A DNA stretch of 63,978 nt, counting the filler, from Stramenopiles sp. TOSAG23-6 (taxonomy: Eukaryota): the NCBI GenBank assembly GCA_900128565.1. It is 4 parts of 4 records of this genome, joined end to end, with 100 filler letters (N's around TTAATTAATTAA, not from the genome) between each part and the next. Parts side by side here need not be neighbours in the genome. Positions count along the whole stretch, not along the records: positions 1 to 17,174 come from LT636082.1; positions 17,275 to 34,383 come from LT636083.1; positions 34,484 to 51,492 come from LT636084.1; 1 more part is not named here. The stretch is one strand, 5' to 3'. This document shows positions 1 through 63,978 of this stretch, piece after piece (position 1 is the first letter of the stretch; each line of letters starts with the position of its first letter). The translations under genes and the position numbers were made by a program. The notes beneath the pieces were generated by a model. It had not been told where the DNA came from, did no database searches, and saw nothing but the letters and a program-made list of their open reading frames with translations.

Positions 1-129
1 TGGTTTCATCATGAATTTTAAATTTTTTTTTTTTTTTTTTTTTTGAGTGTTTCTCTCTACTTTACTTCGTTTTCGTACTACATTATACATTGTACTGCTA
101 AAGCGTGTTTTCTGGTCTACACTTTGAAT

Positions 130-275
130 GTATTAATGTTTCATTATATAACATTGATACATCATTTTCAAATTGAAATGTTTTTCATAGTTTCATTTGT
201 GTTTTCATATACAATTGAATACGATTTATACCTAACAAAAAAAAACAATTTTTGAAATATTTTTTTATAGTATAT
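130..275 (+). other. Probable family intron (GT...AT; an AG at 270 is the alternative acceptor)
   Basis: aat|GTATT...TTTATACCTAAC...GAAATATTTTTTTATAGTATAT|gcg joins LVYTLN to AVREDY in frame. Confidence 0.4.
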
Positions 276-741
276 GCGGTTAGAGAAGATTATATGGTCA
301 ACTGGATTCCTGAAGCACTTGAAGTTCATCGATGTGCAGGTTGTGCAGGTTTGTTTTCATCATGATTTTTTGTTTATTTTTTACTATGAAAATTTTTTAC
401 TTACGATTTTTTTACACCAAAAAAAAAAACCTTTTCACAATACATCTGTAAAAGATGAATTTCGTGCTACATTGAATAGTCACACAAATGACATTTCAGG
501 TGTAAGTCGAGGGGCATCTGGAATTTGGTTACTTACCAAAGGTTATGAAGAGCAAAATAATAATTCTCGTAATAATTTAAATAGTGATAATATTGGGGTA
601 TCAAATAATGGTACGAAAACTTGGTATCAGTGGTTTTTTTCAAATATATCGAGTGATTCATTGAATGCGAATAATAAAGTAGCAATAAAAAGTTCAGTGT
701 TTAATGCAAAAGATCACAAAATAGAAATTAGAATAGAATAA
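276..741 (+). CDS. 3' part of an unknown intron-containing gene (exons about 276-348 and 446-741; possible upstream exon ending at 129)
   Basis: Splicing 349-445 gives AVREDYMVNWIPEALEVHRCAGCA-AVKDEFRATLNSH...IEIRIE*. The 5' part lies outside the window. Confidence 0.55.
349..445 (+). other. Family intron, GT...AT (an in-frame AG 9 nt downstream is also possible)
   Basis: GTTTGTTTTCATCATGA...CTTTTCACAATACAT; the 3' end matches other family members. Confidence 0.6.
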
Positions 742-946
742 ATAAATAAAAAGTTCAGTTTTTAATGCAAAAGATCACAAAATAGAAATTAGAATATAAA
801 TTATATAATAAATGAATTATGCAATCAAACATATTGATAACATTTGGTACACTTGTGCTAGATTAAATTTTTAGTTTTTCAAAACAAATTTATTCATTTT
901 CAAATTATATAATTAATTTTCATCTAAAATTGTCGCTGTTAAACTT

Positions 947-1810
947 TTATATATGGAATTTTGTATTGTGAATATTATTAATAGGAACACCAATCATTGC
1001 AAGTCGTTCGGAAGATCGCTCAAGTTCCTTCATACGATTCTTTTTAACATTCTCGACGATGCCCTTACATCTACAATGTGAGAAAATATTTTTTGTAGTA
1101 CAATTTCAAAAAAAATGTTAGGTACAAAATTTCGTACGAAAAAAAATTGAAATTCATGATTTAAAAATAAAAACGTACCGTTTCACGTGTTCTCTCAAAA
1201 GGACAGACGTGGACGCAGATTTCCTTTTACCCTTCAGACTTATAGTAAGCATTTCTTCTGCCTCGTTGGATATATTTTTTGATTTTATATTTAAAATGTT
1301 GTTTTTATTTTTATCTTCAATCTCTACATTATTTCGATTTCCTTTTGGTTTGTGTCTATTCGAGCGTCTTGTATTATCAACTTTGGGTATAGATGAAGTT
1401 TCTATGGATGTATTCCTTGGTTTTGGTAATAGTGGGGGTAATTGTATGTTTCCTTCAATGGTATTATCTTGGATTGAAACACTTTCTAACATTTTTGGTG
1501 GTGGAATAATTCTTTCTGGATCGTTTTGGACCCAAGCTCGGGCTAACTGATAAAGACTTGCATCTTCAGGTAAATTCTTTAAACTTATTCTTCTATCAAA
1601 ATAAGTAAAGATTGTAGGAGGACGTAATAGATTTTTAGAAGAACTTTTACCAGTCCCATTGTCATTTCCAGCTGTATCAGCTGCTATACAAACCCCAAAA
1701 GGAGACATCTTACCTACTGAAGACGGAGGTGGCTGGGATTGGTCCTCATTTCCTGTACGAGTGGGCGTTCCCAAAGGAACTGTTGGTTGCGGCGCTGAAG
1801 GTTCTTCCAT
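947..1810 (-). CDS. LIN37: LIN37-like DREAM/MuvB complex subunit (exons 1810-1179 and 1070-947)
   Basis: FDRRISL...ASLYQLARAWVQNDP and LPP motifs; spliced C-terminus LLREHVKRCKGIVENVKKNRMKELERSSERLAMI resembles LIN37. Confidence 0.75.
1071..1178 (-). other. Family intron with canonical GT-AG ends
   Basis: GTACGTTTT...TTTCGTACGAAATTTTGTACCTAAC...CTCACATTGTAG; removal restores the frame. Confidence 0.85.
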
Positions 1811-2302
1811 TAAAGTCGTATGCCCCGTTTACGCACAATAACAAAAACTCAAAAAAAACAATGCAATAAAGATGCCAACATTAATAAATGGAATATTCGT
1901 AAAAGCCTTAAAAAGTTGTATATGTGACTTTTTCGAATCTCCAAATCTCAAAAATCGAATCTAAATTTATGAAAATCATTTATAATCATCTTGAAATTTT
2001 TTAAATTTTTTTTTAATTTTTTATTTGTGTTTACAGTACGTACCAAAGAACCTAACCCTAACCCAATTAACCCAGTTGGTTTTGAACTAAATTATGAAGA
2101 AAAAAAAATGATGAAAAATTTCTCAACAAGTCTGAGTCATTGTCTATTCCGAATACATTCTGTATTTCAATAAATAAATGTTTTTTTACATTTTTTCTAT
2201 TTTTGTAGATTATTTGTAGATTATTACTAGTAATAAGATACTAAAAATAATACTAAAATACTGAAAATTTTTTATCATTTTCTTTTATTATTGAATATCA
2301 TA

Positions 2303-3037
2303 CTAATTTGTTTCACTATGAATGATCTCCATCTTCCAACATCCATAGAAAGCGTTTACACCAATAGAAGTACCACTTGATATTGTTACTGTTTCTAATG
2401 ATGTACAATGTTCGAAGGCACATTCACCAATACTAGTGACACTATTTGGTATTACTACTGTTTCTAGTGATTCACAATTTCTGAAGGCATATTCACCAAT
2501 ACAAGTGACACTATTTGGTATTATTATTGATTTTAGTGATGTACAATCATAGAAGGCATATTCACCAATACTAGTTACACTATTCGGTATTATTATTGAT
2601 TTTAGTGATATACATTTTTCAAAGGCAGAACAATCAATTTTAGTGACACTATTTGGTATTATTATTGATTTTAGTGATGTACAACGACCGAAGGCACCTG
2701 CACCAATTCTAGTGACACTATTTGGTATTATTATTGATTTTAGTGATGTACAATCTTCAAAGCCACAGTAACCAACACTCATAATTTTATGTTGTAAATA
2801 GTCTTCAATAACTCCCCATGGACCAATATTAAGTGCACCTCCAAATTGATAAAGACGCCACAAACTACTTGTTGTACTTTGGTGGTGACAACAGAGTAGT
2901 AAACAATGCATTTCTTGTTTACTGCGGTCAATGTTTGTCACTGTTTCCAACTCTTCCTTATATTCGGGATCAACTTTGATTACACCACTTTTTGAAATAA
3001 TAATACCATTATATGAAGATAGTATTGCATTAATCAT
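2303..3037 (-). CDS. BspA-type leucine-rich repeat protein (start uncertain)
   Basis: About six 23-aa repeats of the form CTSLKSIIIPNSVTxIGxxAF (69-bp tandem units). Confidence 0.85.
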   Translation of the reverse strand: MINAILSSYNGIIISKSGVIKVDPEYKEELETVTNIDRSKQEMHCLLLCCHHQSTTSSLWRLYQFGGALNIGPWGVIEDYLQHKIMSVGYCGFEDCTSLKSIIIPNSVTRIGAGAFGRCTSLKSIIIPNSVTKIDCSAFEKCISLKSIIIPNSVTSIGEYAFYDCTSLKSIIIPNSVTCIGEYAFRNCESLETVVIPNSVTSIGECAFEHCTSLETVTISSGTSIGVNAFYGCWKMEIIHSETN

Positions 3038-3372
3038 TTCTCTGAAAAACACTACCTTGTAATATATTATCTAGAAATAGCGAAGAACAGAACAAGGTTG
3101 ACTTGACGGAATGTCGTTTTGTGCAATAATAGTGTAGTGTCACAACAGCAAACGAAAAGGGATAGTAATAATACCACAGTTCGAATTTTTAATCGTAATC
3201 TCGAAAAATATCCTTAATTAATATCCCAAATCGGGCGTTTCTTATAATAAAAAATCCAATTTGCGAAATCAAATCAAATCAAAAAGACACGAAAAATGAA
3301 GTTACAGATTTTATATACAAAATATTATTAGTTTGTTCTCTCTCTGATAATCTCTCTCTGAGACTCTGTCTC

Positions 3373-4304
3373 TCAACACTCTCCGCAATCAACAATGAGA
3401 ACTTCATGTATTTTGGAAAAATATTTAAAAAAAAATTGTTAGGTACAAAATTTCGTATGAAAACCAAAAAAAAAAATAANTTNGAANTTCGAAATTGAAA
3501 ACGTACATGCTCTGTCCCTCCACTTCTACTTCCCACAGCTTCGATAGCTTTAACAACACTATACCCCTTGGTTACTTGACCAAATACCTGTGTTGATCAA
3601 AAATATATAAAATTGGACATTTGTTACGTACAAATTTTGGTACAAAAAAAAAAAAAAATTGAAAATTCCATAAAGAAAAAAAAAAAATCTTAGGTACAAA
3701 ATTTCGTATGAAAAAAATAAATTGAAAATTCCATAAAGAAAAAATACAGTATGTTTTCCATCAAGGTGCTGAGTCGCTTTTGTACATAAAAAAAATTGGC
3801 TTCCGTTTGTGTTCCTACCTGCATTTGCCATACTCAATATACCAGGACCAGTATGACGTAAATCAAAATTTTCATCATCAAACTTATTACCCTGTCGTGT
3901 AAAACATTTGTATGTAAAAATCAAATTTGTTAGGTACAAAACTTCATACGAAAAAAAAAATGAAATTCATGATGAAAACGTACATAGATACTTCGCCCAC
4001 CTGTCCCATTGCGATTCGTAAAATCACCACCTTGGCACATAAAATTAGGGATTACTCTATGAAAAGGCGACCCCTTGTAACCAAAACCCTTTTCACCGGT
4101 GCATAGAGCACGAAAATTTTCACTAGTCTTGGGGACAACATCAGGACGAAGTTCCATTTCAATCCGTCCGACGTCTTTCCCACCAATAGACATATCAAAA
4201 AATACTCTGGAAGAAGTCTTTGGTTCACCGAGTGGGAATGAATAACTTTCATCATCAGCAGGATTTGGAGTTGGTATTTCTCCTGAACTGAACACGCCCC
4301 CCAT
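3373..4304 (-). CDS. Cyclophilin peptidyl-prolyl isomerase, 192 aa, 4 exons (4304-3984, 3891-3748, 3587-3507, 3405-3373)
   Basis: [44 protein letters not shown] and C-terminal [20 protein letters not shown]-terminal MGGVFS fits a myristoylation motif. Confidence 0.95.
3406..3506 (-). other. Family intron with non-canonical GT-AT ends
   Basis: cat|GTACG...CCAAAATACAT|gaa gives the conserved V-x-I-x-D-C-G end; the next AG causes a frameshift. Confidence 0.85.
3588..3747 (-). other. Family intron (GT-AG) with an internally duplicated core
   Basis: Two copies of TCTTTATGGAATTTTCAATTT...TTTGTACSTAA; removal joins GKHT to VFGQV. Confidence 0.9.
3892..3983 (-). other. Family intron with GT-AG ends
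   Basis: tat|GTACG...TTTTGTACCTAAC...ACACGACAG|ggt joins GGRSIY to GNKFDDENF. Confidence 0.93.
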
Positions 4305-4563
4305 TTGTCTTTAAATTTCCTGGTGAAAACTTAGTGTGTAACAACAATGTGTTTTTTAGTCGAAGTCAACTTTTTTGGCCAAGTTTTTTGCGTGTCAATT
4401 TTTCGTTTTGTCAATTTGCAATTTATTAAATTTGAAATTTTGAATCGGTCAAAAAAGAAAAAAAAAAAATTTTTTTTTTGATGTTTCCAAAAATAATGTT
4501 TCAAAAGAGAGCAGCGTTTCCAAATATTTAGTAAAGCGATCGTTATTATTTAGTCTTCCATTC

Positions 4564-5277
4564 ATGCTTCTTGAAACTTTGGATTCTAATGGCACTTATA
4601 TCAAGGGATTATTTTTCTTTTATTTTTGGGTGAAGTATTATACGTCTATTCTCAGCCTTTTGAAGACGCTAGATTACGTTTGGCCTTTTCAACGCATTTC
4701 ACGTAATTGTGTTTCCGCAACTCACTGTATTGGTGTTGTTTTAATCATTAAATTATGGGGAAGGTCTGCTACGTATAATACCTTGGTACCATTTTCAGTG
4801 TCTTATTTTCTATGGGATATAGCATGTAGTTTTTATTGGGGTAAGAAACAACTTAAAAAGGATGTACCATATATTTGGCATCACTTTGTCGCCGTATGGA
4901 TGCTCGTCACTATGGCACGAGGTAGAAATATAAATGCCGGACTCTCGATATTATGGATTGGGGAACTATCAAATATACCTGGTTATATCGTATATCACTT
5001 AATACATACAAATTCGGACGGGTCGAATAATGACATAGTTAAACTATCTAGTCTCCTCCAATTGATAGTCTACGGATATTTTCGATGTTTTGTACTTACT
5101 AAAAATGTTCCCCTAATTTATGAAGAGGTAGAGGATGATATGCCTCTCGGTCCAGCTCTTGTAAGTGTTTGGCTAATGAGTCAAATATGGTTTATATTAC
5201 TTTTAAAGAAACAATTGGTGAAACAAAAGCCAACCCTTGATAATTCTACAGTAAACAAAACTCATAAAATTGAATAA
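4564..5277 (+). CDS. TLC (TRAM/LAG1/CLN8) domain membrane protein
   Basis: YFLWD, WHH, GELSNIP and YFR motifs with multiple hydrophobic segments. Confidence 0.75.
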   Translation: MLLETLDSNGTYIKGLFFFYFWVKYYTSILSLLKTLDYVWPFQRISRNCVSATHCIGVVLIIKLWGRSATYNTLVPFSVSYFLWDIACSFYWGKKQLKKDVPYIWHHFVAVWMLVTMARGRNINAGLSILWIGELSNIPGYIVYHLIHTNSDGSNNDIVKLSSLLQLIVYGYFRCFVLTKNVPLIYEEVEDDMPLGPALVSVWLMSQIWFILLLKKQLVKQKPTLDNSTVNKTHKIE

Positions 5278-5400
5278 AATAATTTTATAAAGTCGACATA
5301 ATATCATATTTCAAAAATAATTTCAACTAGAAAATAATGCGAAAATAATATAGCTATCGATACAATGTTATATTTTCATCTGCGATGTATCCTACTATAC

Positions 5401-8400
5401 CTATTTTTTCTTCTTTTTCTTCTTTGTTGTTTTACTCCTAAGATTTCCAGTGTTTGACATACCAACGCTGGATGACATTGTTGCGCTTGAGTCAACAGAC
5501 CTGTCTTCTGGGAGAGATGCAGACTCAGAATCGTCAGTTTGAGCTTGAGAGCCCAACGATCTGACTTGACTACCATCGCGTCTCTTCAGACCTAACCAAT
5601 CTAAATGTATGTCATGGTATTGAGCAGCACGTACAAGATTAGTAGAAAAGTTTGCAAATCCCCACTTCAATTGACCTAAAAGTTTGAAAAGGTTTCCAAA
5701 TTTTTCACCATTCGAAAATTCTACGTCTCCACGAATTTTAGATGACCGTTCATAGACTGGTTTTCCTTCATCAGCTTCAACAATTTTTATCACGGATTCT
5801 AGCAATGCGTTAAACTTAAACGTAATATCTCTATACTTATTCAGTACTGCCGATGGAAGTTCTTTACTCATTTCTTTGCCATCTTTTGATTGAGGATACG
5901 CCCAAGGATTTGGTTTGTAACGAGGGTCACTCTTGTCAGCTACAGAAATAACCAACTTACCATCAGGTGTTCTACGCATTACAGTACCATATTTCAAAAC
6001 AACATCACTTCGATACGCTGCAATAATTGCAAGATCCACATATGAAATTACTTTTATTACCATGGAAATGGAGGAAATTTCAAACTTACTTTGTATCAGT
6101 TGTTGAAGTCTATCTGTTTCTTCCGGGAACATAACAGTCATATCTTGGGTCATATCTATAGTCACAGTATCCGACTTTGTTTCTTTTGCGTTTTGTTGAA
6201 ATTCTAAGAAGGCGAGAACGACGTCTATTATCTCCTGAAGTTTGGCGTCAATTTCAGGTGTGAGACCATCTGGTAATAAAGGATTTGCTTTTAAATTCCT
6301 GTCACTCTGAATAATCTGAAGTATATTTTCTTTTTGATGTACATTTTTACTTCTTTGCAAAAGTTTTTTCGTAAAACGGTTATTTGATAAATTTGGATCA
6401 TGTGCCAATAAACTTGGAATATCTGGAGCGGTAATAGTAACTGTATTACCGTGAGACCTTGATATTTTAAATATATGGCCAATATTTAATTCCGAACCAT
6501 CATCAAATGACCGTAGGTGATTTATACCATAACTTGGATTTAATTCATTTAACTCTTCGTAAGATCTCCTCAATTGCTTTAGAACTTCAAAAGTATGTAA
6601 AAAATGCTTCATAAATGCCACGTCATTTGTCGAATATTGACCATTTCCGATTAAACTTAAATTATTCTTACCAATGCGAATTGTCGCAGTTTGTTTCTCG
6701 AAACCTCTCATTCCAACGACATATTCTAAAACAAAAGAAATATCTCCGTTTACATCACTTACACTGACCACTTCTGCAATGCGTTCATTGAACGAAGCAT
6801 AACCAGCTTTCAATTTCAAATTTGCATGTTTCACATCCATTCGTTTACCTTTGTGGACAACTTGATAACGTCCAGCAACTTCATCATATTTCACGATAGT
6901 TGCGGACTTTCCATTTAATCTTTTACCTTGGGTACTGCAGAGTCCTATAACAGTTACTTCGGTACCATTTTCATACACAAAATTCGCATTATATTCAAAG
7001 TCTGGTGAAAAGTTTTCAATTCGAAGAAATTGCCCAACCAAACGAGTGGCATCCTCTAAATTTGTTACTTCTACAGGTTTAGGAGGCCGACGAAAGTGTA
7101 AGTCGTCATCACTAAATCTTCCAACAATTGCATCGCCCCAAAATTCCCAATGTCGCTCGAATGTAGGTATACCCAAAAGTTCCTTCATAAACAATTCGTC
7201 TTCAATTACGTTACCCAACACTGAATTTGTCAAAGCGGCATCTGGATATAAATAAGCATCATCTAGATTAGCAGAAAAAAGAAAATCGTACATTATATCT
7301 CCTCTTCGATAAATTTCAGCAAACCAACCGCCAAACTTAAGACGAATCACCTGCATTAATTTTTCGCCTTCTTCTCGTGTACCTGCAATGGAATGCGCGT
7401 TTTCTCCAATTTCCAGAAGAAAGTAATAAAATCTCATGATTGAAATAGCAAATTCCTTTTTTTGCCTCTGAACGGTGAAATTGTGTGAAGTGTATAATAA
7501 TCCAATATCATAATGTTTCCATGTTTCAAATAGATAGAATTCAAAATCTGTGAGGAGCTCTTGCAACCAATTATCAGCAGCATTTGCATAAGCAATGCTT
7601 GGGCAATTATGTTTCAGAATAAAGATCAGTTCAATACTTTGGCGCCAAAACATTTCACGCTGATTCATGATATATTGGTATAGATCTTTATCTAAATGTT
7701 CGGCATATGAATCAACAAACAAGGACCAAATATTAACACCAAGTCCTTTTTCTCGAAGATACTCTTCTTTGAAATACTTGGGATGCGACATAGACAAATT
7801 TCTCGTTGCTTGAATAAGGATAATCCATAAATTTGACACTGAAACTTCACCCATGTCTTCCATATGTTCTGGTTCATGTGCTGGTTCGGCGACAAGGCTG
7901 GTAGCAATATCGTCTGACACTGACTCGAGGTGTACCAAAATTTTGTATGATTCCGATGGTACAAATTCCATTTGTTGGACCCATTGTTGATCATCCGTTT
8001 TTCCTGTCAAATCTGGTTCTGGTTCTGGTGTCACATGGTCAGCATTTTCAATAGTTTTTGTTAGTCCGATGAATTCTTCAAGATCAGCTTTCAAACGTTT
8101 CAGCATAATAAAGTAAATTTCAGAACCTTCCTCCCATACTCCAGGACTGATTGTTTTGATTTTCTTCCAACGTTGTAAGAGTTCTAAACTTATAGCTTTA
8201 GCCATAGCTTGTTTTTCTTCTTCTGTTGCTTCAGTTGCTTCTGCGTCAGTGACAACTTTATGTGCTGCTTCAGCAAATGTTGGGGAAACTTCCTCCTTTG
8301 CTAGTATTGTTGCTGTTGCTGTTGATGTTGCCACTCCACCATCAGAATGAGTAGAATAATCGTGCTTGCTTGTTACTTCTTTCAGATTTTCCTTTTTAAC

Positions 8401-9417
8401 AGACACCGATTTTTTTCTGTCTGGTATAACAACTTCGTACCGATCGCGCTTTTTCAAATATTTGCGGATTGTACCAGACTTACCGTTGAGTTCTTTAACC
8501 GCATCTGACTTAAGTCCAGTTATTTCTACAACTGTGCCTTCCTCAAGTATTTCAGCTTCCACGGCTTCATTTCGAAGATTTTCAGCCTCCATTTCTATTC
8601 GAAGTTGTTCAGCCTTCATGGATTCTTTTAGTTTTTCTTTTTGAAGTTTTTCAGCCTCCACGGCTTCTTTTCGAAGTTTTTCAACCTCCATGGCTTCTTC
8701 CCGAAGTTTTTCTTCGAATTTCTCCCTTCTTACTTTACGTTCCATCTCCTCATATATGTTTCGCCATTCTACCTCAGAGGTAACTTTCCGTTTCTTTCTT
8801 TTTGAACTTTGATCATTCTGCGGTTGTCGCATTTCCTGAGGTCCTTGTTGTAGCTGTTTCAGCTGTTTCAACTTATCAACCAGTTCAAATATTGCTTCAT
8901 TGAAACAACGATGCATTTCTCTCAGTTTATACGTCAAAATGTGATCAATTTTATGTTTTTGCCCATGCGGGAAATGATACGTAAAACCACCACCTGTGAA
9001 CTCCTGAATATGTCCTCCTTTATCGGAACTGGTGGCAACATAGAGATTAAAATGCGTTCCGTCGGGATGTGCTTTCAAATTGTTTACGAAGCCCATCGAA
9101 TTGAAGAACTTTATATTTTCTGGGTTTGATTTTCCTACAGAAATGAAGCTGTTGGAGGAAATCTTTTCATTCGTCGCTTTCAAATGCTTCTCCAGAACTA
9201 TCAACTCTTCCTGCTTCTTGAGTAATGCATTGATGATGGCTTGGGTGTCGGCGATGTTTTCTCCTGCATTTGCTTCGTGTGTTTTCCTTGAGTCTTTGGG
9301 TTGTTTACTTCTATATACCTTTGGTTTACCTCGGCTTCCCTTTTTCTTCATACCTTGAGTGTTTTTAATAGTAAATAAAACACATGACAAGAATAAGACT
9401 GAAATAAATCGCGCCAT
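5401..9417 (-). CDS. Large predicted secreted protein with two copies of a ~55-aa V-x-I/V-x-GL-x-S...LNGKS...RY-x-V...VK-x-x-NL module and a charged coiled coil
   Basis: Long ORF with first ATG at 9417 followed by hydrophobic signal-like MARFISVLFLSCVLFTIKNTQG; poly-Lys C-terminus. Confidence 0.75.
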   Translation of the reverse strand: MARFISVLFLSCVLFTIKNTQGMKKKGSRGKPKVYRSKQPKDSRKTHEANAGENIADTQAIINALLKKQEELIVLEKHLKATNEKISSNSFISVGKSNPENIKFFNSMGFVNNLKAHPDGTHFNLYVATSSDKGGHIQEFTGGGFTYHFPHGQKHKIDHILTYKLREMHRCFNEAIFELVDKLKQLKQLQQGPQEMRQPQNDQSSKRKKRKVTSEVEWRNIYEEMERKVRREKFEEKLREEAMEVEKLRKEAVEAEKLQKEKLKESMKAEQLRIEMEAENLRNEAVEAEILEEGTVVEITGLKSDAVKELNGKSGTIRKYLKKRDRYEVVIPDRKKSVSVKKENLKEVTSKHDYSTHSDGGVATSTATATILAKEEVSPTFAEAAHKVVTDAEATEATEEEKQAMAKAISLELLQRWKKIKTISPGVWEEGSEIYFIMLKRLKADLEEFIGLTKTIENADHVTPEPEPDLTGKTDDQQWVQQMEFVPSESYKILVHLESVSDDIATSLVAEPAHEPEHMEDMGEVSVSNLWIILIQATRNLSMSHPKYFKEEYLREKGLGVNIWSLFVDSYAEHLDKDLYQYIMNQREMFWRQSIELIFILKHNCPSIAYANAADNWLQELLTDFEFYLFETWKHYDIGLLYTSHNFTVQRQKKEFAISIMRFYYFLLEIGENAHSIAGTREEGEKLMQVIRLKFGGWFAEIYRRGDIMYDFLFSANLDDAYLYPDAALTNSVLGNVIEDELFMKELLGIPTFERHWEFWGDAIVGRFSDDDLHFRRPPKPVEVTNLEDATRLVGQFLRIENFSPDFEYNANFVYENGTEVTVIGLCSTQGKRLNGKSATIVKYDEVAGRYQVVHKGKRMDVKHANLKLKAGYASFNERIAEVVSVSDVNGDISFVLEYVVGMRGFEKQTATIRIGKNNLSLIGNGQYSTNDVAFMKHFLHTFEVLKQLRRSYEELNELNPSYGINHLRSFDDGSELNIGHIFKISRSHGNTVTITAPDIPSLLAHDPNLSNNRFTKKLLQRSKNVHQKENILQIIQSDRNLKANPLLPDGLTPEIDAKLQEIIDVVLAFLEFQQNAKETKSDTVTIDMTQDMTVMFPEETDRLQQLIQSKFEISSISMVIKVISYVDLAIIAAYRSDVVLKYGTVMRRTPDGKLVISVADKSDPRYKPNPWAYPQSKDGKEMSKELPSAVLNKYRDITFKFNALLESVIKIVEADEGKPVYERSSKIRGDVEFSNGEKFGNLFKLLGQLKWGFANFSTNLVRAAQYHDIHLDWLGLKRRDGSQVRSLGSQAQTDDSESASLPEDRSVDSSATMSSSVGMSNTGNLRSKTTKKKKKKK

Positions 9418-9687
9418 TTTGCTGTAGTAATAATACTGTAGCAAAATAGACTTACAAAGAGATTCAGTTAGTAAAGAGGGTCTCAGTTTATGATCCTCTT
9501 GAGTTCCTCCCGAACGGCTAACTGTTCCTGAATTGAACTGGCTCAATAAAATGGCAATAAATATATGTACAAACCTGTCGCTCTAACTTGAAAAAAAAAA
9601 ATGAACAAGTCGAACTGAATACTTTCTGTTTATTTATCATATCACACACAGCTGCTACTTACTGTAGTTAGTCGTAGAGACCTAACA

Positions 9688-10305
9688 ATGTCATCTTTCT
9701 TATCATTTATTGATGAGCTTGACTGCGAAGCCGAGCAGCTAACTCTTGGGAAAATTAGTCATGTTGAGTGTTCACCGATGCCAGCTGTGGCGCTAGCTAA
9801 AATAGAAGGTCAAAAGGTGACACAAGAAGAGATTGTTGCTGCGAGTAACAAACGTGCAGAGCAGCGTCAATTACTTCTCGAAATTTTTGATCAACATCTA
9901 CGAGTGTACGCAGACCATAATGAAGCTACGAGTGAAGTTCCTTCATCTGCTGACTACTTTAATGTTGCGCGTGAATGGTGTCGTGAACGTGATCTTTCTG
10001 TATTAGTTATTGATGGTTCTCCAAAGGAGAAATTGGAAAAGTTTTTCCAGCTTTTAGAAGACATGGGAATGGATGATGTTGAAGAACTAGCCGAAGATAG
10101 AGATACTTTAGAGTTGCTTTGTAGTTCATTAGATCGAATGAAGATGTATTCTTCTGTGCCGATGTCGGCATGGGATGCATCGAGGCCTTTGCATTTTGAC
10201 ATGGCAGACTGGGTAACATTTAAAAAGTTATTTAAGATTGGAATTGCCAAAAATGGTGACTTTTATGATAGTACAAATTATGACCAAAATCTTCCTGAAA
10301 ACTAA
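9688..10305 (+). CDS. Hypothetical protein
   Basis: 205-aa ATG-initiated ORF with globular composition. Confidence 0.65.
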   Translation: MSSFLSFIDELDCEAEQLTLGKISHVECSPMPAVALAKIEGQKVTQEEIVAASNKRAEQRQLLLEIFDQHLRVYADHNEATSEVPSSADYFNVAREWCRERDLSVLVIDGSPKEKLEKFFQLLEDMGMDDVEELAEDRDTLELLCSSLDRMKMYSSVPMSAWDASRPLHFDMADWVTFKKLFKIGIAKNGDFYDSTNYDQNLPEN

Positions 10306-10468
10306 CAGACCAGAAATTTCTAAATATAAATTACCATATAAGTCAAATGTACATTGCACACATATAATAATAAATGAATTATTTTACTTTCTATAGTTTT
10401 ATAGTTTTTAAAGTTTAGAGAATTTATATATATTCGAATTGTTTTAAAGATGACATTATTATATAAAT

Positions 10469-13400
10469 TTATATATATTCGAAATCTTTTAAAGATGACA
10501 TTATTATATAAAAAAACCAAAGGCCAATGAAGAAAATAGCAGTGATATTACGCCATTTTTTAGGCCCTCCGAGAACTGCGCCCAAATATTTTCTCCTTAG
10601 CATTAGAGTTCCTATACATAGAAGTGCACAAATTGTATATATTGAAACTGAAAAGGACAGATTACCTGCAGGAACAACGAAACCTCCTGTTTGATAAAAT
10701 CCTTGTTCTTTCAAACTTTCAATAACAGAGGCATCTAATTTATTAACATATGCATACCACGCATCAGTAGGCCCTTCACTTGACCAATACAATGCAGCTA
10801 TTAGCCATGGAAGACCAAGACCAAGAAAAACATTCACTGAATTAGACCCTGTTACGTTTCCTAAAGATGCATCAGCATCTGCATCCTGTATAGCTGCAGT
10901 CATGGAAGCAAAAGTATCTGGAAGTGATGTTCCAAGTGCAACAAAGGTAATAGCCGTGACGGCATCAGGCATTCCCACTACACATCCAAGCATTGAGGCA
11001 AGATCTCCAATCAATGCAGTCACTACTCCAATCATAATCAAACTAGACACGAATGCTGCCCATCCTTTGGCAAAATCAGTAGGAGGCAAAAATGCAAAAA
11101 GAATTTTCCAGGGCAATACAATAATATGCGTAATTTTATCACGGAGAGTGGCCTCTTCGTCTTCATCACCACCATTGACCAATAAAGCCTGTTTAAAACC
11201 ATCAATCCAATGTCCTGTTCCAAGTTGAATTCTGTCTTTATTTAGATGCATCATTGACATTATAGTATCCACAGTTTTCCTATTTTCCTCATCGGATATA
11301 ATGGTCACTGCACATGATTCCATCTCTACTCCACCCAGAGTAGTTTCTGCAAAACATGCATCATTCGTGGCATTTGACAACTCTACTCTAAATATCTCAT
11401 CTTTTTCATATGTATCATCATCAATTATATCAATTCTAATCGTTTTTTCCGTTTCGCCATCATCAAATACCAAAGTACCCTCAACGTGTGTGTAGTCTGA
11501 AGGTGCTATTGCCGTTTCATCAACTGTCTTATAGTCACATGTAACTCTTCCTGTACGACCTTCACGCCGTTTCACCACAATATCAATCATTTTCTGACTT
11601 TCACATACATGATAATGATTTTTTTCAAAAACGAAAACTCCCGGAAAGTCTACATTGATAATAGTAATCTCACATGATGCGATACCTAATTTGGTCGTTG
11701 TAGGAGTAGGGCTGTGTAATACCAATTGGAATGTTTCATCTAATTCATACTTTTGATCTTCAATTATTGTAATATCTATTTGCTTCTCACGTTCACCATC
11801 CATAAATGTCAATGAGCTATCAACAGGTGTAAAGTCTTCAATGCTTGTTGCTGTTCCTGCCACTGTCTTATAACCAATTGTTACAGAACCTTTACAAGTT
11901 CCATACCGAGCAACTTTAATACTTACAATTTTATCATCTTCAAAGACGGAAGTTTTTTTCTTTGTTAAAGTAATTAATTCTTCATCGTCAGAGAATTGCG
12001 ATTCTTCACGATCAACTTTACTTTCGCGTTTACTAGTACTACCAAACTTAAGAGCTCCATTTGCACCCTTCTCTGACATCAAACTCATATTTAATTTCCC
12101 AATTGTGCGACTTAAATGATTAGCAGTTATACCAATTTTGGCACCAGCTGTTAGACTTCGAGTTGCTTGGACTCGATAATATGCTCTTGATCGTTTTGTA
12201 CGTGAAAGTGCATTCATCGCTGCCTTGTGATGTAATTTGTCACTTTGGATAGTTGGATCTTCCTCTCGGATTTTCTTTAAAATTTCTGCCAGAACCCCTG
12301 GCTGTAATGTTTTGGCGAAATTTTCATTTGTACTCTCAATTTGTCTTGCTCGACCAAATTGAAATTTTCCAGGTATAACTTTTGACAGTTTATTTCCAAT
12401 GGGGGAACAATCAAATTTCCCTGTATCTTTGATGTAAGCAAACGTAACAAGCAATGGAAAAAATAATAGAGTCAACAATGCCTCAACATTTGTCACAATG
12501 TTGGGTGAAAATCCTTGCAATATTATAATGAGCCAGAGATACGCAAAAACAGAAAACATGGCGGTAATTCCAAATACGCCAATCTGTGATATTCGGCGCG
12601 TATCATCGCCAAGAGCAACTACACATAAACCGCTGATAACAAGCATATTGAATGCAGCTGAACCAACAATGGTTGAGGGCCCTAATTCACCCGAAGTCCA
12701 TTTCAAACCGTAGATTTCTAGCACAGAAAGCATTATCTCGGGTGCCGATGAACCTAGTGCCATTAATGTTAAGTTTGCAACAGTATCATTCCACATACGA
12801 ACGCGCACTTCTTCCCCATCGACTTGTACAAATTTGTACTCTGACGTTATTTCTTCAATCGATCCCATGAAAATATCAGACACAATTGCAACGCCAATAA
12901 AGAACCAGCCTAGGCCAATCATATAAATTACTATACGAAAACCTCTCGAACTTGAGTTTTCATCTTCACCAAAAATGGGTAAGAAATATCCCTTTTGACC
13001 TCCCGGATCACAGATTAATCTTTTGTATGAATGAACTGTATATGTTTTCTTATCTATATCTTGTCCCTCAACATATTCAAAAATATTGCAATGATCTTTA
13101 TCGTTTGTTAACGTGTTTGGACACGTATTTAAAGTGCATGTTTTAGTACCACAAGTCCCTTTCCGTTGTAAAGTACGCATGACAGGCTCCCTATTTTTTA
13201 GGACGTCAACGTAGCAACCATCAGTGATGGTATGTCCACCTTTGTCTGAATTATTTCCTGCAGGCCAAACGTAACCGCAACATTTTGGGTTTTTGTAGCA
13301 AGTGCTTTCTAAATTGGAACGGTCCGTGAAAACGCTTGCGTCAAATCCCCCCTGTGATGAAAGAATATTAAAAGTTTACATGGTTAGTTATATGAGATGG

Positions 13401-13668
13401 TTCACATATTGATTTAAAATATTTTCACTGTTATTCATTTGCATTGAGAACTTACTTTCCCTGTTTCAAAAGGCGAGGCTCTAAAGAGAGACGATTTAGT
13501 ACCATATGGCTCCTTGACCCAAAAGTTGTCGTTGCCAAGTTTGGTTAGTTTTCTGCCAAGGTATGTTGTTCTCCAATTGAAAGCATTATCTGACGCATTT
13601 ACCCAGTGCGTCAGAGAAAATGTAAAGAAGAAGAAATTCAGATATTTAAAATGTGAAATAGTTACCAT
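10469..13668 (-). CDS. NCX: Na+/Ca2+ exchanger (NCX/SLC8 type) with two Calx-beta domains; canonical intron at 13352-13455
   Basis: Alpha repeats ALGSSAPE and ALGTSLPD, GSAAFN, GSNSVN and Calx-beta motifs. A GTAAGT...ACTAAC...CAG intron links a signal-peptide exon in frame. Confidence 0.92.
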
Positions 13669-14049
13669 TCCAAATATCTGCACTTTTTGAAACTATTAAA
13701 ACGTGTGTTACGACGATGGGTCTACTGCCACAGAAAAATCTATAGAAATTTGCGAAAAAGTGTTTGTATTGGGTACAAACCAGTAGCGTTTCACTTTGAC
13801 TTGATGTCCTGTCAACTAAACTAAAAAAGATTTTTATTTTTGCGTTTTACAGTTTCAAAAAAAAAAACGGTCAAAATCGAGAGATGTGACGGATGATGGA
13901 ATTTTCCCTATTAGGCCTATATACGTAGTAGTATTAATATCTTTGTACGTGTCCAATAGTATATTTTTCCAGTACCCAGTCCTATATATGCTAGTATATG
14001 CATCAAAAGAAAGATGTCGTGATCATCTTTAATCAATTGCTACGTTTCA

Positions 14050-14403
14050 ATGGCAAATGTTGCTCAAGTAGATAGTATTTTGCAAGTTCCACTTGGTATT
14101 GCAGTGTGTACACTCTGTCTTGTCCTTCTAGTTCCAATATCACTTATTATAGTTTATTGTTTGTCTTGCATGTCAAGTCCTATATCTAGAGATATGTGGG
14201 ATCCAAATTGTGTGTTGCAACGTCGCAGGTACGCTGACAAAATAAAGAGACGGTCTATGGTACGAAAATATCAAGACGAGCAAGTTGAATTCGACTTACA
14301 GTGCGCAGTAAATAAAAAAATCAACGCATTTCAACTAAAGAAAGAATTAGAAGGTTTACAAAGAGACAAATATATTCAAGAAAAGCTATTTTATGAAAAT
14401 TAA
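14050..14403 (+). CDS. Small single-pass membrane protein of unknown function
   Basis: 117-aa ORF with an N-terminal hydrophobic helix and a charged tail. Confidence 0.55.
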   Translation: MANVAQVDSILQVPLGIAVCTLCLVLLVPISLIIVYCLSCMSSPISRDMWDPNCVLQRRRYADKIKRRSMVRKYQDEQVEFDLQCAVNKKINAFQLKKELEGLQRDKYIQEKLFYEN

Positions 14404-14459
14404 AAACAATTTAATAAATACATTTCAAAAACATTAAGACCTAGTATCTACTACAGATA

Positions 14460-16119
14460 TTAAATAATGTTAAATTTGAATGGATTGTTCAAATCTAAAT
14501 CACTCGATGTGACTGGAAATGGACATGCATCAGCTCCGGCTTCAGTTGCACAACACCCAAGACATGAGCAAATTTCCTTTGCATCAAATGATATTGTACT
14601 AGGGCTAATTGATTTAGTAAGTTCCAAACATAATTCTAATGGCGATTTAGATATGATTTCATCCTATATTTGTTTGGAATATAATAAAAAAAAATAATTT
14701 AGGAAATGAAATAATTTCAAAAATTTTTTTTTTTTTCTTTTTTTTTCAATATAATAAAACATACACCTTCTGGTGGTCTCAACATTGGTTGAAATGATTC
14801 TTCACGAGGTGTTAATCCATACAATGTGAGAATATATATACATATTTTTTTTTTTAGTAAAACAAAAATTTGTTAGGTACAAAAGTTTCTACGAAAAAAA
14901 AAACAAAAAAAAAATTGAAATTGTTAAACATATATATGCTTGATTGCATCCCATTTGAGTCGACTTTATTTTAAATTCGACGTTACCAGTCACTTGAGTT
15001 TGACAAATTCTACATTTTTCTGAGAGCAGTTCGCCATCATAAATTGTAAGAAAATATTTTCAAACATTTTACAATTTTTTATTAGGTACAAATTTTGGTA
15101 TAGAAAAAAATTTAGAAAAAAAATTGAAATTTGAAATTGAAAATACATTATGGTTAAAATCACAAAAAGGAATTGGAAACAATGGTTTTATACCATTTGT
15201 GTCATATTGACCCTCATCCACCCAATTTACTATAGTTTGGCTTTTTTTCATATCACAACAGCCGAGTGAATTTTTATCTGTACAAATTTTACCAATATAT
15301 TGTCGACAAAGTGCATGTATTTTGAAAAAAATATTTTTTTTTTTTTGGAAATTAGTCAAAAAAATTATTAGGTACAAAATTACGTACGAAAATATTTAAA
15401 AAAAAAATTGAAAAAAAAATAAAACGTACATGTTGATATTTTAATTCCAACATTTCGAGTAATCCACCACGAGATATCGATTGTTCCCAATTTGTGTTGA
15501 AAGTACAATTAAATGCCACTTGAGTACACATTGGATGACATATTAGATTTCCACATTCTGTTTCCATATCATCACTTCCCATGACTTGATTCCGAACAAA
15601 GAGAGATATATTGTGAAAAAATATTTTTTTTTGTAGAATTTGTTAGGTACAAAATTTCGTACGAAAAAAAAAATTGAAAAAAAATGAAAAAAAATGACAT
15701 GTACAGTCTCGGATGCTTGCAGTTTCATCACGTTGTTTGAAACTATCTACACACATATCCAATACTTTTTTGCATTTACCAGGTTTTTTTGCTTGAATTC
15801 CACCCATATATCCTTTGGTTATGTCTCTGAGAGATTCAAAGCGAAGTGGAACAGGTTTGTTCATAAGTTGTTTTGGTTCTATTTGTTTTTGAATTCTTGA
15901 CAAGACATCAAAATCTGTTGAAGTTGTCGAAATTCTTTGTTTGTTTTGTTGTATAGTCGGTGATTGTTCGTGATATGTAAATGGACTCATTGTCAGAAAA
16001 AGCTGCTTCATATTATTGAATGTAGGAAGTTTTCTGAATGATTTAACTAGAAAAATATGGAATGTAAGGAGTAATAATACGATTAGTATTACGCCCATCG
16101 ATCTTTGTCGTTGTTGCAT
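14460..16119 (-). CDS. Cys-rich predicted secreted protein, about 373 aa, 6 exons (16119-15705, 15605-15430, 15314-15147, 15038-14934, 14818-14765, 14663-14460)
   Basis: Signal-like N-terminus. Removing five family introns gives one continuous ORF with ICHPMC, LGCC, CRIC and ICSCLGCC motifs. Confidence 0.75.
14664..14764 (-). other. Degenerate family intron with GT-AG ends
   Basis: ggt|GTATGTTTT...TTCCTAAA...CAAATATAG|gat. Confidence 0.75.
14819..14933 (-). other. Family intron with apparent AT-AT ends
   Basis: tat|ATATGTTT...TTTTGTACCTAAC...CTCACATTGTAT|gga keeps the frame. Confidence 0.55.
15039..15146 (-). other. Family intron with GT-AT ends
   Basis: aat|GTATTTT...TTTGTACCTAAT...TTACAATTTAT|gat; the two nearest AGs lead to stop codons. 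Confidence 0.78.
15315..15429 (-). other. Family intron with GT-AT ends
   Basis: cat|GTACG...TTTTGTACCTAAT...CAAAATACAT|gca; the first three downstream AGs are out of frame. Confidence 0.82.
15606..15704 (-). other. Family intron, GT-AT (an in-frame AG 21 nt downstream is possible)
   Basis: act|GTACA...TTTCGTACGAAATTTTGTACCTAAC...CACAATATAT|ctc. Confidence 0.7.
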
Positions 16120-16537
16120 TGTTGTTGTATTTGTGTTGTATTCTTGTAATCTACGAGAAGTAAAAGTAAAAACAGCAAATGTTTCTTATAACAACGTATC
16201 AAAAAATACAAGAGTTCATCCACGGGAGCGGAATATGAAGAGAAAACTAATTACTCCACACGACGTACAATTTAATTTTTGATGATACTCTATATTATTA
16301 TTATGCTATATTTCAAAAAAAGTAACAATTTCGAAATTCAAAAAACTCAAATATGAAACGCCCAAAATTTCGTGTTTTTCTGCAAAAAACACGAAATACA
16401 CAAAACCAGTAACATTTCAATGTCAGCTGACCTCATGCAAAAAAACATGAATTGCTTGGGGATCTCCAAAAATTGAATGCGCACAACTCAAACTCAGGTC
16501 AACTTCAAATCTGTTTGAAAGAAAATCTTTTACTACA

Positions 16538-17174
16538 ATGAAGAAAATTTCTCTAATTATACTATCGATGTTCTTCATTATGTGTTACGTTGTGCCTATC
16601 AAAGCTGCTACAGGTGAAAAACGCCCACGCCAACAGTCAAATGAATCAAATGGAAGTTCATCGGAACCTCCGCAACAACGACAGAGGCTATCTCAAGTTG
16701 GTCAAGTGCAACCAATAGCAGATGTTTGGGTGGACGCAATCATTCAGCAGTTGCGTGTTGGTAAATGTGTTGAGGACATACCTAATTCTGTTCAACAATA
16801 TGCTCCAAATTTACGTATCGGAACATTACAATTATGCAACTACTATGTCAAACAACTGGTGCAAATTGTTAAGATTCCACAAAATGCAGAAGTTCTCAGA
16901 ACACATGATGAAATATTCGATGTATTGCAGGCATTTTTCAAATCTGGAAACGATGACATTATTCAAAATTCGCTTTTAATTCTTTTCAAACTAACAACAA
17001 ATTATGACGATAGTAGTGTTAAGCATATAAATCCAGAAGAAATAATTGAAATTTTGAAAGTTTCTTCGAACGTTTACACCGTAAAACACGCACTTTATGT
17101 ACTGGCAAATATTACAAAACAAAATCTCTCCAAGAGAACAAAAGTTGGAAATACACCAAATGCTATTTCTACCA
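16538..17174 (+). CDS. Signal-peptide protein with armadillo/importin-alpha-like repeats (3' truncated by contig end)
   Basis: MKKISLIILSMFFIMCYVVPIKA followed by KRPR, then ARM-like helices (IIQNSLLILFKLT, VKHALYVLANIT). Confidence 0.6.
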
Positions 17175-17274
17175 NNNNNNNNNNNNNNNNNNNNNNNNNN
17201 NNNNNNNNNNNNNNNNNNTTAATTAATTAANNNNNNNNNNNNNNNNNNNNNNNNNNNNNNNNNNNNNNNNNNNN
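17175..17274. other. Artificial contig linker
   Basis: N44-TTAATTAATTAA-N44 six-frame stop spacer. Confidence 0.97.
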
Positions 17275-17339
17275 TTTTTTTTCATACGAAATTTCGTACC
17301 TAACGATTTTTTTTTGTAATTTTTTTTTTCACAATACAT
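17275..17339 (+). other. 3' part of a family intron ending in AT, at a contig start
   Basis: CATACGAAATTTCGTACCTAAC...CACAATACAT|gg cgg ttg (W-R-L-L-L-Y of the IP3R MIR region). Confidence 0.75.
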
Positions 17340-20300
17340 GGCGGTTGCTATTGTATAGAAAAAGTTCCAATAAAGCTTTAAGTAAGGTTGAGCGACCTTT
17401 ATTTATCGGATCTGTAATAAGACTTTACCATCCCCAATCCCAATGCTTTTTATCAATAGCTATCCCAAAAAATGAAAATAGATTCAAAAACTCTTCCAAA
17501 ATTCAAAATGAAAAATATTGTGTACTGTTAATGGGAAGTAGTCGAATTGAGGCCGACGACATCGTAGACTCAAATTTTCTTTGGATTATTGAACGCGAGG
17601 AATTTTACCATGGAGAAGCTGCAAAGTGGGAAATGTGCTTTCGATTTCGTCATTTAAATACTCATTTTTATTTAGCCCATGGTATTGAACCAGAGTCAGG
17701 TGGTATCTATGAAGAAGTTCGAAATAGTGTTTCTAGTAGAGGAAGCTGCCCTAGTGTTCTTCCTATTAGCTGTACAAGAAATCGACAATTGTCCCAAACA
17801 ACATTTCGTGCTAAAAGTTCAAAACAATCAAAACGAAAAAATGCTGTATGGTTACAAGATGGTGATGGTTTGTATTTACATGCAAAAGAAGGACAAAATA
17901 TAGAATCTTCACCAGAACCTTCAGATCTTGCAAAAATAGGTTGGCTGCGCCAAGGTGGAAAATTATCTAATTCTTTTTCCGAATATGATAAAGTGTATAC
18001 TATTGACTGTGCAAATTTTCAAGCTGATGATGCTCTTGTAATTAATCAAATGTCGTCTTCGTATGTCACAGAAGTAGAAATGAGTTTATCAATAGCGGGG
18101 AGTATTCATAAATTACTCACATGTATGTTTTGTTTTTCTAGATTGTTTTTTTTTGTATCAAATTTCGAACCTAACAAAACTAAATTGAAAATATTTTTTC
18201 AAAATACATGTGCGGAAAAAGAACGAATTGGAATTATTCATAGTCCTAAAAAGTATTCCAAAGTTAAAAGAGATGTTAATCAAGATAACGAAGCGTTGTT
18301 TACAACAGAACAATTCTCTCAACTTGCAGCAACTATTGTTCAAATGGCTCGTTTTATTAAAGACTCAGATGAAATTACAAATGGGAAAAGTATGAACTCA
18401 AATTTTTCTGAAAGTGTAAAAGAGATGAACGATATATACAGAACAGTTTTCCTGTCTCGGGATCGACAAAAGTTATTATGTGAACATCGAATTATTGAAT
18501 ACATATATAGGCTTATACGAGCACTGGCTGGTATTGGATGTAGCCGATTAAGAAACACCAAGAAAATGTCCTCAGAGGATACTAAAATAAAATCAAAACC
18601 GGTAGAACTAGAATCAAAAGTAAAATCAAACATCAGTGAAAACCCTTCAAATAATAAGCCTCGAGGGAAATGGGCATCTCTTCGAACGGGAGTTCGTACT
18701 TCTCCAAAAAAATCTTCGGAATCTTTAACAACGTCTCTGCATGTCACTCGTTTTATTGGGAAGCTGATCTCAAAAATAGAGCGGTCTCAACGCTTGAAAT
18801 TCAAATCGAACAATAACCAACAAATTCAAAATGTGTGTAAAATGTTGTACCAAATGATACACATGCTTATATCTGGAAACGAAGCTACGAGATTATTTGT
18901 ATTACCCTATCTTGAAGAAATGATAGATCATATTGACTTAGATATTGGGGCAGCTTCCTGTCTTACAGAGCTAATGGATGGAAACAAAAGAGTACTAGAA
19001 GAAAACATTACTCATTACCATCTTAAGCTGTCGGTAAATTTAATCGCAAGAAATGGATTGAAACCGGAGTATCTCAAGTTACTTATTGGGCTGTGCAATT
19101 GTCGTGGAGAAGCCATGGATAAAAACCAGAACTTTCTTTGTTCCTATCTCTTAGAAAACAAACCTGAGCTTCTAATACGTACAAAGATAGTACCAAGTGA
19201 TAATAAGAAACCAATTGATCTCCCAACATCTGATGTTTCACTATTTTCGCATGATTCAAAGAGTTCACAATCATATCTCGAGAGAAAGCGGAGAATATCA
19301 GTATTGAAAGAAAATAAAAATATTCTTGGAACAAAGATGCTTGATGACGGAGTATCCAATGTTCATGTTAGTTGGAATATAGAAAATTGGAATTTAGAAA
19401 GTAATATGGAAGCATCAAACTTAACACCACAGAAATTGTTTCAAAAAGAATGGGTCCCAATTATAGAATTTGCTAAAACTGGGTTTGAGTTTGATCGGAT
19501 TAATAATTCATCACAAGATACTTCAAAGTTATTGGTATTAGATTCAAAAGTTGAATCTCCAGAAGACAAGCTATTAGTGCAGCGAATGCAAGTATACTCT
19601 TATTACCGTTCACAGATTGAATTATTAGCATCTTTATGTCTTGAGCGTAATTACCTTGGAATTCGAACATTGGAGAAGGAATTTACATATGAGCATGTTC
19701 TGAGTGGGATGATAAACAGAGAATTGCCAATTTCACTTAGAGCTGCATATACAAAGTTAATGTGTAATCTGTGGGTAGATCGAGCTCCTCAGAGAGCAAT
19801 GCAAATCCCAAAGTTTGTTCGGTTACTTTATACTCAAAAGGATGAGTTCAATTTAAATCGATGTAATAGTAGTCTAGCGTATACAATTGGGGACATGGGT
19901 GGTACAAAAAAAGAAGTACACCAAAGGCTTCAACGTGATTCATTATCTAAATCTCGATTTGCATTACTACAAGCAGCGTTGAACAAATATTTTCGGGATT
20001 TATCGACCAATCAGAATAATAATGAAGAATCCAAGAATGTCGACAAGCTTTCAGATATGTTAAGTTTGACTCTTGAATGTTCTAGTATTGCAAAAAGATT
20101 GACAGAATTTGGATTTTACAGTTCCGTTTCCCAAATACAATCAATTGCTGGATCCATCATGGGTATTGTGGATGGTACTCGTGATCATGTTGAAGAGTTC
20201 CCGCAAATCCATCATATTACAAAAAGACAAGATGTACTTCCCGATGTAAAATCAGATCAAATAGTACCTGTTGTCCGTCGTCGTCGAACTGTAAGTATGG

Positions 20301-23300
20301 TTCAACAAGCAATGAAAGCCGTGGGAACGACAACAAAAGATATAGCCATTCAAAGTGCAAAGATGACTACTTCAGGAACGATTGGAGGGGCAAACATTGC
20401 TATTGCAGGAGCAACATACTTATCGAAAACGGCAATTGATGGTGTAAATAAGAGCGCGAGTACTTTGCTATCTCCGGGTTCTTCATTAAAGGCAGCTCTC
20501 AGTGGGGCGAAGAAAACGGTACAAGGTGCTTCAGCAATCTCCAAAGTAGGGGCTCAATGGACTTCGAATGCTGCCAAGCGTGTTGGGAGAGCTACTGGAG
20601 TTTTAGTGCAAAATGATAGCGTGTTAGACGACGAAGAATACGATGAGGATGACTTTTCATTTTTCTTAGAAGAATACAATGAATCATCANACGAAGATGA
20701 TATACAAGAAGATAAACACCTCTCGGTCCTGAATTTTATATATAATGACCATCAAGACTATCATAGAATGATGAAGTCAGAGCCGTTAAAGGTTCAAATT
20801 GAAAAGACGATGGATAGTACTCAATATATGGTTGCCATTATTGGAATTACAATAATTTCTGTAATTTTAGGATTAGTGCATGTCCTTTTATATGACGAAT
20901 TAGTTGGGTCCATATGGCTCGATATTATTGAGCATTTGGAGTATGCTTTCCTCGCTATTTTCACGTGCGACGTTGTTACACGCCTATATGCAATTGGCTT
21001 TACAGAATATGTTTATGATTGGTTGTGTCTAACAGATTTTGCCGTAACACTAGTTGATTGGCTTGGTGTTGTTGTTGATACAGTAAGTCCATCTACATCA
21101 ACAGGAGTAAAAGTTCTGCGGCTATTACGATTACTTCGACTTTTTCGCCTATTTCGTGCAGCAAAAATGGCAAGATTAATTGCAGATGCTGAAAGAAATC
21201 AAGTTTTTGTGATAAAAAGCAAGCCTATAACAGGTTTAAGATATCAACAAAACACAGACACAATACGTACCATGGAGTGCAAGGTAATGTTAGTGAGACT
21301 TCTTCGGCATCTCGTTGGACAAGGCATTGAGAAGAAACTTCAAAACTTTTTCCTTCGTTTATCTACTGAGAAAAACGGAATGTCTACATTAGCTTATTTA
21401 TATAATAGTCCTTCGGATTTTCTATCCGGTGGGCATGCACATGATTTGTCTGATTCATCTGATGAAGATAATGATGATGTCGAAATGTATTATAAGGTTG
21501 ACGGAAACCATCCAAATAGTAAGCTCTCTTCTTCCATGTTAGATGTTGATCACACAAATGATTGTGAAGATTTGGAAATAAGAGAAAATAGAATATGTGC
21601 TTATCTTGTTTTATACGATGACATTATTAGTAGCAAAGTATTTAAAGAACAAGATTTATTTCCTGGATATTCGAAGGATCAGTTAATTAATATTTGTGCA
21701 GATCTTTGTATATATGAAAATCCAGAGTTATTTGGAGAAGCCATTATATTAAGCTGTACATTATTTTCACAGAAAAGATCTCTTCGCGATATGTTGAGTA
21801 AAACGCATTTATTAGTGAATCCAAATCACTGTGTCAGATATCGTCATATAAGCAGTATTATACAAGAGTGTACTGGTTTAGTTGAAACATATGAAGAATG
21901 GGGAATTCGCGACTTTGTTACAGATACGGTTTTGGATGTAGATGAAACTCGGCGAAGATTAATGTGTATACAAGAGTGGTTATGGTTTTTAATATCAAGT
22001 TGTGGAACTAGTGCCGAGCCTGACCGTGAGATACAGTCAGCTATTTTACACTCTGAAATGACAAGATTGTTGGACGAATTTCTTCGAATTCCTATCCCAG
22101 AGTGCACGGATGAAGAAATTGCGGAGGCACATTATCATTCCACACGCGCGGCTAAAACAACACTAAAAAGCCCACGAAACCGAGAGCATAAATCTAGCCA
22201 AGTACCAAAATGGGGAGATATTGAGGGATGTGACGCCGACGTTGGATTAGGTCAGCTCACAATGAGCGTTCTTGCATTGCTTAATCGCTTTCTATGTTGT
22301 TGGCAAAACGGGAACGAGGACATACAAGAGTGGTTATTTCAAAGCATTGAAGAACTGATACCAAGGATGCATACTGTTCCCGTGGGAATCGAAGTACTTC
22401 TTGCAATGTTTAAAGACAATAGTAAGTTGTGTAAAATTATCCCACAAGCACTTTTCCAGAACTGTATAGATTCTATTTCCGATGAAGTCTTGTTGAAAGA
22501 CCAAAATACAAAAAGTCAAGTATGGAAACTTCTGTGTAGCTTTTGCTCAGCAGAGGGTGAATTTCTCAAAGAAAATCAAATCGAATTACTCCATCTAATT
22601 ACAAGTAATGGGGGAAATTGGGGTCCATTTAGAACTCTACGGTTTGCAAACCCTGATAGTGTAGGCTATAATGAACGGAGAGCAATAATGAAGTCAAAAA
22701 ATCCAATTAATAACTCTGAACTGTGGCAGCACATTAAACTTTTAAATCTTCTGAGTAATTGCACCACGGGTAGAGTAAATCTCACTGAAGCCAAATGTCT
22801 TAGTTTGTATCAATACAAGTGGCAGTTACACGCTATAATGGATTCTGATACAATATGGTGTTTGAGATCAGCTCTATTGAAGCTATTTCTCAATGTATGC
22901 ATGGATTCAAAAACAATGGTATTTGGGATGGCATGTTGTCCAGTTATGTTGAAGCTCATAGGATATTTTAATGAATTTATGAAAGATTTTATCGCGAATA
23001 CAAATAATGTTGCACAACTTCTTTGTCAACTAGACAACAATTATACACTCGCTACAACTAGCCACATTGATAATTTGGCATCTACTTCACTAAAGGACCA
23101 CCCCGCAAAAAGCGAGCAAGAGCTCAAACTTGAAGTTATACATAATTTATTCTTACCAATTCTTACTTTCTTTTTCGACAGATATCGAACTGAATTAATC
23201 AATACGATGAGTAGAACAACTGTATCCGCAATGCGCCGAATTGGAATGTCTGTGGCTATATTACACGGTATTACTGGTATACAAAGAAAAACATTTTACG

Positions 23301-26300
23301 GTATGATTCACAGACCAATTGAACAACTAGAGCATAGTACAGGAACTTGCTGGCAGACAATGCTCAAAGTTAAGGTTCTTGCTTTTAGATCAGATGTTGT
23401 TGACCGTATTCGTTCAGGTTTATCAAAATTTAGCTCTAGATCAAATTCACCCGAGCTTTCATCAGATTCATCAGAATTGACGTGTAGTAACTGTGGTGCG
23501 GTTATTGATAGTACGGTATTATTTGAATGTCCTCGATGTCTACAACCATTATTTGCTCAACCAAATCCGAATGAACGTATTGACTCTATGAGTAGCATTA
23601 CAAGTGATGAATCCACAGTCGGTGTTATTAATGGAGTCGAACAACTCACAATTATAACAACACCGAATCAAGTAGAACGTCGTAGGTCCAGACGAATTAG
23701 CCGTATTGTAGGCCCTGATGCATTTGCTGATTGGAACCAGCTACACCAAACATTTGAAGAAAAAATAAGTGGTTTGCTTCCCTCATTTATTGACGCAGAT
23801 TTCAAATGCTCTGAGCAATGGCAAGACGCAGGTTTAGCTTTCAAAGCGATGCAGCTCGCAGTAAAGGGAGAAAATACTCTACTACTTCATAGTAAAAGAG
23901 CTCAAATTCTATTGGGAAGAGTACAGAGGGGAATTAATAATGATTTCATGAAGTTGATTGCGAATATTCGCGGTCGCTTAAATTCCAATTCACATGGGGA
24001 AAAGTACGGGGAAGCTAATGTTGGAAATATATTAAACTCGATTGTAAAACAAACAAGAAATAGTATATGTGATTGTTTTGAAGATGGTCCCTATCATAAA
24101 TCGCTAATGTATGATAATGGTGAAGAAATGGTAATGACTAGTCTACATTTTCTTAGATCTTTTGTTGACAGTTATGGTGACGCAACAATAGTAAAAAAGG
24201 ATATGAATGACACCGAGATGAAACTAGCACACAACAGAAGTATCCTACAGGATCAATTGACAGAAATTGGTAGTATAAAACTTATCCTAGATTTATTATC
24301 CCCTGGAATATCTTCCGATTTACAGGCAGATGCGATATTATTAGGCATATCAATTCTTTCAAGCCGTATAGATGGAGCAGGAAATGAAGAGGCAAGGAAG
24401 TCTGCTGCAAAGTACTTATTGAACGGGGACACTGAAAGTTTCTTTTTAAACGTAAAAGTAAGAGTAAATTCATTTATTGAAAACTGTAAGATGGTCTACG
24501 AGAAAAAAGAACTATTGGAAACATCGAGAAGTCGTCGTGGTACATTACATGGGACTCCACGCGATGTAGCTGGTAGCCCACGTGATACAGTAGGTAGTAA
24601 TGATGATTCTAGTGGTCAACGAAATAATAAAGAAACAACTATCAAATTATATGGCGATTCAAAACAAAACGTAGATGATACGATTAGGAGGGACCATATT
24701 TTGGAGTCAGCGCTTGCAGATGACAAGATTGATCTTGAGACAGAAACACAACGATTAATTCTCTTTATTCGATTTTTGCAGTTGTTGTGTGAAGGGCACT
24801 ACAAGCCAAACCAGCGACTTTTCCTTAGCCAGCCTACAAATACAGAGTCATTTAACATACTTCACTCAATTGTTGAATTATTTGAGTTTCTTGCCCGGGA
24901 TGAAAACCGAAATACAATTTTGATTACGCAAACATCTGCCATGCTTGTTGAAGCTGTGCAAGGTCCATGTGAAGACAATCAAAAGTACCTTGCTTGTAGT
25001 ACACATTTGTGTGATTCGTGTAATCGGATATTTCATATGGTAATTCAACGGAGTCATAATGGATCACCTAGTGAGTGGTTACCTCTACAGCACTCAGTTG
25101 TTTCTTTATTGCTAGGACTAATGGAAGGGCGTACAGATAGATCCGTCCACAAGGTGATGCTGAACTCCATTGAATTCAATTCAGTTCTGATCCATTTGCA
25201 AGCTGTTCGTGATTTAATTACAGGTAAAGGATATTTCAAACTTCGAAAAAAAATAAGAAATATAGGATTGCGCGGGGAGTTATTAAAACATGCATGTGAT
25301 GTTGCTATATTAATATTGACACTTGGAGACACTAACAAAGTATGGTTTTCTAACACTGTGGGCGGTGATTCCCCCGCTATCGCATTTGAATGGATACGTT
25401 CAAAAATGAAATCGATTGAAATAATGTGGCTTGGAAAGGTACACAAAATATATTTTATGGAACCAGATACGTTCAAGCATGTTGTACAAGAATCAATGGA
25501 CGATCTTGTAAATACAGTAGATAGATTCAGCGCCGAAACAAAGTTGACAGACTTTCTTCAACAGAGTAAACATATATACGTAGAAATGGTACACCAGGCT
25601 TGGCTAGCAGAACATAGATTGCACATCTTGTTCTCAGGTGATAACTTGTATACTGCAAAGGACATATCATTTGCCCTTGCGCTGCTTATAAACATCATCT
25701 TGTTTCTGACTTATATGCATAGAAAGAAAGACGACCCTGAAGGACCTGGGGTAGTACTTTCTTTGGACCATCTTCATCTGTATTCATTTTTAACAGACAA
25801 GGGTTTGGACATGTTTGTATTTGGGTGTGGAGTTTTACAGGCAATATCATCAGGTTTTATTTTGTTAATGTTCCTTGTAGTAAAAGTTCCACCCGCGTAT
25901 AATCTATATAAAAATCCAGTCAAAGTTGTGATTAAAACTCCTGTATTTTACTACATGTTGTACACAACAATGGCAGTTCTAGGAGCTTGCGGATATTATT
26001 GGGCATTTTCGCTTCACTTACTAGATATTATTGTTCGCGATAAGACAACAAAGAATGTATTGAATGCTGTAATTCAACCCATCTATCCTCTGACAATGGC
26101 GTCTATTCTTGGTTTATTCTTTATGTTTATTTTCACCATGGTTTATTTTCTGACTTGGCAAGATGACTTTATCAATGGCGAATGCGACTACCTTTGGACT
26201 TGCCTTCTCATGGTGTTTCGAGGTGGATTACAAGGGAACTTACATGAATATATGAATGAACACGATCCTTCAAAAGAGTCTTGGACAACACGGGGATTTT

Positions 26301-26698
26301 TCTTTGATACAATTTACTTTATTGCCATTAATATCATTCTATTGAATATTATTTTTGGTATTATCATTGACACATTCGCAGCTTTGAGGGATGATCAGGC
26401 CGAGCTACGCGAGGATACAAATAATGTTTGTTTTATTTGTAATAAGCACAGAGATGAATTTGAACGGGAGGGTATTGAATTTGATGTACACGTTAAAGAA
26501 CAGCACAATATGTGGAATTATCTAAAATATGTCATTACCATCAACAATATGCCAGAAGATTGTTACAATGGACTTGAACAATATGTGCATGACTGCTTAG
26601 AATCAGATTGTATAGATTTTTTCCCTGTAAAAAAGAGCTTTGCTCTACAAATGGAAGATGATGAAAGTGAAGGCAATGAAGAAAGTTCTACAGAGTGA
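17340..26698 (+). CDS. ITPR: IP3 receptor/RyR-family Ca2+ release channel, 5' truncated, with an extra voltage-sensor-like module; intron at 18123-18209
   Basis: MIR (FRFRHLNT), RIH, RFLQLLCEGH, EAVQGPC, LNIIFGIIIDTFAALR and CFIC...H...HNMWNY motifs. Confidence 0.92.
18123..18209 (+). other. Family intron (GT-AT), 87 nt and in frame, so hidden inside the ORF
   Basis: cat|GTATGTTTT...AATTTCGAACCTAAC...AATATTTTTTCAAAATACAT|gt; reads through as an anomalous F-rich peptide. Confidence 0.8.
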
Positions 26699-26757
26699 AG
26701 CAATATATCATAGATATATCAGTGATTATAAAACATATAAATAGATATATTGTACTT

Positions 26758-28254
26758 TCATTTTATAAAAGTATTCGCGTCTTCAAGAGACATTTCAGCA
26801 AGAGAAAGTGACATTTCAGCTGCCTGTACTGCACGAGCCTCTCTCTCTTCTTTTGCCCTCTTTTTATTTTCTATTTCAAATGACACAAGCTCATCATCTT
26901 TATCTAATGTTTCAAGAGCAGTTCGAACCGACTGTTTCTTTAGTTTCCGTTTAGCTTTTTGTTTATTCTTCAACTGACGTGTTGCAGTGAGTGCAGCGTG
27001 CGACATCGAAAATCGCACATATTGTTTATATTTTTTCAGTTCCGTCTCCGCCATTACTTGTTTTGTAATAGCATCCGCAATTCTTTTCTCACTGTCATAG
27101 TAAATTTTCTGCAATGCAGCTAAATCTTCTGGGAGTTTTTTTGCTAACTGGAGCGACAAAGCTTGAGTATGTTTACGTAGAGCTAGATTTTCAGCTTCTA
27201 GTTTTAGCATACGTGTTATGTCATTTCGTGATTTTCCACCACGAAATCGCGCTTGTATTTTAGCAGCAGAAGGACTTAGGGCTTCATTTCGCATTTCTTT
27301 ATAATCTGATATAGATTTACTTGCCTGAAAAGCAACTGCACCATAAGCTTTCTCTGCTTCAATCGGAAGCTTCATTGCAGTAATCATATGTTTTCTATTT
27401 TGATAATCTACGGGAGAATGTTTCTTATAATTTGCTGACATATTTTTATCGATCAATGATGGAAACCGAAGAGTGTTTGATTCAGAAGCAGTCACATTTT
27501 GTTCAAGTGTTTTTTGTATTGTTTCAAAATTTTGATAGCTTGGTTGGCAGCCTCCTGGTGATTTTGCATCTTGAAGAAAATTAATGATTTGAAGATAACC
27601 ATTTTTACAAGCCCAAAAAGCTGCCTGATGCCCATCTAGCGATATATGATGCATATTTATAGTCCCCGGCACAACGAGATATTGTACAAGTGCTAAATGA
27701 TTACATTGGACCGCAGGAAAAAGAATTGTTTTCCCCATATTGTCAGTAATCTGTGTATTGACCCCAATTCGCTCAATGAGAAATTTGACAGTGCCTAACT
27801 GTCCTTTTTCACATGCACTGAAAATCGGCGACTGTCCAGCATTGTTGAGTATTTCAACATTTGCACCACTAATAATTAAACATTCTACAATATTCAAAGC
27901 CCCAGAAGAGCAAGCTGCGTGGAGAGCTGTCAGTCCACCCTTATTTGGTTGATCTATATCTGCGCCCACTTCAAGAAGATACTTTACAGCTGGTAGGCGA
28001 CAGTGTAAACATGCAGCGTATAATGCACTAAAACCTTTAGATGATAATTCATTAACGTCTACATCATGACCATTGACAAGTTCTTGAAGAGACCAAGTAT
28101 CACCATGAACTGCACACTCAACAAATGTATCAGTGGTATTATGTGTCGAAATAGAACCATAGTGTAGTACTTGAGGTGACTCATTGACATCAGATTCACC
28201 GTAGTCAAGTATATGAAGAGACTTATCATAGCTCACTGTTTGAGACGATGTCAT
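26758..28254 (-). CDS. Ankyrin-repeat protein with an IQ motif and coiled coil
   Basis: GFSALYAAC, GLTALHAAC and GQSPIFSAC repeats; IQARFRG. Confidence 0.85.
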   Translation of the reverse strand: MTSSQTVSYDKSLHILDYGESDVNESPQVLHYGSISTHNTTDTFVECAVHGDTWSLQELVNGHDVDVNELSSKGFSALYAACLHCRLPAVKYLLEVGADIDQPNKGGLTALHAACSSGALNIVECLIISGANVEILNNAGQSPIFSACEKGQLGTVKFLIERIGVNTQITDNMGKTILFPAVQCNHLALVQYLVVPGTINMHHISLDGHQAAFWACKNGYLQIINFLQDAKSPGGCQPSYQNFETIQKTLEQNVTASESNTLRFPSLIDKNMSANYKKHSPVDYQNRKHMITAMKLPIEAEKAYGAVAFQASKSISDYKEMRNEALSPSAAKIQARFRGGKSRNDITRMLKLEAENLALRKHTQALSLQLAKKLPEDLAALQKIYYDSEKRIADAITKQVMAETELKKYKQYVRFSMSHAALTATRQLKNKQKAKRKLKKQSVRTALETLDKDDELVSFEIENKKRAKEEREARAVQAAEMSLSLAEMSLEDANTFIK

Positions 28255-28664
28255 ATTTAAAAAGAATATATTAGACCATTTATTAAGTTGATAAAGCTTG
28301 CATAGAGTGATAATTATTACTAATTACGAGAAGAAAAAATTTAAATTGACCTGTGTCAAATTTGTAACCGACGGTTGCCGACCACGAAATCAAATCAAAT
28401 GTCTTTTTAGGGCTTTGCTTACTTAGGGTTGGGGTTTGCTGGTATTTCGAAGAGAAGAGTGAGAAGAGTGACTTTTCTCGACCTTTTTCTCTCACAAAAT
28501 TACTTTGTGTTTATAAAAATAGTCTTGACTTGTCCAAGAGAATAGTATTCAGGTTCCTTAGAACATTCTTGATATAAATATATTCCTGAAGGCTTTGAAG
28601 TGATCATTTTGGAATAGTGGATCATTGTGTTCTTGCGTTAGGTTGAATCCCAGGTATTTCGGTA

Positions 28665-29997
28665 ATGAGTGCGATTGATTTATCGCAGACACAGGAGAAC
28701 GAGCTCCTTTACGTTGGATTCAACCAGGACTATGGTTGTTTTGCATGTGGTACTAGTACAGGATTTCGAATATATAACTGCAATCCGTTTAAGGAGACAT
28801 TTCGACGTGATTTTACAAGTGGCGGAATTGGCATTGTAGAAATGCTTTTTCGATGTAATATACTTGCACTTGTGGGTGGTGGTAAAGTTCCCCGATATCC
28901 CAAGAATAAAGTGATGATATGGGATGACCACCAAAACCGTCCTATAGGCGAACTTAGTTTCCGAAGCGAAGTCAAAGCTGTAAAGCTTCGACGAGATCGT
29001 GTCGTAGTTGTCCTTGAAAATAAGATTTACGTTTATAACTTTGCAGACCTGAAGTTGGTCGACCACATTGAAACTATTAAAAACACTCGAGGCTTAGTAG
29101 CTCTCTGTCCCAACTCTACCAATATGGTACTTGCATGCCCAGGTCTTATCCGCGGGCATGTACGTGTTGAACTTTACGATACTCGAAGGAGTACATTTAT
29201 TCCAGCACATGAAACCGATCTTGCTGCTATGGCTTTGAATCTCGCTGGTACTAGACTAGCGACTGCTTCAGAAAAGGGGACATTGATTCGTATTTTTGAT
29301 ACTCAAAGTGGTCAATTGCAGCAAGAGCTACGGCGTGGGGCCGACAAGGCTGATATATACAGTTTAAGTTTTGATGCATACTGTAAACATCTTGCATGTT
29401 CGAGTGACAAAGGTACTGTTCATATTTTTAAGTTGAATTGTAGTTCCGCGAGTGATGCTGTTGTTGTCAATGGAAGTGAAGCTAATGAAGTAGTAGCCGA
29501 TGGAAATGGAGAACATGTAGGAGGCACAGGTACCGGTACAGCTGCGGGCGAGACTGGTNGCCATGTACGTTTTCAAAATTGAATTTCAATTTTTTTCAAT
29601 AGAAAATTTTGTACCTAACAAAAAAAATCCAAAATATTTAAAATATTTTCATACAATACATCGAAGGGATGATGTTTCAACAAATAACGGACTGTCTGGA
29701 GCACGAGGAAATTCTCTTCGCTACGAGAAAAAAACATCGTCCAATCCAGTATCTGGTCTTCGGTTTATGAGAGGGCTATTACCAAAATATTTTAGTAGCG
29801 AATGGAGTTTTGCACAATTTAGAGTGCCACACGCTCGCACAATCTGTGCATTTGGTTCTGATGAAGGTACACTAGTGGCAGTTTCTGCTGATGGTACCTT
29901 CCGCAAAACAAGATTTTTGCAAGGTGGAAATTGTGAAAAAGTCGCATACAGTAAGTTTGTTNAAGTTGCTAAGGATGACGACGAGTGGATTTCTTGA
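28665..29997 (+). CDS. ATG18: PROPPIN ATG18/WIPI3-like autophagy protein (exons 28665-29564 and 29662-29997)
   Basis: [38 protein letters not shown] and [14 protein letters not shown] motifs. Confidence 0.93.
29565..29661 (+). other. Family intron with GT-AT ends
   Basis: cat|GTACG...AATTTTGTACCTAAC...ATACAATACAT|cga; the nearest AG gives CAT GGA TGA (stop). Confidence 0.82.
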
Positions 29998-30158
29998 ATT
30001 TGATGTTGGTGAAAGTTACCTTGATTTGTTTTATTGTACAAGCAAGCACTGGAAATAGAATAGATTTTTTTCTAGGTTTATTTACTTTAATATACTATTG
30101 AGTTTGATTTAAGTGAATACTTTTTTATCTTTCCGATATTTTTATTTTTTTTATTCAA

Positions 30159-30725
30159 TTACTTTTTGTAATCTCGGAGTTTCTTTGTCAATATACGAGA
30201 CTCTTTCGCTGATAACTCACGTGTTCGACCTTCCTTCCGTAATTTGGATAAAACTCGTCTAGAGTCAAAATGCACTTTCTTTTGTGAATTTTTCANGAAC
30301 GCTTCAGCATCAAAATCAGATAACTCTTTTGTAAGCCAATGTTTCTTTTCTTCAAAATCCAATTTCTTTTCAGATGTATTATGTGGCCTAGGCAGTGACG
30401 TCAATTTGTCTATAACGTGTATTGGTTCTATAGGTTTTACTACATTTTTTCGAAGAGCTGCAAATTCATCAAAACCATTCAAACTTTCCGTAGCATCTGG
30501 TCGCAATGAAGCAAATTCATCGTTACGATCATATTTCCGTACAGTTTCTTTTGAGGAGTTGAGTTTCTCTTTGTTCAACTCTGCAACAGCTTGTCTAAAT
30601 TTAAACTGTGCAGCTTCATCTAACCCTCCACGCCCACTGAAAAATCTTTGAATCGCTGAATATACTACTGATTGATTATTCAAAGCTCTACATCTGAACC
30701 TCTTACATAGCAGAGAAGCATTCAT
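30159..30725 (-). CDS. Hypothetical protein, possibly mitochondrion-targeted
   Basis: ATG at 30725; Arg-rich, acid-free N-terminus ending in RFFS. Confidence 0.55.
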   Translation of the reverse strand: MNASLLCKRFRCRALNNQSVVYSAIQRFFSGRGGLDEAAQFKFRQAVAELNKEKLNSSKETVRKYDRNDEFASLRPDATESLNGFDEFAALRKNVVKPIEPIHVIDKLTSLPRPHNTSEKKLDFEEKKHWLTKELSDFDAEAFXKNSQKKVHFDSRRVLSKLRKEGRTRELSAKESRILTKKLRDYKK

Positions 30726-31028
30726 TTGAGTACTAGATTCATACAAACATTGCTTGTTGGTAATAACTTTAATGGGCCATAACAACTTTAGGTGCCCTTT
30801 CTCTACAGGTGTACAAAAAGTGCCTAATATAATATATGGTTATAGTAGTACCTACAACTATCAATGCAATCCGTCAAAATTTATTGTGGCACGTGTCAAA
30901 ATAAAATAGGAAATTTTTCATAAAGCGAAAGCGGTTACATTTGCATAGAGCTTTAGGAGGGGCTACTTCGTATATGCAAAGGATCTTACAAATCTGGATA
31001 AGAGATCTACACCAAAAACCAAATTTTC

Positions 31029-31835
31029 ATGAGTATGGACGAGGCTGTGATTGTATCACCCGCTCCAGATCATGAGTGTATGAATTTAGAAACTGTGGAG
31101 AATTTAGCGGCAGAGCAGGACCAGTTGAAAGATCGAAATGTAAAGTTTGTACAAGAACACCCAGAGTTGAAACAAATAATCACTGATTTCGTTTCAGCTT
31201 GTTTATTCCATAAACCAGATGACATTTATCGTTTTGCATTTCAGCATTTTAAAATGTTTGCACAGGGCGAATTTGCAGAATTGCTTCGACAAAAAGTTGT
31301 GTACACAGAAGACCACGAAATTGATGGTCATAATATGTCTGTCACTATTGAAGAGAGTTACGATCGAACTCGTTGGATGACTGTTCGTGCAGAAGACTTA
31401 GTCACTGGAGAATCTCGTCTCGCAGAATTCAGTGAAACTGAATTATGTGGAAAATTAGGAGTTTCTGCAAATGATGATCCAGAAAAAGTCGCGAATGTTA
31501 TGAGTACTAGGCTTAGAGTTCACAGTACTATTGGCTTAAAAATAGGTGAAGAAGGTGCCTCGCCATCTGTTGCTGCATGCTCAGCAGCACTTCAAATTCA
31601 AGCAGTACAGCGTGGAAAGAAAGGAAGAGAAATTGCCGCAACAAAGAAATTGAGAAGTAATTCTGCAAAGTCTTTACAGACTCGATATCGTGGAATGAGA
31701 GACCGCGCAATAGTAAAAGAAATACGACTAAAAAAGAAGAGTTCAACTTGTATTCAAGCACAATTTAGAGGACGCCGAAGTCGTATGAAACTCTTGAAAC
31801 AGCTAGAAGAAGACGCAGCTAATTTAGAAATATAA
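31029..31835 (+). CDS. RIIa (D/D) domain plus IQ-motif protein, RIIAD1-like
   Basis: HPELKQIITDFVSACLFHKPDDIYRFAFQHF and three IQ motifs. Confidence 0.75.
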   Translation: MSMDEAVIVSPAPDHECMNLETVENLAAEQDQLKDRNVKFVQEHPELKQIITDFVSACLFHKPDDIYRFAFQHFKMFAQGEFAELLRQKVVYTEDHEIDGHNMSVTIEESYDRTRWMTVRAEDLVTGESRLAEFSETELCGKLGVSANDDPEKVANVMSTRLRVHSTIGLKIGEEGASPSVAACSAALQIQAVQRGKKGREIAATKKLRSNSAKSLQTRYRGMRDRAIVKEIRLKKKSSTCIQAQFRGRRSRMKLLKQLEEDAANLEI

Positions 31836-32112
31836 ACATTCTACGAGATTGCACTATTTTTAACTACATTGAAAGTCTTTTCATGTAGAAAAATATTTCT
31901 TACATACTTTTGACGAAAGTTACGTTTGAGTTAGGGTTAAGGGATACTATCTATTGCAAGGAGAGAGTAAGAATAGATAGAAATCAGAAATTAAGAATAT
32001 ATAAAAATGAAGTCATTCAGGTCATATATTGTTTTATAAACTTGCCAATGTACATTCATCTTTTTTTTCCTGTTGTGTGTGTGTGTGTAAGTAGTACCTC
32101 TATTTTGTTCCT

Positions 32113-32649
32113 TTACCTATGTCCTTCATCAGAATCTGAAGAATATTCACTATCAGTCATTCCTCTTCGATTCGAATTCTTAAATACACCACACATGCTA
32201 TCGTTGCTATTGTCGCTATCATATCCACCGTATGGGAAAGTGTCATTTGATGAAGTTTCCTTTGCTTTTTCTTCCGTTGCACTGGACTTATCAGCAAAGG
32301 CCTCAGGCCAATGGGCAGTTTTGCGTAAGTTCTTTTCTTGTTCCGGCATAAGAACATGAGAAATCATCATATTTACTTTACCACTTTCACCCGTAATCGT
32401 TTTCAATTTACTATCAGAACATGTGCATATAAGAAACATGCCTCGTTTAATCCAAATAAGCTTGCGAAACTTTGTAGGCAAAATTGCAAGGGAAGTTTCT
32501 CCATCCGGTGCTAGAACCTCGAACAAGTTGCCACCACGAGAACAGACTGCTTTCACTATTACTTCACCTTCATTGGGCTCAATTATCGATAACTCTGCGT
32601 CCTGAGAGACTGCTTTTCTGTACTTTGTTCTGCGCCTAGCTCCTGACAT
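32113..32649 (-). CDS. EIF1AD: eIF1A-domain RNA-binding protein
   Basis: RGGNLFEV...LAILPTKFRKLIWIKRG...WPEAF, acidic tail with NSNRR. Confidence 0.88.
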   Translation of the reverse strand: MSGARRRTKYRKAVSQDAELSIIEPNEGEVIVKAVCSRGGNLFEVLAPDGETSLAILPTKFRKLIWIKRGMFLICTCSDSKLKTITGESGKVNMMISHVLMPEQEKNLRKTAHWPEAFADKSSATEEKAKETSSNDTFPYGGYDSDNSNDSMCGVFKNSNRRGMTDSEYSSDSDEGHR

Positions 32650-32889
32650 ATTGAAATACGACTTTTAAAGCAACTATCTCGTAAAATACTGGTACCAGAA
32701 GAAGAATCCATCACGGTTTTTTGATGACTGAATTCATTCCACAGGTACCGGGTACCCAGTGAGTTTAAACGAATTACCCCACGAAATCGGGTCGACAAAA
32801 TTTTAGAATCTCAAATCTCGAAATATCTGTAATTCTTTAGAAATATTTGCTCGTCTTTGGATTTATCATCCAGAGAGCACATTGACACA

Positions 32890-34294
32890 ATGGACATTAG
32901 TAGAGCGCTTGAGAGTTCTCTCCGAATGGTTGCACAGGAGGCGCGCCGCAAGCAGCCGATGATTAAAGAGGCTGCTGAACGTGGACTATTGAAACTGCGA
33001 GCTCTAAAAATGGTCACTGTTGATAAACACCTTTCCGACGATGATGCTCAAGATTTGTTACAGCCATTTGTTCTAGCGTGCAACCATACAAATTGCACTC
33101 CCAAATTAATAGTTGTATCACTTACTGCTATTCAGCGCCTCCTTATATCTCTTGATATGGCTTGTGATCAGTTGCGAAACTTATTGAGAGTGCTTGAAAT
33201 TCAGTCAAATTGTGATTCCCGGGATATTACACTCAAAATCTTGCAGACGTTACCGCTACTAATAAATCGCTTCTTTTTTGCCGATGATATAGGCCTATTA
33301 GCACAGGTATTGCGATTATGCCTAGCAATACATGGAAACAAAGATCCCGTGATTCATAACACAGCAGCTGCGACTTTGCACCAAGTAGTTACTCTTGTAT
33401 TCGAAATGGCAGAAAGACAGCATATTCCAAAGTATATTTCTACGGTTAATAGTATAGATAAAACGGAGGAAGAATGCGAAAATACCTATCTAACACATTC
33501 TACTCTTACACATGAAATGAGCATTGTACAGAATGACTTAACAAGTCGTATACGTCAGCTACCACCTGCAATAAAAGCCGCTTATTTGCTATATCAAGAG
33601 TTATGTATAAATGCGATGGGAACCATAGAACCTAGTAACGTTGAACGTGCTTGGACACCCTTAGATGTAACGAATTATTGCAACAATAAATCAAATTCAC
33701 ACAAGCTTCCACCAAAGCGTTGGCTAACAAATACGACCATACCACAACAGTTAGCATTTGAACTGCTGTATCAAATAACTGAATTTCACTTTAAACTTTT
33801 TCGCTGTACTATTGAATTTGCCTATTTACTGAAGATTCGTTTATTCCCTTTCGTTGTTCATTATATGCGTAAAAGAAAAAAAATGCTTTCACATGAACTA
33901 ATCGTACCTTTAATGCAAATTGTAATGACACTTTTAACAATTTTTATACCTTTACTTCCAATAGAGAATGAATATGTAATCTCTGTTCTAACGAAGATCC
34001 TAAGTGACCCGAAGAGTAGTAATGGAAGATGTCCATATGCATTAAAAGTTCTTTTATTTTTATTGGATAATAATAACGATATTTTTGGTAAAGATACTGC
34101 AACATTTGCGTTGACATTGGTTTCTGTATATAAAAATGATTCCAATAATAATACTCCAAAATCCAAAACACGAAATACTCCAAAATCCAAAACACGAAAT
34201 ATACCACGTACTTTCAGTAGTGAAAGTTGTGATAGTAATCATAGTTCTTCATACAGTGGACAAAATGTTTTTCTAATGTTAGTCAAAAGATTAT
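32890..34294 (+). CDS. MON2: MON2-like Arf-GEF family protein, N-terminal DCB region (continues past an intron and contig end)
   Basis: EARRKQPMIKEAAERGLLKLR, LKILQTL, IHNTAAATLHQ and AYLLYQELC. Confidence 0.82.
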
Positions 34295-34383
34295 GTATGT
34301 TTTATTTTTTTTTATTTCGAATTTATTTTTTTTCGTACGAAATTTTGTACCTAACGATTTTTTTTTGAAATATTTTTTCACAA
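34295..34383 (+). other. Family intron truncated by contig end
   Basis: tat|GTATGTTTT...TTTCGTACGAAATTTTGTACCTAACG...GAAATATTTTTTCACAA. Confidence 0.85.
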
Positions 34384-34483
34384 NNNNNNNNNNNNNNNNN
34401 NNNNNNNNNNNNNNNNNNNNNNNNNNNTTAATTAATTAANNNNNNNNNNNNNNNNNNNNNNNNNNNNNNNNNNNNNNNNNNNN
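34384..34483. other. Artificial contig linker
   Basis: N-TTAATTAATTAA-N spacer. Confidence 0.97.
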
Positions 34484-37105
34484 CATTTTGGATTGCTTCT
34501 ATTTGCTCCAAATGTTTAGAATGTTCGATATTATTCTGCTCTATTACTGAATGATGTTTATTTTCTATTTTTTGTATTTCTTCCATGTATTCATTCATAC
34601 GAGACATAACACTATTAACTTCTCTCTTGCAAAGTTCATTTTCATCATTAATTTGTATAAGGTACTTTTCATAATTATTTTCGTTTTCTTGTCGTAGTTC
34701 TTTTAGATTATTCGTATTCAACTCAAGATTTTTTTCATGAGTTTCAATACTTTCAATTGTATGTGCTTCCGTCAATTCTTCAACTTCTTTGTTGTGATTT
34801 ATCATCAACTGATCAATTTGTTTTTTCAATTTATTATTATTTTCATTTTGGATTGCTTCTATTTGCTCCAAATGTTTAGAATGTTCGATATTATTCTGTT
34901 CTATCACTGAATGATGTTTATGTTCTATTTTTTGTATTTCTTCCCTGTATTCATTCATACGAGACATAACACTAGTAACTTCTCTCTTGCAAAGTTCATT
35001 TTCATCTTCAAGCTCACATTGAACAATCTTTCTTTTTTCGTTGGTTTCTTTTTTATTTGATGCAACTAGCTCCAAATATTTAATTTTATGAGTGTTTTCT
35101 TCATTCACTAAAGTATGATACATTCGTTCTTTTTCCCTTTGTACTTCATTCATCAGTGTTTCTTTATGTTTTGCATTACATTTTAGATTAGCTGCATGGA
35201 ATTCTTCAGTCAGTCGTTTCAATGCATTAGTTTCACTTTTATGATAATTTTCGGTTAATTCCAGAATGCATTGTTTATGAAGTAAAGAATTATTGATAAG
35301 ATTATTTTCAACATCTAGTTTAGAAGCTAAAGCAGAATCTCGTTGTTGTAGTGCAGATTGTAAACTCGTTTGTAATTCTGAAGATTCTCTCATTGCTTCT
35401 TTATATTGTATTTTTAACTGTGTTTCAACATGTTCAGCACTTTCATAAATCCTTTCTTTTTCTTTGTTAAACTCAATCTCAAGTAATTCTAATCGTCTTT
35501 CTGCATCAGCTGTTTTTTGTTGGAGTACTTCAGCTGCGGAATTTGCTTGTGAAATGAAATCCAATGCTTGATCATTCGCTTCGTGTGCCTGAATGGACGC
35601 ATCCTTGACTTCAGCTTCTTTTTCTTTAATATATTTACGCATATTTTCAATTGATTCCTTTAATATTCCATTCTCTATAGTTATTGCTGAAATGTTCTTC
35701 TTCCCTTGAACTAGAGATAATTGTAACGACTTTTCTTCTAACTGACATGAACCATTTTTCATCTTCAATAGTTCTATATCCTCGTGAAGCCTACTCATTT
35801 CATTTCTGTACGTACAGTATCGGTCCTTTCCACGTTCTCGTCGTCGTTTACATTCAGCTTCACTCTTATTCAATGCTGATTCTAATAACTCAATATTCTT
35901 TGTCGTTTGAATTGTTTTCTCTGCTGATATCCGACGTTCTTTAACCCGTATCAAATATTCAGATTTCAATTTTTTATCGGCTATTGCTAATAATCTCACT
36001 TCCATTTGACGTAGATTTTCTAGTGCATTATTATGATCTAATGATGCTTTACTCATGGCTAATTGATGTTTTTGTTCTACAATATTTATTTGCGTCGCTA
36101 CGGCCACTTTATATATTTCTGATTCCTGAGAATGAAATTCCTTACTCTTATGTATTACATCTTCCTCAAAACTCCTCTGAGAAATCCTTTGTTTTGTTAG
36201 TAAAGTATTCGCATTCATTTCTAGTTGAAGATATTCATTTGCTTTCGCTTGGATCGCAACTTCCGATACTTTTGTGGACTCTAATAAATCTTTAAATTCT
36301 GAGGATAAATTAGCCCATACGTGCTGACGATTGATAGCATCAATTGCAGTTTTTTTTGAACATAAAAGTTGATTTTTTAAATGCACTATTTCTTTCATCA
36401 TTTCTTTGCGTTCATTTTTAAGAATTCTACATTGATCTTGTGAATATTCTGGTGCATTATATTCAGAACGCATTTTCAACGTTGATTTGTCGACAGTTTG
36501 TAAAATATCTACATTATTTCCTTTTTCAGCGTCTATATTTTTGGAGTGGACAGGAAACTCAGTGCTTGAACTGTTTTTAATATTACTCGAATTGGGCTGA
36601 ATTAAAAGTAGAGGAGACCTTTGCCTCAAATTAGATTCGTTAATCAACGTATGATTTTTATTTGCAGTATATATAGTTTGTGGTGTATGATATACGGAGG
36701 AGTAGTCATTTTCATTAGGAGTGACACTTGTAGAAGACGAATCGTCTTTGGAGTCATCAGAAAATGTAAATTCCGTAAATGGAGTAATGGGCGTAACTTG
36801 TGAAAACTCTTTGCCATTCGAATTTCTATTGTGTGATACAGACATTGGCGTAGCCGTTGATTTATTTTGAAGAAAACGNNNNNNNNNNNNNNNNNNNNNN
36901 NNNNNNNNNNNNNNNNNNNNNCCGAGTATTTTTCGGATAACTGTTCCGCTAAACCAACGACACCTACATCTTTGAAGGCTAAAGCGATACGTGGGACATC
37001 ACGAAGTTTTTCTGGGGCAATTTGGGAATAAAACTGTACAAGAAGGTCCTGCAGTTCATCATGCTCACCACTGATATTTTCATTGTCCATTTGTCTAGCT
37101 ATCAT
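34484..37105 (-). CDS. Long coiled-coil protein, 3' truncated; a short N-terminal helical module (LVQFYSQIAPEKL...EKY) probably joins across the gap at 36879-36921
   Basis: Heptad-rich E/K/Q ORF; internal ~160-bp direct repeat (34484-34646 vs 34844-35006). Confidence 0.7.
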
Positions 37106-37261
37106 CTATAATTAAAATTTGTTTGCGTTTTTTTTTGAAGCATTTGAAAATATGTTACCCGGTACTAAAAATAGCCGTTACTCGAAATAACGTCCGTTTT
37201 TCACGTAGTACTTTCCAAAGCATATTATCAAAAGAGCATCTTTTGCAGCAATTACGCCACA

Positions 37262-39573
37262 ATGTCGACGCGTGCANNNNNNNNNNNNNNNNNNNNNNNN
37301 NNNNNNNNNNNNNNNNNNNNNNNNNNNNNNNNNNNNNCCTGAAGTTGAAAGTGGAGTTGCGGCGACAGAAAATCCATTCAACAAATATTTATGACACGAA
37401 AGATGTTCACAGAGACACTTTGTATGATAACGTAGGTAATATCATTAAAACTACAGACAATGAGAACATGACGGTCTCAAAATCATTTCATTGGCAAGAG
37501 AAAGTATTTAGTCCAAAAGAAATTGTTATTTATTCAAAAATGGCTGGTGAAAAATTACAGAAAGAAAAAGGTGTTGGTAATGAGGTTTCTAGTAGTTCAC
37601 ATAGCTCTTTATCAAAGCATTATGCAAACATTTTTAAAGAAAAAATAGATGGTGGTAGAACTCCAATTGATAATGTTTCAAATACAATGATTTTTAATTA
37701 CGTTGATAAAGATGGATACGTTCCAACCGAAGAATATAATCGAACATTTACAACTTCCCGAGGTGAACTAGAAACTCCGTTATCTGAAAATATATTACGA
37801 CTTTCTATGCGTAATTCCAACTCCGCCAATAACATTGTTTTGGAATCAATAGAAGATATAAAAAACGATGCACTTAAACAAAGTAATTTCGATGATATGT
37901 ATACTACTAATCATTTACGACGAGATATACAGTGTAAGTCTATGTATATTCTCGCAGCACTTGACGTGAATAAAGAAGCTTGTAAAACGGCTTTAAACGG
38001 TAGTGAAAGTGACGTGTCGGCACTTGCTTATGAAACACAAGTAATTTGTAGTATAAAACTATATTCATCTAATGGAAAAGTGGGTCGTCTTGATGTGACA
38101 CCTGCATTTTCTACAACTTTATTGGAACAAGAGGAGGAAGAAGTAGATGCTGAGGCAATGGGTCAATCAAGTCCTAGAAGAGCTCGTTTGAGTTTGGCAA
38201 AAGGTACAAAAGATCCTTTAATTGAACCTATTGATGATATTACTAAAGCTCATCGTAATTCTGATGCTCCAGTTGTCGTAATTGACGGCACAAGATGGTA
38301 CAGAATAACCAGTAAATCAGGTATTCGTTATGAATTTTGCATTCGAAATGAAGGTGCCATATTAGACAGGAAAATGGAGGATTTAATAGTACAAAAAGAA
38401 CGACAAAAAGAATTACGATTATATAAATCTTTACGCAATCGTGTTGGTACATCAATTGATGGTGCCCCCCCACCAGGTTATAATAGAATGCATATTTTTG
38501 GGGAGATTGTCTCTGCTATAGATTTTAGTGGTACATTACTTCATGTTCAACACGAACTTATCCTTCCAATAAAAGGATGGGAATGGCCAAACGGCACTAC
38601 ACCTGAAAGAATCAAATCATTAACAGCGGGTATCACACAAGCAGCTCGTGTGATTGAACGACCTCCTGGATATTTATCAAGTATTTTAGAACGAACTGCT
38701 TCAACGGCTGTTGCTCATTTTGCTTATCCTATTGAATTCGAACTATTAAAAGAAGTAAAAGCTTGTGAAGAAAATGATGAATTCGATATGTCCCCACCAA
38801 AACCTTCAAATAATAACAATGACATGAATGCTAAAAATAGCGAATCGAAAAGCTACGAAGCAAAACAAGAATCTGAATATGATATTATTCAATCAATGAG
38901 AACACCCCAAATATTATTTCTTGTATTTTCTGTCGATGAATTAGGTAGGCATCGTGTAGAGGGTTATGGTGGACATGAAATTCCACGAACTCCAGGATAT
39001 TTTGATTTTCGTGTACAAATGTGGAAACCTGAGGCATCAGTGAGAGATCGTATGGCAGAGTTCTTTCTTGGTGGTAATCGCGAACTTGGGGATTTACAAT
39101 TTATTGCATCCCCTATTGGACTAGCTACATTTCTTAACAACTATGGCTTTCAAGTTAAATCAACAGGATATGTACGCATCCGACTAAATGTAGTATGGCA
39201 AGGACGTCCAGCACATGAAGTTGGGGAAACGCCTGTAGGTTCTAGAGCTCATACTATGAAGAATGTTGAAAATACGAAAAATCAGGGTTATATGCATTTA
39301 TTAAGTGGTCTAAAATCAGTGAGATTATCTTCTTCTGGAACACTCCAATCTAAAAGAGCAGCTACACCAAGAGGAAAGAAGAAAACGTTAACTCAGAGTT
39401 TATCAGGGAATAATAAATCTGTAGGGTTAGCAACTTCATTATTGAAAAAGAATCGTTCAATGGATATGGGTTCTATCACTGCTAGACTTGCAAAAATGCA
39501 AAGTATGCGTAAATCTTTGAATTTGTCAAAAAATAATATAGGATCCGATGAAACAAAAAAAGTTGAAAAATAA
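37262..39573 (+). CDS. MKS1: Meckel syndrome type 1-like B9-domain ciliary transition zone protein
   Basis: FHWQEKVFS, IFGEIVSA, VDELGRHRVEGYG, FFLGG and STGYVRIRLNV. The start at 37262 is inferred across an N gap. Confidence 0.85.
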
Positions 39574-39962
39574 TGACTGATAATAATAAAATAGTTTCAT
39601 AAAATCGTTTTCATTTAATTGAATTTGTCACCTTCAGGTTTAAAATTACACTTTGCATGTTTGCATAATAATTTCGTGGGTGATTAAACATATTAATTAC
39701 TAATTACCGGGTATTATACTCCAGAGATCGACATAGTCTATAGACTCTATACATAAAATAATCATACGGCGTAGACTGTGTAGTCTGTACTTGCTGGGGT
39801 ACCTGGTCCTGGTAAAAGATGTCTTGAGTCATCATCATGGCCAATGGTCATTGATTGTTTTTTTTTGTTGATTAAAAATATTCAAAATTCCAATAATTCT
39901 GATTATTTTAGAATTTCTCTCTTGAGTCTTATCTATTTCTTTAGATTCAAACGGATAATTCC

Positions 39963-41030
39963 ATGGCCACTGTTTCTAAATTTGTCCGTCTTTTAAAACC
40001 AACTGAAGCTTTGTCAGCACTTCAGAAAAGTGTTCCACTTTCAGTAAGAAAAGACTGTTTTGCAATGTATTCTAGTGAACTCGACGGAATAACTACTGAT
40101 CCAAGTCTATACGTTGTCCCAATAGATGATCATATGACTACACGGGGTCATGCAGTTTTTGATACTTGTAATGTGGTCGATGGAAATGCTTATGGGCTTC
40201 AATTTCACCTCGATAGACTATTGAAAAGCGCGGAAGCTGCAAAAATCTGCGACGATCAGCATCCACTAAGATTTTCGAAACAACGTTTGCAGAATATTGT
40301 GTTATCTACAATTGCCGCCACAGGTCGCAAAAATGGAGTCTATGTCCGATACTGGCTATCTGTGGGGCGTGGTGATTTCAGTATTTCTCCATCAGGTTTA
40401 CGGAGCCGGGGAGGAAAAGCAAATTTTTATTGTGTCGCTCATCAAGACTATGATAGTCACAAACCTCAGTGTGAGATTGGTTCAACTGGGTTGAAAGCGT
40501 GTACAACAACATTACCCTTGAAACCACCTTTATTATCAAGTACCAAAACGACTAATTATCTGATTAATGCATTAATTCAAATGGAAGCAGATGATAAAAA
40601 TGTTGACCTTGCTATTCAAGTAGATTCAAAAAAACAAATTTACGAGTCTTCTGTGTCTTGTATAGCAATGGTAGATAAAGATGGTGTTCTCTGTGTTCCA
40701 AGACCCGGTCATATACTTGAGAGTACAACAGCAGCTCGTGCATTTAGTTTAGCCCCTGCTTTAATTAGTAACTCTACATTGAATAGTACTGTTAGAAGAG
40801 ACTTTAGTATCGAAGAAATAAAAGAATGTAGAGAACTACTGGATATTGGTGGCGGTTGGATTCGACCAATTACTGAGTTAGATGGTACCTTAATAGGAAA
40901 TGGGTTATCTGGTCCAGTGGCTTGTGGATTAGAGATGTTATTGATGGAAGACATGAAGACATATGAAACACTAAAGATACCATATGAACAATTTTTTGAG
41001 GAAACAGAAATCACTAGTTTTGAAGGTTAA
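39963..41030 (+). CDS. PLP-dependent class IV aminotransferase (plant-type D-amino-acid transaminase / ADC lyase-like)
   Basis: AMYSS...GITTDP...PIDDHM..RGHAVFDT, HLDRLLKSA and KTTNYLIN. Confidence 0.88.
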   Translation: MATVSKFVRLLKPTEALSALQKSVPLSVRKDCFAMYSSELDGITTDPSLYVVPIDDHMTTRGHAVFDTCNVVDGNAYGLQFHLDRLLKSAEAAKICDDQHPLRFSKQRLQNIVLSTIAATGRKNGVYVRYWLSVGRGDFSISPSGLRSRGGKANFYCVAHQDYDSHKPQCEIGSTGLKACTTTLPLKPPLLSSTKTTNYLINALIQMEADDKNVDLAIQVDSKKQIYESSVSCIAMVDKDGVLCVPRPGHILESTTAARAFSLAPALISNSTLNSTVRRDFSIEEIKECRELLDIGGGWIRPITELDGTLIGNGLSGPVACGLEMLLMEDMKTYETLKIPYEQFFEETEITSFEG

Positions 41031-41064
41031 AGAGTTTTATCTTTTTATAAATCCTTTTATAATA

Positions 41065-41529
41065 TTACTTCTTCTTTTTCGATCTTGCACGTTTATCTTT
41101 CTTTTTTTGGGTAGACTCCAAAAACGCCATTTGTTTTTCCGCTAATGCTTTCTTGGCTCTGGCAGACAACTCTTTGTTTTTAGTCTTGGAACTTGCTTGA
41201 GCTTTCACAGCTCCAATCATGTGAGTTTTTGCTTTTTTCTTGCTATTAATTGCATCTCTGGTTGAGCCACTAATTTTTTCATAGCCCTCCCTTACACTTT
41301 CAAAACATATTTTTGGATGCTTAGAGTCATAGTGAATCATCATTGACTTTACAGAAGGCTGGTTAGTTTTACAAATAGTGCAGCTCATTAGGATCTTGGC
41401 AGCAGCATTTTTACGTGCAGCGGCACCTGCACCACCACCACCAGCAGCTCCTCTTGCATTCTTAGCGGCTTGATGTTTTGCATTTATTTCCTTTGCAGTA
41501 TGCTTTTGCGATTTGCCCTTACGTCCCAT
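41065..41529 (-). CDS. ZNF706-like small C2H2 zinc finger protein
   Basis: Basic N-terminus, GGGGAGAAARK, and CTICK...MMIHYDSKHPK. Confidence 0.75.
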   Translation of the reverse strand: MGRKGKSQKHTAKEINAKHQAAKNARGAAGGGGAGAAARKNAAAKILMSCTICKTNQPSVKSMMIHYDSKHPKICFESVREGYEKISGSTRDAINSKKKAKTHMIGAVKAQASSKTKNKELSARAKKALAEKQMAFLESTQKKKDKRARSKKKK

Positions 41530-41892
41530 AATTCAATTCCCTCAAGTTTACTTCTCCTTGTCTTCGAGATCCGACCACGTGTGTTGTTTATCGTTGACGA
41601 AGTGACTTGATGAATCACACGAAGCCTCGAGTGTTTTTTGATGATTCAATCAATGATGAAAAGAATTCAAAAATTTTTAATTTTTTTTGACTGCCTCTTT
41701 TTTTTTTTTTCTTTTTTTTTTGCGCGCGATTTCGTGTGTTTGTTGATTGACGCATGATTCATGAATCATGATGACGCGTCTTTCAAAGTTTTCACTTTTT
41801 AAACACAATTATTGTGTAAATTTCTTACTCAGGCTACGTACGAATCTAATCTAAAATTTAATCAGATTAACACCATCCTTTGCCAGAAAGCA

Positions 41893-44157
41893 ATGTCGAG
41901 GCGTCGGAGTAAAATAGGAACATTTATGATTGATATCCAGTTGGTTGCTGACTTTGAAGATTTCAAGGGTTTAGAAGCGCACGTCAGATCATTGGATATC
42001 GAAGGAATAACTTGGGACGATGCACCTGCAAAAATAGGTCAGGATGCATTCGGTGGTGCTCCCACAATGTCATTGAAGCTTAAAGGAACAAAAGATGCTT
42101 CATTTATGGTTGTTGATATTTTAGAGCGCGTGGCGAGTGTGAAAGATGTTGATTTTCGCAAATTAATGCATGTCAAGGTAAAAGAACGAGAGATTGCCTC
42201 TGGAAATAACGCTGAACAGTTTCCGAAAATATCAAAACAAGACACTTTTGAAGTACCCGTTCTTGGTACAGCCGCCCCTGTGACCAAGCGCATACGTCAA
42301 AGATCTGTAAAAGCAGGAGCAGTAGTAACGAAAAAGGGTCGTGCTGATATAAATATATCAGATTCTCCAAAACAGGATAAACCAAAAACTAGAAAAGTAG
42401 AGCGACGAGAAAAGCGTGCTACTGTTAAAAAAATGATAGATCTGTTGGAAACACAGGAAAAACGTATCGCATTACTACGCCGTCAACTTGGCCAACCTAA
42501 AGGTGGTAAAAAGGGTTTGGCTACAGTCGAGGGCCTGAAGCTTAGTGATAAACTTTTTGTAGGTGTTGCTTCGCATGTTTTAGGTTCAGTAGTGACTGGA
42601 TCGGGTAAAACGCGACGAAGTCGTGCACTAAATGACATTGACGACTCTTACATATGGTATCGAGACCCTGGTCGTATACAGGTTGGTATTGGTGATACAT
42701 ATATTCCAACAACACTCGACATCGGTACCTTTCTCTATTGTGAGTGCGAAATCGATTGTAATAAACGATCTAGGAATACAGTTGAACTATCATGTGGTCA
42801 GGTTGAAGTTGATCCCAGTATTTGTGAAATAATTACTGGTATAATATTAGGACATAAGGAACATTTATTTGAAGTCGAATTAAACGGCAATAAAACATCA
42901 AACTCTGATAAATGCGAGTATGAACAATCTCGAGTTCGTTCTGGGTCTGGTGGGATAAGTGATAAGTCAAAACGTAGATTTACAATTTCATTACCTGGTG
43001 CGAGTGGAAATACTAAAGTAGATAATGATGTTGAAACAATAGTTGTAGCAAAAGAAAAGATTAAATATAGAGTAGGTAAAAAGACTGTAGCTAAAATGGA
43101 AGTTGGTTCAAATGTGTGGGCTTTACCTCTAGCAAATAATATGCATGATTTTGTATTAAATATGGGTGATGAACAGTTTATGCTGAGCGCAAAAGAAACA
43201 TCAATGAGAGACGTTGCGGTAATAACAATTAATTCTGTTTGTGGTCGTGCAGAGCTTTCGCGTGTTATAAAAATGGAAGCGAAAAATACAATAGCACGTT
43301 TAGCTACTGTAGGCATGAAAACTGCAGATATGGACTCTTGTGGTGCACGTGGTTTGAAATATAATTATATAGACGAAGAAATATTAGATAGAAAAAGTAT
43401 TGAGAAACGAAAACAAATGGAAAAGGAAACCCAAATTAGTAAATTGATACTGTCTGATTTACGATTAAATAGTAATGAGTTTTCATCTTCAGTATCAGCT
43501 GCCGATTGGTTACTAAATGATGGAATAATTTCAAATGCTGATCGTACATTACTGTTAAAGTTAGTATCAGGTGATGTTTCTTTGCCACCACCAGTGATTG
43601 ATGATTCATGGGAAGAGGAAGATATCATGATGCTATTTGATACAAAAAACAATGTCAATGATGATAATTTAAAGGATGATGATATTGTTAGTCTATTTAG
43701 TGGTAGCGCCGTACTAAATAGTCCAGTTGTAGGAAATCTCACTGGTGATCATCGGCGTAGTATTTCAATAGGTGGGGGATTTGGTTCACTTGCTGATATG
43801 ACGACATCACCAAGCTCATCGCCAATGATTAAAACAATATCACCACCGCCAGTAATTACACCACCAAAAACACCGACAGAGCAGACTAAACATTTTTATG
43901 ATCCAAAGGCTTCGTCACCAGGTGATAACGCCGTTGGTGAAGGTACAATAACTACTGAAACCTTACCAGCATTATATTTAGATGAAAGTAAAACTAGAGG
44001 AAACTTTGTTTGGGATAGACGATCTAAACTTTGGTTTAATCGATCAACGAAGTATTTATTTAATGAAAAAANAAAGTTATATTGTAAGTCCACCGAAGGA
44101 CCTTGGTTCCGGTATGATAAAGAAACAATGGAACTTGTGCAAGTTTCTCCGAAGTAA
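41893..44157 (+). CDS. Multidomain protein: EF1B-GEF-like N-terminus, SCAB/AIR9-like Ig plus PH region, OCRE-like C-terminus
   Basis: LEAHVRSLDIEGITW; YIWYR...TYIPTTLDIG; SMRDVAVITI; aromatic repeats FVWD...WFN...YLFN...WFRYD. Domains recognised by eye. Confidence 0.6.
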   Translation: MSRRRSKIGTFMIDIQLVADFEDFKGLEAHVRSLDIEGITWDDAPAKIGQDAFGGAPTMSLKLKGTKDASFMVVDILERVASVKDVDFRKLMHVKVKEREIASGNNAEQFPKISKQDTFEVPVLGTAAPVTKRIRQRSVKAGAVVTKKGRADINISDSPKQDKPKTRKVERREKRATVKKMIDLLETQEKRIALLRRQLGQPKGGKKGLATVEGLKLSDKLFVGVASHVLGSVVTGSGKTRRSRALNDIDDSYIWYRDPGRIQVGIGDTYIPTTLDIGTFLYCECEIDCNKRSRNTVELSCGQVEVDPSICEIITGIILGHKEHLFEVELNGNKTSNSDKCEYEQSRVRSGSGGISDKSKRRFTISLPGASGNTKVDNDVETIVVAKEKIKYRVGKKTVAKMEVGSNVWALPLANNMHDFVLNMGDEQFMLSAKETSMRDVAVITINSVCGRAELSRVIKMEAKNTIARLATVGMKTADMDSCGARGLKYNYIDEEILDRKSIEKRKQMEKETQISKLILSDLRLNSNEFSSSVSAADWLLNDGIISNADRTLLLKLVSGDVSLPPPVIDDSWEEEDIMMLFDTKNNVNDDNLKDDDIVSLFSGSAVLNSPVVGNLTGDHRRSISIGGGFGSLADMTTSPSSSPMIKTISPPPVITPPKTPTEQTKHFYDPKASSPGDNAVGEGTITTETLPALYLDESKTRGNFVWDRRSKLWFNRSTKYLFNEKXKLYCKSTEGPWFRYDKETMELVQVSPK

Positions 44158-44187
44158 AAATAAATGTTTTTAAAAGTTTGGTAATTT

Positions 44188-45033
44188 TTACGATGTTTTC
44201 TTTTCTACTTTTTCCTTGTAGAGGCATACACCGTAATTTTGAACCACTTTGTCCGCATAATATACCGCATTAAAACAATGTAGAAATGCAGCAAAAGACC
44301 TGTATTGTACGTACATTAGAAGAAAAGAATATATATGTAAGTAACACTGAAAAAGTAATTGATAGTTTAGAAGAAAAGAATAAATATGTAAAACGTACAT
44401 GAGGAATAATTCAATGAATGTTGCTTTCAGATTACCACTCTTAAAATTGATAAAGATAATATAACAACAAAGTTGCATTCCTGGTAGACGCATTGTCAAA
44501 TTAAGCATTCGATTTACTCTTTTTTCAGTCAACCTTTTTATCAATCCATACTTCACACATGAAAGTAGCACATAGTCAATACCTCCAGGTAAGCCACACA
44601 TGAAGAAATTCACAATACTAACAACCTTGCCAAAAGGAAGTGAAACACCAAATATGGGTACTATGATACCGCTAACAAAATGGTGAACAAGGTCTTCGAA
44701 GCTAAGACCTTTTCCACCGAGGAAACGAAGAGTTAATAAGGTATGGTAGCAATGGAAAGCCCCAATTGCTACTGTTGTTGATAAACTTGATATTGAATAA
44801 AGAGGAGAGAATGTATCAAGCGGATTAAGCATCGTTTCCCAACATTCATTCGTACAAAGTATCATAATATATACGTTGAAACAAGAGTGTAACACAAAGT
44901 ATTGAGCTCCTGTTTTCCGAAAAATTTGCTTTACAATAAATATGTCAACTATACCTGTCAAAACAAATATAACACAGAAGAATATGAGCAAATCATTTAC
45001 ATCTATTCCATTTAAAAAAGCATACTGAAGCAT
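44188..45033 (-). CDS. TLC-domain-like membrane protein with an intron at 44300-44398
   Basis: YFVLH, FHCYH, DLVHH, FFMCGLPGGIDY and MRLPG motifs. Confidence 0.75.
   Translation of the reverse strand: MLQYAFLNGIDVNDLLIFFCVIFVLTGIVDIFIVKQIFRKTGAQYFVLHSCFNVYIMILCTNECWETMLNPLDTFSPLYSISSLSTTVAIGAFHCYHTLLTLRFLGGKGLSFEDLVHHFVSGIIVPIFGVSLPFGKVVSIVNFFMCGLPGGIDYVLLSCVKYGLIKRLTEKRVNRMLNLTMRLPGMQLCCYIIFINFKSGNLKATFIELFLMYVLHIYSFLLNYQLLFQCYLHIYSFLLMYVQYRSFAAFLHCFNAVYYADKVVQNYGVCLYKEKVEKKTS
44300..44398 (-). other. Degenerate family intron (GT-AG), 99 nt and in frame
   Basis: cat|GTACGTTTT...CAATACAG|g with an internal ~24-nt duplication. Confidence 0.8.
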
Positions 45034-45375
45034 TTTAATTAATCTTGGAAAACCAAATTCCCCCAAATTTTAATCTCTCTTTTCAGAATTTCAATGATTT
45101 NAGCAGCTACGAGCAGGTATTTATGCGGTACTCGTTAGACGCAAGAATTATAATAATAATATAGCAACGAACAAACTATTTTGTACTTCCACGAACAGGT
45201 AGGTGAAGTATTACTATCATATGATTTGCTGTGTACGTGGATTTCTGCCGTTAAAATGGTGTTACCCGGTAACGAAAAAGTCAGCGTGAAGCTCCCGATA
45301 AACCCATTTGTTGTTTGTTTTGTTCGGTGTTTCGTCGTCTGTATTCCTCGTCATAAACACAAAATTTAAAGTAAA

Positions 45376-45768
45376 ATGGTGCGCATGGGTGTTCTCGCGG
45401 ATTCGCTCCGTACAATTTCTAACGCTGAAAAGCGTGGTAAACGTCAAGTTATCGTCAGACCAGTCTCCAAGGTTTTGATTAAATTCCTTCAGTGCATGCA
45501 GAAGGCTGACTACATTGGTGAGTTCGAGATCGTCGATGACCACCGTGCTGGTAAGGTCGTCATTGAGCTCACTGGTCGCATCAACAAATGTGGTGTTGTA
45601 TCCCCACGCTTCGATGTCAAAGGTAAAGATATGGAAAAATGGATTGCTAACCTCCTTCCTTCTCGTCTTTTTGGACACATTGTCCTCACAACTTCTTACG
45701 GAATCATGGATCACGAAGAAGCAAAGCGCAAGAAGACTGGTGGAAAGCTTCTTGGCTTCTTTTACTAA
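45376..45768 (+). CDS. RPS15A: 40S ribosomal protein S15a (uS8)
   Basis: [11 protein letters not shown]...[15 protein letters not shown]...[10 protein letters not shown]. Confidence 0.98.
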
Positions 45769-46120
45769 GTATGTTTTGTAATAATATTTGCGCTGCAAAG
45801 ATACGTATCTTGGACAATTATTATTGTCGTTGGTGTCGTAAACTCATTTTACTGAGGAACAATTTGGTGTTTGCAAGCCCTAGTATATAACACAACATAC
45901 GATGTTTGATTTTGTTCTACGTTTTTCTGTTGTCTATAACTAGGTACCTTGTGACACCGTCCTTCATATTTACTCTAATGCATATTATGTCTCAATTAGT
46001 GACTTTATATGTATTTATTAATGATTAAATTATGAACTGAGGAAGATTTAATGATTTTTTATTGTTTTTGTTTTCTTTCTAGAAGTTTTTTAGATTTTTT
46101 AGATAGACACGCTCTTACTA

Positions 46121-47431
46121 TTAGGGTTTGGGTTTATATTGTAGTTGCTTTTTAGACATATTTTTGAGAGGTGCAAATGTAAGTCTATGAATAGGACAAG
46201 CTCCATGTTTGAAACATTGGGCTTTGTGAAAAGCAGTTGGGTATCCTTTGTTTTTTTCAAATTCGTAGTGGGGCCATTTCACGTGATATTCTTTCATTAA
46301 TTTATCACGAGTGACTTTTGCTATAATTGATGCTGCAGCAATAGAGAAAACTTTCGAATCCCCCTTTATAACATTTTCTACTTGACAATGTTCAACAAAC
46401 TGACCTCGATAAGTCACTTTAGTTGGTTCTTCTTCAGTATTGTTCAATTTAATGGAAGAAACCTTTGCTTTCGTTTTCTTTTTATTTACTTTTTTAGTCT
46501 TTGTAGCTTTCAATTTTAATTTTTTTTTCCTGTAATATTCATGTGTTGGTTCAGGAATATCTCTAGGATCTCTAGGGCCATCTACAAGAACGTAATCTAC
46601 AGGATTATTATTGTCACTGTCATTAATAGATTGAACTGAAAGTCTCATTGCTTCCATCGATGCCTGTAAAATATTAATTTCATCTATGCGATTATGAGGT
46701 ATAATCGATACACCATATCGAATACGTGGATCAGTAGTAAGTTGGTTAAATAATTTTATTCTCATTTCTTCGCTCATTTTTTTTGAGTCAGTGACACCTT
46801 CGAAGAAAATACCAGGTGGTACTACACAAGCAGCAGCAACAACTGGGCCTGCGAGAGGTCCTCTACCTAATATATAGTATAATAACAAATATCTATATAA
46901 ATTAGTACAACAAAAAGATACAAAAAAACTTTAAAACACATAAACAAATAAGCAAAACTTACCCGCTTCATCGGTCCCCGCAATACATTTGTATCCTTGG
47001 GCAGTTAATTCATCTTCTCTGGATTTTGTCAGACCAATCACAGGTTTTTTTCCTTTTTTACTCCCAACTAAATCTTTCTTTGTAACTGTTTTTTTCTCTG
47101 AAGCTTTACGGGGCTTTCTCGTTCGTTTTGAACTAGCTGCTGTTGCTGTTTTTTTCTCTGAAGCTTTACGGGGCTTTCTCGTTCGTTTTGAAGTAGTTAG
47201 TTTTTTTGTGTTTTTTTTTCTTTTTACATTTCGTCCGTTCTGGACAGGCACGTTTTCCAAGTCACTGACATTTTCTTCATTTTCAGTTTTCTCACTTTCC
47301 CGTGACTGAGAACTCAAAAGTGCTTCAGAGGCGCGTCGTGCCCTCTTATGCAAACGTTCTCTGGATGGTGGTGGTGATACTACTCTATCGTCAAAGCTCA
47401 CGCGCCTTTTCTGCGAACGCGTTACAACCAT
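46121..47431 (-). CDS. rnhB: Bacterial-type ribonuclease HII with a basic N-terminal extension; canonical intron at 46867-46962
   Basis: Spliced GTDEAG|RGPLAGPVVAAA, DSKK, INILQAS, KGD, IAAASIIAKVTRD, NKGYPT and HRLTF. Confidence 0.92.
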
Positions 47432-47703
47432 AATATTGTTGATCAAGTTTTAGTAAGAACTTCTTCCTAAATAGGAATAATGAATGTCGGAATGATATGA
47501 AGCATCAAAAAAATTGCGCAAAAACTTACAGTCAAAAAAGATACCCGGTACTAGCCCTAACCCTACGTATTTTATATATTCAGCACTCTCCAACGAAATG
47601 CAAAAAAACAATACTCAAGTAGTACTAGAACTTACTGTACCAAGCTGCAAGTAGAAATTCTACCAGTAGCCATCGCATTGATTTAATCACCGACTCAAAA
47701 AGA

Positions 47704-48708
47704 ATGCCCAAAGTTTCGCGTAAAGCTACACATGCTAAAAAGGCTCCAGGTCCTCTTCCAACTGGTGCAAAGGGTGGTCGTGGTCAGCATTTCTTAAAAA
47801 ATCCAGCTGTTGTTAGAGGAATTGTCGCCAAAGCCAAGTTAAAGTCCACCGATATTGCCCTTGAAATTGGTTGCGGTAATGGTATCATGACAATTCAGAT
47901 GTTAGAAATATGTAAAAAGGTCATTGTTGTAGAAATTGATCCGCGTATGATCATGGAGGTTAAAAAAAGAGTACAAGGAACAGATCTACAGCACAAGCTT
48001 GAGGTCATTAAAGGGGATGCTCTTAAAGTTGATTTGCCTTACTTTGACGTTTGTGTAGCTAATATTCCATATCAGATATCTTCAGCTCTTACTTTTAAAC
48101 TTATTGCACACCGTCCGTTTTTTCGTTCAGCTGTTATTATGTTTCAAGAAGAATTTGCAATGAGACTTTCAGCTCAACCAGGCTCAGCAATGTATTGCCG
48201 ACTTGCAGTCAATTGTCAGCTTCTCGCCAAGGTATCACAGTTAATGAAAGTTTCAAAGAATAATTTTAGGCCTCCACCAAAGGTTGAATCTCGTGTTGTT
48301 CGTATTGAACCGCGTGTACCTGCACCACCGGTGAACTTTTTAGAGTGGGACGGATTGGTCAAACTTTGCTTTAATCGTAAAAACAAGACTTTAGGTTCTA
48401 TTTTCCGACAGAAAAAATTATTATCACTGTTGGAAAAGAATACATCTACTATTCGTTCACTATCTAGTAATAATAATAATGGAAATACAAATAGTGTAAA
48501 TGAAACTGATATGATGGATGTTCAAGTGAGTGAGGGTAAAAAGAGGAAAAGAGCATTCAAAAATGCATCTGAACATTTCAAGAAACTTGTAGAAAAAGTA
48601 TTGGCAGAAACGAAAACTTCGACACGTCGCTCATCGCAGTTAACAATAGATAATTTCCTTGAATTGCTTGCGGCATTTAACAAAGCTGGTATTCATTTTA
48701 CTGTTTGA
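47704..48708 (+). CDS. DIM1: 18S rRNA adenine dimethyltransferase
   Basis: GQHFLKNP, LEIGCGNG, VANIPYQISS and FRPPPKVESRVVRIEP. Confidence 0.96.
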   Translation: MPKVSRKATHAKKAPGPLPTGAKGGRGQHFLKNPAVVRGIVAKAKLKSTDIALEIGCGNGIMTIQMLEICKKVIVVEIDPRMIMEVKKRVQGTDLQHKLEVIKGDALKVDLPYFDVCVANIPYQISSALTFKLIAHRPFFRSAVIMFQEEFAMRLSAQPGSAMYCRLAVNCQLLAKVSQLMKVSKNNFRPPPKVESRVVRIEPRVPAPPVNFLEWDGLVKLCFNRKNKTLGSIFRQKKLLSLLEKNTSTIRSLSSNNNNGNTNSVNETDMMDVQVSEGKKRKRAFKNASEHFKKLVEKVLAETKTSTRRSSQLTIDNFLELLAAFNKAGIHFTV

Positions 48709-48790
48709 ATATAAACAAAAACTAACTTTTATTTATTTAATACACTAGAGGATCTTTATTTATTTAATGCACTAGAGGATCTTTATTTAT

Positions 48791-50212
48791 TTAATGCACT
48801 AGAGGATCTTTACCATGTTTTTTAATTCTAGCTGCTCGAGCAATTTCAAATCTATTATCCCAATTTTTACAATTATAGGAGGATACGCACGCATTTCCTT
48901 CAAGACAGCTACAAGATGAATTATCTAACATATTACTAATGTCATGATTATCTAATTGTGTGTGTGTATCTATAGTAACACTGCGTATAACCTGATTTCG
49001 TGATACACCATCGATATATTTTAAATGGCTTATTTGTTTTCTTAATTTTTGCACTATTTCTTTATATTCGTTTTTCTCATTGCAAGGATTACCCCGAAGA
49101 TCAAGTTCTGTTAACCATTTTAATGATTCCAATAAGGAAATATTTTCTGTATCTTCAACACAATTATTGGCTAAACATAATTTGCATAGCTGTGTTGGCC
49201 AAATAAGTGAATTTAATGGTAGGTTTGACAGTGAACAATTTTCTGCACGAAATTCACGAAGTTGTGGGGCACTTTGTAAGAATGTTAATGGATGTTTTTT
49301 ATGTATTTGTATATTTTCTAAAGATGTTGTATGATTTCGTGTAGTCTCTATGTAATTAGATAAAGAATTTCCACTGATATCTAAGACAAGTAACTTTGGA
49401 AATCCACTTAGTTCTGGAATTTGTTTAAGTGTTCCATTGGTTAATCGAAGAATACGAAGCCAGCATGGCGAGGCAACAGAACCCCATGAAGCAACAGCAT
49501 CTTCAGATATGTCTGAGTCAGAACATGTCAAGGCAACAATTTTATTTGATAAAATATCATTCCAAATGATATTTTTAAGTGGCGGCGTGACTGGTGATAA
49601 CACTAAATGTTCAGCAAATATAGTTGATGTTGCTACATTATCTATAATATTCATTTTTGAGTTCTCTAACTCAGTCCTTGTTTTATCTACGACGAGTAAA
49701 TTTGAATCTAATACAGAAAATGTTTTACCAGGTATTATAATACACTTTTTACCTGAAGTTGATTTCTTTTTGGTACTTTTCAAACGTCGGTTTCGTTGTT
49801 TTCTTTTAGTATTCAGAGTAGTTTTGGATGTTGTTTTGCGTTTGCTCTTTTTATTTTGCTTGATAGAAATATGCTTGCAACACTCTTCGACACACCTAGA
49901 CGATAATACGACCTCAAGGCACAACTTTCCAGATTCAATTCTCACCCATTCATCATTCGGAGACATCTGACCTCCAAAAGGGGACTTGAATTTTCGCCAA
50001 GGATCTGATAATAGTGCAGAAATTTTCTTCTTTAATTTCAAATATTCGTTCCTGACTGCTGAAAATGCAGCCTCTTCACCTTTTGCTTTCAACACACGAG
50101 TGTATATTTCTTGTAGGTTTCTTCTAGCTTTATTCCTTTCTTCTCCATTCAAAAGTAATCTTCCGTCACACTCTGACTGTAGTTTCACTTCTATTGATGC
50201 AGCTGAGCCCAT
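48791..50212 (-). CDS. Leucine-rich repeat protein with an N-myristoylation motif and Cys-rich tail
   Basis: MGSAAS; LLVLDISGNSL, LTELDLRGNP with an LRR cap; SCSCLEGNAC. Confidence 0.8.
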   Translation of the reverse strand: MGSAASIEVKLQSECDGRLLLNGEERNKARRNLQEIYTRVLKAKGEEAAFSAVRNEYLKLKKKISALLSDPWRKFKSPFGGQMSPNDEWVRIESGKLCLEVVLSSRCVEECCKHISIKQNKKSKRKTTSKTTLNTKRKQRNRRLKSTKKKSTSGKKCIIIPGKTFSVLDSNLLVVDKTRTELENSKMNIIDNVATSTIFAEHLVLSPVTPPLKNIIWNDILSNKIVALTCSDSDISEDAVASWGSVASPCWLRILRLTNGTLKQIPELSGFPKLLVLDISGNSLSNYIETTRNHTTSLENIQIHKKHPLTFLQSAPQLREFRAENCSLSNLPLNSLIWPTQLCKLCLANNCVEDTENISLLESLKWLTELDLRGNPCNEKNEYKEIVQKLRKQISHLKYIDGVSRNQVIRSVTIDTHTQLDNHDISNMLDNSSCSCLEGNACVSSYNCKNWDNRFEIARAARIKKHGKDPLVH

Positions 50213-50462
50213 TGATGAGTAGGGAAGTATTTTATACTAAACTCATTAGAATATGCTTTTAATTTAATCAGCAAAGTAATCTTATGTAAGCCCTGGAGAC
50301 TGTGTTGGATCCTTGACCAACCTTGACCAACCTGTGTCGGTCTAGATCATGTGAAACTGTCATAACCCTAACCCTAAGACATTCGCGAGCATGCATCAAA
50401 TCTGAAATTTTCTTCCATCGAACAACAATACTAGATACCTTTCTTCTCCATATTTAGTAAAC

Positions 50463-51402
50463 ATGGAAAATGATATTCGTTCACCTTGGGCAGTTGTGCT
50501 AGAAATATGTGGATGTGAACCCAATGAGAAAATGGTAACAATAGAACAGTTATTTCATGCAATGCCCCATTTTGTCGGTCGTGTTTTAGATTCATCAGAA
50601 AAAGCACAAGTGCAAGCTGCTTTTGGAGCACAATCTACTTCTCACAAAATATCTTCGGACGATTTTTCAAAAGTAATGGGAATATTTCTTGATCAGCAGC
50701 CGGACAATGAGACAGATGAAGAAAATGAATACTCAGAAGAAAATGGAAGTGATACATCTATTTTTAGTCATTCAAATAATGATAAAGATAGTACAACACC
50801 ACCATCTAACTTAAACGATTCTAATCAGATAGAAATCTTAGAAGAGTCTTTACGTGTAGCAAACACATATACAAAAAAGGAATCTCGTCGCGCAGCTCAT
50901 TTACAGCATAAACTCGATGCAGCAGAACATCATCATCATATGCTGGAAGATGAAATAAAAACATTGAAGCAAAGATTAGTTACGTCAGACCGAAAACTGG
51001 GGTTAGAGAAGAAGCAAAAAGATCAAGTTTGTGACGATATGAAAGAACAAGCAGAAGCATTTACTAAAATACAACAACAACTAGAAGAAGCTAAAAAAAC
51101 AAATCAATCATTATCTACACAATTGGAAAAAATACAAAATACACCAAATGATTCAATCACAGATGAAATAATATCTACGATACAAAAAACAGAACAACAA
51201 AAAAAGGCTGATTTGCTATTTGTACAAAAACTACAGTCAGATTTGAATAATGCTCTACAAGAATTAGTTATCTTGCGCAAAGAAAAATTAGATCTATCAT
51301 TTAAAGTTGATACATACAGTGTAGAGTTAGATGCAACAAAGAGTGATTTGAAAGACACAAAAAATATTCTCGATTCTGTACAGAAACAAAACCGAGCATT
51401 AT
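50463..51402 (+). CDS. EF-hand-like plus coiled-coil protein, 3' truncated at an intron and contig end
   Basis: Degenerate EF-hand-like N-terminus followed by a heptad-rich region. Confidence 0.65.
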
Positions 51403-51492
51403 GTATGTTTTATTTTTTTTCAAATTTAATTTTTTTTGTACGAAATTTTGTACCTAACGATTTTTTTTTTGAAATATTTTTCCAAAATACAT
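51403..51492 (+). other. Family intron (GT...AT) ending exactly at a contig end
   Basis: tat|GTATGTTTT...GTACGAAATTTTGTACCTAACG...TTCCAAAATACAT. Confidence 0.82.
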
Positions 51493-51592
51493 NNNNNNNN
51501 NNNNNNNNNNNNNNNNNNNNNNNNNNNNNNNNNNNNTTAATTAATTAANNNNNNNNNNNNNNNNNNNNNNNNNNNNNNNNNNNNNNNNNNNN
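51493..51592. other. Artificial contig linker
   Basis: N-TTAATTAATTAA-N spacer. Confidence 0.97.
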
Positions 51593-51593
51593 C

Positions 51594-54500
51594 ATGAAAT
51601 CAGAAAAGTGTGATTCTGTTTTATATTCGTCAAAAGTTCTTGAAGCAATGAAAATTATTCCAAGAGAGTTTTTTGTGACAAATAAAAATGAAAGATCATT
51701 GTGCTACAAAATGGAAGCTTTATCGACATCAATGGGGTTTACTCTGTCAGAACCTGAAATACACTTTCGATCCCTTGTTGCTTTAAATATACAGACAGGA
51801 AATTCTATATTTATGAGTGCACTTTGTGCTCAGCTCTCAGGGCCAGATTCAAAAGTGTTAGGGATAGAAATGGATGAACTTAATGTACAACTTTGTGAGC
51901 ATAATATTCGGCGCCTTGCTAAGATATCAAAGGAATTTGTATTACAAAAACACGAAATAGTGGAAACAGGTTGTGCAAAATCTGATAAAGAGGAAGGATA
52001 CAGATAAAAGTTGTGAAACCAAGGATGATAAAATCTCGAAAAAGAAATGTACGTCGAATAATCCTGAAGGTGGATATGAGCACAATTTTGATTCTTGTAT
52101 TGATTTTTCTAGCCAAATAGAATTTAAGAAAATGAATTTGTTTTTTCTACAGCACTACATGCCTTCGCGTACATTTGATCGAATTTATACAGGTAATTCG
52201 TGTACTATTCAACACCTTCCTGTATTGACTCGGTTACTTCGACCTGGTGGAATTTTAGTCGTACCCGTTGACGATCAGCTCATACGTATAGAAAAACGTC
52301 TTCAATCCGGTAAATTATATCAGTCTTTATTATATCTATCAAAATTTCCAGACAAAATGCATTTACCCAGTACTCCAGAAGTAGCCGCTATTGTACCAAC
52401 TATATTACATAATATTTCACATAATAATGAAAATATGATGTGGTCAGGGTCTGAAGGTTTCAATGGTTTTATTGAAACCGATGAATTTTTACGTGCATGT
52501 TCTATAGATAGTGATACACGTGATATTGCATATAGAGTTCCTATTCAAACGTGTATCGATAATTCTCAGATGACTAAAAATGATACAAATACAAATTATT
52601 TAGACAATTCTGATAGAGTTCCAACTATTGGAATGTTTTTACGAGTGAAGTCATCATATTCAAACTCTACTGAATGCTCAAGTAAAATTTCTGATTGGCG
52701 TGTAGGTCCAAGTCGTCCACACCTTCAACCTCTCACACCAAATTTAAAAGTTACACCAGATGGAACTGGGATTTCTAATCGTGGTAAGTTTGGTAGTGCT
52801 CGCGCAGATGTTGTTGTAAAACTTGGAGGTAAGTGGTATTTTGAAGTTGTTCTTGGTCCTAGTAAGATTATTCAGATTGGTTGGGCACATCCTCTTTTTA
52901 ATCCAAATCCTGATATTGGGCATGGTGTAGGTGACGACTTGTATTCTTGGGCATATGATGGTGGACGACAACAAAAATGGCATAGCATTGGTTGTGAATA
53001 TTCAAAGAAAAAGTGGAAATGTGGTGATATTGTTGGGTGTTTGCTTAATTTAGATCGAAAGGAAATGAGTTTTTCATTAAATGGTTTAGATTTAGGGGTT
53101 GCGTTTGAAAACCTCTCATGTGATGCTGGTTTTTCACCTGCTGTATCTTTAGACAGAGGTGAAGATGTTGTGTTTAATTTTGGTGGTGAACCATTTCAAT
53201 TTAAACCTAGAGAATATCAAGGATTATTTATTCCTTTGTCTTCGTACAAGAGAAATAAAACTGCTGACGATTGTATTGCCTCAAGTGCTGCTGAGTATGC
53301 TGGTCAATTTGGATCTGTGGTAGGATTGACAAACTCCAGTGTTAAACTTCGGATGAATAGGAAGAAATATATCATCGTCCCAATACAATATGTCGAATTT
53401 CCATTGCAATGCTTGTGGAAAGATGTGGGTTGGGCGTTTTGCATTGATAAATGTAAAAATACTAACTCGAGCAAAAACGTTGCTCTTGAGAATACATTAA
53501 TAAAAATTGATCATGTTGCGTCTGTTCTGCGGGCTCGTCGTCAGATGGAATCTGTTTTGGGTCATTGTAAAGTATTGATAGATCAAGGCGTAACTACTCT
53601 GAAATGTTTAGGTATGGATTGTTCTACTATAATGCGTGCTTTGAAATTGGCACATGGCATCTCCGTTTCTGCAATATTACTTGAAGATAATAGCGATGTA
53701 TATAAGGGAAATAGCAAGTCACTAGTTACACTGAAGGACAATTTATTATGGTCATTACTACCTAGTGCCATTCTTCCTGATTTGAAATACGAACCACAAT
53801 GTGACACCACCTGCAGCACTTCATGTGATTCTACATTTATCGATGTAGATATTCAGAAAAATGACAACATCGGATTGCTTATTGCAGAAGTAATCGATCA
53901 TTTATTCAAAGCTGCTAATGGTGTAGATACTTATAACTCAGTCCATCCTCTTCGACGTGCAGGAAAACATGTCGGTATCAATCCTGAGATATTAGAATGT
54001 TTATCAATTCTTCGTAGAGTGAATGTTGGATCAATTAATTTAGTTCCTGGTGCTGGACCTCGGGAACAATGTCAACTATACATACAAGTATCGAAGATTG
54101 TAGTGAATGCGATGAAACACCAAAAATCGCGTAGAGTTTCAGATACATTTGTCAGTAGCAATGCTGCACGGATTGCAAATAGAAATATGTCAGATATTCG
54201 TTTACACACAAAAGAATTGGAAAAGGCTGTGCTTGATTCAGCGATGCTTTTGCGATGTCCCTCAGGTTCATCAAGAGCTCTTAAAATAATCAAGCAAGCT
54301 GTTAATGCTTTCGTACGTAATATTGTCCCAAAAACCGATGAAAATCCTGATATGGGGTGTAAAAAAGGAACGATTGATGTTCCTGGTGCTGAAAAAATTA
54401 TAGTTACTTTTGATCAAAGATGTCGTCGTGGGCCATGCTCTTCCAGTCTTTCCTTTTTTCACGATGGAGCGGCACTCAACCGTGTAGATTGGATGCAATC

Positions 54501-57500
54501 GCGTGATAATTTCAATCCTTTCGCTCTATCTGCCTCAAAAACAACATTTAAATTAAAACCTGATTCTGATGATATTGTTGATGATCTTGCTCCAGCGGAA
54601 TGGGGTTATGCATTTCGTGCGCTTCCATTACAGTGGAAATGGAATAATGAAAATCAATTAATTTCATTTCCTATAAGATGGCCTCTTTTATTATTTATTA
54701 CCACTGAGCCTTTACTAGAACATATTATACGACATAAAATGTCCGAGAAACTTTATTTAGTATTAATTCGATACATTCGTACTAAATATGCACCATTTAA
54801 AGAGTTTGTTTGTAGAGCTCTTACGAGAATGTTATTATGTAAACGGAAGTCTAATACATTCCACAAATGGGATCTTTCTGTGATGACTCCTCTCCGCGCG
54901 GAACTAAATTGTATTTTCCAACATGCTAAAAGTAATTCCATTCCTCTCTATACTAATACTTTTTTTCAAGCTTTACTTGAAGTTTTATCTATTACTTTTG
55001 ACGAAANGAAATTTAATTGTTTTGAACAAGAAGAGAAAACAAATGGTATTGAAAAAGAAGAAAAGGAAAGTGAATCAAAAACATCAATAATTTCCACTAA
55101 CCACATATATTCATTATTTGGCCGCAATGCTATACTTCAACCATGGCACGTTAGGCTAATGAATGGCGTGGCTGCATTACAGTCAATTTGCTATAGTAAA
55201 CCTGTTCATTCGCGGTACTACACTTTAGCCGGACTTATTTATACTCCCTTAAAACTACTGAAAAAGTTATGCGCAAGGCTTGAGAGTTCAATTCGTGGTT
55301 CATCGCAACAAACATGGCATAGGGGAATATGGTTACGGTCCCTGGAAGCTGCAGAAAATCCTGTAACTATTGCTAATCTCATGTATAAACTTCATAAATC
55401 TTTGCCAGTAGAATGCCGGGATCTTAAATGGTTAGATCATAGACAAAAATGGGAATCCTGCATGAAGTCTGCGTGTACTCTTGAAGAGGTTGTTACTCCA
55501 TTACTTAAGTTTGAAAAATATATTAACAAAAAATGGCAACGTCCTAGATGGTTAAGGGAACGGAGTGATTGGCGCCGATCTTTGTACAGTCTTTCTTCTA
55601 GCAAATTGAGTAGGAGTAAAATGATGCGCAAGCGTGTTAAAACGTTCCGCTCTGTGAAAATTCCAATTGCTGTTGTTGATTGCAATGGTGGTGAAGAAGT
55701 TCTGGGATTGGAAAAGTACGGTGTGAAAAATATTTTTAAAGATAATAGGAAAGTATATTGTTCAAAGTTTTCACGAAATGTGAATATATTAGGTTGTATT
55801 GAAACGACTGAAAAGTGTGACGAGAAAACATCTTTCAATACCGACAATAATATTTCTGCATCCGAAATTTTGACAGGGACGGAAGAAAAAGAAAATGGTG
55901 TTATAAAAAGAGATACGAAGGAGTTGAAGTCTGAAAAGAATGACTGTATAAAGAAAAAAGAAAGTCTTCTTATTCGAAAGATTATTATTCGAAGACCTGG
56001 AAATAATTTCACATGTCGTATAAATAATGGTCTAATTTTTGTATTTCCCCATAAACCAACTGAGTCGGATATAGCAAGAGCATCAAAATGGAATTTTTGT
56101 ACTAAAGGTCAATATGATCAATTTTTACAAACGAAAACAAAGTCTAAATCTAAACTTTTACCATATGAACCTATTGCATACTTTGAAATGCTCCCTCCGG
56201 TTTCAAGTCCTTGGAATGACATTGAAATTGTTCCAGATTGGACAATTTCTGGTTCTTATATTTTAGTCAAACTTTTAAGTGCTAGAAACTCCGATGTTTC
56301 TAGAATTGCTCATATGGAATGGACAAAGCAGATATCGGTTGATTTTCAATATAAGAAATTGACTGTAGATTCTAAAAATAGCGATAAAGTACCTGTATGG
56401 TGTTGTAAGGTTGGCCCAAGAATTATTCCATATAGTTCAAAAATTAACAAAACCATTGAAAAAGCGTACAAAATATTCTCAGATGATTCAACGCATCGTA
56501 AGGTGAATATAATGAGGAATAGAATGCGATATGTGATTGATTTCAAAACACTGGTACAGTTACGGTTGCGTTCTAATGACGAAAATTGTATTGAAAATTG
56601 TATTGTTCAATCTCGAAAAATTCGTCGGTTATTAGTCGACAAAAACACTCAAAAGAAGCTTTTAGATCCAGGAAATATTGATATAGAACATGTTGGCTTT
56701 TATGGTTTACGAGGTCGCAGTGCAGAAAAGTATATGAATCATATATCTAATGAAAATTCATTGACTAAATTGAGTGATGTAGGTGAAATATCTACATCTG
56801 CTGAAGGTACGGATGCTGGTACTGATAGCGCACTAAACGATAGCAGTCTAGCATCAGATGAATCTGCCGATATTTCTCTTGTTAATGATGAAGTGAATGA
56901 ACAACAAAATACGATTGGTTCGAATAATCAAAATAGGTCAAATACTCTTTCTTTAATGTTTGTTGAAGATGAAAATACTAATGCTGATCCTCGTGATGAA
57001 AACATTCATGAAATAAATTTAAATGAAACTGCTGATGATTATGAAGTCGACTTGAATATTTCTGAGAATGATGATGAAATCAATAATGATGTTGATGATG
57101 ATGATAACGATGATGATAATGATGATGATAATGATGATGACGCATTGGGGCGAGTCAGTGAGCAGCTTGATCTTATGGATAATTTGGAAGGAATCCTTTC
57201 TATTGGACCTCATGAAACTCTGGATTGTTCGTCTTCCGAAGATGACGATAATGATGATAATTCTACAAATATTTCTGATGATGATGACAATAATGTTGAT
57301 AAAGCAACAAAGATTTCTAATGACATTGATATTAATGATGTGACTAAAACGAAACAAATTGATATTAATGATGTGACTAAAACGAAACAAATACCGTTGG
57401 AATTTCCTCCAGCTGAAGATGTGGTGGTTGATATGGATGTAGCCTATAATATATTTGTCGTTCAAAATATAGTCAAAATAAAGACTTTTTGCCATCCATG

Positions 57501-59424
57501 TACAACTTCGCAACATGTTGGTTTTCTGTATTTTGGAGAAAAAATCCAAGTGAAAGCTCGTGAAGGTCGCTGGCTACTTCTTCGACATTCTCAATCAAGT
57601 GGAGAAATTTGGGTTTCATCTCAATCTGATGATGGTGTTGTTTACTTGCGTAGGGTTCCTTGTGAGACTTCAGTGCATGGGTTGCCACCAGTATCTAATC
57701 GAAATGATTATTTATATACTTCTTCTGAAGCTCTTGATGATTGGACTTTTGAACTTGACAAACTCATCGTAGAATATATGACTGCATTATCACAACACAA
57801 AGGACGAAGTATTTCTACAATATTATTTAATCACCCAAATTTGACTCTCCCAGTTCGACAAAGTAAAATTAGTGATGCTTTGACTCGTTTCGGTGCACTT
57901 GATAAAATATGCCCGAAAAAGATCGCTGCTCGATTCGATGTTTTGAGAATGATTAATAATGAAGTGATAGGTATGTTGCCATCCATTGATCTTTCAATGT
58001 GTCGTAACCCTAACCCTAATACATCTCAGTATAATAATACATGTACTAGTACAGTTGATAAATCCAATTTATTCATTGCTGAAAGTTTTGTACAAGCTAA
58101 ATATATTATATTTTTAGAATTAAAAATGCACATTTGGAAAGGTGTATGGCAGACAACTTTTTCTGATGCTCGTTCATCTGAAGTTGTTACAGTAAATCGA
58201 CATAAGGCATACAAATGGCGTCGTAAAGTTGTTTCGCCTCAGCAAAGAGCCCAAAATTCAGTTTTCAATCAAATATTCGCACAATTATTTCCAGTTCGGC
58301 CTGGTATTTTACGTAGAAAAGATGATCGAGCGTGGTTTGTTAAATTTGAAGGCGAGCCAGCTATTGATGATGGAGGGTTATATAGAGAATCCATCTCTTC
58401 TATTTGTGAAGAACTTCAAACGGGTGTATTGCCACTTTTCTTACAATGTGGTGAAAATGGTACACTATTTATACCTAATCCTTATGTTTGTTCCGGTCTT
58501 GATTGCTCAGATGCTCATGATTGGTTTGTCTTTGTTGGTCGTTTGATGGGTCTTGCAAGCCGGAGTCTTCGTAGTTCGTTTCCATTAGATTTGGCTACTT
58601 TGTGTTGGAAATATTTCGTGTGTGACTCGCTTGATGTAGAAGATGTGCAAGAAATTGATCCTGAATTATATAGAATGATTACTTTGCTTCGACGATCGGA
58701 TTTGACTGTTGAGGAATTCGAAAATACATTTGAAGACCAAAGATATGAAATTACTACAATCGATGGTAGAACACATTTCTTACATGATACAAAAAAATAC
58801 ACAGATGAAAATCAAAAGATACAAAAATATACAAAGAAAAAAGTTGCTTTTGAAGATCGTTTTGATTTTGCAGATAAACTAGAAAAATTTCGTTTGACAG
58901 AGTTTAATACTGTCCTATCCTACATGTTGCAAGGTTTTCAAGAAGTTGTTCCGTATAGGCTTTTGCCAATATTTACCCACCAAGAATTAGCATTAGCAGT
59001 CCGTGGCCAGCGTGATGTTGATTTACGATTACTGAAAGCTCGCACTATGTACAAAGGTATAAAAAAAACAGATAAATTAGTGAAATATTTTTGGGCTGTG
59101 TTGGAAAGCTTTGAGCCTGTTGAGAGACAAAATTTTCTTAAATTTGTTTGGGGCCGTGCAAGGCTTCCTGTAACCGAAGTTGATTTCGGATCAGAAAAGT
59201 TTAAACTCTCTTTATTTGAAAGTAAAAAGGATGAAAATAGTTCATCTGATACTACGAATGTAGATAAATATCTACCTGTAGCACATACTTGTTTTTTTTC
59301 CTTATCATTGCCAAATTTTTCATCAGAAGCAATTCTTCGGGAAAGATTGTTATATGCAATCAATAACTGTTCTCTGATTGATGATGACGCACATGGGGAT
59401 TCATGGAGTGGTTTAGGAGAATGA
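51594..59424 (+). CDS. HECT E3 ubiquitin ligase with PCMTD-like, SPRY and WWE-like domains; frameshift near 51990; probably 5' truncated
   Basis: FDRIYTG...LLRPGGILVVPVDDQL; GKWYFEV...IQIGWA...GVGDD; VKFEGEPAIDDGGLYRE, FLKFVWG and LPVAHTCF. Confidence 0.88.
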
Positions 59425-59574
59425 AGAAATTATTTTATTTCTAAAAATTAAAGTTTACATTTTTGAAATTTGCATTGAGATCACACGAGTACTTTCTGTA
59501 TAGATTCGATCATCAAACATTTTGTACTCTTTCTCCAAGTACAAAAACATGGTATACACCCGATGCTGTGTACA

Positions 59575-61401
59575 TTATAAGATTCGATTACGTTTACATG
59601 GATCATTTTGTACATTGACCATCTCTTTAGAAAGTTTTCGTTTATTTTGTTTTACTCTTTGAAGTGATTTTTTCATTTGAACAGTTTTGTTACTACTACT
59701 AGTACAATTAATATAATCGGTGGGTGTTTTAAAACGAGAGTTAACAGTGACTTTTTGATCATTATCAACTGATGATTCAACAGTGACTTCTTGATCATTA
59801 TCAACTGATGATTCAACAGTGAATTCTTGATCATTATCAACTAATGATTCAACAGTGACTTCTTGATCATTATCAACTGATGATTCAACAGTGACTTCTT
59901 GATCATTATCAACTGATGATTCAACAGTGAATTCTTGATCATTATCAACTAATGATTCAACAGTGACTTCTTGATCATTATCAACTGATGATTCAACAGT
60001 GACTTCTTGATCATTATCAACTGATGATTCAACAGTGAATTCTTGATCATTATCAACTAATGATTCAACAGTGACTTCTTGATCATTATCAACTGATGAT
60101 TCAACAGTGACTTCTTGATCATTATCAACTGATGATTGTACTGGACAATTATTACCAACTGATTCATCTATACGAGTTTCAATGATATTTAATTCTACTA
60201 TTGTTTTACTCAACTCTTTACAAGATTGTTTTTCACAATTACTTGATGTAGTTGTTCGATCACATGATGACTTATTAGAACTATTCGTAGTTATTTCACA
60301 ACACGAATCACCTGTGCACTCGGTATTAATATTTACAGAAGGCTCTTTCCTGCAATTCTTTCTGTTCTTTCTTATGGTTTCTAAAGATTCTAACATTTGT
60401 TTTTCTTTCTTTGTAAATTCTGCAATTTTAAGAGTAAAATCCGATTCATACGATTGAGAAGCGGCTACAATTGCTAAATTTTTGTCGGTGAGTTCTGATA
60501 ATGCTGCTTCTAAAATTTGCACAGTGGCATCACTATTAGAAACAAGTATTTTCGCATCCTCGAGCATTTTACGAAGATTATGTACTTCTTTTTGTGAGCG
60601 AGAAATCTCTTCTTTTGAAGCAGAAAGAGATTTTTTCAAGTGACAAACATGTTTTTGGGCTGAACTAAGTTGATTTTCAAGTAATACAATTTTATCTATT
60701 GAACTTGTTTGACGTTTTCGAAGGGTTTCAAACAATAAAATCGATTCTTTTTCATTTTGTTTTAGCTGTTTTATTTCAGCTTTAGAAGCAAAATTTTGTT
60801 CCAGACAAAGTTTCACTTTATCTTCAACATCTAAGTGTCGTTGAGAAATATTATTGATGATAGACTCTATCTCATTTATGACCTGAGACGTTAATCTCTC
60901 GCGTTGAAGTTGTTGTTTTAGAGTATTTAAAGACTTTTCAAGGTCTTCTATTGTTATTGTTAATTGTTTGCAAGTCATTTTGGACTCTTCAAGTTCTTGC
61001 GTTACACGACATAACTCAAGTTGTACAACTTTTCCCCTGGTCTCGGCATGAAAGCATTTTTGTTGGATTTCAATTGTAGCGCTTTCTGTATCAGCAGTTG
61101 TATCGAAACCTCTTTGCTTAGCCTCAGTGACGTTTTTAACAGTGACTTCTTTGATTTTGTTGGCACATCTTTGTTCAGCAGCTTTTTGTTTGCCTTGGAG
61201 TTGCTCAATAAGAGTTACAAGTTGAGTTCTCACTCTATGTACAGCAATACTTGAAGCCACAGTCATTGACCCAAATGGAAAATTTAGTGAAGTGTTTATA
61301 ATGTGTTTTACTACCGGTATACATACCACCGAGTTCATCATCGAAAAATTTGACATTTTTTTTTTACGTATCTTGATCGTGATCGATAAAATATGCCGCA
61401 T
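59575..61401 (-). CDS. Coiled-coil protein with an acidic 12-aa tandem repeat (start uncertain)
   Basis: 608-aa ORF with heptad repeats and (ESSVDNDQEVTV) x11. Confidence 0.7.
   Translation of the reverse strand: MRHILSITIKIRKKKMSNFSMMNSVVCIPVVKHIINTSLNFPFGSMTVASSIAVHRVRTQLVTLIEQLQGKQKAAEQRCANKIKEVTVKNVTEAKQRGFDTTADTESATIEIQQKCFHAETRGKVVQLELCRVTQELEESKMTCKQLTITIEDLEKSLNTLKQQLQRERLTSQVINEIESIINNISQRHLDVEDKVKLCLEQNFASKAEIKQLKQNEKESILLFETLRKRQTSSIDKIVLLENQLSSAQKHVCHLKKSLSASKEEISRSQKEVHNLRKMLEDAKILVSNSDATVQILEAALSELTDKNLAIVAASQSYESDFTLKIAEFTKKEKQMLESLETIRKNRKNCRKEPSVNINTECTGDSCCEITTNSSNKSSCDRTTTSSNCEKQSCKELSKTIVELNIIETRIDESVGNNCPVQSSVDNDQEVTVESSVDNDQEVTVESLVDNDQEFTVESSVDNDQEVTVESSVDNDQEVTVESLVDNDQEFTVESSVDNDQEVTVESSVDNDQEVTVESLVDNDQEFTVESSVDNDQEVTVESSVDNDQKVTVNSRFKTPTDYINCTSSSNKTVQMKKSLQRVKQNKRKLSKEMVNVQNDPCKRNRIL
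59743..60138 (-). repeat. Coding minisatellite, 11 x 36 bp, with a 108-bp higher-order period
   Basis: Plus-strand unit TGATCATTATCAACTGATGATTCAACAGTGACTTCT; every third unit encodes the ESLVDNDQEFTV variant. Confidence 0.95.
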
Positions 61402-61578
61402 ATTATATACATGTCGTTATCGTTAGGGTTAGGGTTCATTTTGAGTAATTTTTGACGATATAATATTGATCAAATGGGATGTAATAAAATTACCTTTCGT
61501 TTATTAAAGTGAAATCAATGGCTAATCTGAAACTTAAATTCTCGTTTATTAAAGTGAAATCAATGGCTACTCTGAAAC

Positions 61579-62262
61579 TTAAATTTTCGTTTTTAAAGTG
61601 AAATCAATGGCTGGTGAGTCATGAACTTCATCAGGATTGAGCCCCGATGCTATTAGTTTAACTAACATAATAAGTGCTGGATTGTTGACACCTGCATCTG
61701 GTATTATCATATCTGCAAAACGCATAGATGGTTTGATAAAATTAATGTAACCAGGTTTTACAAACTTCTCGTATCGGTCCAAGACTGCCATTAATTCTCT
61801 ACCTCTTTCGTTGATGTCACGCCTCACTCTACGTACTAGACAAATGTCCATACATTCACGTGTAAACATTTTTATATCAAGCTCATTTACAACATCGATA
61901 TTACAAAATGCAAATATACCTTCAACGAGTATGACAGAAGCCCCAGCGGCTTTCACTTCAACCTGCGTTTCATCGCGACAATGGTTCAGAAAACTATAAC
62001 AAGGAACGTGGATTTCCTCACCTCGCCTAAGGGCGCGTAAATGCTCGGCGAGCAAATCGAAATCAAGGGCACAAGGATCATCAAAATTATATGTATCAGC
62101 GCAGAACCCTTTTGGTGGCGTTCGATAGTAGCTATCGCACGAAATTGTATGAATGACTTTACCACGTAAGTCAGGATGGTTGCAAATACGTTCACATATT
62201 GTTGTTTTTGCTGAGCCTGATGGCCCTGCAATACCAATGATAAGAGGCCGGACTGTTGCCAT
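61579..62262 (-). CDS. UCK: Uridine-cytidine kinase
   Basis: IIGIAGPSGSAKTT, DSYY, NFDDP, LVEGI, RRVRRDINERGR and FIKPSMRFADMIIP. Confidence 0.92.
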   Translation of the reverse strand: MATVRPLIIGIAGPSGSAKTTICERICNHPDLRGKVIHTISCDSYYRTPPKGFCADTYNFDDPCALDFDLLAEHLRALRRGEEIHVPCYSFLNHCRDETQVEVKAAGASVILVEGIFAFCNIDVVNELDIKMFTRECMDICLVRRVRRDINERGRELMAVLDRYEKFVKPGYINFIKPSMRFADMIIPDAGVNNPALIMLVKLIASGLNPDEVHDSPAIDFTLKTKI

Positions 62263-62720
62263 TATGGTTCTCTATAAAAAATGAAATTTGTCGAGCTCTT
62301 TAAAAGGAAAATTGAAGTGATGAGTGTAATGGAAAAAATCCTAGTATACCTGTAGGTATATCGAGTCTAATGACTAAAAAAAAAAACGAAAAAAACTAAC
62401 ACGTGTCTTGTGTAAGTGTTATAACTTATGAGTATTTCGATTTATCGGCCTATATACTAGCTAGGGTTAACTGAAAAATTATATAGGAAAACCCACAGTG
62501 ATTTCTATTTTTATTTTAAGATGAAGCGCCAAATTTGAGGAATATTTGAGGAATATATATTTGTCGTAAAGTCTTAATTTATTGCAATACAAGTGGTTAC
62601 TAAAATTTAATATTGTATACTTTGAAGATTCCAACAGACAAAACCCTAACCCTAAACCACAACCCATTTGAAATTCTCTTTTTAACTTTTTTTTGTTGAG
62701 AATTAAGTAACTTTTGTACC

Positions 62721-63695
62721 TCATCCAATTTCTCTGTTTTCATGTTTCTCTAAATCGTCAATACCAGCACTCAATACATTTGAAATTGAATCCATACCAA
62801 ATTTAGTACCTAACAAATTGCGAATTTGGTGACTCCCAACTGCTTCATTATCCATTTCTATAGCAACATCGTCTAATTGTTCGAGTTCAATATCGAGTTG
62901 AGCTTTCCATTTTTCTTGTTCAGACTGCACTAAAATTTCCAATTCATCAAGTCTATTTCCTATACTACTATTTTGTTGTATACAACTGACAGCATTTTGT
63001 GATACAATGTCAACAGCGTAACGCAACTGAAGAACGCGATCTCTTTTTGAGGACACTAAATTATCGACAAAAATCTTATTTGATTTTTCCATTTTTTCAT
63101 AGTCTTGAGATGCTGCAGCAACAGACATTGCTGATATATCGACTAAAGTATTTCTCATCTGTATTTCATTTGCTGAAAGAATTTTATTTTCTTGAGTGTC
63201 TTGATTTGCGTTTTCCTCCTTCTTTTTGAATAAAAACCTCTGCATTTCGTGATCTGTTTTAGTATCAAATTCAACTTCATCTTGACTAAAATTTTCTTCC
63301 TTGACGTTGTCTTGTTTGAAAGTAATATTTCTTTGTACACTATTTATTTCGCTATTGTTACCCTTGTTAATTGATAGATTTGATACCTTCGTAAGTACTT
63401 TTGCCAAGCTGCTTTCCGACGACGTACTACTCTCCACAACTAAGTTGTTCACGTTATTTGTGGATAAATTTGGATCTATTAAGGATGTTGGAGATGGTGA
63501 TCTTTGAGGCAATTCTTGCAAATACTCCTGGGGCACATAACCAGCATCAAATGGGGCACTAAGACGAGTCGCAAATACCCAACCGTCTCTATCATCATCA
63601 GCAGGAATTACTCGTAATCTGTCCTTTTTTTTTAAGGGCATTTCAGCTTCTCCTTGGGATTCGAAGTCATACATAGCTTCATGAGTGGGTAGCAT
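62721..63695 (-). CDS. SH3-domain plus coiled-coil protein
   Basis: AMYDF...EMPLKKKD...DGWV...GYVPQEYL. Confidence 0.85.
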   Translation of the reverse strand: MLPTHEAMYDFESQGEAEMPLKKKDRLRVIPADDDRDGWVFATRLSAPFDAGYVPQEYLQELPQRSPSPTSLIDPNLSTNNVNNLVVESSTSSESSLAKVLTKVSNLSINKGNNSEINSVQRNITFKQDNVKEENFSQDEVEFDTKTDHEMQRFLFKKKEENANQDTQENKILSANEIQMRNTLVDISAMSVAAASQDYEKMEKSNKIFVDNLVSSKRDRVLQLRYAVDIVSQNAVSCIQQNSSIGNRLDELEILVQSEQEKWKAQLDIELEQLDDVAIEMDNEAVGSHQIRNLLGTKFGMDSISNVLSAGIDDLEKHENREIG

Positions 63696-63978
63696 GATTC
63701 AAAGTGTATACTTGAATAATAAGGTAAAGTTGTTTTAATATAATCCGAAATTTAATCAGCAGCGAATTAAATATGTGGTGCTCCTTTAAAACAAAAAATA
63801 GTAACTTTAATTGAAACTTGAATTGAAACTGTAAGATGGCAACTTAAGTTTTGTCAAATTCTAGATTCAAAATTGTTTCTAGAATAAAACAAAATAAAAG
63901 GTTGTTATTCAACAATAATTATATTTTTTTATAGTTCATAAAGTCAAAGTTACAAATGATTAATTTAGTTCATCTAGA

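Follow-up and report, generated by a model that had tools for sequence, protein, structure and literature searches.

The window, by which we mean the whole 63,978-nucleotide stretch of DNA analysed here, harbors a family of short related inserts that lie in the sense orientation within coding genes, restore the reading frame when excised exactly, end in register with AG-ending relatives, and repeat at their ends the last bases of the upstream exon. Judging from their sequence, these inserts are probably GT-YAT introners, that is, spliceosomal introns generated by a high-copy, non-autonomous mobile element.

Results

An nhmmer profile built from 10 copies and scanned over the whole window revealed 13 strong copies of one insert family, 87-160 nt in length, at unrelated loci on three of the four contig pieces, along with two or three weak copies, including matches at 190-279 and 349-448 (E about 0.003-0.004). 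A further match at 62784-62820 looks like chance and was set aside. The preliminary description had counted about 17 related inserts in nine host genes, five of the inserts ending in AG. The gene count was correct and three AG-ending members (1071-1178, 3588-3747, and 3892-3983) belong to the family, but 14664-14764 and 44300-44398 gave no profile match and were rejected, the former as an ordinary GT-AG insert and the latter as having a different core despite its family-like ends. The family copies carry a GTAYGT donor, a branch-like CCTAAC, T-rich tracts, and a small palindrome, TTTCGTACGAAA. With up to two mismatches allowed, TTTGTACCTAAC was counted 23 times (7.3 expected), a number that none of 100 shuffles attained, and GTAYGTTTT was counted 12 times (2.0 expected; highest shuffle, 7). 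All 13 strong copies were sense relative to the interrupted open reading frame (ORF; two-sided P = 2.4e-4), in agreement with the earlier claim of a sense-only orientation. A dispersed, sense-only family with a GTAYGT donor, CCTAAC, and a frame restored at a terminal YAT was thus upheld, but its portrayal as a "recent" burst was not, as similarity among the copies is just 52-84%, averaging 66%.

A cyclophilin gene on the minus strand contains three of these inserts: 3406..3506 (CAT/GTACGT...ATACAT/G, AT type), 3588..3747 (GT...ACAG, a composite of two partial units with two nhmmer matches and an internal 63-nt tandem duplication), and 3892..3983 (TAT/GTACGT...GACAG, AG type; nhmmer E=1e-16). 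Cutting all three yielded a full-length cyclophilin with no gap at any junction relative to its homologues. The latter two excisions were in frame, and that of 3406..3506 produced the conserved C-terminus, gap-free against the 12 full-length sequences among 13 aligned homologues, one of which is truncated. Among these homologues are the relatives P0002 and P0003, which have the same N-terminal extension, although P0003 breaks off ahead of the second junction.

Gene D, also on the minus strand, requires the ordinary, non-family GT-AG intron at 14664..14764 to be removed for a single ORF, and contains four family copies: 14819..14933 (TAT/ATATGT...TTGTAT, AT at both ends; nhmmer E=2e-16), 15039..15146 (AAT/GTATTT...ATTTAT), 15315..15429 (ACAT/GTACGT...ATACAT/G), and 15606..15704 (ACT/GTACAT...ATATAT), the last three identified by nhmmer and the frame test. 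The five excisions combined give one ORF, for which that of 14819..14933 is required. Two plus-strand copies, likewise identified by nhmmer and the frame test, interrupt an inositol trisphosphate (IP3)-receptor-like gene with Pfam MIR/RIH/Ion_trans matches (18123..18209, ACAT/GTATGT...ATACAT/GT) and a PROPPIN/WIPI-like gene (29565..29661, CAT/GTACGT...ATACAT/C). The copy at 18123..18209 is 87 nt long and open if kept; three distant homologues score higher after its excision. A LIN37-like gene (LIN37 Pfam match) carries the minus-strand, AG-type copy 1071..1178 (GT...TTGTAG; nhmmer E=8e-20), which is in frame after excision and whose 3' end is in register with the TTGTAT of 14819-14933.

Three plus-strand copies lie at the edges of contig pieces: the 3' part at 17275..17339 (...CACAATACAT; nhmmer E=6e-11), whose 5' part is lost in the N spacer 17175-17274; the 5' part at 34295..34383 in a Mon2/BIG-like gene (nhmmer E=8e-12), whose 3' part is lost at the contig end/spacer; and 51403..51492 (TAT/GTATGT...ATACAT; nhmmer E=6e-13) at the exact contig end, with a spacer next. 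The weak plus-strand member at 349..445 (GTTTGT...CAATACAT; nhmmer E=0.0033) has an ambiguous 3' end: its excision gives an open frame, but an AG 9 nt downstream with the same donor is also in frame. The minus-strand, 99-nt GT-AG insert at 44300..44398 (CAT/GTACGTTTT...CAATACAG) has a non-family core, an end that reads CAATACAG where the family end reads CAATACAT, and a frame open both kept and cut. For comparison, an RNase HII gene holds an ordinary minus-strand GTAAGT...TTAG intron at 46867..46962, whose removal brings DEAG and RGP together in the RNase HII motif.

With boundaries set by the family alignment, exact excision kept the frame and introduced no stop in any of the 10 family copies that could be tested (probability of all 10 being in frame by chance, 1.7e-5), and the same held for the weak copy 349-445 and the two non-family inserts. 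Only 18123-18209 and 44300-44398 remained open when retained, whereas the other inserts break conserved proteins (cyclophilin, IP3-receptor-like, PROPPIN, and LIN37) if kept.

All ten AT acceptors reported earlier are present in the consensus sequence from which the terminal T is taken, that of the single assembly, derived from amplified or metagenomic material, on which all results rest; each ends in YAT (CAT in seven, TAT in three). Nine of these ten copies begin with GT, while 14819-14933, for which a GT start had been given, begins with AT and permits no GT start inside its 3-nt sliding range. Between the CCTAAC branch-like motif and the end there is no AG in any of the ten, whereas in the three AG-type copies the terminal AG is the sole AG after that motif; the distance between the branch-like A and the insert end is 33-54 nt. 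The ends of the two types align in register, G over T (TTGTAG versus TTGTAT). Upstream, an exonic AT precedes 9 of the 13 copies (background, 0.098; P = 4e-7), the triplet being YAT in eight and AAT in one, and position -3 matches the insert end at 5 of 7 loci (C/C four times, T/T once). Because of this exonic AT, boundaries slide 1-4 nt in most copies, and in five of them GT-AT, TG-CA, and AT-AC readings yield identical mRNA. On present sequence, a 3' YAT is the only boundary reading compatible with all copies.

Discussion

In the mechanism that we propose, the element would bring its own signals, namely, the 5' GTAYGT, the T-rich tracts, the palindrome, the U2-type branch-site-like CCTAAC, and an AG-free tail of 33-54 nt closing in YAT. 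Its insertion target would read YAT/G, and because the element would sit in such a target, the final 2-3 nt of the insert would repeat the final 2-3 nt of the upstream exon, resembling a target-site duplication. The major spliceosome would then remove the element together with one copy of the repeat, completing the second splicing step after a penultimate A and a final T in place of G, and thereby restore the original mRNA. Sense copies alone may have survived because antisense insertions would supply no splice signals and be purged. Terminal inverted repeats reach 3-7 nt at best (GTA..TTTT versus AAAA..TAC in some copies), and the family consensus holds no long one; because of this, transposition is something that we infer, as we do splicing at YAT and the use of the major spliceosome.

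It could be argued that the inserts are introns cut at nearby cryptic GT/GC-AG pairs, with small protein indels and an incidental YAT end. The public gene model of identical proteins forces GT-AG in this manner: at 3406-3506, model P0001 uses a GT 4 nt inside and an AG 4 nt downstream, giving a product of equal length that is also compatible with homology. A downstream AG combined with the family donor would there remove the conserved DCG end. In-frame, stop-free downstream AGs with the family donor were found in three of eight testable AT-type copies, including 349-445 (+9) and 15606-15704 (+21), but none was found for 14819, 15039, 15315, 18123, or 29565. The GT/GC-AG pairs remaining at these five loci use non-consensus donors and, two excepted, shorten the protein by at least 8 codons; the two exceptions, one at 14819-14933 and one at 18123-18209, leave insert sequence in the product. 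Moreover, the first AG past the branch motif was in frame and stop-free in two of eight testable copies, approximately the chance rate, whereas exact YAT excision worked in all eight, and AG-ending copies place a G exactly where the others have T. We therefore consider cryptic AG acceptors unlikely.

Very unlikely, in our assessment, is an AT-AC reading in which the real boundaries lie two bases leftward and either spliceosome, major or minor (U12-type), does the processing. Given the exonic AT before GTAYGT and the terminal ACAT, the copies at 3406, 15315, 18123, 29565, and 51403 can be read as AT...AC without altering the mRNA, but such a reading is impossible at 349, 14819, 15039, and 15606 (the last slides by 1 nt only), so that it is available in five of nine determinable copies. 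Its 5' end would be ATGTAYGT, unlike the ATATCC consensus of minor-type AT-AC donors, and the family also departs from U12-type introns in branch consensus. Minor introns typically place the branch site closer to the 3' end than the 33-54 nt measured here. In addition, AG-type copies anchor the register at GT...AG.

More improbable still is the notion that the inserts stay in the RNA, as gene-disrupting repeats or assembly artefacts, or are cut from the DNA. Among the junctions listed for contigs of the RNA and DNA runs, none was a spliced junction at an insert, and the sole RNA-library contig bridging one (X5 record 24, 14927-15190) keeps 15039-15146 unspliced. However, the RNA library probably carries over genomic DNA, since another of its contigs, 9500-9756, spans the stretch that separates two ORFs of divergent orientation. 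An artefact might be suspected from the fact that contigs break at the repeat: the four pieces of the window are joined by N44-TTAATTAATTAA-N44 spacers, and each of the three spacers adjoins a family copy, a placement that also speaks for a high copy number. Nevertheless, the repeat core showed very high summed depth in two DNA runs, and in an independent seawater DNA run it reached 10,137 (76 contigs) at core position 15636 versus 8.1 in the single-copy flank, although summed depth does not equal copy number. Ciliate internal eliminated sequences are excised precisely and flanked by short repeats, a pattern that precise removal between the short repeats seen here resembles. Such sequences are orientation-independent, whereas our 13 strong copies are all sense; random disruption would be equally blind to orientation. 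The inserts also carry donor and branch motifs, and they interrupt conserved single-copy genes whose downstream exons are intact and in frame.

Returning to GT-YAT introners, the host in which they would operate is, as far as its sequences indicate, a protist and not a tunicate. Identical public proteins are labelled MAST, and the next named relatives of its Na/Ca exchanger are the protists Vitrella, Amoebophrya, and Perkinsus, at 41-45% identity. No U2AF gene lies within the window. We see an even chance that most introns of this heterotrophic marine protist belong to a single, very high-copy introner family with GTAYGT donors and YAT acceptors, that its major spliceosome routinely finishes the second step although no G closes the intron, and that this arose independently of tunicates. 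If true, it would offer a substrate much simpler and more uniform than the tunicate case.

The window family shares with introners its many related copies at unrelated loci, a sense orientation, and coding sequences restored by removal. Huff et al. reportedly described introners of Micromonas and Aureococcus in 2016. According to the available part of the survey by Gozashti et al. 2022 (PMC9860276), introners are multi-copy elements whose insertion creates introns; they are common in marine protists, they supply one splice site themselves while the second arises jointly with the target-site duplication, and the mRNA comes through insertion and splicing unaltered. The families in that part have canonical GY-AG ends, in contrast to the YAT acceptor of the window family, in which the duplicated target YAT would itself serve as the acceptor and clear inverted repeats are absent. 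Annotated introns were the starting point of the survey, as available, and introns closing in YAT would therefore have escaped it or been given wrong ends. Amoebophrya, as portrayed in the accessible portion of PMC7789003, is likewise a marine protist with repeated introns, non-GT-AG ends, and direct repeats of 3-5 nt across exon/intron borders that make boundaries slide. Its introns differ in that their 8-20 nt inverted repeats form hairpins, their end dinucleotides show no preference, and the spliceosome is divergent, whereas in the window family the GTAYGT donor is fixed, a branch motif and a YAT end are present, and there is no long inverted repeat.

The closest parallel to the 3' end comes from Fritillaria, for which we drew on the available parts of PMC13326754 and the review PMC11282704, and on Henriet et al. 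2019 through citing papers. The preliminary description knew of no account of such introns, but introner-derived introns that close in AT and have a YAY triplet at each junction have been published for Fritillaria, where AT ranks first among acceptors (44% of introns in F. pellucida, 34% in F. borealis) and splicing is by the U2-type spliceosome (PMC13326754); to date, such a pattern is not known outside some tunicates. In these sources, as in the window, the introns are short and transposon-like, YAY stands directly before the 5' splice site and as the last three bases, the penultimate A is kept, a T-rich tract precedes the 3' AT, and excision restores, or in the window would restore, the mRNA; the CAT or TAT ends of all 10 AT-type copies in the window conform to YAY. 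A bolder reading, in which the YAY repeat common to both sets of junctions stems from a single transposon superfamily that moves among marine lineages, is highly improbable. The commonest Fritillaria classes in the same sources are AG/AC and AG/AT, with GT/AG at only 5%, so that non-GT 5' ends dominate, whereas 9 of the 10 AT-type copies in the window start with a GTAYGT-like GT. The Fritillaria hosts are fritillariid tunicates with duplicated or chimeric U2AF, and splicing is proven there, while for the protist family it is predicted from sequence. We found no published description of introner-derived introns with a 3' AT in this lineage; a protist lineage with such introns appears new, as does the pairing of a 3' YAT with a canonical GT donor.

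RESULTS

Membership and anatomy of the insert family

The motifs shared by the inserts, which are characterized by a GTAYGT donor, a CCTAAC branch-like motif, and a YAT or YAG end, were far more frequent in the window than chance predicts, and ten copies aligned as one family (MAFFT). The nhmmer profile constructed from these ten copies returned 13 strong and two to three weak matches, upholding the related family proposed in the preliminary description except for 14664-14764 and 44300-44398, which had no profile match; 44300-44398 displayed family-like ends despite this. All ten reported AT ends were present (CAT in seven copies, TAT in three), and the sense orientation was borne out in 13/13 strong copies relative to the interrupted open reading frame (ORF; P = 2.4e-4). 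A GT start, by contrast, does not hold for 14819-14933, which begins with AT. Insert 3588-3747 (minus strand) contains an internal 63-nt tandem duplication at 3624-3744 and, because of this duplication, was regarded as two partial family units combined within one GT-AG intron. The palindrome TTTCGTACGAAA, located directly 5' of the branch motif, could form a small hairpin; examination of the consensus for inverted repeats revealed no long one, and GTA..TTTT can pair with AAAA..TAC in some copies. The motif GTAC is repeated along the element, occurring in the donor GTACGT, the palindrome CGTACG, and the branch region TGTACC (e.g., 15637-15679), and the element ending is ATACAT.

Exact removal and the acceptor position

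Boundaries were set from the family alignment, from the first base of GTAYGT through the end of YAT or YAG. With exact removal, 10/10 testable family copies were in frame and stop-free (chance, 1.7e-5), and the same was observed for a weak copy and two non-family inserts. Gene D, a minus-strand gene, became a single ORF once its five inserts (14664-14764 to 15606-15704) were removed. Cyclophilin, also on the minus strand, was full-length after removal of 3406-3506, 3588-3747, and 3892-3983, with junctions that were gap-free against the homologues spanning them, including two relatives sharing its N-terminal extension; one of these, the truncated P0003, extends to the first junction only. At the 18123-18209 junction, solved IP3 receptor structures fail to align across, and the best relatives are approximately 25% identical there.

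The use of a downstream AG together with the family donor is available in frame to 349-445 (+9) and 15606-15704 (+21); 3406-3506 also has such an AG, but the conserved DCG end would be lost, and it is absent for five other copies. The tails from CCTAAC to the end are AG-free in 10/10 AT copies. In the alignment, AG-ending and AT-ending family copies are in register, with G over T, and this is the best argument that T would occupy the acceptor position. Retention of the inserts leaves the frame open in only two of them. One contig from a metatranscriptome library spans 15039-15146 unspliced, which counts weakly against the introner reading; the same library covers the region between divergently oriented ORFs and therefore probably contains genomic DNA. 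Among the joints listed for 3488-17174 in RNA libraries, whose cover was partial, no usable splice junction was found, the joints being repeat-to-repeat artefacts.

The dinucleotide AT was found in the exon just 5' of 9/13 copies (P = 4e-7), and position -3 frequently matches as well; as a result of this junction repeat, the boundaries slide by 1-4 nt. In five copies, the mRNA would be identical under a GT-AT, TG-CA, or AT-AC reading. The AT-AC reading was ruled out in four copies, and YAT is the only predicted intron end that fits all ten AT copies. Judging from the DNA sequence, we consider the inserts probably to be a family of GT-YAT introners, that is, transposon-derived spliceosomal introns.

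Repeat nature and copy spread

In an independent seawater DNA run, the summed contig depth at position 15636, in the element core, was 10,137 versus 8.1 in the flanks, an approximately thousandfold difference that is not a copy number; contig depths were taken only as a sign of repetition because they are unsuited to expression or copy-number reading. Contig ends fall within copies at 3/3 spacers between the joined pieces. A 15-nt core pattern occurred at at least 119 loci in public metagenomes, and the profile gave a single weak partial match among the metagenome loci listed (L085; E = 0.00086). Considered as an extra family copy, L085 was read as a chance match; it spans the low-complexity core. 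The copies are 52-84% alike (mean, 66%), and the recent expansion initially envisaged was therefore not sustained, as this likeness does not correspond to a fresh burst.

Gene content and host placement

The window is AT-rich (G+C, 28-39%), approximately 88% of it is covered by stop-to-stop ORFs of at least 110 aa, and seawater DNA runs contain its sequence. It consists of four pieces rather than one continuous locus, joined by N44-TTAATTAATTAA-N44 spacers (17175-17274, 34384-34483, and 51493-51592) that carry a stop in all six frames. Neighbourhood across these spacers is non-biological, and apparent spacer-crossing ORFs (16451-17230 into 17231-26698) are not to be joined. The gene content is eukaryotic, including cyclophilin, an Na/Ca exchanger with Calx-beta domains, an IP3-receptor-like channel, a HECT ligase, PROPPIN, a Mon2/BIG-like protein, LIN37, RNase HII, DIMT1, and uS8, along with a B9 ciliary protein, a BspA-type leucine-rich-repeat protein, and an OCRE domain. 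The uS8 ribosomal protein gene (45377-45768, plus strand) is intronless. The RNase HII gene contains an ordinary GTAAGT...TTAG intron (46867-46962, minus strand), demonstrating that the host has normal GT-AG introns too. An Rfam scan of the window gave no matches, and a homologue search with one 1393-aa ORF gave zero.

Several other repeats were observed. The BspA-type gene (2303-3070, minus strand) is composed of tandem repeats with a unit of 69 nt (5.8 copies, 80% matches). Short telomere-like CCCTAA repeats of two units lie inside the pieces at 2050-2064, 62643-62660, and about 58000, two of them intergenic and one within the HECT ORF. At 690-800 (plus strand), two tandem units of approximately 50 nt (aaaaagttcag...attagaata) follow the first ORF, probably as part of its 3' untranslated region.

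The cyclophilin and the exchanger are identical to the public proteins P0001 and P0122, respectively, whose names carry the label MAST (marine stramenopiles) and consecutive gene numbers; beyond P0122, the named relatives nearest to the exchanger belong to protists (41-45% identity). A tunicate (Fritillaria) host, prompted by animal-looking domains (Calx-beta exchanger, B9, OCRE, LIN37) and a Chordata Atlas lead of 0.88, was rejected because of this label and these nearest named relatives.

Both public gene models differ from the ORFs. P0001 (cyclophilin, 3300-4400, minus strand) lacks a stretch of 17 conserved residues and models 3406-3506, at the C-terminal junction, as a GT-AG pair with a 4-nt shift. 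P0122 (exchanger, 10469-13375, minus strand) has 672 residues versus 968 in the uninterrupted ORF, making it 296 residues shorter. Annotation restricted to GT-AG conceals the YAT-end pattern. The public protein sets of this lineage stem from such models, with at least cyclophilin mis-set, and catalogues that depend on them take over the errors.

DISCUSSION

Few signals in eukaryotic gene expression are as conserved as the AG at the end of introns. If the GT-YAT reading is true, this would be a second, unrelated lineage that departs from AG on a large scale, and a uniform family with a normal donor and branch site and a YAT end would offer a clean natural experiment on 3' splice-site choice, for which the penultimate A, branch distance, and absence of AG are candidate determinants. 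It would also show a route by which transposon invasion drives spliceosome tolerance.

The preliminary description knew of no account of such introns. In the parts of the literature covered, no description of GT-AT introners was found for MAST or other stramenopiles, although the supplementary tables of the introner survey (Gozashti et al. 2022, PMC9860276) may list the family; Fritillaria introners with 3' AT, however, are in print. The MAST genomics papers covered mention introns at most two times each and splicing only inside a reference list. The large-scale AG exceptions found in the covered literature are Fritillaria tunicates, Amoebophrya, euglenids, and diplonemids.

Comparison with these systems, as far as the covered parts of the sources extend, places Fritillaria closest, with introner-derived introns, YAY repeats, 3' AT as the commonest acceptor, and a U2-type spliceosome (PMC13326754). 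Its non-canonical introns were mapped by the junction feature also seen here, a YAY triplet that precedes the 5' site and recurs as the final three bases of the intron (PMC13326754). The family described here differs in its GT donor and protist host, and its splicing is predicted from DNA. Canonical introners (Micromonas, Aureococcus, and those surveyed in PMC9860276) co-opt the target-site duplication, as the present family would, but end GY-AG, and the introns of Amoebophrya likewise have direct repeats at their borders but differ by their hairpins and by having no preferred ends (PMC7789003).

Follow-up and report, generated by a model that had tools for sequence, protein, structure and literature searches.

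A repeated intron family with a probable GT...AT member in a cyclophilin gene of Stramenopiles sp. TOSAG23-6

The window analysed here, i.e. the whole stretch of 63,978 nucleotides of Stramenopiles sp. TOSAG23-6 DNA (filler included), contains a four-exon cyclophilin gene that is encoded on the minus strand (4304..3373). The window is AT-rich, with 29-39% G+C and many long open frames, and other genes located in it are LIN37 and an NCX gene with Calx-beta domains. The features of the cyclophilin gene are listed below, with exon-intron borders marked by ^.

4304..3984, minus strand: cyclophilin exon 1; ATG at 4304; 107 codons; N-terminal MG... extension
3983..3892, minus strand: cyclophilin intron 1; 92 nt; TAT^GTACGT...ACAG^G; member of the repeat family
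3891..3748, minus strand: cyclophilin exon 2; 48 codons
3747..3588, minus strand: cyclophilin intron 2; 160 nt; GTATTT...ACAG; two partial tandem copies of the family
3587..3507, minus strand: cyclophilin exon 3; 27 codons; ...GAGCAT at the 3' end
3506..3406, minus strand: cyclophilin intron 3, as preferred here; 101 nt; CAT^GTACGT...ATACAT^GAAG; member of the repeat family
3405..3373, minus strand: cyclophilin exon 4; 10 codons and TGA; aligned without gaps to 119 homologues at their last strand and D-C-G end
3502..3402, minus strand: rival intron at the same place; GTTTTC...GAAG; 101 nt; in frame; the version present in the database protein P0121
3438..3449, minus strand: core of the intron family within intron 3, with the branch-point-like CTAAC at 3442..3438; found by motif search and family alignment; followed by a T-rich tract

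The deduced protein was assigned to Pfam family PF00160, since exons 1 to 3 cover successive parts of the profile with the spacing to be expected and exon 4 matches the C-terminus of the homologues. Exon 1 matched profile positions 2-61 (E=7.2e-19, 69 bits) and exon 2 positions 75-122 (E=2.8e-13, 50.8 bits), both above the cut-off of 21.7 bits, whereas exon 3, taken alone, stayed under the cut-off with positions 123-142 (E=0.012). After the exon 3 match 17 profile positions remain, compared with 7+10 residues left in the gene. In comparison with peptidyl-prolyl isomerases of the cyclophilin A/D type, the protein carries the MG... extension, which it has in common with mostly environmental homologues, and is otherwise ordinary. 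Apart from P0121, exon 1 gave no match above 76% identity at a query cover of at least 91%, and the best match of exon 2 at full cover showed 83% identity, with a top identity of 89% at partial cover. Transcript-derived proteins of Stramenopiles sp. TOSAG23-6 were not among the results of the protein searches, in which P0121 was the only near-identical match. A search of metagenome contigs for a close genomic relative gave 80 loci, all of them intronless relatives with at best 69% identity over the full query, and no allele without intron 3 was present among them.

Excision of 3506..3406 joins ...CAT to GAA..., and the C-terminus obtained in this way, with its D-C-G motif, was aligned without gaps over the last 24 residues to 119 homologues. 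The proteins of this set came from protein searches, are all single-domain and comprise 150-230 residues, and P0121 was left out of it. At the spliced C-terminus, G190 is present in 104/104, C189 in 82/108 and V184 in 80/109 homologues. The closest full-length relatives, P0098 (...HEVII..) and P0118 (...QEVLV..), show identical spacing and the same N-terminal extension. An earlier note on this DNA had recognized the cyclophilin C-terminal pattern at this place and had suggested an alignment with orthologues as a check. The coordinates and letters given there were all found in place, removal of 3406-3506 yields the C-terminus that it had deduced, and the alignment with the 119 homologues bore out the spacing.

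The tetranucleotide CATG is present at both borders of intron 3, and five positions of the cut, among them GT...AT and AT...AC, therefore yield the same mRNA: starting from GT...AT, both ends can be moved together by 1, 2 or 3 nt in the upstream direction or by 1 nt in the downstream direction. Intron 3 also includes three N, at positions 3480, 3483 and 3487. Whatever the termini of the intron, a CAT^GAA junction in the mRNA is quite probable.

The sequence also permits a canonical intron at this locus. Within the donor motif GTACGT a further GT is located at +4, and the GAAG at the start of exon 4 provides an AG likewise at +4. A shift of both ends by 4 nt, with GTAC^GTTTTC as donor (from 3502) and GAAG^TTC as acceptor (to 3402), results in an ordinary in-frame GT-AG intron of again 101 nt that leaves the protein length unchanged and turns ...H-E-V-L-I-V... 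into ...H-V-L-L-I-V.... The earlier note had stated that the next AG, located 4 nt further on, shifts the frame; this is correct for the donor CAT^GT but does not apply when both ends are moved by +4. Its homology argument for an AT acceptor is supported as such but was incomplete, as the CATG ambiguity, the GT and AG at +4 and the three N had been missed. Since an in-frame GT-AG intron can be obtained by the +4/+4 shift, the case for an AT acceptor depends on finer evidence than had been assumed.

GT-AG is the rule almost everywhere, and the canonical intron follows from the sequence and is the one used by P0121. No other database protein is near-identical, and no other public model of the cyclophilin gene was found (P0121 is listed by its source under a name beginning with GSMAST32). 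Gene prediction pipelines that prefer GT-AG would presumably select this intron at the cost of two mismatches. P0121 lacks 17 residues within exon 1 at a place that is crossed by unbroken RNA contigs of two runs (X1 and X4, see below), and it is therefore not a reliable witness. The two residues that distinguish the readings are E-V for the AT acceptor and V-L for the canonical +4/+4 intron. The latter puts L into column 184, in which 109 homologues have V (80), I (28) and L (1), and V into column 183, in which 110 homologues have K (57), P (21), E (5) and not a single V. Profile scores calculated with the same homologues were 314.1 bits for the AT reading, 311.1 bits for the canonical intron and 302.8 bits for the frameshifted product of the family donor and the AG at +4. 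The verdict of the profile is thus clear against the frameshift but only modest against the canonical rival, which scores a mere 3.0 bits lower. A GTT donor is not unthinkable in this genome, since a putative family-like intron (349..445) starts with GTTTG. A joint +4/+4 shift fails, however, for other members of the family, as exemplified by intron 29565..29661, where the corresponding offsets are +4 and +5.

Small shares (0.04-0.18) of the words of the gene were present in six polyA seawater metatranscriptomes of four studies. Contig mapping covered positions 3488-17100 and was performed on four runs (X1 to X4) from three studies. The cyclophilin gene is expressed, with contigs at 99-100% identity in all four runs mapped, and the alternative raised in the earlier note that this gene copy might be unexpressed was accordingly not observed. 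The exon 1 region 3983-4318 was covered by contigs of X1, X2 and X4 with 0-1 differences. The AG acceptors of introns 1 and 2 were confirmed by one RNA contig each: a contig of X1 contained the joint 3890->3983, skipping 92 nt with CT..AC on the plus strand (side 49), and a contig of X3 contained the joint 3581->3742, skipping 160 nt with CT..AC when the cut is placed at +6.

The X3 contig with intron 2 spliced out (record 15, 231 nt, depth 3.2) also bears on intron 3. It matched 3506..3581 with 0 differences and contained 28 further letters past 3506 that do not fit 3488-3505, and intron 3 is therefore not retained in this transcript. The match is predicted to end at 3506 with the AT acceptor, at 3503 with the donor at +4 and at 3507 with the family donor and the AG at +4; the observed end was 3506, although 3505-3503 would have fitted a contig spliced at the canonical +4 donor. 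The bridging rule demanded 31 letters beyond a junction, so that this contig with its 28 letters, a single low-depth record in one run, falls under it, and its stop at 3506 is a pointer to the AT acceptor, not a proof. None of the mapped contigs visibly crossed from 3507 to 3405. Moreover, both RNA-confirmed introns that have the GTAYGT motif (cyclophilin intron 1 and intron 14764..14664) are spliced at its first GT, which likewise speaks against a donor at +4 in intron 3. No AT-ending intron was present among the six joints listed for 3488-17100, three of which are GT-AG introns of TOSAG23-6 and three of which are doubtful. A contig of X1 in which the canonical intron 14764..14664 is spliced out matches 14764..14818 and ends exactly where the AT acceptor of intron 14933..14819 was predicted; the latter intron has no AG between its branch-like core and its AT end. 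In the same contig 42 letters are unplaced, and the stop at 14818 instead of 14821 does not fit the donor drawn for 14933..14819 (first base A). In view of the residues in columns 183 and 184, the stop of the X3 contig and the donors used in the sister introns, we regard the canonical +4/+4 intron as unlikely.

Intron 3 is one of many similar introns that form a repeat family. Their core motif occurs 20 times in the window, compared with 1.9 occurrences expected from shuffles, and a profile built from ten copies gave 14 nhmmer matches at E<=7.1e-5 in at least seven genes. Many similar copies are thus present in unrelated genes. In the cyclophilin gene, intron 3 was matched with E=2.2e-12, intron 1 with E=3e-11 and intron 2 by two partial copies (E=2.7e-5 and 7.1e-5), where Tandem Repeats Finder reported a period of 63 x 1.9. 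The family consensus comprises GTAYGTTTT, a T-rich stretch, ...TTTTCGTACGAAATTTTGTACCTAAC, a second T-rich stretch and ...TTTTYCA(A/C)AATAYAT. The 5' motif GTACGTTTTC taken alone was not enriched in the window (8 matches versus 4.07 expected).

At the homologous 3' position, 9/13 tabulated introns end with AT and 4/13 with AG; one further copy at the start of a contig ends with CAT, which brings the AT ends to 10/14 copies with a visible 3' end. Of the four AG-ending copies, two differ by a G at the position of the T, and the AG of the other two is located further downstream. An AT precedes the donor in 8/9 AT-ending copies, compared with 1/4 AG-ending copies. Among the AT-ending copies, CAT or TAT stands before the donor in 7/9 (and AAT in one), and CAT or TAT represents the last three bases in 9/9. 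The claim of the earlier note that introns 1 and 2 belong to the same family as intron 3 but end with AG, and that both forms coexist in one gene, is in agreement with the nhmmer matches and with the RNA contig found for each of them.

Removal of the AT-ending introns keeps the frames open in three other genes of the window. In a PROPPIN/WIPI gene, removal of the GT...AT intron 29565..29661 (CAT^GT...ACAT^) fuses an upstream half that matches the PROPPIN N-terminus (PF21032, E=1.5e-36) in frame with a downstream half that resembles the C-terminus of WIPI proteins (WIPI4, PDB 8kbx, E=1e-10), and the donor at +4 combined with the next AG (+5) loses the frame. For the introns of the Cys-rich gene at 16119..14460 and for intron 349..445 the open frame is the only criterion. 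Removal of four AT-ending introns and of one RNA-confirmed GT-AG intron from the Cys-rich gene leaves 375 open codons; a Pfam search with 5/6 exons, i.e. all except exon 5 with its 18 codons, gave no family, and its junctions are consequently placed by open frames. At intron 349..445, in a gene that lacks homology support, the upstream exon ends with CAG and the intron starts with GTTTG; as the flanking letters differ, its termini can be read solely as GT...AT. For eight AT-ending introns the exon that follows is known; in 5/8 of them the first AG past the AT end breaks the frame, which is the chance level if that AG is not the site in use.

With respect to known intron classes, intron 3 starts at 3506 with GTACGT, resembling the U2-type consensus GTRNGT, and contains CTAAC followed by T runs, an arrangement that resembles a branch point with a pyrimidine tract. 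The distance from the presumed branch A to the last base is 33 nt in intron 3 and 26-47 nt across the family. The AG end of U2-type introns is lacking, as intron 3 ends with AT and no AG is present between CTAAC and 3406. U12-type introns have the 5' site RTATCCTT and the branch site TCCTTAAC roughly 10-20 nt from the 3' end. Intron 3 starts with GTACGTTTTC, and a shift by 2 nt would let it start with ATGTACGT, neither of which is a U12-type 5' site; likewise, its core TACCTAAC differs from TCCTTAAC and lies too far from the 3' end. A hairpin of the type that introns of Euglena or Amoebophrya depend on was not apparent: in 5/14 copies that were folded (intron 3 not among them), no stable pairing joining the ends and no common end-to-end helix were found, with minimum free energies of -8 to -12.4 kcal/mol and z values of -0.43 to -2.48. 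The search for terminal inverted repeats gave nothing convincing, only about 4 nt (GTAT/ATAC); a transposase or an empty site was not found, and Rfam gave no match in the 64-kb window.

The CATG at both borders makes AT...AC termini indistinguishable from GT...AT in the mRNA. In this case both cuts would be located 2 nt upstream (GAGC^ATGTAC...ATAC^ATGAAG) and the intron would be of the U12 type or of a rare U2 type. Seven family copies end with ...ACAT, six of them after an exon that ends with AT, so that six copies can be read as AT-AC, and the U12 machinery is known to splice AT-AC and GT-AT pairs, as described in the accessible part of a survey of animal introns (PMC1557818). The same shift yields AT-AT, AT-TT and AT-GT in three other copies, however, and cannot be made at 349..445 because of the CAG at the end of the exon; GT...AT is therefore the only single rule that applies to all copies. 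In addition, the 5' end GTAYGTTTT does not correspond to RTATCCTT, the CTAAC distance of 26-47 nt exceeds the 10-20 nt of U12-type introns, and the window, which spans only 64 kb, contains no gene for U11, U12 or U6atac. AT...AC termini are thus quite improbable.

Use of the family donor with the AG at +4 (GAAG^) would agree with the textbook rule of scanning for the first AG, as this is the first AG downstream of CTAAC. The product would have a frameshift and a 40-residue nonsense tail, as might be expected from a decaying or mis-spliced copy. In contrast, the in-frame C-terminal codons are perfectly preserved, and the gene is otherwise intact and is expressed in all four runs mapped at 99-100% identity. 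The frameshifted profile score is 11.3 bits lower than that of the AT reading, with the last strand and the D-C-G end lost, and the X3 contig includes position 3506 with 0 differences, which a frameshift does not predict. We consider this explanation very unlikely. An assembly or base-call error that conceals a true final G (ACAG) of an ordinary intron, as might be suspected from the three N located 74-81 nt away, from the stitching of the window from short contigs and from the G of two family copies at that position, is even less credible, since the N are isolated with none closer than 70 nt to the acceptor and since a T is found at the homologous position in ten independent copies from six or more genes, which a one-off error cannot explain.

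The best reading of the sequence data is that intron 3 represents a U2-type-looking intron of an introner-like family. We assign a probability of roughly 0.7 to its being spliced as GT...AT, a reading that is supported by two residues of protein homology, the stop of one contig and the behaviour of the family, and next to which a canonical in-frame alternative exists. The proposal of an AT acceptor in the earlier note is hence also the outcome of the present analysis, now with the homology, the X3 stop, the donors of the sister introns and the family behaviour in its favour. The gene and its expression, the AG acceptors of introns 1 and 2, the repeat family and the preserved frames are direct observations, and from these we infer where exactly intron 3 is joined, that the spliceosome removes it, which sequence acts as branch point and that the family derives from a transposon. 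In the proposed scheme, the mRNA would contain ...GAGCAT joined to GAAGTT..., and the 3' cut would therefore be located after AT and not after AG. Each copy would bring along a GTAYGT donor, a branch-point-like CTAAC core, a T-rich tract and a 3' end of the form ...CA(A/C)AATAYAT, and a GT...AT rule, with an upstream exon that mostly also ends with AT, would fit most copies of the window. As most copies end with AT and a minority shows G for the final T or a later AG, the splicing machinery seems to accept both YAT and YAG. In view of the signals for the major spliceosome, the lack of U12 features and the lack of an end-joining hairpin, the copies are taken as U2-type introns with a YAT 3' site.

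Spliceosome structures show pairing of the branch adenosine with the A at position -2, and of G+1 with the G at the intron end. If this G is replaced by U, presumably only one of the two contacts would be weakened. The repeated AT might represent a target-site duplication of 2-3 nt, and removal of the element together with one copy of the target would then restore the old frame. The AT before the donor could equally be explained as a requirement of splicing. With confidence only somewhat above even, we suggest a broader scenario: the major spliceosome of this uncultured marine stramenopile lineage relaxed its acceptor from YAG to YAK independently of Fritillaria, a proliferating family of introners is routinely spliced as GT...AT, the AT is the footprint of insertion with exact restoration of the frame, and public gene models are wrong at such introns.

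The AG at the intron end is among the most constant signals of eukaryotic genes. To our knowledge, lineages that break this rule on a large scale are few, namely Fritillaria, Amoebophrya and the euglenozoans, and each of them revealed freedom of the spliceosome. A set of young, similar introns that alternate between T and G at the last position would represent a natural experiment on the choice of the 3' splice site, and the same family would also inform on how transposon-like elements turn into introns. With regard to annotation, gene finders restricted to canonical sites mis-model such genes, for which P0121 is an example. If the family rule holds genome-wide, it would extend non-canonical splicing, in a variant form, to a further lineage, and the public gene models of this lineage would be systematically wrong at GT...AT introns.

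No description of AT acceptors in stramenopiles was found in the literature searched, supplements aside. In the main text of a paper on single-cell genomes of uncultured stramenopiles, the word 'intron' occurs twice and the words 'splice' and 'canonical' are absent (PMC5778133). GT-AT introns of animals are rare according to the accessible part of the corresponding survey, with a U2-type intron in DGCR2 and U12-type introns in a few genes (PMC1557818). They have the same termini as the family described here and otherwise a good U2-type donor and a pyrimidine tract, but each of them is an isolated case in a complement of hundreds of thousands of introns, whereas in TOSAG23-6 a whole family appears to follow the rule.

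In Amoebophrya, likewise a marine protist, many introns deviate from GT-AG, some of them are repeated, direct repeats of 3-5 nt extend over the exon-intron borders and standard gene finders fail, as reported in the text sections at hand (PMC7789003). The TOSAG23-6 family resembles these introns in being repeated and non-canonical with direct repeats at the borders. According to the same sections, the Amoebophrya introns have no preferred terminal dinucleotides and carry inverted repeats of 8-20 nt with hairpins, in contrast to the uniform GT...AT termini and the weak folds (5/14 copies) observed here (PMC7789003).

Introners are repeated, transposon-like intron families that were described in Micromonas, Aureococcus, dinoflagellates and others (accessible parts of PMC12130899 and PMC7789003). 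The TOSAG23-6 family shares with them the many copies in unrelated genes, the splice signals that each copy carries, the short direct repeat (AT) that flanks most copies and the breaks of contigs at copies. It differs from introners as described in these parts, which have canonical sites, by its AT ends, and neither a convincing inverted repeat nor a transposase was found in the window. In the introner survey published in PNAS, families with unfamiliar splice sites were dropped unless they were backed by RNA, as stated in the accessible text (PMC12130899).

The larvaceans Fritillaria borealis and F. pellucida possess 3'AT and 3'AC introns, as outlined in the accessible part of a study that cites Henriet et al. 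2019 (PMC13326754). In this account, 3'AT introns make up 44% of the introns of F. pellucida and 34% of those of F. borealis; the introns end with a YAY triplet, which is often found before the 5' site, too, and they are removed by the major spliceosome, assisted by U2AF paralogues that have diverged (PMC13326754). Changes in the m6A of snRNAs and a duplication of U2AF are described there as well (PMC13326754). Intron 3 shows the same arrangement, with CAT before its donor and CAT as its last three bases, and the family as a whole resembles the Fritillaria introns in its AT ends, in YAY at the end and before the donor, in its T-rich tract and in the coexistence of AG and AT introns. It differs from the main Fritillaria classes, which have a 5' AG in the part of the account available, by its ordinary GT (GTAYGT) at the 5' end and by its host, which is probably a stramenopile protist and not a chordate. 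An appendicularian host, for which LIN37, the NCX gene and the YAY rule might have spoken, was discarded in view of the source name of P0121, which indicates an assembly of a marine stramenopile (MAST). Among the systems compared, the 3'AT introns of Fritillaria represent the nearest parallel to the TOSAG23-6 family.

The public protein model of the cyclophilin gene, P0121, lacks 17 residues of exon 1 (4029-4079, minus strand), and this loss arises from a predicted 51-nt GT-AG intron. RNA contigs from the seawater metatranscriptome runs X1 and X4 cross this segment without a break. In intron 2 of the same gene, part of the family element is tandemly duplicated (3624-3744, minus strand; period 63, 1.9 copies), which indicates that the intron family also expands within existing introns. 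Further genes of the window are listed below.

Some genes of the window other than the cyclophilin gene
1071-1828, minus strand: LIN37-like gene, with an intron-family member (1178..1071) whose 3' end is AG
2303-3070, minus strand: BspA-type leucine-rich-repeat gene (PF13306, E=5e-68)
10469-13375, minus strand: sodium/calcium exchanger with two Calx-beta domains
14460-16119, minus strand: Cys-rich protein gene of 375 codons with five introns
17340-26698, plus strand: giant open frame encoding MIR and RIH domains
28647-29994, plus strand: PROPPIN/WIPI-like gene, with an intron-family member (29565..29661) read as GT...AT

The Cys-rich protein is probably secreted, and no Pfam family was found for it in a scan of five of its six exons. 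Four of its five introns (15698..15606, 15429..15315, 15146..15039 and 14933..14819) carry AT at the 3' end, one of them starting with ATATGT instead of GT. In the PROPPIN/WIPI-like gene, the reading frame on each side of the intron was set by homology. The giant open frame contains an 87-nt family copy (CAT|GT...ACAT|, 18123-18209) as a candidate intron; its length is divisible by three and it is devoid of stops, and its splicing cannot be judged from the frames alone.

Three identical spacers (17175-17274, 34384-34483 and 51493-51592), each consisting of 44 N, TTAATTAATTAA and another 44 N, indicate that the window comprises several joined contigs of about 17 kb each. Since a copy of the intron family adjoins every one of these spacers, the repeats seem to be places where the assembly breaks. 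Two N runs without TTAATTAATTAA, 36879-36921 (43 letters) and 37277-37337 (61 letters), are probably ordinary scaffold gaps. The BspA-type gene contains a 69-nt tandem repeat of 5.8 copies (2377-2779).

With respect to known protein families, the LIN37-like protein and the sodium/calcium exchanger with Calx-beta domains belong to families that are best known in animals and that initially hinted at an animal source, and the giant MIR/RIH frame resembles the IP3 or ryanodine receptor.

What the first reader, a model, noticed from the sequence alone, without database searches (positions are those of the whole stretch)
3406..51492. Transposition model: an element with GTA...TAC ends inserts at AT, and the duplicated AT becomes the 3' splice site
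Seen: 11 of 16 copies with a visible donor are preceded by an exonic AT, and many end TAC+AT. This gives AT|GTA....TAC AT, i.e. short inverted ends (ATGTA/TACAT, extendable to ATGTATTTT/AAAATACAT) flanked by a 2-bp direct repeat. Splicing GT...AT removes the element plus one repeat copy and restores the coding sequence exactly. Copies such as cat|GTACG...CAATACAG (44300-44398) look like later T-to-G changes to a canonical acceptor, and several AG copies are more decayed. Established: MITE-derived introners co-opt target-site duplications as splice sites. The AT-target version is my inference, and no transposase is present in this window.
Basis: inference. Interest (0 to 1): 0.82.

Follow-up and report, generated by a model that had tools for sequence, protein, structure and literature searches.

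The report
Mobile intron family ending in AT
A tiny uncultured marine flagellate carries a very abundant family of near-identical 90-115-base introns that mostly end in AT instead of the near-universal AG, and probably spread as mobile DNA landing at AT sites.

Summary
The window is four contigs of an AT-rich, gene-dense eukaryote. The closest protein is 98% identical to a gene model whose id I read as a MAST-3 stramenopile single-cell assembly. It holds 17 copies of one intron family, 15 complete, all in sense orientation inside genes. Of 16 visible 3' ends, 10 are AT and 6 are AG. Cutting from GT to AT keeps the reading frame in 8 of 9 testable AT-type copies. In the cyclophilin gene it restores a conserved C-terminus that no in-frame AG can give. 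Summed contig depth over the element is about 1000-2000 times the flanking depth in two DNA data sets, and six contig ends stop in or beside copies, so this is a very abundant introner-like repeat and not just shared splice signals. The transposition model is only partly supported. The invariant AT cannot separate a target-site duplication from insertion next to AT. The inverted ends are short, no transposase lies in the window, and no full antisense or intergenic copy was seen. The tendency of AG copies to be more decayed is not significant. No RNA evidence for splicing could be obtained. I found no publication describing this family.

The parts
130..270 (+). Copy O1. AT before the donor, 3' end AG (TATAG). 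Decayed, and probably a 5'-UTR intron.
   Evidence: nhmmer E 0.02. Sequence. The frame cannot be decided.
349..445 (+). Copy O2. AG before the donor GTTTGTTTT, 3' end CAATACAT. 97 nt, phase 1.
   Evidence: nhmmer E 0.0098. Frame-consistent: 43 codons open upstream and 97 downstream.
1071..1178 (-). Copy A. CG before the donor, 3' end TAG. 108 nt, phase 2, in a LIN37-like gene.
   Evidence: 51.6 bits.
3406..3506 (-). Copy B. AT|GTACGTTTT...AAATACAT, 101 nt, phase 0. It is the last intron of the cyclophilin gene.
   Evidence: The junction reads [13 protein letters not shown] and is colinear with the relative P0354 (..THEVIIAD..). In-frame AG acceptors exist only at +36 and +42, which by my reading of the sequence lie beyond the stop codon.
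3588..3747 (-). Copy C. CT before the donor, 3' end CAG. 160 nt with an internal tandem duplication of about 66 nt. Cyclophilin gene.
   Evidence: two partial hits.
3892..3983 (-). Copy D. AT before the donor, 3' end CAG. 92 nt, at the conserved SIY|G site of cyclophilin.
   Evidence: Loose ends of other copies stop at 3985 and 3986.
14664..14764 (-). Intron P. GT before the donor GTATGTTTT, 3' end TAG. A decayed or doubtful family member.
   Evidence: Not found by nhmmer.
14819..14929 (-). Copy E. AT before GTTTAAC, 3' end TGTAT. The frame is not restored by the consensus boundaries.
15039..15146 (-). Copy F. AT|GTATTTTCA...CAATTTAT, 108 nt, phase 0.
15315..15429 (-). Copy G. AT|GTACGTTTT...AAATACAT, 115 nt, phase 0.
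15606..15704 (-). Copy H. CT|GTACATGTC...CAATATAT, 99 nt, phase 1. An alternative donor 6 nt downstream does follow AT.
17275..17339 (+). Copy I, 3' part only because the contig starts inside it. It ends CAATACAT, at the 5' end of the IP3-receptor-like gene.
18123..18209 (+). Copy J. AT|GTATGTTTT...AAATACAT, 87 nt, phase 1, in the IP3-receptor-like gene.
   Evidence: Distant homologues lack the segment it would encode.
29565..29661 (+). Copy K. AT|GTACGTTTT...CAATACAT, 97 nt, phase 0, in the PROPPIN gene.
34295..34383 (+). Copy L, 5' part only because the contig ends inside it. AT before the donor, phase 1, in the Sec7/BIG-like gene.
44300..44398 (-). Copy N. AT|GTACGTTTT...CAATACAG, 99 nt, phase 2. 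The interior is decayed.
   Evidence: Not found by nhmmer.
51403..51492 (+). Copy M. AT|GTATGTTTT...AAATACAT, 90 nt, phase 1. The contig ends exactly at its last base.
62785..62820 (+). A 36-nt fragment resembling the element core. It is antisense to, and inside, the coding sequence of a minus-strand gene.
   Evidence: nhmmer E 6.5e-4. Context.
13352..13455 (-). Comparison: an ordinary, non-family intron (GTAAGT...AACTAAC...CACAG) in the Na/Ca-exchanger gene.
46867..46962 (-). Comparison: an ordinary, non-family intron (GTAAGT...TACTAAT...TTAG) in the RNase HII gene.

Best explanation
This is a non-autonomous, introner-type mobile element of about 90-115 bp in a marine stramenopile, probably of the MAST-3 group. 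It has multiplied to a very high copy number inside protein-coding genes.

Each copy brings its own strong 5' splice site (GTAYGTTTT), a branch-site-like box (TACCTAAC) 33-54 nt from its end, and a T-rich tract with no AG in it. The unit ends in ...TAC and is flanked on both sides by AT, usually within (C)AT|G.

The spliceosome most likely cuts at GT and after the downstream AT. This removes the element plus one AT and leaves the original codons.

The most economical origin is insertion at an AT target with duplication of that AT, so that the duplicated copy serves as a non-canonical 3' splice site. With time some copies change the last T to G and so acquire a canonical AG.

Status of each step:
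- Shown here: the family, its abundance, the AT flanks, and frame restoration.
- Inferred: actual splicing at AT.
- Inferred more weakly: a DNA cut-and-paste mechanism with a 2-bp duplication.
For: Family and abundance:
- Copies are similar over their full length.
- Summed contig depth over copies G and H is 79,804 against 49 for flanking sequence in X1. It is 17,518 against about 8 in the independent 2024 seawater run X2. The tool warns that this is not a calibrated copy number.
- Six contig ends lie in or beside copies.
- A further copy lies in contig L001.

AT flanks:
- 11 of 16 donors follow AT, P about 1e-7.
- The loose ends of other copies stop just after that AT.

GT-AT cutting:
- 8 of 9 testable AT-type copies keep the frame.
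- B, G, K and O2 have lengths that are not multiples of 3, so they must be removed.
- At copy B the product ..[13 protein letters not shown] matches relatives residue for residue (P0354 has ..THEVIIAD..).
- With the family donor kept, an in-frame AG that introduces no stop exists only for B, H and O2 among the AT-type copies. H and O2 would lose 7 and 3 codons. At B the two such AGs lie, by my reading, beyond the stop codon, so the conserved C-terminus would be lost.
- Read 2 bases upstream, only 5 of 9 copies would be AT-AC. Read as GT-AT, all 9 fit.
- The two confirmed ordinary introns in the window are GTAAGT...AG, so the AT end is tied to the family.

Duplication and DNA origin:
- The termini are symmetrical, AT-GTA...TAC-AT, with an extension (ATGTATGTTTT against the reverse complement of the 3' end, 9 of 11 with one indel).
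- Only one AT can belong to the inserted DNA. A duplication therefore explains the flank and the symmetry together.
- GT-AT splicing is chemically possible: rare conserved GT-AT introns exist in human and mouse (PMC1557818, passages).
- Transposon-derived introns ending in AT are reported in Fritillaria (review PMC11282704, passages).
Against: - No spliced RNA was seen. The RNA-library contigs that lie on this stretch run unspliced through family copy F. They also run unspliced through an ordinary GT-AG intron (13352-13455), so they are uninformative.
- Copy E breaks the frame.
- Copy A is well preserved but follows CG. O2 follows AG and H follows CT. A strict AT target needs later exon changes to explain these.
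- There is no locus-specific duplicated base beyond the invariant AT.
- No transposase is found in any of the 38 ORF or exon translations scanned against Pfam.
- All 17 copies are in sense orientation inside genes. Only one 36-nt antisense fragment was found.
- RNA folds of 8 copies are not clearly more stable than shuffles (z from +0.4 to -2.1).
- The public gene model P0122 reads a different junction at B.
Confidence: 0.55

Rival explanations
1. Same family and same GT-AT splicing, but no target-site duplication. The mobile unit is GTA...TACAT and carries its own AT. It enters after a pre-existing AT, for example by reverse splicing of the excised intron into transcripts followed by reverse transcription and recombination, or by some other insertion with an (C)AT|G site preference.
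For: - All 17 copies are in sense orientation and inside genes. I estimate about 14% of contig 1 to be intergenic, and none of that holds a full copy.
- Copies occur in all three phases and cluster in the first 1.5 kb or so of coding sequences.
- The flanks (C)AT|G look like a site preference: G at +1 in 12 of 18 copies.
- A and O2 lack the upstream AT.
- Gozashti et al. 2022 say that such invariant flanks cannot prove a duplication.
Against: - The symmetry AT-GTA...TAC-AT and the extended inverted ends would then be coincidence.
- An antisense core fragment lies inside a coding exon, which reverse splicing cannot make.
- Gozashti et al. 2022 conclude that most introner families propagate by DNA transposition.
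Confidence: 0.25
2. The introns are AT-AC introns read two bases upstream (AT|GTA...TAC|AT read as |ATGTA...TAC|). That would make them minor-spliceosome or U2-type AT-AC introns.
For: For copies that have AT on both sides the two registers give the same mRNA. 5 of the 9 complete AT-type copies (B, G, J, K, M) would read AT...AC.
Against: - In that register E, F, H and O2 would be AT-GT, AT-TT, CT-AT and AG-AC, whereas all 9 are GT-AT in the other register.
- AG-ending relatives (N against K, A against E) place the splice point after the last base.
- None of the 16 donors has C at +5 and +6, which the minor-type 5' box requires as I recall it.
- The branch-like box lies 33-54 nt from the end. 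As I recall, that is further than in minor introns.
Confidence: 0.07
3. The element is not mobile. These are ordinary introns that look alike only because this organism has very strict splice signals and AT-rich filler.
For: Earlier scan notes (e1-563371, e1-562441) record this error for Ostreococcus. The interior of the copies is low-complexity T- and A-rich sequence.
Against: - The similarity covers the whole length, including the non-signal palindrome TTTCGTACGAAA.
- Depth is about 1000-2000 times the flanks.
- The assembly breaks at copies.
- Ordinary introns of the same genome have different signals: GTAAGT, ACTAAC or TACTAAT, and AG.
Confidence: 0.03
4. The elements are removed from DNA, like the TA-bounded eliminated sequences of ciliates, and not from RNA.
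For: Short inverted ends flanked by a 2-bp direct repeat. One repeat copy is left after removal.
Against: - The copies carry a full set of spliceosomal signals.
- DNA contigs of X1 and X2 contain the copies, and no precise DNA deletion joint is among the joints shown (157 joints were not shown).
Confidence: 0.02

Closest known systems
Introner elements that take a splice site from their target-site duplication (Micromonas, Aureococcus, Symbiodinium, Chrysochromulina; Gozashti et al. 2022, PMC9860276, passages read; review PMC11282704, passages read)
   Same: Short, non-autonomous, high-copy introns inside genes. The element carries one splice site and a short flanking repeat overlaps the other. 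Splicing restores the mRNA length.
   Different: - The flanking repeat here is 2 bp and reads AT, so the 3' splice site would be AT and not AG.
- The passages read report 3-9 bp duplications and discuss only GY/AG core splice-site nucleotides within the duplications.
- Here the duplication itself is unproven.
Non-canonical introner elements of Amoebophrya (Farhat et al. 2021, PMC7789003, passages read)
   Same: Repeated introns with non-GT-AG ends, direct repeats of a few bases across the exon/intron boundaries, inverted repeats, and no transposase inside.
   Different: - Amoebophrya shows no dominant dinucleotide pair and has 8-20-nt inverted repeats that form hairpins.
- Here all copies keep GT and a conventional branch box. 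The 3' end is only AT or AG. The terminal pairing is weak.
MITE-derived non-canonical introns of Fritillaria borealis (Henriet et al. 2019, seen only as described in review PMC11282704; abstract listing of PMC13326754)
   Same: Recently gained, transposon-derived introns whose 3' end can be AT and which a modified major spliceosome removes.
   Different: - Fritillaria introns mostly begin with AG (AG-AC, AG-AT) and are diverse.
- Here the 5' end is a classical GT site and one family dominates.
- The organism is a stramenopile protist and not a tunicate.
Rare GT-AT introns of human and mouse (Sheth et al. 2006, PMC1557818, passages read)
   Same: The same terminal dinucleotides. This shows that GT-AT can be spliced by either spliceosome.
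   Different: In mammals these are a handful of single introns (7 U12-type, plus one conserved U2-type in DGCR2). Here it is the commonest state of a repeat family: 10 of 16 3' ends in 64 kb.

Membership tests
Introner elements (repeated, recently spread spliceosomal introns) | Many copies with sequence similarity over the whole intron within one genome | tested here: met
   15 copies at nhmmer E <= 0.02 in 64 kb. Alignment. Depth is about 1000-2000 times the flanks.
Introner elements (repeated, recently spread spliceosomal introns) | Copies interrupt coding sequence, and their removal restores the reading frame | tested here: met
   13 of 14 testable copies keep the frame: 8 of 9 AT-type and 5 of 5 AG-type. 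Homology check at copy B.
Introner elements (repeated, recently spread spliceosomal introns) | Removal from RNA shown by spliced reads | tested here: inconclusive
   The RNA-library contigs are unspliced at an ordinary intron too. No near-identical transcript-derived cyclophilin was found.
Introner elements (repeated, recently spread spliceosomal introns) | Positions not shared with relatives, that is recent gain | not testable with these tools
   No DNA of relatives could be fetched. The genome and metagenome scans gave one true extra copy only.
Cut-and-paste DNA transposon / MITE | Terminal inverted repeats | tested here: inconclusive
   ATGTA/TACAT is perfect. The extension matches 9 of 11 with one indel, read. 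My rough chance estimate is 1e-3 to 4e-3. There is only one family, so no replication is possible.
Cut-and-paste DNA transposon / MITE | Target-site duplication with locus-specific matching bases | tested here: inconclusive
   AT is found on both sides in 7 of 9 complete AT-type copies, but it is the same in all copies. Position -3 matches within a copy in 8 of 16 against about 6 expected (read).
Cut-and-paste DNA transposon / MITE | An autonomous partner that encodes a transposase | tested here: not met
   No transposase family appears in the 38 ORF or exon translations of the window scanned against Pfam. The rest of the genome is not held.
Cut-and-paste DNA transposon / MITE | Copies in both orientations and outside genes | tested here: not met
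   0 of 17 copies. Only one 36-nt antisense fragment was found.
U12-type (minor) introns, including AT-AC | The conserved minor-type 5' splice-site box | tested here: not met
   The 16 donors read GTACGTTTT (6), GTATGTTTT (4), and GTATTTTTT, GTATTTTCA, GTTTAACAA, GTACATGTC, GTATTAATG and GTTTGTTTT (one each). None has the C-C that I recall at +5 and +6. The box itself is recalled and was not produced by a tool.
U12-type (minor) introns, including AT-AC | Branch box close to the 3' end | tested here: not met
   The branch-like box lies 33-54 nt from the end in AT-type copies. The short distance that defines the family is recalled.
U12-type (minor) introns, including AT-AC | Minor snRNAs present in the genome | not testable with these tools
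   There is no Rfam match in the window, and the whole genome is not held.
Amoebophrya-type or Euglena-type non-conventional introns | Ends brought together by a stable terminal stem, with variable terminal dinucleotides | tested here: not met
   The ends pair in the best fold of 2 of 8 copies only, with z-scores from +0.4 to -2.1. The termini are uniformly GT with AT or AG.

The most novel reading that the evidence does not exclude
In MAST-3 stramenopiles the major spliceosome routinely accepts AT as a 3' splice site. This tolerance allowed an AT-targeting cut-and-paste element, whose 2-bp duplication supplies that AT, to create thousands of GT-AT introns that now make up most of the genome's introns. 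Canonical AG ends then arise secondarily by T-to-G change. That would let one watch non-canonical introns being converted into canonical ones.
Probability: 0.4. Interest if true: 0.85.

Novelty: new variant of a known kind. Interest (0 to 1): 0.7.

Why it matters
Introners are the best current explanation for bursts of intron gain. The families described in the passages I read recruit or carry canonical GY-AG sites.

A dominant family with GT-AT ends would show that a mobile element can impose a non-canonical splice site on a whole genome. It would identify a free-living protist whose spliceosome tolerates that site. It would also give a natural series, AT ends and AG ends in otherwise identical termini, for studying how new introns are "domesticated".

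There is a practical side. Gene finders that accept only GT-AG will mis-model most genes of these ecologically important, uncultured grazers. The public model of the cyclophilin gene here already lacks 17 residues and reads a different junction.

Tried and rejected
- RNA proof. I laid two metatranscriptome runs (X5, X6) on 3488-17174. Depth outside the repeat is 0-6. No splice joint is among the joints shown, and 157 joints were not shown. The contigs also run through an ordinary intron unspliced. No conclusion on splicing can be drawn.

- More copies from elsewhere. Pattern scans of metagenome, genome and viral contig collections gave one true copy (L001), one chance match in a Bacteroidales genome (L002), and nothing in the viral set. 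The whole genome is not held, so genome-wide logos, a search for long autonomous copies, and presence/absence tests could not be run.

- Transcript-derived proteins for the cyclophilin junctions. No near-identical spliced product was found, only relatives at 75% identity or less plus the public model P0122.

- A homology check of junction J with distant IP3-receptor homologues. The homologues lack the intron-encoded 29 residues, but the region is too variable to fix the boundary.

- A terminal hairpin. It is weak.

- AG copies being older. Fisher's test on decayed against preserved copies gives P = 0.036, but with an ascertainment bias. Leave-one-out scores give P = 0.13.

- Association between an AT 3' end and an AT upstream flank: 7 of 9 against 3 of 6, P = 0.33.

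- Rfam and tRNA scans of the window found nothing.

- Earlier scan notes held nothing on this genome.

- Literature. Searches for 'introner' with 'MAST-3' gave 0 papers. A search on introners, marine stramenopiles and single-cell listed nothing relevant among the 10 papers shown of 82. A search on GT-AT, non-canonical introns and protist listed no such family among the 15 shown of 30. The MAST genome paper PMC5778133 mentions introns only in its methods. The Incisomonas paper PMC12614181 does not mention them. The two introner surveys do not name MAST or stramenopiles in their main text.

Full report
**What the window is.** The 63,978 bases are four contigs of about 17 kb each. They are joined by N44-TTAATTAATTAA-N44 linkers at 17175-17274, 34384-34483 and 51493-51592. 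GC content is 30-38%.

The long open frames encode eukaryotic proteins:
- a B9 ciliary protein
- a Calx-beta Na/Ca exchanger
- an IP3/ryanodine-receptor-like channel
- a HECT ligase
- a PROPPIN
- a Sec7/BIG N-terminus
- Dim1
- RNase HII
- cyclophilin

The Dim1 frame is 98% identical to a EukProt gene model whose id begins GSMAST32. I read that prefix as a MAST-3 stramenopile single-cell assembly. This is my reading of an id and not a tool result. The best DNA holder is a small 2015 run, and three 2024 seawater metagenomes also hold much of the stretch.

**The observation.** A repeat of about 90-115 nt recurs inside genes, always on the coding strand. In order it contains:
- GTAYGTTTT
- a T-run
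- the 12-nt palindrome TTTCGTACGAAA
- TTGTACCTAAC
- a second T-run
- TTTTTCAMAATACA followed by T or G

These features are seen. A profile built from eleven copies finds 15 copies in the window at E <= 0.02. Two further introns, N and P, share only the 5' end, and N also the 3' end. They are doubtful or decayed members.

AT precedes 10-11% of all GT in the window, so P is about 4e-8 to 8e-8. Of 16 visible 3' ends, 10 are AT (7 of them TACAT) and 6 are AG.

**It is a mobile family and not a shared signal set.**
- The similarity covers the whole length, including parts with no splicing role.
- The two confirmed ordinary introns of the same contigs look different: GTAAGT, then ACTAAC or TACTAAT, then AG.
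- Summed contig depth in the bin that holds copies G and H is 79,804 against 49 in flanking sequence in run X1. It is 17,518 against about 8 in the independent run X2. The tool warns that this is not a copy number, but it fits thousands of copies.
- Six contig ends lie in or beside copies, and one ends exactly at ...ACAT. This is what an assembler does at a high-copy repeat.
- An unrelated metagenome contig (L001) holds one more copy with AT before the donor and an AT 3' end.
- When other copies are laid on copy D, the best-supported break points lie just after the AT that precedes GT: 56 and 22 contigs in X2. This serves as a rough genome-wide check of the AT flank.

**Is AT really the 3' splice site?** I could not obtain RNA proof. 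The metatranscriptome contigs on this stretch are thin. They run unspliced through an ordinary GT-AG intron (records 23 and 29 over 13352-13455) as well as through family copy F (record 24), so they behave like DNA or pre-mRNA. The case therefore rests on coding logic.
- B, G, K and O2 have lengths that are not multiples of three, so they must be removed.
- With the boundaries fixed by the family alignment (GT at the start, the last T at the end), the long frames on both sides join in 8 of 9 testable AT-type copies, where chance gives one in three. Copy E is the exception.
- At copy B, the last intron of cyclophilin, the product reads ..[15 protein letters not shown]. Relatives read ..STTHEVIIADSG and ..GKTAHKVTVDACG without any gap.
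- At B the only in-frame AG acceptors are at +36 and +42, which by my reading lie beyond the stop codon. They would delete the conserved last strand.
- No AG lies between the branch-like box and the end in any of the 14 copies with a recognisable branch-like box.
- The first AG downstream is out of frame in B, E, F, G, K and I. It gives a stop in J. It is usable only in H and O2, at the cost of 7 and 3 codons.

**Which register?** Where AT lies on both sides, a cut two bases upstream (AT...AC) gives the same mRNA. Across the nine complete AT-type copies that register gives AT-AC only five times, and otherwise AT-GT, AT-TT, CT-AT and AG-AC. The GT-AT register fits all nine. Pairs with identical termini differ only in the last base: CAATACAT in K against CAATACAG in N, and CACATTGTAT in E against CACATTGTAG in A. 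This places the cut after that base. The donors lack the minor-spliceosome box as I recall it, and the branch-like box is 33-54 nt from the end. I therefore reject the minor-intron reading.

**How the copies got there.** Removal of GT..AT restores the frame, so the inserted DNA contains exactly one AT. There are two possibilities:
- The element is GTA...TAC and duplicates an AT target.
- The element is GTA...TACAT and enters after an existing AT.

Both ATs are the same in every copy. Position -3 matches the 3' end within a copy no more than chance would give (8 of 16 against about 6 expected). Gozashti et al. 2022 describe exactly this ambiguity for AG (passages).

In favour of a duplication:
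- The termini are symmetrical (AT-GTA...TAC-AT) and extend to a 9-of-11 inverted match. This would otherwise be coincidence, and my rough estimate of that chance is 1e-3 to 4e-3.
- A 36-nt antisense fragment of the core lies inside a coding exon (E 6.5e-4). RNA-level insertion could not make it.

Against a duplication, or neutral:
- No transposase lies in the window.
- All 17 copies are sense and genic.
- Copy A is well preserved yet follows CG. O2 follows AG yet ends in AT.
- The terminal stem is weak in RNA folds.

The flanks suggest a wider motif, (C)AT|G, at both junctions. G is the first exon base in 12 of 18 copies (P 7e-6) and C is at -3 in 7 of 17.

The claim that AG copies are older is a trend only. 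Four of 6 AG copies against 1 of 10 AT copies are strongly decayed (P = 0.036, but with ascertainment bias). Leave-one-out scores give P = 0.13.

**Comparison with what is known.**
- Introners that borrow a splice site from their duplication are established.
- Non-canonical, repeat-derived introns with short direct repeats across the boundaries are known in Amoebophrya.
- MITE-derived introns ending in AT are reported in Fritillaria.
- Isolated GT-AT introns exist in mammals.

What differs here is the combination: one dominant family, a classical GT donor and branch box, a 3' end that is AT in most copies and AG in the rest, and a heterotrophic stramenopile host. I found no paper on it.

**Verdict.** The reading as an introner family with GT-AT boundaries is well supported by sequence logic but lacks RNA proof. 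The AT duplication and the DNA-transposon mechanism are the most economical account but are unproven. This is a new variant of a known kind, of real interest to people who work on intron gain and splice-site evolution.

Noticed in passing
window 17175-17274, 34384-34483, 51493-51592: The window is not one molecule. It is four contigs joined by N-runs around TTAATTAATTAA. Distances and synteny across these points mean nothing.
   Followed up: yes
window 1-45, 17275, 34383, 34484, 51492, 51593: Six of the eight contig ends lie in or right beside a copy of the intron element. Contig 3 ends exactly at ...ACAT, and contigs 3 and 4 both begin with CAT. The repeat limits assembly of this genome.
   Followed up: partly
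window 2050, 28424, 31932, 46122, 47555, 50366, 58008, 61424, 62644: The telomere-like motif CCCTAACCCTA has 10 matches (at most 1 mismatch) against 0.24 expected. Most lie in short spacers next to gene starts. It may be a promoter motif.
   Followed up: partly
window 14819-14929 (-): Copy E is the only AT-type copy whose consensus boundaries break the frame by one base. Its donor lies in an (AT)n run. This could be an assembly slip, an odd splice site or a dead intron.
   Followed up: partly
window 62785-62820: A 36-nt antisense fragment of the element core lies inside the coding sequence (..NLLGTKFGM..) of a minus-strand SH3-domain gene.
   Followed up: partly
window 3375-4310 (-) and protein P0122: The public gene model of this cyclophilin lacks 17 conserved residues and reads [11 protein letters not shown] at the last junction. 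The window and its relatives give HEV... there. GT-AG-only annotation seems to mis-model genes that carry this family.
   Followed up: partly
whole window: All copies lie within roughly the first 1.5 kb of their coding sequences. Several genes hold 3-5 copies: cyclophilin has 3 and the gene at 14463-16185 has 5. About 30 kb of long ORFs have none.
   Followed up: no
window 3588-3747 (-): Copy C contains a tandem duplication of about 66 nt of its own interior, so it has two branch-like boxes.
   Followed up: no
window 59666-60209, 2303-2848, 48728-48812: Three tandem repeats: 36-nt coding repeats (11 units), 69-nt BspA-type leucine-rich repeats, and three 27-nt repeats just downstream of the Dim1 gene.
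   Followed up: no
window 45370-45768 (+): By my reading of the translated start ([12 protein letters not shown]...), this plus-strand frame encodes a ribosomal protein of the S15a/uS8 type. The overlapping minus-strand ORF of 193 aa is therefore probably spurious.
   Followed up: no
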